Shown in pieces: positions 1-64,000 of a DNA stretch of 64,000 nt. Position numbers and translations under genes: made by a program. Position 1 is the stretch's first letter. Each line of letters starts with the position of its first letter. The DNA comes from Glycera tridactyla (lineage: Eukaryota). The notes beneath the pieces were generated by a model, which was not told the DNA's origin, did not search any database, and saw only the letters and a program-made list of their open reading frames with translations. The DNA is taken from assembly GCA_965644265.1 (NCBI GenBank), contig OZ286476.1:20398001-20462000 (forward strand). Direction: 5' to 3'.

Positions 1-97
1 AATACTCCATACCAATTCCGCATTGCTGCTGAGAATGAGATCGGCATGGGACCATTTGCTGAACTTGCTGAACCTGTCACTCCAAAGAGCCAGCATA
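1..97 (+). CDS. Exon 1 (partial): C-terminal part of Fn3 (A-Fn1)
   Basis: [32 protein letters not shown], donor a|gtaagt, phase 1; not in the ORF track. Confidence 0.92.
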
Positions 98-3000
98 GTA
101 AGTGGACCTATATCATCCATCACCACTTCTTCAGTAGCTGCATTTGAACCTTAAACTGTTTGTTCTAAGAGATACTTCTTCATTGTTCTAGATATTTCAA
201 CATTTATATCAAGGTGAAAATACCACTCCTGAGCCTGCAGGCTGTTCAGTTTGACTAACAGAGAGAATGTTAGCAAAGTCTTCTACCAAATATTGTTCAT
301 CTGAGGTTCGACACAATGTATGGGGACGTGATTTCTGTTACAAAATGTTAGTGACCATTAGTTGCTAGTCAACAGCCTGCTGGAGTCAAGATTTTAAAAC
401 ATTTTGTTTGATGTGAAAATAGCCACATTTGTTGAGTCCATAACTTGCTTATGTACCACCTTTTAAAAATTTCAAAATTCGAGACTGAATTAACATTCAA
501 GATTCATTCATAAGTATGTTTCGATAAATGGTGATATGCAGATGTATAATACTCCATCTTTTCCATCTGACCAATACAGTTTTGGAACCTAATGGAGTTG
601 TAATGTGCTTTTTGTTCAGATCCACCAGGACCACCTTCGGCACCAGAAGTGTCTGAGGCTCGCAAGGATGGTTGCGTGTTGACATGGAAAGCACCAGAAG
701 ACGATGGTGGCACTCCAGTTACTGGGTACATCATTGAACGTGGAACTCCAGGCAGTGCCCGCTGGTTGCGCCTCAACAAAAAGACAGTTGATGAGCTCAC
801 CTACAAGGTGACTGAGCTGATTGAAGACAACGAGTATATCTTCCGCATCACAGCTGTCAACAAGATTGGTGAGGGACCACCAGGACCAGAGTCTGAACCT
901 ATGAAGGCTAAGGATCCATGGGGTGAGTTGGATTTCTCTTGCATTTTTCGATGCCAAGTTCAGGTACTTCAGAATTGTCCACTATCTCTCAGTCCTACAC
1001 ATATATCAAAGATGCACCAACTAATTTGAAATTGTTGATGTTTGATCATTCACAATGGACAATCATTCATTTAATGTGGTTTTTCCACAGATTGTTGATA
1101 ATCTGTCCACTAAGTCATGAACTGTGACAAGCCAAATTACCCAACAGATGAATTCAAAGATACCTAATTGCCAGTCATTGTGATTTTGCAATCAGGATTG
1201 CCATTATCATCCTTGCATGATGATATATGCAGGGACAGGAACTGCACAGTGGTAGCAGTAATCGCAACACCCACAGAAGCAGCAGCAGGAGCGACTAGTA
1301 TTCATGTGACCCAAATCCTCACTCACCCAATCGCTGTATGATGTATCTGCTTTTTACCAGGAAGAGAATTTTAGAAATACAGTCCTAATCTATAAACTCT
1401 GTTGCCTTTCATTCTTGCAGACAAGCCTGGTAAACCCGATCCACCAACCATCCTGAAGATGACACCCAAGACATGTGCATTGTCATACCGACCACCAATG
1501 GATGATGGCGGTGCACCAATCACCAACTACGTTATTGAGTACCGTGTAGAGGGCGGATTCAAGTGGGTACACGCTAATGTGGATGAGACAGTCTCAGAAA
1601 CCAAGTACACTGTCAAGGTAGGTCCAGACTCTTGTCATGACTCTCAATGTATGAAGCCTAAAACCATGGATTTGCTTCCAATGAATTTTCCAGGTCATTT
1701 TGTGAATTTTGCTGTGGAACACTCTAAATGATACAACTGTGTTGTGCAGCCAATGCTCTCTCNNNNNNNNNNNNNNNNNNNNNNNNNNNNNNNNNNNNNN
1801 NNNNNNNNNNNNNNNNNNNNNNNNNNNNNNNNNNNNNNNNNNNNNNNNNNNNNNNNNNNNNNNNNNNNNNNNNNNNNNNNNNNNNNNNNNNNNNNNNNNN
1901 NNNNNNNNNNNNNNNNNNNNNNNNNNNNNNNNNNNNNNNNNNNNNNNNNNNNNNNNNNNNNNNNNNNNNNNNNNNNNNNNNNNNNNNNNNNNNNNNNNNN
2001 NNNNNNNNNNNNNNNNNNNNNNNNNNNNNNNNNNNNNNNNNNNNNNNNNNAGAGGGCATCTAGTCACACTTATCCATTATATCAAACAACTTCCTATGAA
2101 ACAAATCATTGAATATTCTTGAATCTTTTGTTTCAGGGCCTGACTACTGGGACCGTATATGAGTTCCACGTTGCTGCTGAGAACAGGGCGGGTGTTGGAC
2201 CCTTCTCTGATCCTACAGCACCAATGGAGGCCAAGGAACACATTGACGGTGACGCTCCCAAGGTCATCGAGCCACTCATGGATATGGTCATCGTTGCTCC
2301 TGAGGAGGTCCACCTTGAGTCTGACATCAAGCCTGGCAAGCCCAAGGCTTCCTTCCGCTGGTTCAAGGACAACCGTGAGGTGTATGAGGACAAACGTCAC
2401 ATGATCTCGTACGTCGGTGAGACCGCTGCACTTCACATCAAGGAGAGCGCACTCTCAGATGCTGGATATTACCGATGCGAGGCCGCCAACAAGGTTGGAC
2501 GCTGTGATACCGAGTGTACACTCACTGTACAGAGTAAGTCAATCTATGATATATCCTGAGTTACAAATATGATAAAGAGGGAGAACAACCTGGTATTTCA
2601 CTGATGACCTGTCTGACTCTGTCTCAGCTGTTCATGGTGTTGCTGTGTCAGTCATGAGTGGGATGTGTTGGCGACATTTTTCTTAATTGATATTATGATA
2701 TATCCTGATCACCATCAAGTGATTCATGTAGGCTCGCCATTATGGTGAAAGATCAGACCAATGGGAATATGTCTGTAGAGCCTGTCATTGTACATGTACC
2801 GTAGATGAAACATGATCCTTTTCTGCCAGAATTCCAGGTGATCTGATATAGGGATGAAGCTCAAAGAAGTATATTGCAGTACACATGGATCATATATGGA
2901 TCTATATGGATCTATATGGATCATAAATATATTATGAATGGAGTAATGATGGAAAGTATGACACTGTACTCATCAAGCACAATGACCACATCAGCAGAAC

Positions 3001-6000
3001 CATGAACACTGATGGCAGAGTTGGGGAGGTCTTCATCGAAATACAGAGTTAGAGATTTGGGCTCATTAAAGTTTGAACACCTGGGAAAAGGGAGGCCTGG
3101 AGGCCCAACCAATATTGAAGCAGCATTGACTCCTATCATACTCTATTGATAGCTTCTCGATAAGAGCAATCCAATCACACCTTTGGAACCCCAATTACCT
3201 CTGATTGTACCATATCAGTCTTGGTGGAAAACTTTTTCAGCCAATCTCCCATCAGGAGAGCTGACTGGAAAAAATCACTTGCCCGAAAATAAATTGACTC
3301 TCCCGGATATGTACAAAAGGTGCTGGGAAATTGAGCTCAAACTGAGAGCAAGTGTGAGGAAATGCCTTATCATGATAATAATTCCAACGTATCTATCATG
3401 TGAGTGACTATCTAAGTGACACCAACCCAATTTTTTGCTCATGTTCGTTCCTCGAAGTCGAGCATGTGCAGATATATGCAAAGTCATCTCACCAGAAATA
3501 GGAGTTTTGTTTGTCATCACAAAATATTCATAACTTTCTGATCAACTGAAAAATTTACACTCTCCCATCAGGAAAGTGAGATTGGTCGTTTCACTCTCCT
3601 GAAACCAAATTCACTCTCCCTGGGATTCAGGAGAGTGGCTATAGCAGAATATTGCATATGATTCATTATATCTTTTAGCTGATGAAATATAACTGTGTGT
3701 TGCAGGTCCACCAATACTGACTTATGAGAATGCCCTCAAGGACCTTGTCTCAGTCAAGGTTGGTAGTACCTTCATCCTGATGGTGAACATCACTGCCTTC
3801 CCGAAGGCCAACGTCAAGTGGTACCACAATGACCAGCCGGTATCTGCTGGCATGGGTGTCAACATTGAGGGTGATGCCACATTCTCGCGTCTCACCATCA
3901 AGTCTGACAGCGGAGAACAGTCCGGAAAATACAAGATAACTGCCGAGAATGAGGTCGGAAAGGCCGAAGCAGAATTTGAAGTCCTCGTCAAAGGTAATTA
4001 GGATCATTGTATCTCAGAATGCCTTCATCAAGCAAATCACCATGCAGTCCTTCTCTGATGACATTCTAGCTACAAATGACAGCCATTTTTATCACAATTT
4101 CCCGCTAGTTTGTGTTGTGGTGATGATCTCTATATTACAAAAAAATTTTGATGTACTTCAATCTTGAACTAATGAAATTGTATAACAAAAATATTCCATG
4201 TATAAATATAGCAACATCCCATTTTTTGTGTTTCAATGTCTTTTCAAGCTTGAGGATTTCACTACTGTCTGCAAGAGACAATCTTTAATGGCATAATTGA
4301 ATTAATCAATATAAAAAAAGAGTATTTTGCAAAATTGTGTACGATGCATAGCTTAGCTGGAAGTTCAGATAATGTATTTTTTCAAGACACCAGTGAGATT
4401 CATATTGAGTCTTGCCTGTTATTGGTGTATCAACATAACTGCATTCTGTGATATATTCATTGACAAATGCCTCCAAATTATTCTACTTTCAGACAAGCCA
4501 TCACCACCACAGAGCCTATGTGTGACTGAAGTCAACAAGGATCATGTGAGCCTGAAATGGGAAGTACCCAAGTCAGACGGTGGCTCAAGGATTACCGGAT
4601 ACGTCATTGAAAAGGCAGATACAGGTCGACGTACCTTCATGACTGCTGGAACAACCGATGAACTCACATTGAACTTCAAGGTCACCAAGTTGGTGGAGGG
4701 CAACGAGTATCTCTTCAAGGTCAGCGCTGAGAATGCCATTGGCACCAGTGATCCAGCAACCTTGGATGAGCCAATCAAGGCCAAATTGCCCTTCGGTAAG
4801 TTATTCACATCTTTTGAAATAAGATCAGTACCTCTCATGCCAAAATTATCTCATTCGTTTGATACCCGAATTCCACCTATGAGATAAAATATGAACTATA
4901 CAATGCATTTCCATCCTCCATGATTAAACAATGAATTGGGATTGTATCAATATTGTCCATCATCATGAGTAATCGTGATCCTAATATCATATAAATTGTC
5001 TTTAGAAACAATGCCCTTTTGTTGAGAAGTCCTAATATGCTAATGAGGGGGCATGGCCAAGTAGCATGTCAATGAATATTGAATATGGATCATGAAACAT
5101 GGATATGCATGAATGAACTGAGTTTTGGCCGCAAATATGAGCTTGATCACTTCAAATAAAATATGCACCAAAAAAAGAATTCAACAGCAGTTGGATAGAA
5201 TTTGAATAGAATATGATTTGAAATTGTATGTGATTTATTGATTAAAAATAGGAAGAGTAGGAGAAGTATTTGGGTGGTGGATATGACATCATTATAAATA
5301 CGTGAATATTATGTTACAATTAGCCAGTTGGTGAAACGAAAAATAAATCACCAAAACTAGATTATTGTGTTTTTTCTTCCTCAAACAACAAAAATGGTGT
5401 TCCTACAACAATATTTTATGAGGAAACCAGAAACGATGCTCAATTTATATGTTATTCGTTTGTAGATCCACCCTCACCACCACAGAATGTGCGTATTGAG
5501 GATCTGACCAGCTCGAGTGTGACCCTGAAGTGGGACGTACCATCCTTCGATGGTGGTTCACCCATCACAGGTTACTATGTTGAGAAGTCAACTGGCTACA
5601 GCTCTCGTTGGACCAAGTGCAACCGTGACCCAGTCTCCAACCTCCGTATGGCATTCACAGACCTGATGGAGGGTACCGAGTATGAGTACCGTGTCATGGC
5701 TGAAAACGCCGCCGGTATCAGCAAGCCATCTGCTACAACTGGTGTATTCAAAGCCAAGGATCCATTCGGAAAACCAGGCAAACCTGGTACTCCAGTAGTG
5801 AAGTCCATCACCAAGGACAGTGCAACCTTCAACTGGGAAGCACCTGAAGATGATGGCGGTGCACCAATCACCAACTACATTGTTGAGTTCCGTGAAAGTA
5901 GCGATGTGAAATGGCGAATGGCGAGCCGCGGTGAGAAGGTGACAAGTTTGACGTACACGGTCAAGAATCTGCGAGCTGAGACTGAGTACCAGTTCCGTGT

Positions 6001-9000
6001 GACAGCCGAGAACAAAGCTGGTCAAGGACCCCCATCTGACCCATCACAAAATGCCAAATATGGTCAGTATACCCCAGTGAACAATCTGCATCATTTTTCA
6101 GATTGATTGATTATAAAATTCGACTACAGGAATTTTCCGCTATTATGCTGATGAAAACATGTGTCAGTTAGTTTCCTGCTAACTCCCTTATTTATACTTG
6201 TGCACTGCATATGAGAGTCTGTGCTATAAGGCACATCATTTTGAGACTATGCACATGTAAGCATATATTATATGCTGGAAATGCACATGCTCTATAGAGA
6301 TCTTTCTGAAGATCACGTCATTTGAAGTGTAAAATGGTGCATAGAAACTGCATCTGTGTGCCCCAAAGCCTATACATCTTCCCTTGTTGGGAAATCCCCC
6401 AAGACAAGCTCACATTCAAAATCTGATTTTGTGCCTTCCAAATGGAAGATTAGACCGCGGTAGTGAATAGTAAGTCAATCACTAAGTATTCAAAAACTTC
6501 ATCATAAAACCAATGGGGTTATAAAAATTGTTTCACAAACAATGCTTTTTGGCAGGAGAGCAAGATAGAGTAATATATTAATGTGAGGGGTCACCACTAG
6601 GTGGCGAGCGAGGAAGTCAGAGAAAGAGCGGGAAAATTGACATGAGTCAGTTGCTGAAGAAAATTATTTCAAATCAGTGTGTGAAGAGACCCTAGAATCA
6701 GCAATGTTATTGCCTTTTGTTGGATGATCCGGTGTACGGTTGAAAATGGTCTTGAAAGTGGGATGAGGTATGAAATCATGGGGGTCCCAACTTGATCATC
6801 CATTATAAGTATAAGTGTTTCACTCAAAATATTGTTCTTGTAGTGGTAGCTTTGGTTGATCCTTTATTTTCTCTCTTTCAGTTGAGACCATTGAGTTCAC
6901 AAAGAACCTGGAAGACAAGAAATTGGACAAACTCAACGTTAAGGTCACCTTGGAGTGTGAAATCTCCAAGGAAGGTCTGAAGTGTGAGTGGTACAAGGAT
7001 GCACGTGCTCTCCGCCGTGATGCCCGTTATGACATTGTCGCTGATGGCAAGGTCCACCGCCTCGTCATCGAGAAGGCAACATGTGACGATGTTGGTACTT
7101 ACCGATGCGTCTACCAGAATCTTGAGACCACTGGCAAACTCACCATTGAAGGTAGGTTCGAATGACAAATGTACAGCCGAAAAATCATGCTTTTTTTCCA
7201 ACCAAGTATTAAAAGTAGTCACGCAGGCTATCCAGTTGGGCCTTAGAGAAAAAACTTTTGTCAAATCTCCCAACAATATTTCTTTTATCTCAAGTTTGAC
7301 AATAAAGAACAGGGATCCATTCTCCATTACAAAATCTTACAAAACATCATCCACGATTAACTGCAGCTGAATAGTGTGCTGTTTCAACTGATTAGTACCA
7401 TAAAGACTTTTATGTCCTACTGCTGAGCGACATGGGATTGTGAGGAAGAGAAATCCTTGGTATGAAAGTTTTCCTGTGTGCTTTTGAGTGTATTCGTGCA
7501 TGTGCGGGTGTGTATAAGAGGACTAAAAAGCTCGTAGTTTTTGAAAAATTGAAGCAGATTCCATTTCCATTTCTGAATGCTATTGATGGTTAACCATTTC
7601 TTGTCATACAAGAAAGAGCCTCTGGCAATCACAAGAAATCAATCAGAAAACAACACAAGAAACGAAGGCCTTCCAAGATGATATTTTGCAAGTTCAAATG
7701 ATTATTTATGTCAGATGTCTATAAAATGGGTGTGGTAACATTCTCCCCATTGCTTGCTTTTATTTTCAGTCGCACCAAGCTTCGGTAAACATGACTATGA
7801 GGATAAGCTGCTACTGAAGGCTGGAACATCTGCCTGTATCGAGCTGCCATTCACGGCCGCCCCTCAACCAGATGTCACGTGGAAACACAGAGGAGGAGCA
7901 CTCCCTGGTAGTCGCTTCCGTGACGAGACCATCTACGGTATGACGTCACTGACGCTCACCAAGGTACAGATCCCTGATGCCGGAGAGATCACATGTACAC
8001 TCAAGAATGCATTTGGAGAGTGCAAGTTCACCATCAAACTTATTGTACTTGGTGAGTGTATTTTGGTATTAAACGCCCTTCCCTGACACATCTAACACTT
8101 CAGAAATAGGTCCTACTTTTAAGCTTACTGCATTTGTGAAATTTCCCATTCATGCATTCTTTTCCATGCAGCTTTGCATTCCTATCACCTAAATATGGGA
8201 TATAATTCATCAAATGATGGTCATATTTTTCATTCCTTTAAAACCCTCCTTTAGGGTTTGCTACTATTGATCTTTTATAATTGTGTATCAATGAGTATGA
8301 CTAACTAATCCATACTTGCTCTGCAGAGTTAGTTGTAATATATTGATTTCTGTATTGTATATGTTTCATATGAAAATAGACAGTTTCATATTAAATGAAT
8401 CAGATATATCTCATAATTTCTTCCATGATAGTTTCATCCATCATTTGTTGTGAACTTGATATAAAAGTCATGAGTGAATGTTGCTCTTCATGCATTTCAT
8501 CCTTATCATTGTTCTCTTTCAGACAAACCTGGTCCTCCACAGGATCTTAAGGTGACCGACGTCAGTGAACGTGAGATGACCGTCAAGTGGTCCGAGCCCG
8601 AGTCCGATGGTGGAAGTGACATCACACGTTACATCATCGAGACCCGTGAATCATTCCGACACAGCTGGCAGCGTATCGGAACCGTACAAGCTCACGATCG
8701 CCGTGAGTTCAAGGCCACCAGTTTGATTCAAGGTCAGCAGTACTCATTCCAGATTGCTGCCGAGAACAAAATGGGCGTTGGAGAATATGCAGAAACCAGG
8801 ACACCAGTTGTTGCCAAGAGCCAGCATGGTGAGTATCGTCAGAAATTGTAAGATATTTGCAAAATGTATTTATCAGGATTCATTTTGATTGTTAGATTGA
8901 TTGATCATAATCCATATTCAGTCAACACATGGAGAAGACAGATGTGGTATTGGGGGATGCTGACTGATATAACTGTGGAAGTTGGAATCCATTTGTAAAA

Positions 9001-12000
9001 AGAGTGACAAGATGCTCGAGAGTGAAAAATAGACAAGTAAATTCAAGGAACAGACTATTGGGACGTAGCTGAGGAAAGAATGGGGTTGCATTTTGAAAGC
9101 TTCAACAATAAATTTTATTGCTGTCAGTAACATGAAAATTCTACCCTCATGAGAATATTGGGACAGGTTTGTCCCTGGAAATTACAAATTTCATAAAGAG
9201 ATTTGTCCTGCTAGAGAATAAATGCAATGATATTGATTTCGAGACTTAAGGAGTTGACCGGTTTAAGTATGTTAAGAGAGGATTCTTATTCATCATGAAG
9301 TAACTCATCATTTCATCCTGAGTCACATTTATCATGGTTTCAGATGTACCTGGTCCACCATCTGCACCCGAGGTCGATGAAGTCTTGCGCAAATCATGCG
9401 TGTTGTCATGGCGACCACCAGAGAATGATGGCGGCAGCCCCGTGACTGGCTACTTCATCGAGCGATCGGTCGCTCGTGCCAGCCGCTGGATTGTCATCAA
9501 CCGCAACGCTGTCAAGGAGACTAAATACATGGTGGAAGACTTGATCGAGGACAATGAATACCAGTTCCGCATCATCGCTGAGAACAAGGTCGGACAAGGT
9601 CCACCCGGTCCATCCTCACGACCTGTTGTTGCCAAGGATCCATGGGGTAAGCTTTCACATGATCTACAAGTGGCTCTTTCCCATGTGTCCAAGAGTGGTC
9701 TTTGTCCATACCTTCATGCAATATTGCCCATCCAGCAAAATCGATTGCTGAATATGGGATAAGCATTTGTTGTCTATGAGAAAGTCTGCCTCCTGTAAGG
9801 CAACTGGGCTATAAAGCTACTTGAGATTTACAAAACAAACTTCAAGCATGATCAAATCAAGGTGAAGAGACAGAACTCCCCTTCACTCCTGTGGTAGAAC
9901 TGCCTCTTCTGTTCTGTCATGATTCTATCATACAGACACAATGCATAGATGTACATTGCCAGACTTGCAATATTTAGTAACCAGAAAATCTATTTTAAAC
10001 AGATATTCTTGTTTAACCCAAACATATCAGTCAGTGAGATTTGACCTTGACCTATCCAGGATGCAGTTAGGTGCCATCTTGGAAATTTCTGGATAGTGAA
10101 AGGTTCTTTGAGAGCTCTTCTTTGTTATTCTGCTATTGCAATCCAATCTATTCTTGTATTTTACAGAAAAACCAGGCAAACCTGGAACTCCACAGATCAA
10201 GTCCCTTGGAGACAAAACCAAGGTCACACTGACCTGGAAGGCCCCATCAGATGATGGTGGTGCCCCGATTACCAACTATGTTGTTGAGTACCGAGGCCAG
10301 GGTGAGTTCAAGTGGAAGCGTGCGACAGAAGACATCGTCAGTGAGCTCTCGTACACCGTGAGCCGTCTCAAGGAGGACGTCATGTACGATTTCCGTGTCT
10401 CGGCCGAGAACAAAGTCGGTGTTGGACCCCCAGCAGAGAACTCCATGGCTGACAGTGAGGACCGTGCTTGTGAGTTCACTTCTTTTTGTCTCTTTTCATC
10501 TCGTTTTAAAACAATTTCATATCATAATTAACAGGAACACATTTGTGGGACTGCCCACTGTGTTGTCAAAATGGCCAGACAATATGATGTGAATTAGGAA
10601 ATTACCTCTCTTCAGGCACAGACAATCAATTGTCCAATTTCGTAAATGTTTTAAAAATCGTTCTCGTGAAGAACCAATTAATGATTATCAGGAAACTCAA
10701 GTGATAGAATAGCAGGGTTTAACTATGTTCCATATATGATCAATAAGTTTATGTGCCATCTCTGTCCCATATAACCCATTGAGTGTTGAAAGGACAAGAC
10801 CAATGCATCAATCAATCAATCGGAGTGACATCGAGCATTTCTCAGTCAATTGATCAATCACCTCTTATATTTATAAAAATATGGGATTTCAGGAGTGCTG
10901 CATTTGTGATAATTGATATATTTATTCTTTGTTTCCAGCCAACAAAGCACCCAAGATGAAGAGCAACCTGACCGACATCACCGTGCTTGCACCCAAAACC
11001 GCTGTCTTCAGTGCTGACATCTCACCAGGTGCACCGGAGGCAACCATCAAGTGGTACAAGAACGGCAAGGAGGTAAGGTCACATCAAGGTCACAGAGATC
11101 AAGGTCAAGGTCATACTGAATCGTGATTCATCTGTAGTGATGAATGTCACTGTATAGCAGGACCACCTGCATTGAAAGATAATTTGTTAACACCATCAGT
11201 GCAGGTCTATACGTTGCTAGCTGTGAGTAGCCAATGGCTAACAAATTTACCCCCTGGCTACCATGTATGGCTTACCAAGTTTAGAGCTCTCTTCCTCTGA
11301 AATTTGGAGAGGTTGTAATTGACAATTTATGGACTGGCTGCCAACATTTTGCAGTAGCTACCATAGATATCAACTTAGGGGCCAGCCTGCTTTCAAATAT
11401 TATGGCCAACATAAAGCCCTGTAGTGGATGGGTAGGATGACTTCTACCCTTCAGCATTGTGTATAGGGATGTACAAGTCACAAGTCCACTCTTGGAATTA
11501 TAGGTACAGCTGAACCCGTCTGTAAAGTTGGGATCGGTTATGTGAGAAAGTGGTCATCATAGACTGGTGTCCTCTGCCGAAAGGTGGTTCATAGTAGAGA
11601 ATATTATCCCTGTCCCTTTGTAAGCTAGGAAAGCAGAGTTTTCAGGACACTTACATTTGCCTTCATCAGCATGTGCAAACTTCAGGTGTTCTTTTCCAAG
11701 ATGATCACAAGATGAGTCTTATTTGGGAGTGACGAGGAGTGACCGTCATACATATTCAAATTTTTTCATCTCTGTTTTCCAGGTGTACAAGAGCAAGAAA
11801 TATGAGATGAAATATGACAAGAAGACAGCTACACTGAAGATTTCTGACACTGAGATTACTGATGCTTCTGTCTACAAGGTCGAGGCAGCTAACAAGGCTG
11901 GACGTTGCGACTCAGAAGCTATGCTCACAGTACAAGGTATATCTCACTGTTTTCCCAATAGAAGATTGAATGTAACTTCAAGTTTTGAGACAACAGCAAT

Positions 12001-15000
12001 TTTTCACAGAGCCTTATGGATGATTCATGATGTAATCATTGGTCAGAGTGCACTATACAGTGAAACTGGTGATGTGAGACCTCAATGAGAGACCAATATT
12101 CAATGGAGACCACTTTTCTATGAGCATTTTCTCCAACATTTAGTCAGATATGTCTTTTCATGAGACATCCTCACTAGACAAACCATTTTTTGGTGACAGG
12201 TATATGAGCCAGGGTGTTTCCCCAGTACAGGTTTAAATGCATTATCCAAGCAATTAATACCTGTGGTTGTAAAGAAAAATTCAGAGGACCTTGAAGCTCA
12301 TTGATAAAGTGGTCTCTGGTGACAGGAATAAGAACTACATGGTCAGCTGATCATAATCAGCCAATCACCATCCTGTAACCAGGAAAAGGAAGCCATTTTG
12401 ATTCTTACAAACTGCCCCTCCATTTTCACTGCTTTCGGGCCTATACAAAAAATCATTCAAACTTAACATGTTGAGTATGTGAGAAATATGTGTGTTACGA
12501 GTACAGTAGAATTGAGAGTGGATGATTTTTTTCTGTTTCATAGCTGCACCAGACATCAAGTATGACAAGAAGCTGGAGAACATCAGCATCAAGGGTGGAG
12601 CTCTCATCCTGATCCCAGTAGATGTCACTGCTGAGCCATCAGCCAAGATCACATGGGATCACAATGGCCGCCCTCTCGATCGTGGTGATAACATCAAGAT
12701 TGAGACCGGCAAGGACCACTCCAAGGTCGAGGTCAAACCAAGCACAGCCAAGAATGGTGGCAAATACACTGTCACTGCTACCAATGCTGTAGGCACTGCC
12801 ACTGCTGTATTCACAGTTGTAGTCATTGGTAAGTTTGAGTTTCTACTTCACTCTTTTTATCATCATTTCTGCACCCAAAAAAAAACCCAACTCATTTAGT
12901 ATTGATGGATTAGCCACTCATATTTATGCAGGGTTATTCCCTATCAGTTGGTAATATTGAAGTGATCACTTGAGATTTCCCCAGAATCTGAGTAGAAATT
13001 ATAAATTGTTTATGTATTTGAGTTTCGCGATGGCTCGAATGGGCCCTACTGTCCAACTCATAATGTAACCAATAATCAGTAGGGTTTATCTTGTACATAA
13101 CCAGACCTCCATTATGAGGTATCAAAATGTAACTTATACCCTGTGATCATTAAGATTTCTGAGAAACTTTCACAGGTTCTTTCGAGAATGTGGTAAAAAT
13201 GACTTTTCCTAAGCGTAACTTGCTCTAGGCAAGAACATCACTTCAATCTCAAATGTCATTCACTAGGATGGACCTGCATGGAGCATGAATTTGGCCAACG
13301 CACATGCTTCTGTTACTTCCCATGTCTTCAAACCTAAAACAAAGTTGACTGTCTGTTTCATGGTATAATTCACACCTCTGATTTCACCTTGTCTTCCTGT
13401 TCCAGATGTTCCTGAGGCCCCTCGCAACTTGTCAGTAACAAAGGTCTACAATGACCATATGTGTCTGGCATGGGACGAACCCGAGGCCGACGGAGGCTCA
13501 CCAATCACCGGCTACGTCGTCGAGAAATGCGACTCAAGCAAGATGAACTGGACCAGTGCTGGTAACACATCTGATTGTAACATCAAGGTCAAGAAGCTGT
13601 TTGAAGGAACCACCTATCTGTTCCGCGTTGCTGCTGAGAACAAGATCGGAGTTGGTGAATTTGTCCAGCTTGACAACGGTGTGAAGGCTAGACTGCCTTT
13701 TGGTGAGTATCTGTGTGCTGTGTGTTCATTCTTCATCTTCTGTGTTTTCCCATTATCAGTTGATTCACCTGCTGCTTGGGGTCGCCGATGCTTGGCACAG
13801 AAAAGCTTTTGACAGCAATCAACATTGCATTGGTATACCCAGTTTCTCCAATTCATCATTAGGATATCTGACTTCCATCACAATGTAGGATGATAATAAT
13901 CATGATAATGATAATAATGATAACAATAATGATAATGATAATAATCATGATAATGATAATTATGTGCGGCATCTATATAGTGCCATGTTATCAGGTGCTG
14001 CCCCTGCTAAAAGGTACTCTGTGGATGCCATTTTCTTTGTTTGTTTATGCACTCATCGACAATGAAGAACAGTAAATTTGACAATATAGCCAAACATACT
14101 CAGCTAGTACCTTCATGTGAAGGCCACCTGTCAGCAATGGCGACCCCAAGCAGTGACCATTTTTTCTTCAGTAAATATCTCCTCTACATAGGCCATCTGT
14201 AGATAAAGCACACTTTTTTGAGCAATCGAAGGTTCATTTCATGGATGAGTTCAATGGTATTCTGATACTGGGTACAAAACAGACCATGCACCTTTGGGAT
14301 ATACTGACACATAAGGACCACTTGCTAACAACGCAGATTGCTGTGGTGGAATGTAAGCGATAGCACTCAAACAAAAGGGCACCCTATATTTCTCATGGCC
14401 TTGGGTTTGTCCCATATGATACAGCAAGTGGAAGTTGCGCTTTTCTAGTAGGATCCAAATTGTAGTCGTATAGGTATACAAACGCGTGCTGTATCTGGGC
14501 CAGGAAATATGATTCTAGGGGCTATAAATCCCATGACCAATATAATCTCGGTCAGATTTCCTGGCCAACCTCCTCGGCTTACTTCTTGTATATCAGTCTA
14601 CTGTGTGTGGCTTGTAGAGGTGGGAACTACATTCCCTATTGTATAACATACCTGGGAATGGGGTTGACAAATGGGGTGTTATGTGGGGTGGACAGGATGA
14701 CTGATGGAGCTAAAGTAGGGTTGTTTGGGGGTCGTTACAAGTGGATAGATGAAAGCAGCTGAGGCCCGAGATGTGAACACCCGGTACTTGGCCAATGTCA
14801 GCTCCCATAGCTCTCACCCATCAGACTCCTTTCTAAAGCATCAGAGACCTTGGTATGTATCTTTGAAAGCATTGGACACATAGGCATGCGTACATGTATA
14901 GGCGAACCTGCCTAGAATGTCAACCATGATGGCCTTTGTAGACCACTAAGTCATGGATGAAAGTTGTTTGCGAAATAAAATACATGAAAGTGCGATCTGT

Positions 15001-16325
15001 AGGCAGGTGGCTTTTGCACTCTAAATGTCTTTGGGGCACTTGAACCTGCATGCAGTGTAATCTGTGACAGGCACTGCAAAAGTATATTTGATCACACAGA
15101 ATAGAAAATCAACATTGAACAAGAAAAATAGATCGATAGCTTTTTGAGATGAGAAGTGAAGGTTTTTCGGTGGTGTGCAATGGATAAGTGGATAAGCATG
15201 AAATGATGGCTCTTCACATGACCGCACGATCAACAAGTGGTGCACGTAGCACGTGCACCCGTCAATTGATCAGGGTCGGAAAATTTTGATCAGAATCTCA
15301 AAAATGTCCTTTCAATTAGTGACATCCATAATGATATTAGCATTCATTATAATAATTATCATGATAATGATAATACATGTAATTATTATCCTAACTATTA
15401 ATATTATTATCATTAATATCACTATTATCCCCATTATTAGTGTTATTATCATCACTATTGTTCGAACCTCTGGGCTGTTATCAATTGAGGCGAGAACTGT
15501 GTGAAGAAGCAAGGTGGGAAAGGAATGAGTGAGGGGGGGGGGGGGGTAGAGAGGCTTGTGAAGAAAGAGGGTTGTTTTGTCTGCCCGCATTCCCTGACTG
15601 GCCATTCCACCCCTTCCCCCTCCCCTATGAGCTGGCCCCAGACTGACTCATAACTGACAACAGGGGTAGATGGGCTCATTGTTTTCTTTGCTGCTGATGG
15701 TTCAGTAACATTGTTGGTAGGAGTAGGTACATGCATACCTACTAATGCGCATNNNNNNNNNNNNNNNNNNNNNNNNNNNNNNNNNNNNNNNNNNNNNNNN
15801 NNNNNNNNNNNNNNNNNNNNNNNNNNNNNNNNNNNNNNNNNNNNNNNNNNNNNNNNNNNNNNNNNNNNNNNNNNNNNNNNNNNNNNNNNNNNNNNNNNNN
15901 NNNNNNNNACATGCAGATAGTGTTGAATATCAGGGGAGATTGTGGAAAATTTGTCTCACATTTGAGTGTGATGTCTCACATTTTGAGAAGTAGCGAGACA
16001 AATGTCTCGCTTCAGNNNNNNNNNNNNNNNNNNNNNNNNNNNNNNNNNNNNNNNNNNNNNNNNNNNNNNNNNNNNNNNNNNNNNNNNNNNNNNNNNNNNN
16101 NNNNNNNNNNNNNNNNNNNNNNNNNNNNNNNNNNNNNNNNNNNNNNNNNNNNNNNNNNNNNNNNNNNNNNNNNNNNNNACATGCAAACACATGCATGTAC
16201 TTACAGACATACCCGTCCCCCCTATTCACTCAGCATGAATCCTAATAAATGCCCAGGGCGATTATTACGTCATTTATGGTAGATCCTTGTGTAGACATAC
16301 ATATACTCACACATTCACATAAATA

Positions 16326-16391
<66 letters not shown>

Positions 16392-19300
16392 CATGGTGCC
16401 ACAGAGGCAACCACCCACTATTTCTTTCGCACAGGCCTGCTGAATTTATTGTTGATAATTTCAGAAATTCTACTGAGAGATACTTCATTCAGAAATTTTC
16501 CTGGGTATAATACACTAAATCTGAAGCTAGAGAGATTCCTAGCATAGTGATTTGGTTTCTTTGTTGTGTTAAGCCATGTGCTTTCATATCATGTGGTATT
16601 CTGGCATGTGCCCCACATCTTGTAGGTCATGGGGTCAAACCAGAGTTCATGGCTGAGGTCACAGTGCACGTGGCATACTGGTTAAGATCCACAGAACCTG
16701 CTGAGTGGAGGCTGCTTGGGGTATATTTAGCATCATCATCTTGTGGCTTCCAGGATGACTGATTCTCTCCTATAGTAATTACTTTACACCCCTGCCAACT
16801 TGGTATTTGCAATGAACTGATATGCCAAACTATAGTCTATTCATTTGGAGAATACATCTATTGGATTCTGGTGGAAGGTGAGGTCTTCTGCAAGTGAAAT
16901 CAATTATTATTTATACTGAGGTCCCCTTCCGCACCACCACCACCACCACCACCACCACCACCACCTCCATGAACAACAACAACAACAACAACAACAGCAA
17001 CTCATTCATAGCTGTCATCACTACCATCTTCGACAACTCCACCACCACCACCACCAAAAACAACAACAATGCCACTGATATAAGGCCATTATCACTGCCA
17101 CCTCCCCCCCCCCCCCCCCTCTCCCCAACACCAACAACAACTCCCATCACCATTATCATTGCTGGCACCTTCACCGCCACTGACATCATCACCACACCAA
17201 AACTGACCATCACTGACACCAAAACCTCCAGTACCACCATTGCTGCCACTACCAGCACCACCAACACCATTGCTGCAACTACCACCAACACCACTACCAC
17301 TATCGCCACTATCATTGCTGCAACCACAACTACAACCACCACCACCAACAACAATATCACTGCTGCCACCACCACATTCACCAGTATCACCATCAATGGA
17401 GGCTAAGTTTCTATCACAAAGAAACACTGGAACCAGCTAAAAACCCCAGGTAGATGATTGATCTCAGACAAATGGGGTTGATATAGTTGGCAATGACCCA
17501 GAGTGAAGGGTTCCGGGTTTGAGCCTGGACCAGAGTTTGTGAGGCAGCTGACATTTCAAACATCACAATATTTCTCTATAGCTGAGGCAGAGAAGGATGT
17601 CTGCATTTTTACTAGGGAGATAACCGATTGGCTTGTGAGAAAAATAGATCATTTGCGAAGTCTCCGCTCGGAGTCTGACATATCAGTTTTAGCTCTTATC
17701 TGAAGGCCTCTTCATCCTAGGCTGGCAACCTATTACTCCTGAATAAAAGTGCACCAACAAATGGAGTGCCTGCTTCTCGTTGCCATGGTTTCCACTAAAA
17801 TCCATAACAACTGGGAAAACTTGCACAAGCTTCAAAAGCTCCTACTCCATGATGAACCGCCACTTCAAATTTTACTCCATAGTTTTAGAGTCTTGCTGTT
17901 TTGTTGCTTTATGTTTTTTGTGGTTCGTCTCAAAATCAACAGCTCAATCAACAATGTCTGAGAGTGTAGAAATCATTAGAAAGGATCCTTCGTGTAGGAT
18001 TTGGGGTGATTGATTGATGAATTGATTTGAGTCTATGATCCCATCAGCGCATGATCACATTGAAAAATCATGATGCCCATCTCCTGCCAGCATTCATTTC
18101 ATTCACTGGACTCTTGTTTGAAAGGATTCAGAAAAGAGAGACAGCATTTTACTCATATGCATTTGCCTAAATGTTGTCCAAAAATACAGATTGAATTAAG
18201 AGACATAGAATTGGGGCTGGCGGTGTTGTTCTGGTGATGGTGGTGGACGCCCTTGGATTCAGGACTGGTTTTTGGAAATTTAATATTTATAGCCCAGCCT
18301 ATTCCAGGGCTCATAATGAAATGTGTGAACACATTAATAACATCTGCTCAGGGTGTTCCTGTCATCCTTGCTCACAGCTCATTTCTTCCTGATGATGTAC
18401 GTCGTCGAGGAGCACCAAATTATCAGCAGCTGCTCATCATCTCGCATCTTGTTGCCAAGAGATAAAATTTGAGACGGAGATAGATTGTGTAGAAGTTGCC
18501 CAGGGCTAGTGAGTTTTGAGCTGGGCCCCTTACCACCTAACAGGTTGAAGACCTAGCCTCAATCATTCAGTCTGTAGCTGCAATCTGGGTCTGCTGTGCT
18601 GGAGGCAGGCCAATGGCCCACCTTGCAAGCAGAATTCTGACTCAAACATCTGGTTTGAATTGAAAATAAAGATGGATGATTGTGATGAAGTGGTATTACC
18701 CTCCAAAAGATGACTTGAAAGGTTATAAGTCCAAGGCTGCCATTTTCTACATTTGTTCTGTATTTAGAACAGTAGAACACCATCATTTGCATCAAACAGT
18801 GGTCTCCATAGAAAAGAGAATTTGTATACACAAGAGAATACAGTGAAACCTGCGAAGAGACCACCGTAAATGACACCAAAAAGCAGTCTGTCAAAAGAGG
18901 TGGTCTCATTGGAGGTATGTTTGACTATGTCAAATAGAAAAGCTGCCCTGGAAAAGTGGTCTCCCATCAGAGGTGGTCTCTCGTCAGGCGTCTGTCATCA
19001 CAGGTTTCACTGTACTATCACTCAGGATAACCATTATGTACGCAGGTGGTTTTTGTATAGAGGCAATCTCTCGAGCAGGTCTGAGCACCTTGCATGATAC
19101 ATGGCAAAAAAGTCATGAGTGTGGAAGAAAACTTAATTCATCAATAGTAAAATAGATACAGTGAAACCTGTCTTGGGAGACCCCTATTTTGGGAGACCAC
19201 CCTCTAATGGGAGACCGCTCATTATCAGCTCTCCTCTATTTGACATAGTCAATTATACCTCCAATGAGAGACCACCTGTCTTGAGAGACCACTTTTCATT

Positions 19301-22300
19301 GGCGTTTGGGGCGGTCTCCCAAGACAGGTTTCACTGTACTATATCCTCAGTTTCATACACCAATATGAGATTTTGCCCGAATGTTCTGCAGACTCTTCCA
19401 TGACAATGAGTGGTAACCTGAGCACATTTAGCCCCAACATCAGGGTCACATAATCCTATGCTCAGCACCAGGCTTACTCAGATACTCAGCGGAATCTTCT
19501 GAGCTTGCCTAGAGAACAATGAAAGTACAAGAGATCTCGGTCATATGCTGTATTTTCACAAATGGATATGACATTCAAGTACAGTTTTCATATAACTTCA
19601 CCTCAGGTTGAATAATACATAGGTATTGGATGACCCCTTCCTCATCATATCACATAGGTGTCTCAATATAGCCCCTGAGGTGGCAATGACATAATATGAA
19701 GACCTGAAAGATGATGAGTGGATGGTGGGTTCAGGGGGGAGGCAGTCTCCGTTGCTTTAGGTTCATGTTTTTTCCGAGATTTTGGAAGTGGTGCCAATGA
19801 AATGGACACAAATCACTCAAACAACATGGTGAGCCAGAGATCTAAAAGATGATGGGATGGGTTAGGTGTTTATAGCTTTCTGTCTCCACTTGTTTCCCCA
19901 CTCAAACAGACCCAGGGCTAATAGGTTGGCTTCCAGAATCCTTCACCCATCTGGATCCTTCCCCCATTGCTGCCAGTTAACACCCGGGCTTCTTGGGGTG
20001 TATCACCCTCCCCTCTACACCACCCCATTCCACCCCCTGCATCCCCCACCCAGCCAACAGGAACCCCTCACACCCCACCCCAATAGCAACCACCATACCT
20101 TCCTGCCTTCAAGGCCACTCTATATTTAGCTATTTCCAGATTATTTTTAATTAGTTGGCAGTGAACATATTGTTACGTTAAAAAATGCTAATTATGGAGT
20201 TTGTTCAGTTATTTAGACAGATGGCATTTGTTTTGAGGTAGGCAAATATTGCTGAGGTCAGCCCTTTAGTTGATTATTGTTGCCAGGTAGTTTTTATATA
20301 GAGGTGGTCTCTCTAACCAAATAGGACTCTGTGACTATGAGGACAGCATCAGCTATGGAAAACAAGTATTAAATTCAATGAAACAATATTTCATGATAGA
20401 TCATTGTTCGTTAAGATTATGTACCATAGTATTAGTTTCCATGGTTACCACTGACTCATGATATGAGATGGAGAAATGATGAGTAACTATGCAACAGAAC
20501 ATCACGTCATCTCGCATCCCACATTGTAAAACTGGCTTGATGTTGACAGCTCATAACTGAACAAATTGGATGGATATTCCCTCAGCCAAGTACATTTGTT
20601 GTTTCCTTTGGTGTGCTGTGTTGGAATAGATCCCCTCAGGAGTCCATACAATTCCTGAGCCAATCACAGTTTAATCTGCTTAAGAGACCACCTCTATATA
20701 AAGGCCACCTGCCTACAAAGGCCTCCCTGAGCCATTGTCTTGATAGTTGACTAAAGCATGTAATGAAAGATCATCCTAAATGTCATCAAAAGTGGTCTCT
20801 TAAAGGAGGTGATCTCTTGTTGGAGGTCTATTTGACTAGGATAAATAGAAAACTTCCTTGAAAAAGTGGTCTCCCATCAGATGTGGTCTCTTTTCAGAGG
20901 ATCTCTCATCACAGGTTGCACTGTAATTTTAATGGTGAATGACCTCTCTACAAAGGCCACCTGTCTATAAGACCACTCATGGTGTGACTGAGGATGGTCT
21001 TTATGGACAGGATTGACTCGATATACAGTGGAATTTAGGTACTTGGGATTTGGAAAATCCCTGTGAAGATAATATCTGTTCAGATTGCCTGCATGTGGCC
21101 TGAATGACAATCAAAAGAGATCTTACAAGACAGATGGTCAATCACTGGAGGTACAATCGAACCTGTCTATAAAGACTGCCTTGTGTTGCATCAAAAAGCG
21201 GTCTTTATAGGCAGGTGGTCTTTTTAGAGAGGTCATTTACTGTTGAAAATACTATCACGGTCGCAGCTCAGGGAGGTCTTTATAGATAGGTGGTCTTTAT
21301 AGAGAGTTGGTCTTTAGAGCAGGTTTGACTGTATATTCAGCAGAGAAATAAACAAAGGCTTCAAACAGTGATCTGTTTGAAATGCAGGCTTTTTCAGTTG
21401 CAGCCAACAGTTGCTAAGATTTTGTTATGGAGAACGGGTCCCCATTCTTTTTTGTCACACATAAGATAAGGAGTACTTGGTAGGGTAGTGGCTAACATTT
21501 TCTCTGTTAGCCGAACCGAACAGCTTGCTGGTGGTCTCCAATTGCAGGTATGATTTTTGTCATCCATACCTATTCATCATGTGATATCTGACATATCCTA
21601 GGGTGTGGACAATCATACACAACATGAAGCTAGAGGTATAAGCTACTGAAAGTGACAAGCTGGCGTGTAGGGGAAGTGATTTAGTGGTCAGGGATATGGA
21701 TAAATATAAATGGTGTCTACATTAAGGGGCTGGGATAATGAGATCTATATCTGGCTCCCAGGTGCCTCTGTGTATGTTGGGAGGGTGGGTGGGGGGGGGG
21801 GGGAAGTGGTGGTGTGTGGTGGTGTCTGGGGGTTGTTGGTATGGCTGAGAAGGCAGAATGGCTGGCAAAAGTGGCTGGATGTTTATGTTTGTCTCATACA
21901 AGTCATTAGTAATGTCCTGTACCACCTTCTACCTCCCAGAATTGAACAGAAAGTAACAGAAAATAGCCCCCAAACACTATCCCTTTAAGTATAATACTGT
22001 GATACACATTATAGGGGTATCAGTGGGTCCCTGAACAGAGACAAAAACAAATGGAAAGAATATTGTTCTCACTTTACTTTTGTGGGTATGTTATGTTTGT
22101 TAAAGGCACTTAGAAATCTCTGGGATATTGCAAATGGGCACAAGATATTATCTCTAAATATCTCTGATCGCCTCACAAACTTGGCAAGAGCATCCCAGAG
22201 GACAAATGTGGAAGAGAAAAAAGTGTGCATCCAGCATAACATCCAACATTATTCTTGTGTAATCAGGGAATGGGATAATATGGGGAGGTGGGGGGGGGGG

Positions 22301-23639
22301 GGGGGGCTGATGTTAGTCATGAGTGAATAGATTTATGAATGTTTGCACTGACTGTCTGGCAGTGTGTCTGTTTACAGACCATGCATCTGCAGGCAGTTTG
22401 CTGGCCAAATGTTTATGCCATGCTTGCTGCACATGGGTTTCCTCTTCTCTGTCCTTTCAGACACTGTTGTATTTGCCATTACCCTTAGTCAACCCCTTGT
22501 ACACTTTGTCCTCGCTCTCTCACACTCTCTCTCTCACACTCTCTCTCTCCCTCCCTCCTTCCCTCTCTCTCTCCCTCTTACCCTCTCTTTCTCTTTCCCT
22601 CTTACCCTATCTCTATCTCACGACCCCCCCACACACACATGCAACTACAAATGAACACACATAAGAAAACACACATACACACAGCCACACACACAAACAC
22701 AGCCACATACAAAAACACACATACACCNNNNNNNNNNNNNNNNNNNNNNNNNNNNNNNNNNNNNNNNNNNNNNNNNNNNNNNNNNNNNNNNNNNNNNNNN
22801 NNNNNNNNNNNNNNNNNNNNNNNNNNNNNNNNNNNNNNNNNNNNNNNNNNNNNNNNNNNNNNNNNNNNNNNNNNGTCAAGTAGACTGGCCAAGTTTCTCT
22901 GAACATTTATCCAATATAGTTCCATGCTGATCACAAGTCACCATGTCGACTCTGATCAAACACTGGCATGTTATTTATGAAAGTCTGATCAGATTCCAAC
23001 TTCCCAAGGCAAAGTTGTAGGTCTACTGCTTCACCAGGTCAACCTGTATACCGAGATCTAGGGTACTATCTATGAGAGGCAATGTAGGAAGGAAGGTCTT
23101 AGTTTTTCATGGTGTAATCTTGGTCTATGTTTGCCATGTGCTCGGGGAGGCAGTCTGGCATGCCTCAGGTTGATTCATTTGAGTGAAATTCTCAGCCAGA
23201 AAAAATGACCTGACAGTTTTATGTCTCACAGACAGGTGGTAGTTGCAAGTACGAGGCCACGGATTATCTCACTTCAGGCAAATNNNNNNNNNNNNNNNNN
23301 NNNNNNNNNNNNNNNNNNNNNNNNNNNNNNNNNNNNNNNNNNNNNNNNNNNNNNNNNNNNNNNNNNNNNNNNNNNNNNNNNNNNNNNNNNNNNNNNNNNN
23401 NNNNNNNNNNNNNNNNNNNNNNNNNNNNNNNNNNNNNNNNNNNNNNNNNNNNNNNNNNNNNNNNNNNNNNNNNNNNNNNNNNNNNNNNNNNNNNNNNNNN
23501 NNNNNNNNNNNNNNNNNNNNNNNNNNNNNNNNNNNNNNNNNNNNNNNNNNNCTTACAAACAAACATTCAGAAACACATACACACAAACACTCACTTGCTC
23601 ACTCACTCACACACATGCACACACTCACACACTCACTCA

Positions 23640-23700
<61 letters not shown>

Positions 23701-26700
23701 CTTTTTTCTCTTCTCTTTTTCCCCTCTTGGTCTCTTCTCTCTTGCTCTCTCCTCTCTCTCCTCTCCTCTTTCTTTCTTTCTTCTTCTAATCTATCTCCTC
23801 AATCTCTCTCATCTACACACTCTTCTTTTTCTTGTCCCCACCTCTCTCACTCTCCTCTCTCATCATCTCCTCTCCCTCTCGCTTTCACTCTCTCTGTCTT
23901 CTCTCTCTCCTCTCTCTTCCTCTTTTCATTTCTCTCTGTCCCTCTCCTCTCTCTCTTACTCTCTCTCTCCCGCCTTCCTCTCTCTCACACACACACCCAC
24001 ACACATGCGCACACACACATGCATAAACACACACACACATACTCATACACACCTGCACCACTTTTCTGACAGTATTTTCAAATACATGCCAGTGTGTGGC
24101 TCTGTGGAACTGCCAAACCTACAAAAAGAGCTTGTCAAACACACATTGGAACCATTATGTTATGACATCTCTGGGTTTCTAGAGAATGCCATATTTCTGT
24201 ACCTGAGAAGGTTGCTTCATCTCACATTTTAGGCACCAGCATAAACTATAAACAAGTTATTTTGTTAGCATATACCAACCTGTCTCTGAGCAGCATCAGA
24301 GAACAAATCATCCTTCTGTCCGTACTTCTGTGTGTTTCTTCCTTAATGTACATGCAATCTCTACTGAGAATATTCTTTGAAGTTTGCGTTCTATCACACG
24401 CCATTATTTATAATCTCCTCTGAAAGGCAGCTAAACTAAATTGACTCTTTCCCTAAATTGAATTGTCTCTTTCTCTCGCCCACTTTTGTTCTTTTTTTTG
24501 ACTGTCTGTGTGTCTGTCTGTCTATTCCTCCCTTTTTTCTTCCCCATTTTTTCATTCAAACTCTCTCAATATCAATTTCTTGAATTGTTGATATGTTCAT
24601 TTGAGATGAAAGAAGCACAGTAGTCATTGCTTCAAATCCAAATAGAATATGTGAGCTACTTTCGCAAATTCAGTACTTTTGATGTTCAAAATGATTCCCT
24701 TGAGCTCCTCATGAATTGCGGGTAGGAAACAAGATGGCCTCCACAATAAAAAGCGTTGCCTCCTCTGCAGATATTATTTGTGATCTAGTTGGCTGTACAG
24801 GAGGCAACATAAAACCTGGATAACTCTAGCATCAAGCCTGTAAACAAGAGTCACTAGTGTTCTCTCACACATACCTGCACTCTTCATATGTTTCTGCTCT
24901 ATCCGGGCCGACTCCTGAAGCATTCCACAAGTCGCTCTGTGTTAGGAGCACAGTATACTGTGTTTTTGTTTCTGCCTTAGTGACTCTTTTTCTTATTGAT
25001 GCCTCAGCTCTGCTTCTTGTAGGCTATAGTCTGTTCATTCCTAATAGACCTCACTGGATTCTGATGGTGCCAAAAAGGTTTTCCAAAATTGAACAATATG
25101 CCAGTGTATCTTTCCATCCATTGGTAGGAAATAGGTTGATTCATGTTGAAATTATATTCACTTACTTCGGAACATTTTATTGAGTTACAGCCAGTACTGT
25201 AATCCATCATGTGACCAAGTTTCCCTCCAATTGACAATGTATTTATGCACATTAATGCATAAAAGGAAGCAGGAGAAGAAGAGATCAATTTCCAACCCCT
25301 ATGAAATTGGCTTGAATTAATGGTCTTTGATGGTCTTTCATTTACTATGAATTTTATGTCCTTCATGATGAACGTATGGTCAGTAGGCATCATGTATCCA
25401 TTTCTGCAAAGTCACAATGCTTCAATGGAAGCAGAAAAGGAAGCCTCACGTAGAGGCAGACAAAAGTCTGCCTTTTTATTCTTTTCTAGGGTACTAAATG
25501 TGTGGTGAATTCTTTCTATGAACACAGGTTGCCTTTGTGTTTCTTTACTTCACCTGCAGCTAATGGAAAATGAGTTCCCGATTCTTCTCTGACACACATT
25601 TAAGATGAGCAATACATGTACATGGAAGGGGACTTGGCAAATGTCTTCTTTGTTCATGGGACTGAAGAAAAAGAGCCGGCTGGTCAAGAAACTCTGGCCT
25701 CTGTTCCAGATCCCTGACTGTATCACCTCCTGTACAGAAGCTCTTTTACACAAACATAAACAACATTCAGATGTAGAGGGGAAGCCCATCTTTCAGAGGT
25801 TGTATTTGGCCAAGCTATTCATGGCAGTCTGCAGTTCATACGAGGTGACTGGACAACATATACTGAGTATGTTTACGGATCAGATGATGGAAAACATGCA
25901 GGGAAGAAGGGAAAGTCTCTGTGAGATGCCTAGCATTAGTGATGATTATCTTAAAGAGAATATGATCTTAGAACAGAACCGATTGGAGGACATTTCTGAG
26001 TTTAGAAATGACAATTTCTCATTCTGTCTCAGACTATTGGGACAATTTCTAGATAAAAAGTATTTCACAATGGAAAGTATAGGTAGTTTATTGTCACTAT
26101 TGGTTGGTATATCCCAAAATGGAGCAAAATTTAAAGTGCTCATATACCAATTGATGAACACAAAAAGTCACTTATGTTCTGAAGATGATCTCAGCCATTA
26201 CGATTGTAATTGGTGAGTAAGTGGAGAAATTTTTTAGTATATAAGTTGATGTTTCCATCCTAATGGATCCTTTCGGAGATTAGATCAGACTGTTCATATT
26301 AGAGTAATAGTGATGAAAATTAGGATCCTATACATTTTGGGCAGAAAATGTAACTCTCCTGTGCAGGTATGAAGATCTGTTACAGAAACCAGATGTTACA
26401 GAGAATTGTGATGAAAGTTTGAGCAGGTCGTATTTCCATCACTTTGAAGCTGGTGATCTTTTTCATGCAACCTCTCTTGCTTAGTAAATTGAACAGTGCT
26501 TCTGAAGCAAACCTACTAAATAGCAGCGATGGAAACTTGGGTATGCTTTCTTATCTGGAGACACCGATTTCTATCCTCCTCCGGTAGAAGCTTGGACGAT
26601 ATAAACAATGTTTTTCTTGCCCTGCATTGTTTGTCTGGGTTTTTTCATGGGTCATGAAGAGGGCAGGGTAACTTCCATTATTTATTGGTTTCCCTGGTAA

Positions 26701-29700
26701 CCAGGAAATATGCACCTGTGGCCTGGTGTTGAATGGGAGAGCAGGCACGGAACCCACCTGGAGTTAACCCTACCTATGCCAGATGCCAATTCTCGAATGT
26801 AATGGTGTGTCCAGAAATATTGGTCACATTTTGGACAGCAGATCCATACCAGCAAATTGTTCCTACTATCATAACGTATTTCTGAGATTTGCTGGGATTT
26901 TGTCCATGAATGATCATTCTCCTTCAGATAGATCACAATACAGTCAAACCTGTATGCAGCAACCACCCTGCGAGAAATAAAAAGTGGTTGTTTAATATTG
27001 GTTAGATACAGTAAATAGTATCTGTCAGTCCGGTATGACTCATGTGGTGGCGAGAGGACATTAAACAACACTCACTCAATCAATCAATCGATCACTCAGG
27101 AAATCTGAAGATGGTTGCTTAAGGCAGGTGGATGCTTAATAGTGCTTGTTTAATGCAGGTTCAACTGTGATATGCGTGAGGAGGATTTTGTGAGTCTTTT
27201 TCAAATGCAGGATCATTTTGAAATATCATGATAGAACTACAAAATCACTTTCGGTTGTATCTCCCTCTGAAACCTACTTTATTTCACCAATTTCCACCAT
27301 ATATTAGCCCCCCCCCCCCCCCCCCCCTCATCCCCCCCCCCCCCTTTCCCGAGGGAGAGAGAAGTTGCAACCGTATTTGATAGTCCAGGATGGTTGAATT
27401 TTGACATCTTGAACAAATAAGCACCCCCCTTTTTCAATTAGCACGCACCCCAGGGAGCTAATTAGGGAGAATATGGTATGTCAATCTATATCCTTCACCT
27501 ACAAATCTTGATATGATGTAAACAGTTATATCAGATCACTTGGAATTCATCCAGAGTTTCTAATATCATTGGAGATCATCCAGCATTTCTGATGTCATTG
27601 TAGAGAGGTTAGGCCTTACTCAATCAATCAATCCTAATATCTCTATCTCATCTCTGGTGACCTAGTCACTGAAGGGTTCAGTTTACCCTGTAGGGGGCAA
27701 TGAGGGATGCCAGGTCCTGATGGGCAAGACATATGCCATTGGCATTGGGGTGATTTACAGAGAGGGTAAATATACTTCCTACCTAGGGATAAGCACTGAT
27801 GAGGGGTGCTTAATACTACCCCATGCTGAGTGCAGATGGGTAGATGCCCCCGAGCCAGGATCTTCATCACAATTTTTTTTAGATGCAGGGATTTTTGTTT
27901 ACCATAAAATATCTCATGTTTTCCCCCAAATGTTTTTTTTGCTCCTATAGGAAAATCTCAGCCTTTATAAGATTTTGAATAAAGCTCAGGTTTTCATGAA
28001 GGGATGAAACTATAGCTGGAAGTTATGCCATGAGTTTATTGGAAGCAGACGTAACTGATAAGAAACCGCTGCTGATGTGCAGGAATTGTCATATTGTGCC
28101 TGGCACCACCAGTGCTGGCTTTCATTTGGACAATGAATCTCTCGTTTTCCAAAATTAAATGTAGACACTTGCTTCACAGATTGTTGGCACCTTCTATACA
28201 TCACTGGTGGTCTTACAAAATACAGGTGGTCTCTCTTCAGAGTCATTCCTTGCAGGCTCCACCGTAGCAGAAAGGTTCGAGCTATCACTTGTAGATCACC
28301 TTTGATTGGAGATCAGATTTTATTCATTTGAACCAAAGTTTCAAGAGAGAGATTTAACTGTGATAAGTTTGCTCAAACTTCAGGAGATTGTGTACAACAA
28401 AGATCCTATGCATAGTTCTTCAAGCTGCTACCAGTGGTGGGCACTGGTTGGAAAGATGGGAGAGGAAGGAGAGGTGCGTGCCTGTACAATGCATTTAATG
28501 GATTTAGGTTAGCATGGGGGTGGGTGGTGGGGGGGGGGGTAGCATGTGAGCACATGGTTCACACATGAGTGGTGTGAGGTATCATGGCTGGGGGCCAAGC
28601 ACGTGGCCAGACCTCTGTCTGCTGTGGGGAGCTGGGGTAGAAGGCTACGCATGCATCTGCTCACTGCCCTGCATCAGTGTAGAGCCAACCAGCATCCCTG
28701 CAACACGTCTCCATGACAACCTTATAGACATTGATGGTGTGATTCCATATGGATTTAAACCAAGTGGGACTATTCAATCATTATTACATCGAGGTTCAAT
28801 ATAGGAGATTATCTAGTGCAAATATGCAGGTATGAGGTATATTCATTCATGCTCATCTTTTTCGCCTATGATGTAACCATGAAGGAGGAGCGGGGAGGTC
28901 CTTCGCTCCAGTAGTGTCACTGGGCTTTGCTTCCACCCACATAAAAAAACTGAAAGTAGGGTTTGAGCTGCTCACCATGATTACAACAATGTGGTTCAAG
29001 CTGCTCACAAAGATTACAACAATATGGTTCAAGCTGCTCACAAAGATTACAACAATATTTCCTGAATCAAAGCTCTTCCACACTTTGCTAATCCTCTCAT
29101 GCTTTAGCCCTCATATATGCCCATTGTAAGATATTTTTTGGTTGATTTGAGGGCCATAGGGTTGATAATATTAAGACTACTTTCATTTTGCCATCATTTC
29201 AAACCAGTTCCAGACTCGAGCTTCATGTTTTCCAGCCCCTAAATCATTTTCAAAACGTAATTTGATGACATGAGGTATATGAGCATGAAATTTATTTCCT
29301 TCAGCCAGATTGGCTAAAGGGTCATCATTGTATATAGCCAAATATAAAAAGCTGTAGCCCCTGGCTAGCAGGCTAAGTACTAGTGCCAATGCAGGTCTGA
29401 CAGAAGAGTAGATATGAGTCAAGAGTTTGGGGGGGAAATCGGAGAACACTAATGTGAGTTCCAAGCTCAATATTGCTCATTGCAGATGTAAATACATAAT
29501 GGATGAGTCAGATATTTGGATGACAGAAGCCATCACTAACATACATGCTGGCATCCATATCGTCAGTGATTCATAGATATGAGTTGATATCCATGATTAA
29601 CTCTTGTATGACCACCTTTTCTGAGCTGCCCCCCTGTGTCAAATGAAATATTAAAGTGCATGACTCCTTTGGTGCCCCTAGTGTCACAATCTGATACCCA

Positions 29701-32700
29701 ACCAGGCTAGTAGGATGCTGACTTTTGACTTTTGACCTCAGTGAGAAAGCTCTGACCACCCACTTTTCCCTTCTCTGCACTATTTTCTACACAAAATGGT
29801 TCTTCAATACATCTACAGTCGAACCTGCTCTAAAGACCACCTCCCAATAACAGTAAATGACCTCTCTATAAAGACCACCTGTCCATAAAGACCGCTTTTT
29901 GATGCGACCGAAGGCGGTCTTTATAGACAGGTTCGACTGTATTTCATAAGAAAATGTTGCTTTGGTATGAGCTATTGATCCAAGGCATGCAAAGTCAGTC
30001 TCCCCTATTCCAATGGTGTTGTCCCTAATTTTGAAAGTGGGTCGGACAAATATCCCCACTCAGGCAGGAGCCAGAGTGAACACTGCCACCTTCTCTGAGA
30101 AACCACTTTTCCTCAGAATTGTATAGACAGTTTGAGAACTCCTTTCCCCAGTCTGATACAGTCAAACCAGCTCAAGAGTCCACCTCTATATTGAAACCAC
30201 CTGCCTACAAAGGCCACCCTGAGTGGTGACTGTGATGCAGTGAAACCTGTCTTGGGAGACCTCTCTTTTGGGAGACCACCCTCTTCTCTATTTGACATAG
30301 ACAAATATACCTCCAATGAGAGACCACTCTTCATTGGCATTTGGGGCGGTCTCCCGAGACAGGTTTTATAGAATTTGTCTTCAAAGGCCACCTGTCTAGA
30401 GAGACCATATTTTGTTGTGACCAAGCCTGATGCTTGCTGAAGATGTGAGGCTGAAACCAATCCGAGTATGATATATATAGAGTGTTTCAGGGATTATCTT
30501 ATCAGTTCCATGGTATTCCTGTCATGGGACTAGAAGGAGGGGCGATTTAAGTGCTGGTTGTCCATCTCCCATGTGGTCTGTGCCCAGATCTCAGTTTGGT
30601 TACCCAGCATCTTTATGATTCTGCTATTCAGTGACATGACAACTAGGAGTCACATGAAAAGATTATGATACAGGTTCTTTATTGGGATACCATAGAAATT
30701 GAATTTCCGAAGAGATCTTGTGTAGTTTAGGCATCTCCTGCTCCTATGTTTCCCTCTCCCCATCTTCATTCACAGGGCCTGCCAGTGTGTGTAAGATTCA
30801 TTTCAGACAAGTGGATAACCACACTTATTTTTAAATTTTTTTTTTGGGGGGGGGGGGGGAATACAGTCAAACCTGACCTGAGCTTACCCTAATCCAAGCA
30901 AAAACCTGTCATAAGCAATGATGCTGCATTCATCTTGTTTATCTGCACTAAACATGAACCTGGTCTGAGTATGCACTTTTGTGCCGATCCATGGCCGCAT
31001 GCTTAGGACAGGTTTGACTACATATGTGTGTTTTAGCCAGGTCCCTCCCAAGATGAGCCATGAATCATAGCATTGAATCATGATCTGAGACAAGCACTAA
31101 CAATCTTATTTATTTCTGACTGTTACAGAACCACCAGGTCCACCACGCAAGGTCCAGGTCGACGACATCACCAAGAAATCTTGCAAGATTGCCTGGAAGG
31201 CTCCCGAGTTTGATGGAGGTTCCGCGATCATCGGCTACTATGTCGAACGTCGACCACCGTTCAGCGATCGCTGGGTCAAGATCAACCGCCAACCAGTCAA
31301 GGGCACCTACATGGAGGTCAAGGACTTGGTTGAGACCAGCCAGTATGAGTTCCGCGTCTGTGCTGAGAACGAGGCTGGAATCGGCAAACCATCCGAATCA
31401 TCGGGTACAATCACTGCCAAGGATCCATTCGATGTTCCTGGCAAACCTGGAATGCCCACGATTGAGTCGGTTGCAAAGGATTCCTGCTCGCTGAAGTGGG
31501 CGGCACCCAGTGATGACGGTAACAGTCCAATCACCAACTACATCATCGAGATGCGTGTTGCCGGTGACTTTACATGGAAGCAGGCCAACGTGACCGAACG
31601 TTGCTCCAGGACCAGCTACACAGCACGCGGTCTTCGCGAGGGTGCAGAATACGAATTCCGCATCATTGCTGAGAACGCAGTTGGCAGAGGACCACCATCA
31701 GAGCCATCTATTGGAGCCAAATTCCGTAAGTGATATTTAACGATCCATCTCACCTCTGATCATATCCAGACATGTTACAAAATATTATACATGTACCATA
31801 TATTTCTAGTCCAGAGATCAATCTATATGTAGGCATTTTGCCCCATTTTTTTCCACACTCCTTGGTTGATAATTCTTCCTGTTCTTCATTTGACTCATTC
31901 CTCATTTCTATTGAAAATAAATGCATACCTGTTCTCTATTTAAATATATCACAATCACTTTTTATACGCTGCTCTTGAAAAAGCGGGGTATTATAGTTTC
32001 ACCGACAGCGACCCACTCCTGTGTGCAGGGTATCTTGCCCCTCTGTGGCCTTGTTGTACAATGAGAATATTGAATTAGTATTTTTAAAGAACAGGAAAGA
32101 ACTTGACCTGTGACAGTTGACATGTGGAGCAAATAAATCAACTATCATTCTGTATCCTTACTGAAAAATGTCACATGAATATGTAAGAAATAGTATCTAT
32201 CTAGTGACCAATATTTTTAGAAAACTGAGGGAAGTTTGATAAGGGCTTTTCACAAAATGAACAGTGAATTCAGCTCCTACATGGATTTTGTACCTCAGAT
32301 AACATTTCTACCACTATGTTTCATGGGCACCATACAATAATATTATCAAAAATTCTTGGTGACATTTTAGGTGAAATGGTTGACATTGTTCGGCCATTGA
32401 AAGACCAGAAAGTGACCTCAATCCCCAACACCGTGACCTTCGAGTGTGAGTTCAGCCTGAGCGGACTCAAGGTGGAATGGTGTAAGGGAGACCGCGAGAT
32501 CCGCCGCAGCGACAAACACCAGATCCAAGTTGATGGTTGTACGCATCGTCTTATCATCAATGATGTTGACGACAAAGATATCGGCGAATACTCATGTGTC
32601 TACAAGTCTCTATCCACATCTGCCAAACTTGATATTGAAGGTGAGTCTGGATGATAGGCAGCCATCTTGTTGAGGTTTCAGTGCATCAAAATTTAAGCAG

Positions 32701-35700
32701 GTAGTCAATTGTTTTCTCTGAAAAGCGCCGCAACTGGTAGCATCTTCCCATTTACAAGTATATCTTGACTCTGTATGAACATAGATTTTGGAATTCAATG
32801 ACTGTCTAATTTTATCAAGATAGTTTTGTTATTCAAGTGTATTTGCTTATGTCCATCAATAGAAGCAGCTTAATACACAAGTATTTTCCAACTGCAGCAA
32901 GCAATTTTGGGGGATACATAAAATGATGTAGAGATCAAATTCACGTTACTCACAGCAACTTTTGAAAGCGAGAAGCTTTCAGATTTTCCTTCTGGAATCT
33001 TTCCTCACCTCATGGCTACTGCATTGCTGCTTGGTCATGTGACCCCAAAGTTGGGGGGGATCACGTGACCCGATTTCATTAACATGAAATGATACTAATG
33101 ATTTAAATTTTCGTGCCTTCTCTAGCCTTGATCAAGATATAATTGAGAATTATATATGCACATTTTGCCCAAAGCTAGAGCTTACAATAGTGAAACTCGT
33201 GGAGAATTGATACAATCATTTACATCAGTGACATCCAATCTGGATGCATTTTTCTGGCAATCGAATAATTGTGTTACGAATCAGTACTCATAGATCATGT
33301 GGATTGCACCAAATGTTAGGGGTATTGCTTGATTGATTGATTGATCGATTGATTGGGGATATGTCATTCACTTTATAGCACCACCCAAGATCATGGATTC
33401 CAAGTTCAAGGATGGCATGACGATGAAGGCCAATTCTTCCGCTATTATTGAGATTCCATTCACTGGTAGCCCACAACCTACCATAACATGGAACTATGAC
33501 GGTGGGCCACTGCCAGACATCCGTCGTACATTCTCCGAGACCATCTACAACATGACCGCTTTGACAATCAACCGTGCCAAGATGTCAGACGCTGGCGAGT
33601 ATCGCCTGGGTCTTGAGAACCCCAATGGCAAGGCCACAATCACTGTCAAGGTCAAGGTCATTGGTAAGTGACATCATTTCCGTTGGTAATATAGTGTGGG
33701 GCTTGATATCAAGCATTGCTCCGATACCCAGACAGATGAAGTTTGTCTTTTGACTTGAGGTTAACAGAAAAACCTGAGTAAAAGAGACCACAGTGAGAGT
33801 CCCTTTTTCAAGGCATATTTCCTATTCAACACATGTCAGATCAGAGGCCCCTTCACCTGAAAGACCACTTTTTGTTGACTAACAGGTTGGTTTTTTGCAA
33901 GTGTCATTGGCAAGACATTTTACTACAGTGAAACCTGTCTTGGGAGACCCCTCTTTTGGGAGACCACCCTCTAATGGAAGACCGGTCTTTGCCAGCTCTT
34001 CTCTATTTGACATAGTCAAATATACCTCCAATGACAGACCACCTGTCTTGAGAGACCACTTTCTGTTGGCATCTGAGGCGGTCTCCCAAGACAGGTTTTA
34101 CTGTATTAAGACAAGTAATTTCATCAAGAATTGCCTGGCTGGGCAATAGATCCCGAATTCAGTCAGACCAATAACTTCTAGAAATTCCCAGTCTATCGAA
34201 TAGGTCATATATTTCATAAATATCACATAGTGGAACCTGTGATGAGAGACCACCTGTTTTGAGAGACCCTCTCCAGGCTTCACTGTTGCAAACACCTATT
34301 GTTTAAGTGTGGTACAGTGAAACCTGCGATGAGAGACCCCCGATGAGAGACTACCTCTGACGGGAGACTGCTTTTTCTGGACCACTTTTCTATTCGATAT
34401 AGTCAAATGTACCTCTGATGAGAGACCACCTCTTTTGAGAGACCACTTTTCGGTGACATTTAGGGTGATCTCTCATTGCAGGTTTCACTGTATATGAGGT
34501 AATTATCACATCTCTCATGTTCTCCTGATGACAAAATTTTACATGGCAATTCTTCACAACCTTGAAAAATGATACAATATACAGTAGAGGTCACCCATGG
34601 CCATCCTGATCCAATATTATACACAATAACCATGAATATTTTTCATGTTTTTTCAGACAAACCAGGACCACCTGAGACCCTAACTGTGCGTGACATCACC
34701 GAGAACTCGGTCACACTTCGCTGGTCAGAGCCACACCGTGATGGTGGTGCTGAGATTACCGGCTACGTGATCGAGAAGCGTGAGAGCCAGAAGCGTATGT
34801 GGGCCAACGTTGGATCCACGTCAGATAAGGAGTACACAGTTACACGACTGGTGGAAGGCAACTCCTACTTGTTCCGTGTATCTGCAGAGAACTGCTGTGG
34901 CGTCGGCGATCCCGCTGAACTCTCAGACACTGTTGTTCCATGCAGCAAATTTGGTACGTTGATTGATTGAAATCATTATATTTTACAAAAGACCTTACCC
35001 TATGAGGTCATACATGATTGAATCTGCTCTATCATTTTTAGCCGGCCACTGATGATTTTTTCCAAACAATTTTTAAGCCTTCATCAAGAAGGCTTAAAAT
35101 TCCAACTTGATGTTAGAATGTCATAGATGAGGTATCAATTCAAGTATATCCTGTATTATACCCCTACAAATATGATTCATACACTATAAAATTGAACTCA
35201 TTCAATCGTAGTTGTGTTGGGAGGACCTTCAAAACTTCAAACATTTATTCCCATATATCATAGAATTGCATTCCCCTCTATCACATTTTGATTCTCATAA
35301 ATAGTTATCAAATATGCTCTTGAAATCTGCTATCAGCCTTGCCTACACAGAGTCTTAATGGGTAATATAGTTTCAAAGATGCTCCTCATGAGCAACTTAT
35401 CCTTTTCACAAATGATTGAAAAAATTAGAATATGAACGAGTTCATGGCAGTTCAGTGTATCTGTTGAATTATGTCTACAAAGATTCAAAGGATACAAATT
35501 CATGAGAGAGAATTCATCTGCAATTTCTCTGTTTGGTTACAGCTCCTCCTGGCAAACCAGGACGTCCAAGTGTAGATGAGATCTTCTCTGACTCCTGCAA
35601 ACTTGCCTGGTCAGCGCCATCTAGTGATGGCGGTGCTCCAATCACTGGCTACATTATTGAACGCCGATACGGTAATGCCTGGCTTCCACTCAAGTCCAAG

Positions 35701-38700
35701 GCCTCTTTGACAGAGTTCAAGGTTCAAGACTTGGTCCGTGATAACAAGTATGAGTTCCGTGTCATCGCAGAGAACAAGGTTGGACCTGGTAAACCCAGCG
35801 ATCCATCCACTCCGTTCACTGCTAAGGATCCTTTCAGTGAGTATCACAATTCTATAATCAAAATGCTTATTTATTTGATGTCAAAACTAGAATATCCTAC
35901 TGATTGTGTGTACTTTATCACTTGGAGTTGTATCATATTATCATCATGCTATTTGCAATTTTGATGGGTATTCGATCAGAAAGTAGTTCCAGCTGTGTGA
36001 GAAGAAAATAGTCCCTGCCATCTCACTTCATTGAGTAATGTTCCTCATGTATTGTATGTGCCCACACCACAGCATTTAGTGCTGATGTGATTAAAGTAAG
36101 ATGACAAACGGTTGAGAAGAAGGTAGCATTGCAATTATGCCATGATGGTGGATAGAAATGTCCGGGCATCTCCAAAAGCCCCTTTTCCCTGTGAATGAAC
36201 TTTCCTCTTTATATGCGGAACGTTATGATATAGTGAATATCATTCACCTTACGCTCCAAATGATATTTTCATTATTTGGGCTGCTTGGAAAATCCTGCAA
36301 ATCGATTATCAGGAAGTAGAATTGTATTTGAAGAATTTTTCAAATGAAAAGATGGAGATTTTAAATTTGAACTTTCTTATATTTCAGATAAACCTGGTCC
36401 ACCTGGAACTCCCCAGATCAACCAAGTATCTGGAACCGCGATGAATGTTGAATGGACACCACCAATGAACGACGGTGGCAGCCCTGTCATAAGCTACGTC
36501 CTCGAATGCAAGATGGAGGGAGGCTTCAAGTGGCAGCGTGCTACTCGTGATGTCATCGAGACAACCAGCTACAAGGTGTCAGGTCTTATGGAGGGTATGC
36601 AGTACCAGTTCCGTGTGTCAGCTGAAAACAAGGCTGGACAGGGACCATGGTCCGACAACAGCAGCAAGGTCCATGCTAAAGAACCACTTAGTGAGTACCC
36701 TTTCAGAAGTCTCAGAGCAGATTGCAATCTCATTTGACCTGAGGCATATCGCAGCAACAGGGTTGTATTCAGCATCTTCAGTGTTGTTATGAGATAGAAA
36801 TACAAGTAGCTTGTGAAATACAGTTTGGAATGTCATATATAATGATGGATGCATGAAACCGTAATGTTGAATAAGGTGTGTTGAAAGATATTACTGCTTG
36901 AAATTGGATTGTTTCTGAATTGTTGAAACATCTCAATTTTGTACTTGATGAGCACTTGATGAGTACTTGATGAGGATTTTAGAACAGACAGAAATATTTC
37001 CAACCTGGCCCCTCATTTTGGAAAACTTGATGCAGCTTCATACTTTTCGTTGGGTCATGTGTTAGTCATGTGACCGATATTTTGCTGCAGGATGATTTTC
37101 TGGTCAGCAGCAATTTGGTGAGTGCTGATTGGTTGTTTGTGTGGAGAGGATTTTCCAATTTAGTCAAGTTCATCATGGAGTTGCTATTTCCTCATTCTGT
37201 TCTTGTTGATCATTGTTGAAATTTATCAATTTTCAATTTCCAGTTGGAACAGCACCTCATGTGACAACACCAATGCAGGAGAAGACCATCTGTGCTCCTG
37301 ATGATGTGATGATGGAGTGCGGAATTGATGGCGGTGAACCCACCGCGACCATGCATTGGTTCAAGGATGCCAAGGAGGTGTACCAGGGATCCAAGTATGA
37401 CATGCGTTATAAGGGTGACCGTGCGCAGCTCGTAATTCATGACACCGAACTGACTGATGCTGCCACCTACAGGTGCGAGGCATCCAACAAGATCGGACGT
37501 TGTGAGACTCAGGCAAAGCTGACCGTACATGGTATGTCATCATTACATTTCATGAAAATCAATTTCTTCTGTCTCATAAAATCTTACCTGGATTGAAGAG
37601 ATGAGTACAGTAAAACTTGGGAGACCACCCAAAGTACCAATGACAAGCGGTCTCTCAAGTCAGTTGGTCTATCATTGGAGGTATATTTGACTATGTCAAA
37701 TAGAGAAGAGCCGATAAAGAGAAGTCTCCCATTAGAGGGTGGTCTCCCAAAAGCGGGATCTCCCAAGACAGCTTTCACTGTATTACTCAGTCTATCAATC
37801 TTATTGTGCACGGTTTGAAACTCTTTGATTCGAAAGTGTCTTCGAAGATCATAATCAACATCTTCATGATGTTGTTAATGGGGAAGTATTCTCACTGATA
37901 CCTTTATGGCACTTTTCGTCTATATTTTCATCTCATTTTTTTATTTTTTTCATTTTTCAGCTGCACCCAAGCTGGAGATTGACATCAAGTATCAAGGCAT
38001 CCAGCAAGTGAAGGGAGACAGCCGAATGATTCTGTCAGCCAACATGCATGGCGTACCAAACCCAACGGTTCGCTGGTTCCTCAACGGCAGTGAGCTCCGT
38101 CCTGGAGCAAATGTTGAGATCAAGACCGAAGCTACGTTCACCACATTGAGCATTGCCAAGGTCAACAAGGAGCATTCTGGTACTTACAAGGTCATTGCTG
38201 AGAACAAGGTCGGAGGTGACAGCAAGGAGTTTGAAGTAGATGTCAAAGGTGAGATGTCAATTGCCAACCAGAATATGAGTATGAGAATTGTAAATATGTG
38301 TGTAATGTCTCAGCATTTAGCAACTTTCTAGCTATATTCTACCCTATAGTTTAAATTAGTCTCTACTTCCACTCATTCAGGCCATTCACTGATATATATA
38401 TATATATATATATATATACAGTCGAACCTCTCTATAACGACCACCCTCGGTCGACTGTCGGAGTGGTCGTTACAGAGAGGTGGCCGCTATAGAGAGGTTC
38501 ACCTGTAATACAACCAAATCGCCGAGATCACGGCAAAATTGACCAATCAGCGACCTGCTTTCATGGGGATCTCGTCGCGAGATGTCAACAATGTGCGCAG
38601 AAGATGATTTCCGAGCGTCTGCGCAGGTCGCTGGAGGAGGGAGACCGGCCACTGCTAGCTCTCTAGGCGGGGGAAGTGAGTTCATCTGACGGGCGAGCAA

Positions 38701-39027
38701 GCGGAATCTGAGCAGATTTCACTGTCTCGAGTACGGCCGGGCGGTCGCTCGAGGAGGGAGACCGGCCACTGCTAGCTCTCTAGGCGGGGGAAGTGAGTTC
38801 ATCTGAGGGGCGAGCAAGCAGAATCTGAGCAGATTTCACGGTCTCGAGTGCGGCCGGGCGGTCGTTATAGGAAGGTTCCTCAACCAAAAATGGCGGTCGC
38901 TGGTCGGAGTTGGGAGGTGGTCGCTATACAGAGGTCAATTATAGTGAAAAATACGTCGGTCGCGGTCAGGGGTGGTCGTTAAAGTGAGGTGGTCGCTATA
39001 GAGAGGTGGTCGTTAGACCAGGTTAGA

Positions 39028-39077
<50 letters not shown>

Positions 39078-42000
39078 TATATACCAGTCTCCTCATTTCA
39101 TTCAATCAATTGAAAGTAGCTTTAGGCATATATATGCTATGTAGAAGATTTATGATGGATTAGATGCATGAACATACTGAAACTTGTTGATGAGATAGTT
39201 TTACCAATGATTGTAAAATTATATTCAAAATTTCTAATTCTTTCTGTTAGACAATCTGGCGATATAATATTGATATTTTGTAGAATAGAATAAATGTATA
39301 ATATTGATATTTTGTAGAATAAAATAAATGACTCAGACGGGACTGGGGCAGTCATGTCCCTGCTGATATATCAGGATGTTCTTCACTTGTTAGTTAATTG
39401 TTAAGATCCTGAAATAGTCATGTGAGGACCTTATACTTCAGGACTGGAGAAAGCTTGATGAGTTGGAAGGTTCACATTCCTGGATAATTCTTACGTGATT
39501 TGTGTGAAAGCCACAATATTCAAAGTGAAATTTTATCTATTTTCACAGATCGTCCTCCTGCGCCTCGCAACCTGAGAGTGATTGACCAGTACAAGGACTA
39601 CATCGCTATTGCCTGGGATGAGCCAGAGAATGACGGTGGATCCCGTCTTACCGGCTACGTCGTTGAGAAGCGTGATGCCAGTCGCACCATGTGGACCGGA
39701 ATCGGTGACACAATCGCCGAAACAAGTAAATTCAAGGCTCAGCGCCTCACCGAGGGAACTGAGTACTACTTCCGTGTGGCGGCTGTCAACTCCATCGGCC
39801 AGGGACCCTTCGCCATCACTGATGAAGGCTGCACTGCTAAGCTACCATTCAGTAAGTGGATGATGCTAGCTCTCTCTCACTCCATTATGGTACATTTTCC
39901 GTAGAAATCAAATTGAGTCCACAAAAATTAATTTTTCAACTACATATTCTCAATTGATATTGCAATCGTATGACATGCTGTACCTTAATTACATGCTTTT
40001 GGTTCAGTGTACCACATTATCCCTTTATGCCTCTTTCTTGAGGGATCATTCCTTGTTCCTTGATATTTTAAAGGTGAGAAGATGGAAAAAGTGCAACATT
40101 GATGGAGACACAGCTGTAGTTGGGACCGGACAATGAAATAGTCCTCTGTTAGTTGTGATATGAAAGAGCATTTCTGTCATGTCCTTGACTTGTAAGATGT
40201 AGAAATTAGGGCAGAAACTATGACACAACCCAAGCTTGTTATTCCGCCACTTTGTATTCTGCACAAACGCCATCTACTGGATCTCAGCAGAATTACACAA
40301 GTACCACAAACAACTAATGTCGCAAATGTCAGGAACACCACACAATGATTGACAATTTCATTTTCAGGAAGGTTCCATGATGCTGCAGAATATTAGATTT
40401 CAGGAGAATGAATCACATGAAAGAAATTTGTCTATATCTCCAGCCATTATTTGATATAAAAATCAGAATAGTGGGATGCAGTCACAATCTTGTTTCACTT
40501 GCTCATCGAGCCTTGATCACATGTTTGTTTTTTCTCATTGCAGAGGTGCCAAATCCACCAAGAAATGTCAGCATTGATGACCTCACCAAGAACTCTGTGA
40601 CCTTGACCTGGGAGAAGCCTGACTTTGATGGTGGCTCTCCAGTGACTGGTTACTACATCATGAAGCGTGTAGCTTACAGCTCCCGCTTCACACGAGTCAA
40701 CAAGAACCCGGTCCGTGAGACCATGTTCAAGGTGAGTAAGAAGCTCATTTCAAGGTCATCTAATTGACCTTTCTATTCTTCAGGCCTTCATGGGTTGAAG
40801 GGACTTTAAACATTACTTGATTAATCAATCAATATGTTCTTGAGGCAATAATCCAAAAACCTTCCAGTACTCTCCCTGAAGAAATGCTTTCAAATAGAAT
40901 CCTGTTCAAGTTGAGTCAGGTCATTTGAAGGTCATCTATGTCTTGCAAGTGATAATTAAAAAACCCATGATATTTCCTGAACTAGGCTTTCAAAAAGAAT
41001 CCTGGCCTCTATTAGACCCTGTTCAAGGTACGAAGGTCATTTATGAGTCATCAATCCAAACCGCCAATTCAGCAGGCAATAATTGGAAAATTCTATATTT
41101 TTCCTGAACTTTTCTTTCAATCGTGTTAGAATCACATCTTCAGCATTCACAGAAAATTAAGTGTAATAACTTTCATTTGTATTGGGTTATTACTTTTAGG
41201 TCATGTTACATTTAAGTGTGACTCTGTACTTTCAAAGTTACTTGTGCAGGTAGAGATTTGAATTAGTGAGTTTGAGTGTTCTTCATCATGAATTCTGTGT
41301 GTTCCTCCCAGGTTCGTGACTTGTCAGAAGATGAGGAGTATGAGTTCATGATCATTGCCGAGAATGAGGCTGGCGAGAGCAAGCCCTCTGAATCCACTGG
41401 ACCATTCCATGCTCGTGATCCATTCAGCAAGCCAGGTAAACCAGGAACCCCAGATGTCGAACTCCAGGGTCCTGCAGTCAAATTGTCCTGGAGACCACCA
41501 TCCTCCGACGGACAGAGTCCCATCACCAACTATGTGATTGAGATGAAGAGTGTCCGTGAGGTACGCTGGAGAGTGGTAAACGAGCACGAGAAAGTGACAT
41601 CTCTGGACTATGTTGTGCATAATCTCCAGGCCGACACCGATTACGAATTCCGCGTGTCTGCAGAGAATAAGGCCGGTCTAGGAGTGCCATCCAGCCCATC
41701 CAAGATGGTCAGATTCGGTAAGTCTTCTATTTTTCTACATAAAGAAAGCCTCCAACAGGGGAAAGTGTGATTAGCATGATATCGAAACTTTATTCATACT
41801 TGAATGACACGAAAAATATATTCATTATCATAGTTTGAACTAAATGAAAGGGTTTCCCAGAAGGCAATATATAGTATAACAATAAACCATGATGTCATGA
41901 TGGATTTTCATATTCTGAACTCACAGAAGGCCTTTGATGGAAGACACTATGATAAGCCATCTTTCAATTAACATGTAATAAGTATTCAACATGAGACCAT

Positions 42001-45000
42001 ATGATGGATTCTTTTTGGGCCCAATTAAAACGTTCAACAGTAGATGTGACTGGTAGATTTCACTTGAACCTCGTTCTCATGATATCTCTGAGCTATTTCA
42101 CCTCAAACCCATGGTCATAAATTTGTGTTATTTTATCATTGTGTGGGCCTTGGATCACATGTTGATCACTTGATGGTTGTCAGCAGTTGTAAGCAGTTTG
42201 GTATTCAGATGGAAATTTGTCAATAATTGATAACATTTTTGATGATATCGTCGTCTAAGCAGCAGACTGTTGATAATTGTTGACATCGATCATCACCTGA
42301 ATGTTGCCATGGCCACCGATCTCTCTCAATCTTGGGGAATTAAGTCTCCAATATCACCCTTTCATACAAAATGCTGTTGAAGATGAGCTTATATTTCATT
42401 GATATTTACATTATTTACTTCCCATTGGAAAAAGTGATTGAACGCACCATTCTTTTCTTTTTTATCTTAGATGAGGTTGTGGAATTTGTTCGCCACCTGA
42501 AGGACACTTCTGTCAGCAAACTCCCAACAACAGCAACATTTGAATGCGAGCTGTCGAAGTCTGTCATCTCCGTGGAATGGTACAAGGATGATCAGCCAAT
42601 CAGGCGCAGCAACAAATTCAATATCGAGGCTGAGGGCAAGATACACCGCCTCGTTATCCGTGATGTTGATGCTAAGGATGAGGGAAACTACATGGTCATC
42701 GCCAAGAACAACAAATCCAAGGCTGATTTGACCATTGCAGGTGGGTACTGTTTCTATTGGCAAAATTATTCTTTCTTGAAAAAATTTCTTTTGCAACTGT
42801 TCCAGCTTGAATTTCCCGCTCATTTCTATTACTCTTGTCACCGCCATCTGGTGAGCATTTTCATCAATACTCTCTCACATAACTTATGTTAATTAATTAC
42901 TGCTCTCGCTCTCCTGCCAAAAAGCATTGTTTCTTAATGATTTAGATGGTTCACTTCAAGAAAACCGCAGGTCCTATTGAAATCCAATTGAGTCTGAGAG
43001 ATTCCTAAAGTGATCAGACTGCAGCATGTATATTTAGGAGAGAGATAATGGTAAGAAAAATCAAAGTTTGATATCAGATGAATTTGACTCTCAACTTTCC
43101 CACTGTCAACTGACTTGCCCATGCACTTATTCACTTCCTTTTGATAAGATCCAACTCCACCAATGAAATGATTTATTATGATATTTGTTGTGTCATTTGT
43201 GAAGAACTGGATTCCTGCTCTCCTGCCCTTCACAAAATAACTTCTCTCACTTTCAAAAAGCGGTCCTTGTGAACAATTGTTAAAAAGTGGTGATTGTTGA
43301 TTAAGTACCAGTGAAAGTTAGTAGAACAGGGAAACACAGCATACATAATCTTTGGGGTCGACGCATGTTTTCAAACCCAAACCGACTGGCATTTGGAGAT
43401 ATAGTAATTCATGCTGATTTCTTTTCTTACAGCACCACCTGTGTTTGACATGGACATCAGTAAATACAAGGAGACGATCTACATGAAGGAGGGACAGTCG
43501 ATGGCATTTGAGATTCCATTCGCTGGCGCACCACAACCGAAGGCCTCTTGGCAATTCAACCGTGATGCCATCCCATCAAACCGTCGCTTTGTCTGTGATG
43601 TCATCTGGAACATGACGTCATTCTGTATTGGTCGTGCTGAAGTTTCTGACTCCGGTGACTACACGCTGACACTCGAAAACAAACATGGAAAATGCACATT
43701 GACCATCAAGATTGTTGTCGTTGGTACGTATCATTGTATACTCACTACCCAGATTTGCAGAGCCATCAAATCTTGAGTGTCGACTTCCAAACCAGTTACA
43801 TAGTTGTATATGCCACATATGTCTTCTCCAGTTTCATATAACTCATTTGCAAGTGAAGAGACATAGGAATCACTCACTCAATCAATCAGTCAACCAATCG
43901 ATCAATCAATTAATCAGTCATCATTTCCATATTGTGCCTGAACTAGCAGTTACTGGTACCTCTACTTGACAGCCTCTCTGGCTCTCCATGATTTTGCTTT
44001 AAGGGAAGTGAGAACATCCAGCTGGGTGTTCAGTTTGGCTAAGAGAGAAAACATTAGCCAAATTCCCTACTAAGTATTCTTTATCTCAAACGTGACAAAA
44101 AAGAATGGGGACCAGATTTTTTTATTACAAAATGTTAGCAACTGTTAGCTGCAAATGAACAACCTGCAGCTTGCGTGAAGTACCCTTGGGTCAATGAATG
44201 CTCTTAAACAAAACTAGCGACCATCTCCATATTTATTCACCAGGATTTCTCCAGAATCAAGTCATAGTTCCATTGGATCACTCTGCAAAATGTCGATCAA
44301 TGAATGCTATGAATTTGAGTTCACTCAGAGCTCAGTTCTGCAGCCATACATTCGATTGATTTTTAAAACTCAGAGATGAAAAAATGTTAGTGCAGAAAAA
44401 TACAGATTGTTAACGAGAACAATGCCTTTTTGTTGCTGAGGAAAATATGATATTGATGTAAACAAACAAAGGGGCGTGGTCGAGAAGCATGTAAAGTCGT
44501 GTGTAGATCAGCTGACATGCTGTGCGCATGGTCAAATTTGCAGGAAGTTTGAAGGCAGTCATATTAAATATTGTTTATCTTTTTTTCCTTTTCAGGCAAG
44601 CCCAGTGCACCACAAGACTTCAAGGTCACTAATGTAACAGAGAAGACAGTGTCACTCAAGTGGGATAAGCCCAGAAAGGATGGTGGCAGCAAGATCACTG
44701 GTTACATTGTGGAGAAACGTGAGCCACGTCGTGCACAGTACACGCAGGTTGGCACCACCAAAGACCTCGAATTCAAGGTCAGCCGCCTGGTGGAGGGTAC
44801 ACAGTACGTCTTCCAGGTTAGCGCTGAGAATGAGGTCGGTGTAGGCGAACCTGCCGAGCTCTCCCAGGGCATCACAGCCAAGAGCCCATACCGTAAGTAC
44901 AAGTTATGAACTTCAAAATCAACATCAGCAGGCTGTCCAGTTTGGCTAACAATGAAAGTGTTAGCAAAATTTCCTACAGAGTATTCTTGATCTTAAGTGT

Positions 45001-48000
45001 GACAAAAAGGATGTGGACCTGATTTCCATTACAAGATTATACAAAATGTTATCGATTTTTAGCTGCAACTGACCAGCCTGGTTGGAGACATTTCATCTTT
45101 GATGCCTTTATTCTTTGTGATCATGGTTGAGTTTATATCGATGATCATAAAAATTCTTGTTAATACCTGCTTTTATAGGTTGAGTTTATTTCTGACAACT
45201 GAATTTGAAATTGTTGAGAAAGTAGAAGTTTCATGCCTGTCAAATTAACAAGATCTATTGTGGAAAATTTCAAAATGCACCTGCATTCTTTCATCAGCTA
45301 CTGCCTACAGCACTTTGCTGGTGTGAGATCACATGACTTCAGAGTTTTATTCGAAGTATTTTGGCATTCAACCAGAAACTTCCCTCTTATTGTAAGATTA
45401 CCACTTGTGTTAATGGGTTAATAGTCATTCATCCAATGACATTTGTCAAATGAGGCTAACATTTTTGAAGACATTTCTTGTTTGGGAAAAGCAGCTCATT
45501 AGTTTGCAAGATGTGACATCACCCATCACATGGACACATGATCAGCTGCCTTCGCTATTTAGGGAACCACTTGTTGTGGTATTTGAATTGTGGAATATGT
45601 ATGCTTAGTAGGGGGTAGTGCTGCGACGATTTCCCAATTATATCGATCATTGCATCGTTTAGAGGTCCGATTCGATTAATCGATCATGCAAGTCAATTAA
45701 ATTATTGCCCCTAAATATTGGTACAAAGTCATGATTTCCCTGCAAATTTTGGGTATCTTTAGGTCAGTCAGGGGATTCTAAACTCTGATTATTTAATCGA
45801 TAATCAATCGCTGCCGAGTCCGATTAATCGATCATCACTATCGCAACCAAGTGCGAGCACTAGTAGGGGGTCATGGTTTGGGAAATATTTTGTTGAGCCT
45901 TAGTGCTAACTCTTTTCATTGCTTGGGTTTTTAGAGGTACCAGGTGCTCCTCCTCCTCCTGTAGTGAGCAACATCTTCAAGGAGTCGTGCACGGTTGCTT
46001 GGCAACCCCCAGCTACAGATGGTGGTACTCCCATCATCGGTTACCAGCTTGAGCGTCGCAGTGCCACTACCAAGCGCTGGAACTTCGTCAACAAGGTCAT
46101 GCTGGTTGAGACCACCTTGAAGGTCTCAGATCTGACAGAGGATACCGAATACGAGTTCCGTGTTAGTGCCGAGAACAAGATGGGTGCTGGACCTCCCAGT
46201 GATCCTTCACGACCATTCACTGCCAAGGATCCATGGGGTTAGTCTCTAGAACACAATCCTCTATCATCCTTAAACTCAGCACTAAAAGTCCATTCATTTA
46301 TTCATTCATCCACACATTCATTCATTTATTAATTCATCCATTCTTTATCTATTCATTTACTTATTTATCTGTTCATCCACTTATTTGCTTACTTTTAATT
46401 TAAAAAAAAAGGATTCAAAATAATCATCCAAAAAACATTTGAAGTGTTGTATTTCTGATGAGCCGAGCTGGAACATGAGCCGATTTGCTTACTTTTGAAC
46501 GATTCTTTAAACAATTTCAAATTGTTGCAAGAATCATTCCAAAGTAAGCAAGTTTCGTATTCATCATGAATCATCTCAAATGACACTTTTGTTAGTGATT
46601 TTTCTATTGCCTCTTTTGTACAACAAGAGAATTGGGGTTGTAAGACTTAATGTTGATATTAATGTCTTGCAGACAAACCGGGCAAACCGCTTAACCCCGA
46701 AGTCATTGATGTGAAGAGACGTTCTGCCACCCTGCGTTGGAAGGAACCACGTGAGGATGGTGGTACACCAATCATCGGGTACAACATCGAGTACAAGGTT
46801 GAAGGTGGCTTCCGCTGGGTGCTTGCTAACGAGGGAGAGAAGGTAACAGATCTTCGTTATGAGATCACTGGACTCAAGGCTGATGCTGAGTATGAGTTCC
46901 GTGTTGCTGCCCTCAACAAGGCTGGACAAGGACCATTTGCCGAACCTAAGGCCCCAGTTGTGGTCACCGAACCTATTGGTAAGTTGGATTTTATTCAGAT
47001 TCTCCATCACAAATGTAAATGCACACTGAAACTCATTGAGAGAGCCCTGAGTGTGGATGGTATTGGTGAAGCCCGCTCAAAATCGATATCATAATATCGC
47101 GATTTACAGTGTTAAAATGGATGTGAAAATGGACGATTGTTGGCAAAGAATACATTAGGATGGTGGCTTCACGATTTATGACTGGGTCTGACAAAGTCTC
47201 AATAATTTTGCTCATTTCGAGAAATGGTTTCAACTCAAACAATCCCGATTTCATTCAATATAGATGGGAAATTAATATGTGATAAAGTTAACAATATCTA
47301 TGACTATCTGAATAGCTCACTGAAATGCATGACATTTATATGCTTTTTATATGTACTACAGTGAAACCTGTCTTGGGAGACCCCTCTCTTGGGAGACCAT
47401 CCTCTAATGGAAGACCGCTCTCTATCGGCTCTTCTCTATTTGACATATACCTCCAATGAGAGACCACCTCTCTTGAGAGACCAAATTTTGTTGGCATTTG
47501 GGGCGGTCTTCCAAGACAGGTTCTACTGTATTCTGTCTGTGATGATAATGTGTTGAACTTCAAAGTGAATATGATCTTTCCTTTTTTAGTTGGCAATCCA
47601 CCAAAGATCCGTGGTGACATCACTGACGTAACTGTCAATTCACCAGAGGTCGCCACTCTCGAGTGCGAGGTCAAACCCGGCATGGACGACTTCGAGATCA
47701 AATGGTACGTAGACTCATGCATTCACCTGCTAGCCTTCAGATATGTCTGTAAGTTCTTGATCATGTGACAAAGATGTTGAGTTTTGGGAGGTTTTCTTTT
47801 GATCTGATTTCAGCAGTTTACAGACTATAAAGATGAACAGGATATCATTACTGTGGGGGTATTAGTTGTCCAATATAGACTTTCTTGTATGATGGTGTCA
47901 ACAACATAATTTCACTGGTTAAAATCATCATCAATAAATGTTCTATCATTACTGTGGGGGGTATTAGTTGTCCAATATAGACTTTCTTGTATGATAGTGT

Positions 48001-51000
48001 TAACAACATAATTTCACTGGTTAAAATCATCATCAATGAATGTTCTATCATTACTGTGAGGGGTATTAGTTGTCCCATATAGACTTTGTTGTATGATGGT
48101 ATTAACAACATAATTTGACTGGTTAAAATCATCATCAATGAATATTCCATGTTGTTAACAGGTTCAAGGAGAACAAGGAAGTCTACAGAGGTCGCAAGTA
48201 TGAGCCGATCTTCTGGAACAACAAAGCTTCACTGGTTGTCAAGGAAACCGAACCATCTGACTCCGCCAAGTACCGCATTGAAGTGTCTAACACTCTCGGC
48301 CGTGCTGAGGCTAAGGGCAATCTGACTGTCTACAGTGAGTTTATACATATACATGTAGCTTTATATACATCATGTTACATGGTATTTTGACTATCAAAAT
48401 ATGAATACCCATTCCCAAAATTAGAGAAATTTGTGTTATGACAGAATCATGAATGTTAATGAATCGCTATGACATGATTTTAAAGTTGTATCCAAATTTT
48501 TACAGGAAAAGATATTCTATTTAGATCATCATAATGCTGTTGATGAAATTGAATAACATGAATTAGTAACAACGCTGCCAGCTGCTGAGGCAGATTCAAT
48601 CTCTCCCAGAGAATACCGCCACTGAAGGTGTATATTTGCTACTTGGGGCAATCCCAATAGAAGCCACTTTACATAAAAGGATCTTATCACTCTTCGGAAG
48701 GATCGCTCGTCTCAACACGGACCACCAACTAAGGAGAGTCGCGGCGAGACAGCTTAGTTTGAAGCGACAACCGAAATCAAGCTGGTTCGCATACACTGCC
48801 AACATAGCGGCGCAATATGACATTGATGTGCACTCACAACTCAAAAGCCCATGGCCTAAGCTTGCATGGAAGAAATATGTACAGAGCTCTGTGACTGAAT
48901 ACTGGTTTGCACAGCTGTCTACCAAAGCGACGAGCAAGAGTACCCTGAACGGTCTGATCCGTCAGACCACGCCACAGACTCCTCACCCGATCTGGACCTC
49001 GATAAAAGGCATACCTGGACAGGTTAGGCCGGCTACAGTCAGGGCAAGGATGATCGTCGGGAGATATAAAGTCCAGAAAGTCGTTTCCAAGTACGCGAAT
49101 GGAAGGGTCTCCGCTCAGTGCCAACTATGTGGAACTGAAGACGAGGATTTGGAGCATTTTCTGACTAAATGTGTTGCATTTAACAGGGAAAGGAGGGAGA
49201 TCACAGAACTCTGCGATCTGTACCAGGCGGAAGGACTGCAGCCACCACGGAGCAAGGAAGAGATAACTTCAGCCATCATCAACGGCTCAGCATATTACAT
49301 GAAACCAGACACTGACAGGGGGCATGAATCACAGTTCGCTTCGGTCGGAGGAGAGAGTAGAGCACGAGCAGTCCGTCTAGAGACAGAAGAGCACACGACA
49401 GAGGGGAACAGAATCTCAAACCGCATGAGCTACACCTTACATATCAACAGGGACATCGCCATAAACGGATTACTCCTTGCAGGAGGTTCGCCTTAAAAGG
49501 CGGGATATCAAGACGAAGAAGAAGAAGAAGACAACGAAAAAATTCTTCGGTTGCTTATAAATGGTCTTCATCCTGAAATGTAGGCAACTGCATGATCTCT
49601 TCTGAAATGGGTTTGGTATCAGAAGTAGATATCGATGCTGGTTCATTTGTCATCCCATAGTTGATAGATTTCCAGAATCATCAATCAGTCTGCAACTATC
49701 ATTCTGCCTTCTGAGGTCATCTTAATGATATTCTCTGGGATTATCCATCTGTTCATCCGTCCCTCCATTAGTCCATCCTTCCATCCCTCCATATATCTCT
49801 CCATCCCATCCATCTATCCATCCATCCATCCATCCATCCATCCAAATGTATGCTTTTATGCACAATTTTCAAGTATACAAGTAGTGGCTACGTTTCTCTA
49901 TTTCAGGTCCACCCAAACTGGAGTATGATCCACGCCTCAAATCACCGCAGCAGGTGCGTGCTGGTACCAGTCTGATCATCCAGGTTGACTTCACGGGTGT
50001 CCCATCACCAAGCGCCACCTGGACCCTGAACGGCTCATCGCTCGGCGCCACTCAACGCGTCAGCATCGACACCACAGAGTACTACACAACCCTGACAGTG
50101 CGCAACTTCACCGCCGATGATGTTGGTACATACAAGGTGGATGTCAAGAACAAGGCTGGTGCTGCTACAGCCAGCTTTGAAGCCAAGATCAAGGGTGAGT
50201 TGGAAGCTGTTTAATTCATTCTGCCAGATAGATTTGCCAGGCACATGGGCGAATATCAATTGGGACAAAAATTTGGGGCTGTGGCTGTACATTTAGCGAT
50301 GTTTGACATCTTGATGAGTGCTAATCTACCTCTGTGGTTAACTTAGAGTTATGTTAGGCTCTTCCATGAAGTATGGTCATACTTTGATGTCTCATCAGTC
50401 TTTTTCTCTTAGAATTTAAAAAAATAACTCCCACTCAACTTTCACCCATTATATATGTGAGGCTGGTCAGAGGTGGACAACTCAAAAAGATCTGTGAGTA
50501 CCTTCTTCCAGGTAGCAGGGCTCTTTCAGGCAACTTTCTAGATGAGTTATAAGGCCTGCTTCAACAGTGAGGAAAATTGCCCTTTTTTGAGGCTGACAGC
50601 CTAACCTTGCTTCATTGGGATCTGACTCTAGTTAGTAACCATCATTGGATCAGACAATAGAAGCCTAGCAACCAAGATTTAAATCAGCATAAAATGTTCT
50701 GCGTTTGTGTGCTGGCGTATTTACGCCAGGAAATTTATGTTACCTTGCTTCTTGTTGCATATGCATGATTTTTTTTCTCTTGTCAATTCCAGATGTACCA
50801 GCTGCTCCCAAGAATCTCCAGGTGACAAAGGTTGATAAGGACTTCGTCGGACTGGCCTGGGATGAACCATCCAGCAATGGAGGCTCACCAATCACGGGCT
50901 ACGTCATCGAGAAGCGAGATACCAGCCGACCTGGCGCCACCTGGATGAACGCTGGCCAAACCACAGACAAGACGGACTTCACTGTGACTCGTCTCTTCGA

Positions 51001-54000
51001 AGGCGCTGAGTACTACTTCCGCGTTGCAGCCGAGAATGCCGTGGGAACCAGTCAATTTGTGGAGCTCCCCAGTCCTGTCACTGCCAAATTGCCATTCAGT
51101 AAGTAAAACATCCTGTGTTAGATCATCTTTGTCATCTCCGATCCAACAAACAAAAAGTCATTCATTAAAATCTTCATATCTTGAAATCATGAATCATTTG
51201 CTAAAAGCTTCATACTTCTTTCCTCTATGTACATTACATCATTTTTTGACAAGTGAACTAGGGAAAGAACTTTGGCAGCCATGCAGATGAACAGTCATGA
51301 GAATGAAAATGAATAACATAAGCAGTTATTGGTAACAGAATAATCAACTATTTTAAAGTCACACTCCTCTGAGGCCCTGATCAGACCAATTGATTTACAT
51401 CAGTCATGTTGATTTTGCCCTTCGATGAATTGTTTCTTGTTCGAATAACTGAATAACTTCGGTGATTTTGTTTCTTCAGAAACACCCGATGCACCACGCA
51501 ATCTGAATGTCACGGATATAACTCACTCATCCCTGAACATCACGTGGGAAGCACCACGTAATGACGGAGGTGCCAAGATCCGTGGTTACTACGTCGAGAA
51601 GCGTACTGCCTACAGCTCACGCTGGTCCAAGGTCAACAAGACGATGGTGAAGGAGACTGAACTGTCCTTGTCTGACCTTCTGGAGGGTGATGAGTACGAA
51701 TTCCGTGTCTACGCTGTCAACGATGCCGGCAATGGAGAACCAACCGAAAGCTCCGGTGTCATCCTGGTTAAGGATCCATTTGGTGAGTAGAATTCTCTTT
51801 TACATTCAAACTGTTGGCACAGAAAAGTCACTTTCCTATTTATCAGGCTGTACTCTCTGATTTGCCTGAAATGGCACTCTTATCTTGAGGTGTCGGTGAA
51901 AGAATGAGCCCTTTGAATGTAATTGCAAATATGTCATAATAGGCTAAATGCCAGAAATTGCAATGTTCTAGATTGTATTTCATCTCAAATCCAGATTATT
52001 CGTGGAGAATATTGAATGCATAAAGGCCTCCTCTGTACAGAGATCAATCTGAAGCACTTCACAGCCATATATCAATAAAGGTCCCTTTTTGGGATAACCT
52101 TGGTGACCTATATCGTCAGGTTTGACTGTATATTATTCTTTTATCGATTTATATATCAAAGTTCCCTTGCCTTGCCAAAGTGCTCTTTTCTTCATCCGAT
52201 AGTATTTTTTCCACCAGAACAAAAAAATAAACAAAAAACTTTTTGAAAACAGTAACCATGAACTACACAAGTGATATATGCTTTTACAGTCCGACCATCG
52301 ATCAGACACTATGTTTGAGAACCGAGTGATTTCTTCAACCTTGGATAATCCTGCCTGCATTGAAATGAATAAATTGATCAATCAATCAATCAATTATTGT
52401 ATATTTTCAGACAAGCCAGGTGCACCAAGTGCTCCAGTGATTGAGAACATCACCGAGAGCAATGCTACGATCTCTTGGACCGGACCACATAATGATGGCG
52501 GCAGCCCCGTCACCAACTACCGCATCGAGATGAGGACCGTAGGATCATACAGATGGGATGCTGTCTACACACCAGACAAGGTACATGATCCTTTACAATA
52601 TCCTGTTTATTGATTCAGAAAAAAAAGGAAAATATGAAAAAATTAAAGAAAGAAACAGTGTTTTCAATCACTCATGGTTGTTCGAGAATTGCAACAGCCA
52701 AAAGTTACATCATCATGCGACCGGAGCTTGTGGTTAACAAGACTAATTCTTGTACTACTTTTTCAATTCGTGATTCAAGTGAGTGCCACTGACCATGTCA
52801 ATATCCCTATTAGATCAAATTGCACCTTCTAAAAGATGAAAGTGTTTGCCAAATTTGACGAAATATTTGAAAAATGTGACATAAGACCATTCAATGAGAG
52901 TGCCTCCAATGGAAGACAACTTTCCATGACTGTTTTTCTCGTTTGAACACTGAAAATGTCCCTCATTGAGGCACCATCAGTTTCAAAAGACCATGTATTT
53001 GATACATTTAGGATGAACTCTAACTGCTTCCTTCACTACATATTTTTGTTGTTTGAGGAAAGACAAACACAAGTATCCCCCCCTCATTAGCATATCAACA
53101 CTTGTCTCTCCCACAACTAAAAAGCATTGTTTCTACAAACAATTTATATAAAAGTTTTGTGCAATATTTGTGTGTTTAGGTGAGAGGCAAATCATACACG
53201 ATTGGTAACCTCCTGGAGGAGACGGATTACGAGTTCCGAGTGATGGCCGAGAACAAGGCTGGAGTCGGAGCTCCATCAGAGCCATCCCGATCCGTCAAAT
53301 ATGGTGAGTTTCCCGCGTATTTTTCGCCCCCACCTTCCTTAACTCAACACCTCTGAAATCTGTTGTCATCGGCTTGGTACATTCTGGTGATCCAGCACAT
53401 ATATTCTGGAGTGTGGAGTGTTCTCCTGGCTGGGTTATGTAACTGCTATTCTTTTGGCGGTCTGATTTGATCAGTGCATATGGCTGCTTGCTCATACATG
53501 GGCTGAGATTTGATCATGTGAATTTTTTGAGATCTCCAATTATATAGGTGGCAAAATGTGCTGCCCTCTGTCCTGGTTCAAAGTGGTTTCTAAGTATGAA
53601 TTTGCATTGTTTTGAGGATATTGATAATGAGGCAGTCAAACAAGCTCAATGTTCACCTCATGGGATAAATCGTGATTGTTAATTGCTGTGGAATTTGAGG
53701 ATTAATTCCAATGTGAAGATTTTGTGAATGTTCCTCTCATCAGCCAATTTGTTGATGATGCCGGTTTGTCTTGTTTTGCAGAGGAGAAGATTGTGTTCAA
53801 TCCACCTCTGAAGGACATCACAGTCAACCGCATCGGTGAGACCGTTAAATTCTCCTGCGAGTGCAGCCGCTCTGGTGCACGTGCTCAGTGGATGAAGGAC
53901 GGAGTAACCATCACTCCCGATCGCAAATTCGACATCGATGCTTCCGGTAACACATACAGCCTCACTATCAAGAATGCCGATAGTCGTGACATCGGTGACT

Positions 54001-57000
54001 ATGCTATCGTTATCAAGGGTCATCGTTCTGAAGCTCGACTGATGGTTGAAGCGAAACCGGAATTCCTCGAGACCGATAAGTATGCCAAACCACTGGTGCT
54101 CCGCGCCGGTCAGGCAACTGCTGTCGAGATTCCATTCACAGGCTCGCCAATGCCAAAGGTCACATGGAAGCTGAATGATCAGGTCATCTTTGACTCCCGA
54201 CGTGTCAAGATCGAAGTCATCTACGGCATGACGTCCATGGTGATCACCCGCTCTGAGCGCCCTGATGCTGGTCGCTATACAGTAACTCTGGAGAACAACT
54301 TTGGCAAAGCCAATCTCCACTTTGAAATTATTGTACTCGGTGAGTGTTTTTATTCATCTATACTAGACATGTCATCAATCATGCAGATGCTACACAAATA
54401 CTTATACACGTAAATCGTGACATTGAGCAATTCAACACATACATGAACAGTCAAACCTCTCTATAAAGACCGCCTTTGGTTACTTTAGAAAGTGATCTTC
54501 ATAGGGAGGTGGTCTTTATAGAGATGTAATTTACTGTTGAAATACTACCACGGTCACAGCTCAGGGTGGTCTTGATAGAGAGGTGGTATTTATAGGAGGT
54601 TGGAATGTATGTACATAAAAAATACTAAGGCTATGAGTTTAGTTTCTCCACCATGACCACAACAAATCTTCAGGTAGACCTGATGATGAGAGACTAACTT
54701 GCTCCACATTTGATCACCAAAACCAAAATCACAATGTGTTTCTTGATTCAATTCATTCCATAAATCTTGGCTACATTCCTGTAAAATTATACATGTGACA
54801 AGCAAGGCATCCTGTTTTGAGGAATCAAATTCCCTTAGATGGAGGTGCTTGCATGTTTCAAGTTTCATTGTGATATGAATCTGTGTTATTTGTAGTAATA
54901 CTTACTGTCAATATTATTTTGATGAGTCTTCATAATATGAAGGGCATCTCAATATAGCCTAGGTGGTGCTTACAGGACGTAAAACAGAGAAGCAACCAAC
55001 CAACAATGATATGAATTATTCTGAACAATTAGAAATGGGATTCAGAATTTAAGTGCGGCTGTGTTTCATGATTGGCATGTATGAACTACATTCCGAGATA
55101 TTATCTGATTTCTAGAAATTTATCGTTGATTTCCCTCCACTCATGTCTGTTACATCTCTGTCTACAGACAAGCCTGGTCCTCCAATTGATCTGAGATCTA
55201 CTGGAGTCACAGAGAACACCGTGACCTTGAGCTGGTCCAAACCCAAGGATGACGGCGGTAGTCCCATCACCGAGTACGTGATCGAGAAACGTGAAGCGTT
55301 GCGTATGATGTGGAAGTCTGTTGGATCAACTAGTGACACAGAGTTCACCGTTGGCCGATTGACCGAGGGAACCCAGTACGTCTTCCGCGTGGCTGCTGAG
55401 AATAAGGTTGGAGTTGGTGCCTTTGTGGAAACATCCAAGGGCATTGCTGCCAAATCTCCACACAGTAAGTTTCATTTGTTGTATTCATATATAGTTAAGT
55501 AGATCAAGTTATATATTGACGAATAGATAGTGTATAGCTCAGAACTGGATGGTAATGTTACATCTTAATGACCAAGATTACCTATCAAATTGACCAGTGC
55601 CAATGGCTACCCTACCACAGAAAATTGAGTGATTCTAGAAGGGTTTGGAAATAGTGTGAAAGAAGAATTGTTCAGTAAAACCTGCTATAGTGTAATCCTG
55701 TCTACAGTGAAATGAAAAATCTGGCCCAAACGTTTTTTTTCACTATAATTGACCTGTATATAGTGAAATCCTGTCTACAGTGAAGAGAAAAATCTAGCCC
55801 ATGACTTTTCACTATAGACAGGTTTTACTGTATCATAATTCTTGTTCCATAATGGTAGTGGATTATGGAGTAAAATTGAAATAGTTTTTAGTGTTTTTTT
55901 ATTCGCTATTGCTTGATTATATTCATGAACTTCATTTGGACTTGAAACTACATTTGAGGTCCTTATTATATTGGACGGAATACGAGACAGGCCCAAAACA
56001 TATTGATATGAATGTTGGAAAAAGTTTCCAGAAGTCTGGGAGCCATCCCATCAATGGTGTGTGCATAAGTTAGAGTTGCAGTTTTCTTTTTGTGTCAACT
56101 CAGGAGCAATCAAATCCAGCAGAAAAAGCAGGGCTCTATCATTAGATTTTGTGAAAGGAGACATGTGCAGTTTCTTCAACAAGTGGTCATATTTGTCTGA
56201 TTTCAGATGTACCAGCGCCACCTAGTGGTGTGAAGGCCAGTGATGTATTCGCTGACTCATGCATCCTATCATGGAACATTCCCGTTTCCGATGGTGGATC
56301 GCCACTTCTGGGCTACCACATTGAACGCCGACCAAGCACCAGCCCACGCTGGACCAGGATCACATCACGCCTTGTTTCCGACACCACATACAGCGTTGTT
56401 GACCTCCTGGAGGGAACCGCTTACGAGTTCCGCGTAATTGCTGAGAACAAGATTGGACAGAGCTTGCCGAGCCCACCAACACTCCAAGTGCAGGCGAAGA
56501 ATCCATGGGAGAAACCAGGTCCGCCTGGATCACCAGTTGTGTCCGATGTCACCAAACGTTCTGCCAAACTGTCATGGAAAGCACCAACTCATGATGGCGG
56601 TGATGAAATCCGTAACTATGTTGTTGAGTACAAGATCGCTGGCACCTTCAAGTGGACTCGTGCCAATGAAGGCGAGCGTACCATGGATCGGTCATACAAG
56701 GTCACCGGTTTGAAGCAGGACTACGATTACGAGTTCCGTGTAGCCGCCGAGAACCGTGCCGGTGTTGGACCTGCATCTGAATGCACACTTCCCATCAGGA
56801 CACAGGAACCGGAAACCGGCAAGGAACCCAAAGTACTCAGCCACCTTGAGGACGTCACCGGATGTGCCGGGCAACCTGTACATCTGGAATGTGAAATCTC
56901 ACCAGGCAAACCCAAGGCTGAATTCAGATGGTAAGGATAATAACTGTTATCAATCTGACTTTAAAACAAAAATTCATATCAGACAAATGGCTGCAAGTCT

Positions 57001-60000
57001 GTCATATTTATAGTGTTGTTGGGTGCTCACATGAATTAGGGCCCTTAAATGAGCAAATACGGTGATATCACAACTGTTTCTATACCATTTCCTCCATTCC
57101 CCAGATATCTGTTCTTGCTTACTGAATTCGGAGTTGACCCCTTGTCTTCATTTTCAAAATCAATCTTAATTTCTCACCTGAACCTTTATGATTTTAGAAC
57201 CAGAATCTTTCATAATTTCATTGAATTTGTGTTAATATTTGACTTTGTTTTCATTGATATTGGTGGAAACAGTACCTGGCTAGAGGTATTGAGTTGAGAC
57301 CACTTTGAAATATCTAGTGTACTCAGAGACTATTTTCATAAGTCTGACTATTGGTCACTGAAGAAGGGTTTATGAATGAACATGTGTCTATTATACAAGC
57401 ATTGTAATGCCACTTCCTAGGCAAGTGTAATCAGGGAAGGTCATTGAGTACCGAAGGCTTATTGTATATCAGCGGTGAATTTACATTGAAATATGATGGC
57501 TTTTACAGGTTCAAGGATGCAAAGGAGGTCTACAAGATTGGCACACACAAGATCAAGATGGATTACAACGAGGATTCGATGATTGCATCACTCGTCCTCC
57601 ATAGTGTCGATGCCTCTGACAGTGGCAAGTACAGGTGTGAGGCCAGCAACCGACTCGGCCGTGTTGAAACATCATGCAAGGTCACAGTCAATGGTGAGTT
57701 ATTACACTCGTCTTCTCTCAGATAGGTGGAATGTTGGATGTCAGGAATCATATGCCGGTAGATTTGAATATGAAATAAGTAGGTAAATATGAAATTTGTT
57801 TCCCTAAAAGGGATTGACTCTGAATAAGTATTCTCCCAGTGGAACCAGATTTGAGAGACCTTCGTTTTGAGAGACTGTCCTCTTTTGAGAAACTGCTCTT
57901 AATTGTCATAGTCAAATATACCTCCAATGAGAGACCACCTGTCTCCAGAGATCACTTATGATTGACCTTCGGGCTGGTCTCCCATGACAGATTTCACTGT
58001 ATTTTATTCCTTATCAGTAGATTTCCTAAAATTAGCATTTTGGAAATCAGAAGTAAGCTATTCAGACGGATAATTCACATGTTCATATAAAAAGATGGTC
58101 TCTCCTCATATGTTTCTTGCCTACTTCCTTTGGGAAAGTCTTGAATGATTTCACCAATGTCCATTGCATAGGTGTCACAATATAGCACAAATGGAGCTGA
58201 TGTGACATCAACCCAGAAACAACCAACCTTCATCAATGCTTGCTTCATCATTATCGAAATCTGAATTTGGATCACCAATATGACTGAGTGTTTACTTTCA
58301 TCTTTTTTTCAGTTGGACCAAAGATTGAGGTGGACATGCGATACTCGTCAGAACAGGTTGTAAAGGCTGGAAGCACACTCATCCTTCCAGTTAACTTCAC
58401 CGGCATCCCAGCACCACGTGTCTCATGGACACGTAACAATGTACCGCTGCTGAACCTGAAGGGACACGTCCACATCGACACCGGCGACAACTACTCCACT
58501 CTCACTATCCTTGGTACCGAACCCGAGGAGGCTGGAAAGTTCAAGATTCTGGTCGAGAATCTCGCCGGCAAAGATGATTATGAGTTTACCGTCAAGGTGA
58601 AGGGACGTCCCTCCGCTCCTGAGAGTCTCCGTGTGCAGAATATCCTGCGTGATTCAGTCACCCTGGCATGGGACAGACCTGAGTATGATGGCGGTAGTCC
58701 AGTAACCGGATACGTCATTGAGCGTAAGGATGCTGCACGTGGTGGATGGGTTACCGTCGGTACTGTGGATGCATCTAGTACTCGTTTCCAGGTCCGCAAG
58801 CTGTTGGAAGGCAGCGAATACAACTTCCGTGTGCTGGCTGAAAATGCCGTTGGTGTCAGTGAACCTGTTGAAACATCACAGGGTATTGAAATCAAGAGTC
58901 CATTTGGTAAGTGTTCAGCTTATATCCCACCAGCATGGGTTTGAGAGACGTTGAACATGACTCAATCAATTGATGGATCGATCTATCAGAACTCTTTAGT
59001 AGCCCTAAACAGACATATGGTTGGATTCTAGATGATTTTATTGAGTATTGGAAATGTAAATCATTGATAACAATAGAAATGAAGGTTAGGGATTCTGTCC
59101 TTTATCTTGCTCAATGAGTAGAAACAAAACTGGAGACTTCGACAAACTCAGAATTCATTAAATGAAACCTCAACATTGAAAACCTGAATTATTGAATTCT
59201 ATGCGGGCAGAGATTGTTCATGTCAGACACTTTGGCTTAGTTGGGGGCGGGGGCTGGATGAAAACTCCATTCCTTAGATTTCATTGGTGAGTTCCATGAC
59301 TTGTAGTTTTTCAATTGGAACTTTGAATCATATACACAGTGGTGCTAATTTTCTGAAAAAAAATTCTGAAATCCTAAAATTGGGTGAAAAATGATAATAC
59401 CAGAAATTGCTAAAATTTGCTTGGGAGTTTCAAAAAAATGCATTTGATGATATATGGGGGGTAGTTTCAGAAAATGTTTTCATATTTCTGAAAATTCTGC
59501 TTCATCCCATTAGCATCACTGTAGACAGCAGTACCATCCAGTCAGTTATATTTGATTCTATACTCAGCATTGTTTTTTTTTTCTTCCAGACGTACCTGAT
59601 GCCCCACGTAATCTGGAGCCCAGTGAAATCACCAAGAAGTCCATCACTCTGGAATGGATGTCACCTCGTAACGATGGTGGCGCCCCCATTACCGGATACA
59701 TTGTAGAGCGTCGCCAGGGCTACAGTAGCCGCTGGCTGCGTGCCTCACGCGCCCCAGTCCTTGACTGCTGGTTCCGTGACACAAATGTCTACGATGGTGC
59801 TGATTACGAGTACCGCGTCAGTGCTGAGAATGAGGCTGGACAGGGAGCTGCATCACGACCACTTGGACCAATCATTGCCAAGGAAGCGTTTGGTGAGTTG
59901 AGACAGCCAATGTACCAATTTCATAAGCCTTATACCACAAACTATTGTCTATTAATTTCAAATTGCAAGTTATAGAAGTAAGGAGGTATGTGAACTAGAC

Positions 60001-63000
60001 ATGAGATTTTCAGGCACTGACTGCGCCAATCTGATGAATTGAGATCTATAAAGTAAAAAGGTCGAAATATTGAACAATCTTCTTGAATGAAAACGTGTCA
60101 ACGATGCAACTTCTCATATGGGAAATGTATCAGGCTGGTTAGTTTGGCTAACAGTGAAAATTTTCTACCTAGTATTTTATCTTGACGGTGTTGAAAAACT
60201 ATTGGGACCCCATTTCCATAACTAGAAATTAGCAACTGCTAGCTGTTTCTGAACATCCTACTGATGTCCATATCATCAAATGAACAATATTGTTGCATGG
60301 TTGACATTCCAGATATTAGATTTATTTCTTCACATGAAAGTCGGACTAGATGACTAATAGCATTCATCAACATTCTTGAATGGTCTTCATCGACAATTCA
60401 ATCCACATGTGGGTAAATGTATATCCCTTATATCACTGTTTGTATTTTCCCCTACAGATGTACCAAGCTGTCCAGGTATTCCTGAGGTGCATGGCGTGAC
60501 GAAGAGTTCCGCATCCCTCAGCTGGGCATCACCGCGTAACGATGGCGGATCTCCCATCACTAACTACCTTGTCGAGGCCAAGTCCACCTACTCACCCAAC
60601 TGGAGCATTGTCAACATCGGCGAGAAGATCCTCGGAAACAACTTCACCGCCCGCAACCTGTTTGACGGAAGCACATATGAGTTCCGCGTTATTGCTGAGA
60701 ACCGTGCTGGTCGCAGCGAACCTTCTGGTAGCTGCCAACCAGTCGTCATCAGGGAAGCAGTCAGTAAGTAGAACTTTCTGTATTTCATTGCAGTACATAT
60801 ATATTTCCAATGTCACCAGCAGCAGATGCAGTTTGCCCCGTCTCACAGAAAATACATGTATATACAGTGAAACCTGTGTCGAGAGACTGCTTCAAGTGTC
60901 ACCCAAAAGGTGGTCTCTCAAAAGAGGCGGTCTCTCATCGGAGGTATATTTGACTATGTCAAATAGAAAAGCTGCCCTAAAAAAGCGGTCTCCCGCTGGA
61001 GGTGGTCTCTTGTCTCTCTTCACAGGTTTCTCTGTATATAAATTTGTGGCACAAAAATTTCATCTTGACACATGGTAGAGTGGCATCAACCTCCATTTCA
61101 ATATGATTAAAAGGTGTACATGCTGACTATTCACATGAGAGATGATTTTTCATGAGAATTCCCATTCAAATTGTTCACACATAAATGTTCAGATGATAAG
61201 CAACACATGAGAATGAATCAAGGAATGACATTCATGAAATGAAAGGCAAATACCGGTAATCACATATTCACGTATCCTGTAATGTGGCAAACATACATAA
61301 TGTGGCAAATTCCTACCAAATATTATACATGGTAAGATAGTTAGTGAATCTAAGAAAAAGTGAACTGCGACTGATCAACCTGCTGGCATAATTTCATGTT
61401 AACACTTGGCTTTGACAACAAATTGAGTATATGATGTATCATTGCGAAATATATGAACAGCTATGAACATTTAATGTGGAAGGTCACGTGTCATTGTCAT
61501 TCATCGATTGGGAGAAAAAGTATGCTCACATAATGATGTATCAAGGATGTTTGTTATGAATTGATATTCATAATTCTGTATTGTCTCTTCTCATCAGCTG
61601 GTGATGCTCCTCGTGTACTTGAACATCTTGATGATGCTGCCGCAAAACTCGGTGAATCTGCCACATTGAAGTGTCGCATCACCGGCAACCCGGAACCAGA
61701 AATCAGCTGGACTAAGGACTTCCAGAGGATCTCCAAGTCACGCAAATTTGACGTCCGATATGAGGATTCTTTTGCAATCCTCGTTGTCCGTGACGTCGTT
61801 GAGCATGACATCGGTCGCTACATGTGTGAGGGTATCAACCAACATGGCAGCGCTAGTACCATGGCTGATCTCAAGGTCAAAGGTATGTACTCCTCAGGCA
61901 TGAACTGCGTTGATGTATCAGATTATTTTCAAACATTTTTGATCAATTGAACTTTCCACCACTCACCAATAATTTCCTTCTGATGAGCTATTCATTTGTG
62001 AATTATTTGCACAGAAACTACTGTTTCATCATGCAGAAGTATGAATCAGCTGAAGTCATATTGAACATTCATAAATTATGAATTCACTTACTGATATTTT
62101 ATGTAATATCTGAAGACTTATCCTCAGTGGAATTCTATCTCATATTATATTTGAGTCAAATTTCATTTGAATTCATCTTGCTCACACTGTGAAGTCTTTT
62201 GTAATAGACAGATGAATTATACTAGGTTCATGCTGGACACGAATTCCACATTGGTGCCTTTTTCAATTTTGCTGAGATGTTTACGTATTGTATGTGTTTT
62301 CAATTCTGTTTCCAGTACCACCAAAACTGGTGTATGACCGTCATCGTGAGCTTGCCATTCCTCTGGGAGGCTCATTGAAGCTTCACATGACAATTGAAGG
62401 ACAACCGTCTCCCAACGTCTCCTGGTACAAGGACGGCGCTCCTCTCAAGGGCCGCCTCAATGTCAACGTCGAGACTGACGAGTACATGACCTCGCTCACA
62501 ATTCGCCGTTGCAAACAGGAAGATGAGGGAGAGTACAGAGTTGTTGCCAAGAACCAGTGGGGTAGTGATGAAATCAGCTTCGACGTCATGGTCATCGGTG
62601 AGTCTTCACTCGTGTTTTCTTCATCCCACCAAGCTTTAGGATCAGGTGGACATTTCCTCGTCTTGGTGGTGAATCATACTCTATAGCAAGAGTTGCCAAC
62701 CTGCGCAGTTCTAGCAGTATTGCAAGTGGACGGGGATGGGGACTCTTGCAATCATGCCATATTTAAACTGGTTTCTTCCATCTGGATTAATGCTGTTCTT
62801 AAAGGATATGTAATTCACTTTGCTCTACTTTGTGAAATGTGCCCTGACAAGAAGCATTTGCTATGTTTGTATACCCTCCATTCCCACTGGTACCCTATCT
62901 GACAGCACATCAGTTCACATATCAACTGAAGCTAGGGTACCAGTCAGCAGGTAGAGAGCAAAAGTAGTCCCGGCAATACTCCATGCCCAGTCTGGGAGTA

Positions 63001-63452
63001 TTTCAAGTGATATCACATACCTGTTTATCACATAGAAAAGCGTTTGCCTCTGTTGTTGGCTCTGAAATTTGTCCCCAAAATGAGATGGTGTGAAAATGCT
63101 TCAGTAAAATACGCACTCCCTAAATATTTTTTGTGTCTTTGATTTGCAGATGTGCCAGGCATGCCAGGCAACTTCCGTGCTACAGACATCACAAAGAACA
63201 GCGTCAACTTGGAATGGACCAAACCTCGTCACGATGGAGGCTCGAAGATCAAGAATTACGTCATCGAACGTTGTGATGCTGGGCGTAACATCTGGACACA
63301 TGTTGCTAACGTTCATGGTAACAAGACTTCAGTACATGTACCCAATCTTGTACCTGGTAACGAATACCACTTCAGTGTCTACGCCGAGAATGAGATCGGT
63401 GCTGGAGAGCCCTACCGCATGGAGATCCCCATCAGGGTGAAAACAGAGGATG
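1..63452 (+). CDS. Partial multi-exon gene (49 exons in window) for a giant titin/connectin/twitchin-family Ig-Fn3 muscle protein
   Basis: All exons listed below have GT donors and AG acceptors (exon 1 is cut by the window start) with compatible phases, giving a 14,818-nt open frame. Fn3 domains carry titin-family signatures (P..P..DGG..I..Y.(V/I)E, Y.FRV.AEN..G). Ig domains are I-set-like (W.K, D.G.Y...A.N..G). No kinase, start or stop is seen, so I give no symbol. Confidence 0.95.
238..379. mobile_element. MITE family 2 copy (CAGGCTG...CAGCCTG)
   Basis: Inverted ends CAGGCTGTTCAGTT...CAACAGCCTG; interior shared with 21385, 44022, 44929 and 60131; no TSD found. Confidence 0.65.
620..922 (+). 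CDS. Exon 2: Fn3 (A-Fn2)
   Basis: 303 nt, phase 1-1; [10 protein letters not shown]...MKAKDPW. Confidence 0.95.
1421..1617 (+). CDS. Exon 3: Fn3 (A-Fn3), N-terminal part
   Basis: 197 nt, phase 1-0; [13 protein letters not shown]...ETKYTVK. Confidence 0.93.
1763..2050. other. Assembly gap (N run)
   Basis: Ns inside the intron between exons 3 and 4; the frame is continuous across it, so no exon appears to be missing. Confidence 0.98.
2137..2533 (+). CDS. Exon 4: end of A-Fn3 plus Ig (B-Ig1)
   Basis: 397 nt, phase 0-1; [12 protein letters not shown]...[15 protein letters not shown]...TECTLTVQ. Confidence 0.94.
3706..3993 (+). CDS. Exon 5: Ig (B-Ig2)
   Basis: 288 nt, phase 1-1; [12 protein letters not shown]...AEFEVLVK. 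Confidence 0.94.
4493..4795 (+). CDS. Exon 6: Fn3 (B-Fn1)
   Basis: 303 nt, phase 1-1; [11 protein letters not shown]...KAKLPF. Confidence 0.95.
5466..6062 (+). CDS. Exon 7: two Fn3 (B-Fn2, B-Fn3)
   Basis: 597 nt, phase 1-1; [11 protein letters not shown]...[12 protein letters not shown]...NAKY. Confidence 0.95.
6882..7151 (+). CDS. Exon 8: Ig (A-Ig1), start of full super-repeat 1
   Basis: 270 nt, phase 1-1; [13 protein letters not shown]...GKLTIE. Confidence 0.94.
7770..8051 (+). CDS. Exon 9: Ig (A-Ig2)
   Basis: 282 nt, phase 1-1; [18 protein letters not shown]...IKLIVL. Confidence 0.94.
8523..8828 (+). CDS. Exon 10: Fn3 (A-Fn1)
   Basis: 306 nt, phase 1-1; [11 protein letters not shown]...AKSQH. 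Confidence 0.95.
9344..9646 (+). CDS. Exon 11: Fn3 (A-Fn2)
   Basis: 303 nt, phase 1-1; [11 protein letters not shown]...AKDPW. Confidence 0.95.
10167..10469 (+). CDS. Exon 12: Fn3 (A-Fn3)
   Basis: 303 nt, phase 1-1; [11 protein letters not shown]...DSEDRA. Confidence 0.94.
10939..11072 (+). CDS. Exon 13: Ig (B-Ig1), N-terminal half
   Basis: 134 nt, phase 1-0; [10 protein letters not shown]...WYKNGKE. Confidence 0.92.
11783..11936 (+). CDS. Exon 14: Ig (B-Ig1), C-terminal half
   Basis: 154 nt, phase 0-1; VYKSKKYEM...AMLTVQ. Confidence 0.92.
12058..12239. mobile_element. Old MITE family 1 copy
   Basis: ta-CAGTGAAACTGG...CAGGTTTAAATG; several GAGACC motifs. Confidence 0.55.
12544..12828 (+). 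CDS. Exon 15: Ig (B-Ig2)
   Basis: 285 nt, phase 1-1; [12 protein letters not shown]...FTVVVI. Confidence 0.94.
13406..13702 (+). CDS. Exon 16: Fn3 (B-Fn1)
   Basis: 297 nt, phase 1-1; [11 protein letters not shown]...KARLPF. Confidence 0.95.
13889..13962. repeat. (ATG/ATA/ATC)n trinucleotide microsatellite
   Basis: gatgataataatcatgataatgataataatg... Confidence 0.85.
15325..15455. repeat. (ATT/ATC)n degenerate microsatellite
   Basis: attattataataattatcatgataatgataat... Confidence 0.75.
15753..15908. other. Assembly gap (N run)
   Basis: Ns. Confidence 0.97.
16016..16178. other. Assembly gap (N run)
   Basis: Ns. Confidence 0.97.
16328..16388. repeat. (CA)n microsatellite
   Basis: Pure CA run. 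Confidence 0.95.
16934..17395. repeat. (ACC/AAC)n-rich low-complexity tract
   Basis: Mixed ACC, AAC and poly-C runs; source of the Thr-rich and Val-rich spurious ORFs. Confidence 0.85.
18841..19012. mobile_element. MITE family 1 copy (TA-flanked, CAGTGAAACCTG TIR)
   Basis: ta-CAGTGAAACCTG...CAGGTTTCACTG-ta, GAGACCACC motifs, core TTTGACTATGTCAAA. Confidence 0.85.
19159..19336. mobile_element. MITE family 1 copy
   Basis: ta-CAGTGAAACCTGTCTTGGGAGACC...GGTCTCCCAAGACAGGTTTCACTG-ta; long TIR. Confidence 0.87.
20667..21020. mobile_element. Degenerate family 1 MITEs, probably nested
   Basis: Outer ends CAGTTTAATCTG... and ...CAGGATTGACTCG; inner reverse-oriented copy ending CAGGTTGCACTG at 20923. 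Confidence 0.55.
21154..21331. mobile_element. MITE family 1, AAAGACC subtype
   Basis: ta-CAATCGAACCTGTCTATAAAGAC...CAGGTTTGACTG-ta; internal sequence shared with 54448-54606. Confidence 0.75.
21385..21527. mobile_element. MITE family 2 copy, reverse orientation
   Basis: Reverse complement matches the family (GGCTAACAGAGAAAATGTTAGCC...GTGACAAAAAAGAATGGGGACC). Confidence 0.65.
22515..22727. repeat. (CT)n and (CA)n compound microsatellite next to a gap
   Basis: ctctctcacactctctct...acacacacat. Confidence 0.85.
22728..22874. other. Assembly gap (N run)
   Basis: Ns following a CA microsatellite. Confidence 0.97.
23284..23551. other. Assembly gap (N run)
   Basis: Ns preceding a CA microsatellite. 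Confidence 0.97.
23555..24052. repeat. (CA)n-(CT)n-(CA)n compound microsatellite
   Basis: CA run to about 23700, pyrimidine-rich CT tract to about 23985, then CA. Confidence 0.9.
25605..26935 (+). pseudogene. Candidate decayed spliced gene fragment inside the large intron (identity unknown)
   Basis: 203-aa ORF of ordinary complexity ends at donor tg|gtgagt (26213). Phase-compatible acceptor cag|g at 26366 gives [11 protein letters not shown]. Donor g|gtatgc (26541) and acceptor cag|ga (26704) are compatible after a frameshift in a T5 run. In-frame stops follow. No family recognised. Confidence 0.3.
26941..27167. mobile_element. MITE family 1, GCAACCACC subtype
   Basis: ta-CAGTCAAACCTG...CAGGTTCAACTG; subterminal GCAACCACC / GGTTGCTT motifs. 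Confidence 0.65.
28965..29058. repeat. Tandem repeat, about 3 x 33 bp
   Basis: AAGCTGCTCACAAAGATTACAACAATATGGTTC-type units at 28965, 28998 and 29031. Confidence 0.88.
29816..29939. mobile_element. MITE family 1, AAAGACC subtype
   Basis: ta-CAGTCGAACCTG...CAGGTTCGACTG-ta; perfect 12-bp TIR that extends imperfectly. Confidence 0.85.
30159..30415. mobile_element. Nested family 1 MITEs
   Basis: Left end ta-CAGTCAAACCAG at 30159, interrupted at 30238-30370 by a CAGTGAAACCTGTCTTGGGAGACC copy; AAAGGCCACC/GAGACC motifs resume after it. Confidence 0.6.
30864..31020. mobile_element. TA-flanked MITE with CAGTCAAACCTG TIR, about 110 bp upstream of exon 17
   Basis: ta-CAGTCAAACCTG...CAGGTTTGACTA; interior differs from the other copies. 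Confidence 0.6.
31129..31725 (+). CDS. Exon 17: two Fn3 (B-Fn2, B-Fn3)
   Basis: 597 nt (same length as exon 7), phase 1-1; [11 protein letters not shown]...[12 protein letters not shown]...GAKF. Confidence 0.94.
31959..32055 (+). mobile_element. Possible compact Helentron/HINE-like remnant
   Basis: Starts TTTTTATACGC...AAAAAGCGGGGTATTATAG; ends GGGTAT, short hairpin, CTTGTT. Pattern recalled from HINE/DINE-type elements, not verified. Confidence 0.35.
32371..32640 (+). CDS. Exon 18: Ig (A-Ig1), start of super-repeat 2
   Basis: 270 nt, phase 1-1; [11 protein letters not shown]...AKLDIE. Confidence 0.93.
33379..33663 (+). CDS. Exon 19: Ig (A-Ig2)
   Basis: 285 nt, phase 1-1; [12 protein letters not shown]...VKVKVI. 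Confidence 0.94.
33926..34103. mobile_element. MITE family 1 copy
   Basis: ta-CAGTGAAACCTGTCTTGGGAGACC...CAGGTTTTACTG-ta; close match to 19159-19336 and 47359-47528. Confidence 0.87.
34228..34285. mobile_element. Internally deleted mini-copy of MITE family 1
   Basis: TAGTGGAACCTG...GAGAGACCACC...CAGGCTTCACTG, 58 bp. Confidence 0.5.
34315..34490. mobile_element. MITE family 1 copy
   Basis: ta-CAGTGAAACCTGCGATGAGA...TCTCATTGCAGGTTTCACTG-ta; 20-bp TIR with one mismatch. Confidence 0.87.
34657..34953 (+). CDS. Exon 20: Fn3 (A-Fn1)
   Basis: 297 nt, phase 1-1; [11 protein letters not shown]...VPCSKF. Confidence 0.95.
35543..35836 (+). CDS. Exon 21: Fn3 (A-Fn2)
   Basis: 294 nt, phase 1-1; [11 protein letters not shown]...AKDPF. 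Confidence 0.95.
36388..36690 (+). CDS. Exon 22: Fn3 (A-Fn3)
   Basis: 303 nt, phase 1-1; [10 protein letters not shown]...AKEPL. Confidence 0.95.
37244..37531 (+). CDS. Exon 23: Ig (B-Ig1)
   Basis: 288 nt, phase 1-1; [10 protein letters not shown]...AKLTVH. Confidence 0.94.
37608..37780. mobile_element. MITE family 1 copy, opposite orientation
   Basis: ta-CAGTAAAACT...CAGCTTTCACTG-ta; core GGAGGTATATTTGACTATGTCAAATAGAG. Confidence 0.8.
37961..38248 (+). CDS. Exon 24: Ig (B-Ig2)
   Basis: 288 nt, phase 1-1; [12 protein letters not shown]...FEVDVK. Confidence 0.94.
38419..39030. mobile_element. 612-bp TA-flanked Tc1/mariner-pogo-like non-autonomous element inserted in (TA)n
   Basis: Ends CAGTCGAACC...GGTTAGACTG; arrays of ACGACCACC/GGTGGTCGT motifs; (TA)n runs on both sides; CpG-rich; internal 117-bp tandem duplication at 38626-38864. 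Confidence 0.8.
39263..39330. repeat. Tandem duplication, 2 x 34 bp
   Basis: TATAATATTGATATTTTGTAGAATA(G/A)AATAAATG twice. Confidence 0.85.
39549..39851 (+). CDS. Exon 25: Fn3 (B-Fn1)
   Basis: 303 nt, phase 1-1; [10 protein letters not shown]...TAKLPF. Confidence 0.95.
40544..40731 (+). CDS. Exon 26: Fn3 (B-Fn2), N-terminal part
   Basis: 188 nt, phase 1-0; [10 protein letters not shown]...RETMFK. Confidence 0.93.
41312..41717 (+). CDS. Exon 27: end of B-Fn2 plus B-Fn3
   Basis: 406 nt, phase 0-1; [10 protein letters not shown]...[12 protein letters not shown]...MVRF. Confidence 0.94.
42471..42740 (+). CDS. Exon 28: Ig (A-Ig1), start of super-repeat 3
   Basis: 270 nt, phase 1-1; [12 protein letters not shown]...ADLTIA. 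Confidence 0.94.
43433..43723 (+). CDS. Exon 29: Ig (A-Ig2)
   Basis: 291 nt, phase 1-1; [12 protein letters not shown]...IKIVVV. Confidence 0.94.
44022..44166. mobile_element. MITE family 2 copy
   Basis: GTGTTCAGTTTGGCTAAGAGAGAAAACATTAGCC...GTGACAAAAAGAATGGGGACC...GAACAACCTG. Confidence 0.65.
44596..44892 (+). CDS. Exon 30: Fn3 (A-Fn1)
   Basis: 297 nt, phase 1-1; [11 protein letters not shown]...AKSPY. Confidence 0.95.
44929..45080. mobile_element. MITE family 2 copy
   Basis: CAGGCTGTCCAGTT...AACTGACCAGCCTG; shared interior. Confidence 0.7.
45616..45862. mobile_element. hAT-like MITE with 8-bp TSD
   Basis: TIR TAGTGCT...AGCACTA; perfect 8-bp direct repeat GTAGGGGG at 45608-45615 and 45863-45870; internal palindromic CGATTAATCG motifs. 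Confidence 0.8.
45935..46237 (+). CDS. Exon 31: Fn3 (A-Fn2)
   Basis: 303 nt, phase 1-1; [10 protein letters not shown]...AKDPW. Confidence 0.95.
46673..46978 (+). CDS. Exon 32: Fn3 (A-Fn3)
   Basis: 306 nt, phase 1-1; [11 protein letters not shown]...VTEPI. Confidence 0.95.
47359..47528. mobile_element. MITE family 1 copy
   Basis: ta-CAGTGAAACCTGTCTTGGGAGACC...CAGGTTCTACTG-ta. Confidence 0.85.
47590..47704 (+). CDS. Exon 33: Ig (B-Ig1), N-terminal part
   Basis: 115 nt, phase 1-2; [10 protein letters not shown]...DFEIK, intron splits the core Trp codon (tg|g). Confidence 0.9.
47844..48143. repeat. Tandem minisatellite, 3 x 101-102 bp
   Basis: Unit ATCATTACTGTGGGGGTATTAGTTGTCCAATATAGACTTT...CTGGTTAAAATCATCATCAAT(A/G)AAT starts at 47844, 47945 and 48047. 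Confidence 0.92.
48162..48334 (+). CDS. Exon 34: Ig (B-Ig1), C-terminal part
   Basis: 173 nt, phase 2-1; (W)[10 protein letters not shown]...GNLTVY; absent from the ORF track. Confidence 0.92.
48575..49530 (+). mobile_element. 5'-truncated non-LTR retrotransposon (LINE) ORF2 C-terminus with (GAA)n tail
   Basis: Open frame [39 protein letters not shown]... to a stop at 49496. CCHC-type finger [18 protein letters not shown]. (GAA)5 tail at 49515-49529. Candidate TSD ACAACG at 48569-48574 and 49531-49536. Clade not assigned. Confidence 0.85.
49770..49843. repeat. (ATCC)n microsatellite
   Basis: ccatccatccatccatcc... Confidence 0.8.
49907..50194 (+). CDS. Exon 35: Ig (B-Ig2)
   Basis: 288 nt, phase 1-1; [11 protein letters not shown]...FEAKIK. 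Confidence 0.94.
50793..51098 (+). CDS. Exon 36: Fn3 (B-Fn1)
   Basis: 306 nt, phase 1-1; [10 protein letters not shown]...TAKLPF. Confidence 0.95.
51480..51782 (+). CDS. Exon 37: Fn3 (B-Fn2)
   Basis: 303 nt, phase 1-1; [10 protein letters not shown]...RTAYSSRW...VKDPF; absent from the ORF track. Confidence 0.94.
52411..52580 (+). CDS. Exon 38: Fn3 (B-Fn3), N-terminal part
   Basis: 170 nt, phase 1-0; [11 protein letters not shown]...YTPDK. Confidence 0.92.
53180..53303 (+). CDS. Exon 39: Fn3 (B-Fn3), C-terminal part
   Basis: 124 nt, phase 0-1; [28 protein letters not shown]...RSVKY; absent from the ORF track. Confidence 0.92.
53782..54339 (+). CDS. Exon 40: two Ig (A-Ig1, A-Ig2), start of super-repeat 4
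   Basis: 558 nt, phase 1-1; [12 protein letters not shown]...[10 protein letters not shown]...FEIIVL. Confidence 0.95.
54448..54606. mobile_element. MITE family 1, AAAGACC subtype (degenerate)
   Basis: CAGTCAAACCTCTCTATAAAGACC...; interior ACTGTTGAAATACTACCACGGTCACAGCTCAGGG matches the copy at 21154. Confidence 0.7.
55168..55464 (+). CDS. Exon 41: Fn3 (A-Fn1)
   Basis: 297 nt, phase 1-1; [11 protein letters not shown]...AKSPH. Confidence 0.95.
55673..55830. mobile_element. MITE with CAGTAAAACCTG TIR and internal direct duplication
   Basis: CAGTAAAACCTG...CAGGTTTTACTG-ta; ATCCTGTCTACAGTGAA...AAAAATCT.GCCC occurs twice. Confidence 0.65.
56207..56930 (+). CDS. Exon 42: A-Fn2, A-Fn3 and N-terminal part of B-Ig1
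   Basis: 724 nt, phase 1-2; [10 protein letters not shown]...[12 protein letters not shown]...[12 protein letters not shown]...AEFR(tg|g). Confidence 0.94.
57509..57693 (+). CDS. Exon 43: Ig (B-Ig1), C-terminal part
   Basis: 185 nt, phase 2-1; (W)FKDAKEVYK...CKVTVN. Confidence 0.93.
57837..57999. mobile_element. MITE family 1 copy (degenerate)
   Basis: CAGTGGAACCAG...CAGATTTCACTG-ta; core CATAGTCAAATATACCTCCAATGAGAGACCACC. Confidence 0.7.
58313..58906 (+). CDS. Exon 44: Ig (B-Ig2) plus Fn3 (B-Fn1)
   Basis: 594 nt, phase 1-1; [10 protein letters not shown]...[13 protein letters not shown]...IKSPF. Confidence 0.95.
59590..59892 (+). CDS. Exon 45: Fn3 (B-Fn2)
   Basis: 303 nt, phase 1-1; [11 protein letters not shown]...RRQGYSSRW...AKEAF. 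Confidence 0.94.
60131..60260. mobile_element. MITE family 2 copy (degenerate)
   Basis: CAGGCTGGTTAGTTTGGCTAACAG...TTAGCAACTGCTAGCTG...GAACATCCT. Confidence 0.55.
60458..60763 (+). CDS. Exon 46: Fn3 (third of module)
   Basis: 306 nt, phase 1-1; [11 protein letters not shown]...IREAV. Confidence 0.94.
60865..61034. mobile_element. MITE family 1 copy, opposite orientation
   Basis: ta-CAGTGAAACCTG...CAGGTTTCTCTG-ta; interior close to 18841-19012. Confidence 0.82.
61598..61882 (+). CDS. Exon 47: Ig (B-Ig1-like)
   Basis: 285 nt, phase 1-1; [12 protein letters not shown]...ADLKVK. Confidence 0.94.
62316..62597 (+). CDS. Exon 48: Ig (B-Ig2-like)
   Basis: 282 nt, phase 1-1; [11 protein letters not shown]...FDVMVI. 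Confidence 0.94.
63150..63452 (+). CDS. Exon 49: Fn3
   Basis: 303 nt, phase 1-1; [11 protein letters not shown]...VKTED, donor g|gtgagt; gene continues beyond the window. Confidence 0.94.
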
Positions 63453-64000
63453 GTGAGTGGGAGCTACTACATGGTTGCCGTGGTGATTTTTGCATGTCAT
63501 ACTAACATTCCCCAGCATTTCTCTCAATTTTGAGTAACAACGTAGGGAAAATTGTTCCAAATAATAACACTTTTCTGCTGACGGAAAGAGAGGTAATTTG
63601 AATATGCAAATGAGGCAGCAGAGAGAGATCATGGCATTGAGTGGGTAAGACTGATAGATGGCAGTGCATTTGCTGTGATCGGCAAATTGTGCCAATTCAC
63701 ATTTTAGGTGAACAGCCAGAAACATGCTCCTCGGGAATCGATTTTATCCATGGTTGCTACAGTTAACACAGAGTAGAGACAGATCTGATATCAGATCGGC
63801 TTCTATATAGCCATTTATCAGGATATAATTCTATCTGACAAAAATCTTGTCCTGAGCCATGGTCAACTTGTCCAAAGTCTGATCCTAGGCATGTGTCAGT
63901 TGAACAAAATCTATGTTAAATTGTTGACATTCAAGATAACTATCTCCAATCTAAGAAAGTGATCAAGATGATGTTATAAACAGAGGCAGATGAGCTCTAG

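Follow-up and report, generated by a model that had tools for sequence, protein, structure and literature searches.

A position-specific ten-domain Ig/Fn3 super-repeat in an invertebrate titin-family gene

The window, which is the whole stretch of 64,000 nucleotides analysed here, encodes a chain of 51 Ig and Fn3 domains built from a super-repeat of ten domains, and both the order of the domains and their trees support this super-repeat as real and position-specific. Each unit of ~978 aa is composed of two five-domain modules of different type, A and B, of ~489 aa each (97.8 aa per domain). Judged by its domain classes, the gene is a member of the titin family, predicted to encode a giant titin-like muscle protein with an Fn3-rich segment of the A-band type. 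Titin-like Ig/Fn3 chains and the Ig-Fn3-Fn3-Fn3 block are known already, and the gene is a variation on these. What is new is the one-to-one conservation of the modules, their reading as the known block plus an extra Ig, an alternative ten-domain unit in a metagenome scaffold and the end of the array at exon 46.

Gene model and transcript support

A dynamic programme of our own, scoring splice sites and codons over the whole window, gave 49 exons on the + strand (2..63452), with every intron bounded by GT..AG and 42 of the 48 introns lying in phase 1 at domain borders (Table 1). The encoded product of 4,938 aa is free of stops, and the gene extends beyond the window at both ends (upstream of 2 and past 63452). 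This independent splice model reproduces the exon count and numbering of an earlier, sequence-only reading of the same DNA, including the exons 8, 18 and 28 of 270 nt apiece (6882-7151, 32371-32640 and 42471-42740), and the sizes which that reading had given for its four A+B units agree exactly with those in Table 1. Transcript-like contigs from three studies, whose source runs are presumed to be RNA, have joints at 58906/59590, 59892/60458, 60763/61598, 61882/62316 and 62597/63150. They match the modelled junctions of exons 43-49 exactly and have a loose end after 63452; hence, the region is transcribed and is spliced as modelled for exons 43-49. Five weak exon calls within intron 16 (scores 5-9) were discarded, as they had no Ig/Fn3 signal and disrupted the domain order. 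A retroelement ORF is present in intronic sequence.

Table 1. Exons, long intron and first assembly gap of the gene in the window
Feature	Position	Strand	Content
Exons 1-3	2..1617	+	Type-A module m0 from the end of A-Fn1 through A-Fn2 into the first part of A-Fn3; A-Fn2_m0 and A-Fn3_m0 cluster with their own positions in the trees
Assembly gap	1763..2050	.	Within intron 3 (1618-2136), non-coding
Exons 4-7	2137..6062	+	End of A-Fn3_m0, then whole B module m1 (Ig-Ig-Fn3-Fn3-Fn3); m1 positional orthologue found in L009
Exons 8-17	6882..31725	+	Super-repeat 1, A module m2 and B module m3, 977 aa; L009 carries m2-m3 in orthologous order
Intron 16	13703..31128	.	17.4 kb; four assembly gaps, microsatellites, dispersed repeats
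Exons 18-27	32371..41717	+	Super-repeat 2, m4 and m5, 974 aa; positional orthologues in L007
Exons 28-39	42471..53303	+	Super-repeat 3, m6 and m7, 982 aa; positional orthologues in L001, L002 and L007
Exons 40-46	53782..60763	+	Super-repeat 4, m8 and m9, 989 aa; last full unit of the array
Exons 47-49	61598..63452	+	Terminal module m10 (Ig-Ig-Fn3)

All five N gaps of the assembly are intronic, one in intron 3 and four in intron 16 (15753-15908, 16016-16178, 22728-22874 and 23284-23551). The first of them falls inside an Fn3, and exons 3 and 4, with donor AAG/gtaggt and acceptor tttcag/G both in phase 0, join into a complete domain (HMM positions 1-99). A domain scan of the whole window found no Ig or Fn3 ORF inside intron 16; the phases at its two ends are compatible (1 to 1), and the domains keep their order across it. 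A contig with the orthologous gene has B-Fn2/3_m3 as the next domains after B-Fn1_m3, and 317 nt separate B-Fn1_m3 from B-Fn2_m3. Since exon 16 adjoins exon 17 in the orthologue, the gaps probably conceal no exon.

The ten-domain unit among known Ig/Fn3 systems

Local HMMs resolved the chain as FFF(IIFFF)x9 IIF, 51 domains in all, and in the HMMER/Pfam comparison that the sequence-only reading had proposed, each of the ten unit positions was assigned to I-set or fn3. Mean identity between domains was 44% at lag 10, 43% at lag 20 and 41% at lag 30, ~35.5% at lags 5, 15 and 25 and ~31% at other lags; the chordate order Ig-Fn3-Fn3-Ig-Fn3-Fn3-Fn3(-Ig-Fn3-Fn3-Fn3), with its period of 7 or 11, is absent from the window, where lags 7 and 11 show no identity peak. 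The trees separated Ig1 from Ig2 (support 99/97), resolved clades for A-Ig1, B-Ig1 and A-Ig2 (89-99) and gave one clade each for the first and the third Fn3 position (100/99). Mapped on the trees, the position labels required 4 and 6 changes (minima 3 and 5), which was equalled in 0/200 shuffles. Hence, the Ig-Ig-Fn3-Fn3-Fn3 repeat with alternating A and B types, first noticed in the sequence, is borne out by domain order and trees, and the domains sort by position and module type into the clades that had been predicted; the module motifs (IE[IL]PF, AKLPF, YSSRW and others) are legible in the translation. Both Igs of m10 are B-like in the trees, so that the A/B alternation ends at this module. 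The array itself ends at exon 46 (60763), and in orthologues (L001-L004) m10 opens a long run of Fn3 only, with at least 14 Fn3 domains in one of them.

Assignment to known classes was carried out with the amphioxus titin-like proteins XP_066264227 and XP_066263902, Anopheles twitchin XP_040219909 and, as structural comparators, human and mouse titin chains (PDB 8g4l and 8q6t). Ig2 of the window clusters with amphioxus C1/C4/C8 and projectin T1 (support 96), and Fn1 with amphioxus C2/C5/C9 and projectin T2 (support 95), while Ig1 falls among Igs of the I-band/M-band type. By these placements each module is an extra I-band/M-band-type Ig followed by titin's known Ig-Fn3-Fn3-Fn3 block. The best PDB matches are titin A-band chains, that is, thick-filament titin. 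Robo, contactin or DSCAM also appear among the PDB matches, and there are weaker Pfam matches to the DSCAM C-terminal Fn3-like model, as would be expected of a non-sarcomeric adhesion molecule with extracellular Ig/Fn3 domains, comparable to sidekick, DSCAM or contactin. Such an identity is nevertheless very improbable: these matches are far outscored by titin, MyBP-C and myomesin, the trees put the domains in titin/projectin classes, and the window alone holds 51 linker-free domains of a gene that continues both ways.

The titin repeats of 7 and 11 domains and the Ig-Fn3-Fn3 repeat of twitchin, from which the sequence-only reading had already set the window apart, were recovered in amphioxus titin and Anopheles twitchin by the same scan. 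Chordate titin and the window both string I-set Ig and Fn3 domains together without linkers (98.8 and 97.8 aa per domain, respectively), and they share position-specific conservation over a long period and the Ig-Fn3-Fn3-Fn3 block with the same classes of A-band Ig and 'first Fn3 after Ig'. They differ in that the period is 10 domains (978 aa) in the window but 7 (D-type, 692 aa) or 11 (C-type, 1087 aa) in chordate titin, in the extra I-band/M-band-type Ig before every Ig-Fn3-Fn3-Fn3 block of the window, and in the lack of an Ig-Fn3-Fn3 sub-block, alternating five-domain halves replacing the 3-4-4 pattern of titin. Twitchin/projectin, an invertebrate thick-filament protein, shares with the window the domain families and the classes of the Ig and first Fn3. 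However, projectin repeats Ig-Fn3-Fn3 with a period of ~296 aa, and its core has neither tandem Ig pairs nor Fn3 triplets; among the 51 domains of the window no Ig-Fn3-Fn3-Ig occurs.

Myomesin/M-protein was the sole source of the literal string Ig-Ig-Fn3-Fn3-Fn3 in the literature search. Myomesin, an M-band (thick-filament) protein of the same superfamily and one of the PDB matches, has a single, non-repeating Ig2-Fn3x5-Ig5 layout with no A/B alternation, whereas the window has three Fn3 per block rather than five and at least nine such blocks in 4,938 aa. Myomesin and M-protein are also far smaller than titin or the gene described here. The lophotrochozoan 'mixed' titins drawn by Loreau et al. 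2025 (Fig. 1A; PMC12063666) come with no super-repeat analysis, and neither the ten-domain A/B unit nor its conservation by position nor the extra-Ig reading appears in that work. In Platynereis, titin has been reported from striated muscle (PMC5167519). The searchable literature yielded no published description of a ten-domain unit; giant annotated proteins lie outside the reach of the protein searches. The search of representative proteins, dominated by long Fn3 arrays and listing nothing longer than 7,602 aa, was uninformative on novelty. The arrangement looks lineage-specific, yet assembled from shared parts.

Conservation of individual modules

In three other species (ENA or NCBI assemblies ERZ22147071, ERZ25069859 and GCA_022702875.1), each of the modules m1-m10 is matched by a single orthologue at the corresponding position. 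At the four orthologous loci compared (L001, L002, L007 and L009) the best match of every domain is its positional orthologue, with 50-70% identity against ~44% between paralogues of the same position. The modules within the window are nearly equally diverged (43-48% identity). Since they are less alike than their orthologues, the array is older than the species splits, and its modules are kept individually. Recent block duplication was rejected as the cause of the periodicity, as all paralogous modules stand at 43-48%, below the identity of orthologues. No kinase occurs within the window, past which the gene runs at 63452. A walk of ~27 kb downstream in an orthologue met Fn3 only, then 10 kb free of domains, and neither a kinase nor an M-band end; the last Fn3 exon of this orthologue terminates in a splice donor.

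Possible filament periodicity and the alternative unit

The case for titin as the ruler of the vertebrate thick filament rests chiefly on the match of its 11-domain repeat with the 43-nm repeat of myosin. In invertebrates the thick filaments often reach much greater lengths and contain a paramyosin core, and twitchin/projectin is too short to set their length. The array bears on how length and register are set in these filaments: a second, differently built super-repeat, conserved module by module and with a ten-domain length that outlasts a change of domain type, offers a natural comparison. The spacing of stripes on the filament would tell whether titin-like chains generally measure filament periodicity, and would also show whether contour length, domain number or domain identity is the selected feature.

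By analogy with titin, it appears reasonably probable that this A-band-type array of ten-domain units is a periodic scaffold or ruler bound to the myosin filament. The segment would probably lie along the myosin filament, as the C-zone repeat of 11 domains does in vertebrate titin, and its period would be set by an axial repeat of that filament. The vertebrate 11-domain repeat matches the 430-Å thick-filament repeat, the chain being curved and hence slack (PMC10665186); scaled from 11 domains per 430 Å, a ten-domain unit of the window (978 aa) would measure ~38.7 nm. The estimate follows because the residues per domain are nearly equal (97.8 versus 98.8 in titin), and it is ~10% below 43 nm. 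The match with the 43-nm periodicity that the sequence-only reading had proposed, from ~40-44 nm for ten domains, is therefore weak: vertebrate scaling gives ~39 nm, and a span of 43.5 nm would require the chain to be nearly straight. Such a chain could have a period of three 14.5-nm crowns, and each five-domain module would then span 1.5 crowns, which would account for the alternation of two module types. With vertebrate-like packing, the period could instead be ~39 nm.

The period of tropomyosin-troponin, 38.5 nm, is near the estimate of 38.7 nm. A repeat that fits the thin filament or a period of 38.5-38.7 nm rather than the 43-nm repeat of myosin, or a segment that is a semi-rigid spacer of the I-band or the A/I junction, would agree with the 38.7 nm that 978 aa measure at vertebrate packing and with the I-band/M-band type of Ig1, but is in our judgement improbable. 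All characterised Fn3-rich members of the family are, to our knowledge, bound to the thick filament (titin A-band, twitchin/projectin, MyBP-C and myomesin), and the nearest solved relatives of the window are thick-filament titin chains. Moreover, Fn3 domains sit in the A-band part of the characterised chordate and arthropod titins, as drawn in PMC12063666.

The proposed scaffold can be compared with the metagenome scaffold L005 (ENA ERZ23486787 scaffold_2190; proteins P0057 and P0194), which carries at least five complete units Ig-Ig-Ig-Fn3-Fn3-Fn3-Ig-Ig-Fn3-Fn3 and one unit of nine domains. Like the window, it has a ten-domain period of ~978 aa (973-983 aa, with identity peaks at lags 10 and 20) and recognisable A and B halves. 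It differs in an I-set Ig at the place of the window's B-Fn3, and in its huge, almost intron-free exons, those of an unrelated, intron-poor organism. The retention of ten domains and ~978 aa despite the swap of Fn3 for Ig was counted in favour of a constraint on length, and the nine-domain unit against the filament-period reading. The period could also be a mere trace of growth by tandem duplication of two modules in a generic filament-binding or spacer chain, with no physical match. Block duplication is known for titin-like arrays; however, the modules of the window are about equally diverged (43-48%) and less alike than orthologues, the A/B distinction is conserved and L005 holds its length through the swap, which makes such an origin unlikely.

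A broader reading, advanced tentatively and with more doubt than confidence, is that a group of invertebrates, with annelid-like worms and one or more unrelated intron-poor lineages among its members, shares a conserved ten-domain period of ~978 aa in the thick-filament segment of its titin, built independently of the chordate 7 and 11 by addition of an I-band-type Ig to each Ig-Fn3-Fn3-Fn3 block. Selection would then act on unit length rather than on domain type, since an Ig can take the place of an Fn3, and the array would be a second, independently evolved myosin ruler with halves of 1.5 crowns each. A further protein, P0181, is a fragment with the order Fn3x3-Ig2-Fn3x3-Ig2-Fn3.

Domain order and gene model

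The 51 contiguous domains of the window, identified with HMMs made from its single-exon domains, follow the order FFF(IIFFF)x9 IIF (I, Ig; F, Fn3), and Pfam assigned each of the ten positions of the unit formed by modules A and B to I-set or fn3. Mean identity between domains of the same fold reached 44.3%, 43.1% and 41.0% at lags 10, 20 and 30, and was about 35.5% at lags 5, 15 and 25 and about 31% at the other lags. In maximum-likelihood trees Ig1 and Ig2 were split (support 99/97), with clades for A-Ig1 (94/95), B-Ig1 (89/90) and A-Ig2 (99/99); the Fn1 and Fn3 position clades (100/99) contained A and B sub-groups, and A-Fn2 and B-Fn2 formed distinct groups. The position labels changed 4 and 6 times on the trees, against minima of 3 and 5, and no shuffle equalled these values. 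The 10-domain super-repeat with position-specific clades, proposed by the sequence-only reading, is thus borne out by the identity peaks and the trees, and what that reading observed in the window is confirmed. Modules of the same type are 43-48% identical throughout the window, which therefore contains no young duplicate. The Igs of the last module, m10 (exons 47-49), are B-like at the place where an A module was expected; hence the A/B alternation, and with it the array, stops at exon 46.

The window has 42% G+C and five runs of N, and its domain-sized open frames are confined to the + strand. The gene model was obtained with a codon log-odds score trained on mutually similar ORF parts, GT/AG exons being then chained by dynamic programming, and, once five weak pseudo-exons are removed from the long intron 16, comprises 49 exons that encode a stop-free product of 4,938 aa. 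All 48 introns are GT..AG; 42 lie in phase 1 at domain borders and the other six inside domains. This independent model reproduced the earlier exon numbering (270-nt exons 8, 18 and 28; exon 46 ending at 60763) and, exactly, the unit lengths of 977, 974, 982 and 989 aa.

Exons 3 and 4, on either side of the first assembly gap, join in phase 0 to give a complete Fn3 (HMM positions 1-99), and the remaining four gaps all fall within intron 16, which measures 17.4 kb versus a median intron of 603 nt (about 30-fold). Judged from the sequence, exons hidden in those gaps are unlikely, since the phases across the intron are compatible, the order B-Fn1 to B-Fn2 is preserved, a domain scan found no Ig or Fn3 ORF inside it and the same two domains of m3 lie 317 nt apart in the orthologous contig of another species. 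Microsatellites of the (CA)n type and low-complexity tracts surround the four gaps. Intron 34 holds a stop-free ORF lacking Ig or Fn3 signal and 39% identical to one JGI protein, probably a retroelement ORF tail.

Coordinates of features in the window
Feature	Position	Remark
Gene model	2-63452	
Gap in intron 3	1763-2050	
Intron 16	13703-31128	
Microsatellites and low-complexity tracts, intron 16	16290-17450, 22350-24070	
Stop-free ORF, intron 34	48570-49493 (+)	308 aa
A-Ig1 of m8	53784-54050	
m10	61598-63452	Ig-Ig-Fn3
GT..AG joints in contigs	58906/59590, 59892/60458, 60763/61598, 61882/62316, 62597/63150	
ATTC difference, exon 45 3' end	59887-59892 / 60457	organism A
Dispersed repeat, ~180 bp	60860-61040, 18838-19014, 19193-19343, 33960-34122, 34313-34495, 37649-37746, 47393-47531, 57900-58002	both orientations

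Transcript-like contigs and orthologous arrays

Of the words sampled from positions 58001-64000, a stretch in which six exons account for about 35%, roughly a quarter were present in 12 public runs from three studies (organisms A and B). The contigs of these putative RNA runs cover exons 44-49 only, begin with a loose end before 58313 that is the end of exon 43, and extend beyond 63452. Exons 43-49 of the model, including the direct 46-47 junction, are confirmed by these contigs; that the runs are RNA is a guess, and their contig form carries neither expression level nor tissue. Exon 45 has four differing letters, ATTC, at its 3' end in the contigs of organism A (runs X1 and X2), with the reading frame intact, and organism B has the window sequence; this difference beside the splice junction is allelic or between species. 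The dispersed repeat of about 180 bp is present in at least eight introns, and its copy in intron 46 had a summed contig depth of >7,000-12,000 in three of four runs and about 200 in the fourth. The depth indicates a very abundant, transcribed element, which is probably SINE-like.

Word searches with two exons returned only ORF fragments, many of them on large eukaryotic contigs. Four stretches from three species were fetched (L001 and L009, on the same ENA contig; L002 and L003, from a second ENA assembly; L007, from GCA_022702875.1). Every fetched orthologous stretch has the domain order (IIFFF)n, and the best match of each of its domains is the positional counterpart in the window, m1-m4, m3-m7 and m6-m10 being covered. 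Positional orthologues are 50-70% identical, with a clear margin over paralogues, so that the modules are individually orthologous and the difference between A and B is old. In the orthologue m10 opens the run and is followed by 14 or more Fn3 and no Ig (L003:6639-19769; L004; L006). Its last visible Fn3 exon terminates in a splice donor; the next 10 kb contain no further domain, and no kinase was reached in the Fn3 run or those 10 kb. Long Fn3 runs of a similar kind occur in fragment P0060 (Logan) and in Saccoglossus XP_006823012 (18 Fn3, then Ig-Fn3-Fn3 repeats).

Comparison with known titins

Among the proteins found by an exhaustive representative search were titin-like ones of amphioxus with 7- and 11-domain patterns, twitchin-like ones of insects, crinoids and rotifers with Ig-Fn3-Fn3, and hemichordate ones with long Fn3 runs; a few IIFFF fragments formed a separate group. 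In joint trees the window Fn1 grouped with the Ig-following Fn3 of amphioxus titin (C2, C5, C9) and projectin (T2) with support 95, and Ig2 with the A-band Igs (C1, C4, C8, T1) with support 96; Ig1 was placed with the N-terminal Igs of projectin, the M-band Igs of amphioxus and the Ig run of protein P0142. From these placements the module consists of an extra I-band-type Ig and an Ig-Fn3-Fn3-Fn3 block, the same block that occurs twice in the 11-domain repeat of chordate titin. The gene belongs to the titin family, and its variant of the A-band super-repeat is new and conserved. In the searchable literature the literal Ig-Ig-Fn3-Fn3-Fn3 pattern was found for myomesin only, and no analysis of this architecture in invertebrate titins was found; the A-band patterns of lophotrochozoans are not a subject of Hanashima et al. 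2025, and titin is reported to be expressed in Platynereis striated muscle (Brunet et al. 2016, PMC5167519). Among solved structures the best local match of A-Ig1 of m8 is not an A-band Ig of titin but cardiac MyBP-C domain C3 (8g4l chain bo, residues 455-544; also 2mq0).

Unit length and filament period

The 10-domain unit has about 978 aa (97.8 aa per domain); amphioxus titin has 1087 aa in 11 domains (98.8) and 692 aa in 7 (98.9), and projectin 296 aa in 3 (98.8). In the cardiac filament the 430-A period corresponds to the 11-domain titin repeat; PMC10665186 describes the chain as spring-like and notes curved indentations that follow a 3-4-4 pattern. Residue scaling from vertebrate titin gives the window unit a span of 38.7 nm, and 43.5 nm is attainable only by a near-straight chain at 4.35 nm per domain. 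The match to 43 nm suggested earlier would be possible in a nearly straight chain without being the default expectation; the unit may instead repeat at about 39 nm. Both the 43-nm match and a ruler function are inferred.

A second 10-domain unit is found in L005:1-18506 (ENA ERZ23486787 scaffold_2190, metagenome; P0057/P0194), a titin-like gene of an intron-poor organism with ORFs of 2,489 and >4,200 aa. It has at least five complete units Ig-Ig-Ig-Fn3-Fn3-Fn3-Ig-Ig-Fn3-Fn3 and partial units at the ends, with a period of 973-983 aa, identity maxima at lags 10 and 20, and discernible A and B halves; an I-set Ig (Pfam) occupies the place of the window's B-Fn3. This retention of 10 domains despite the exchange of an Fn3 for an Ig is the strongest indirect sign of selection on unit length. 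One unit has nine domains, two Fn3 being apparently fused (10458-10814).
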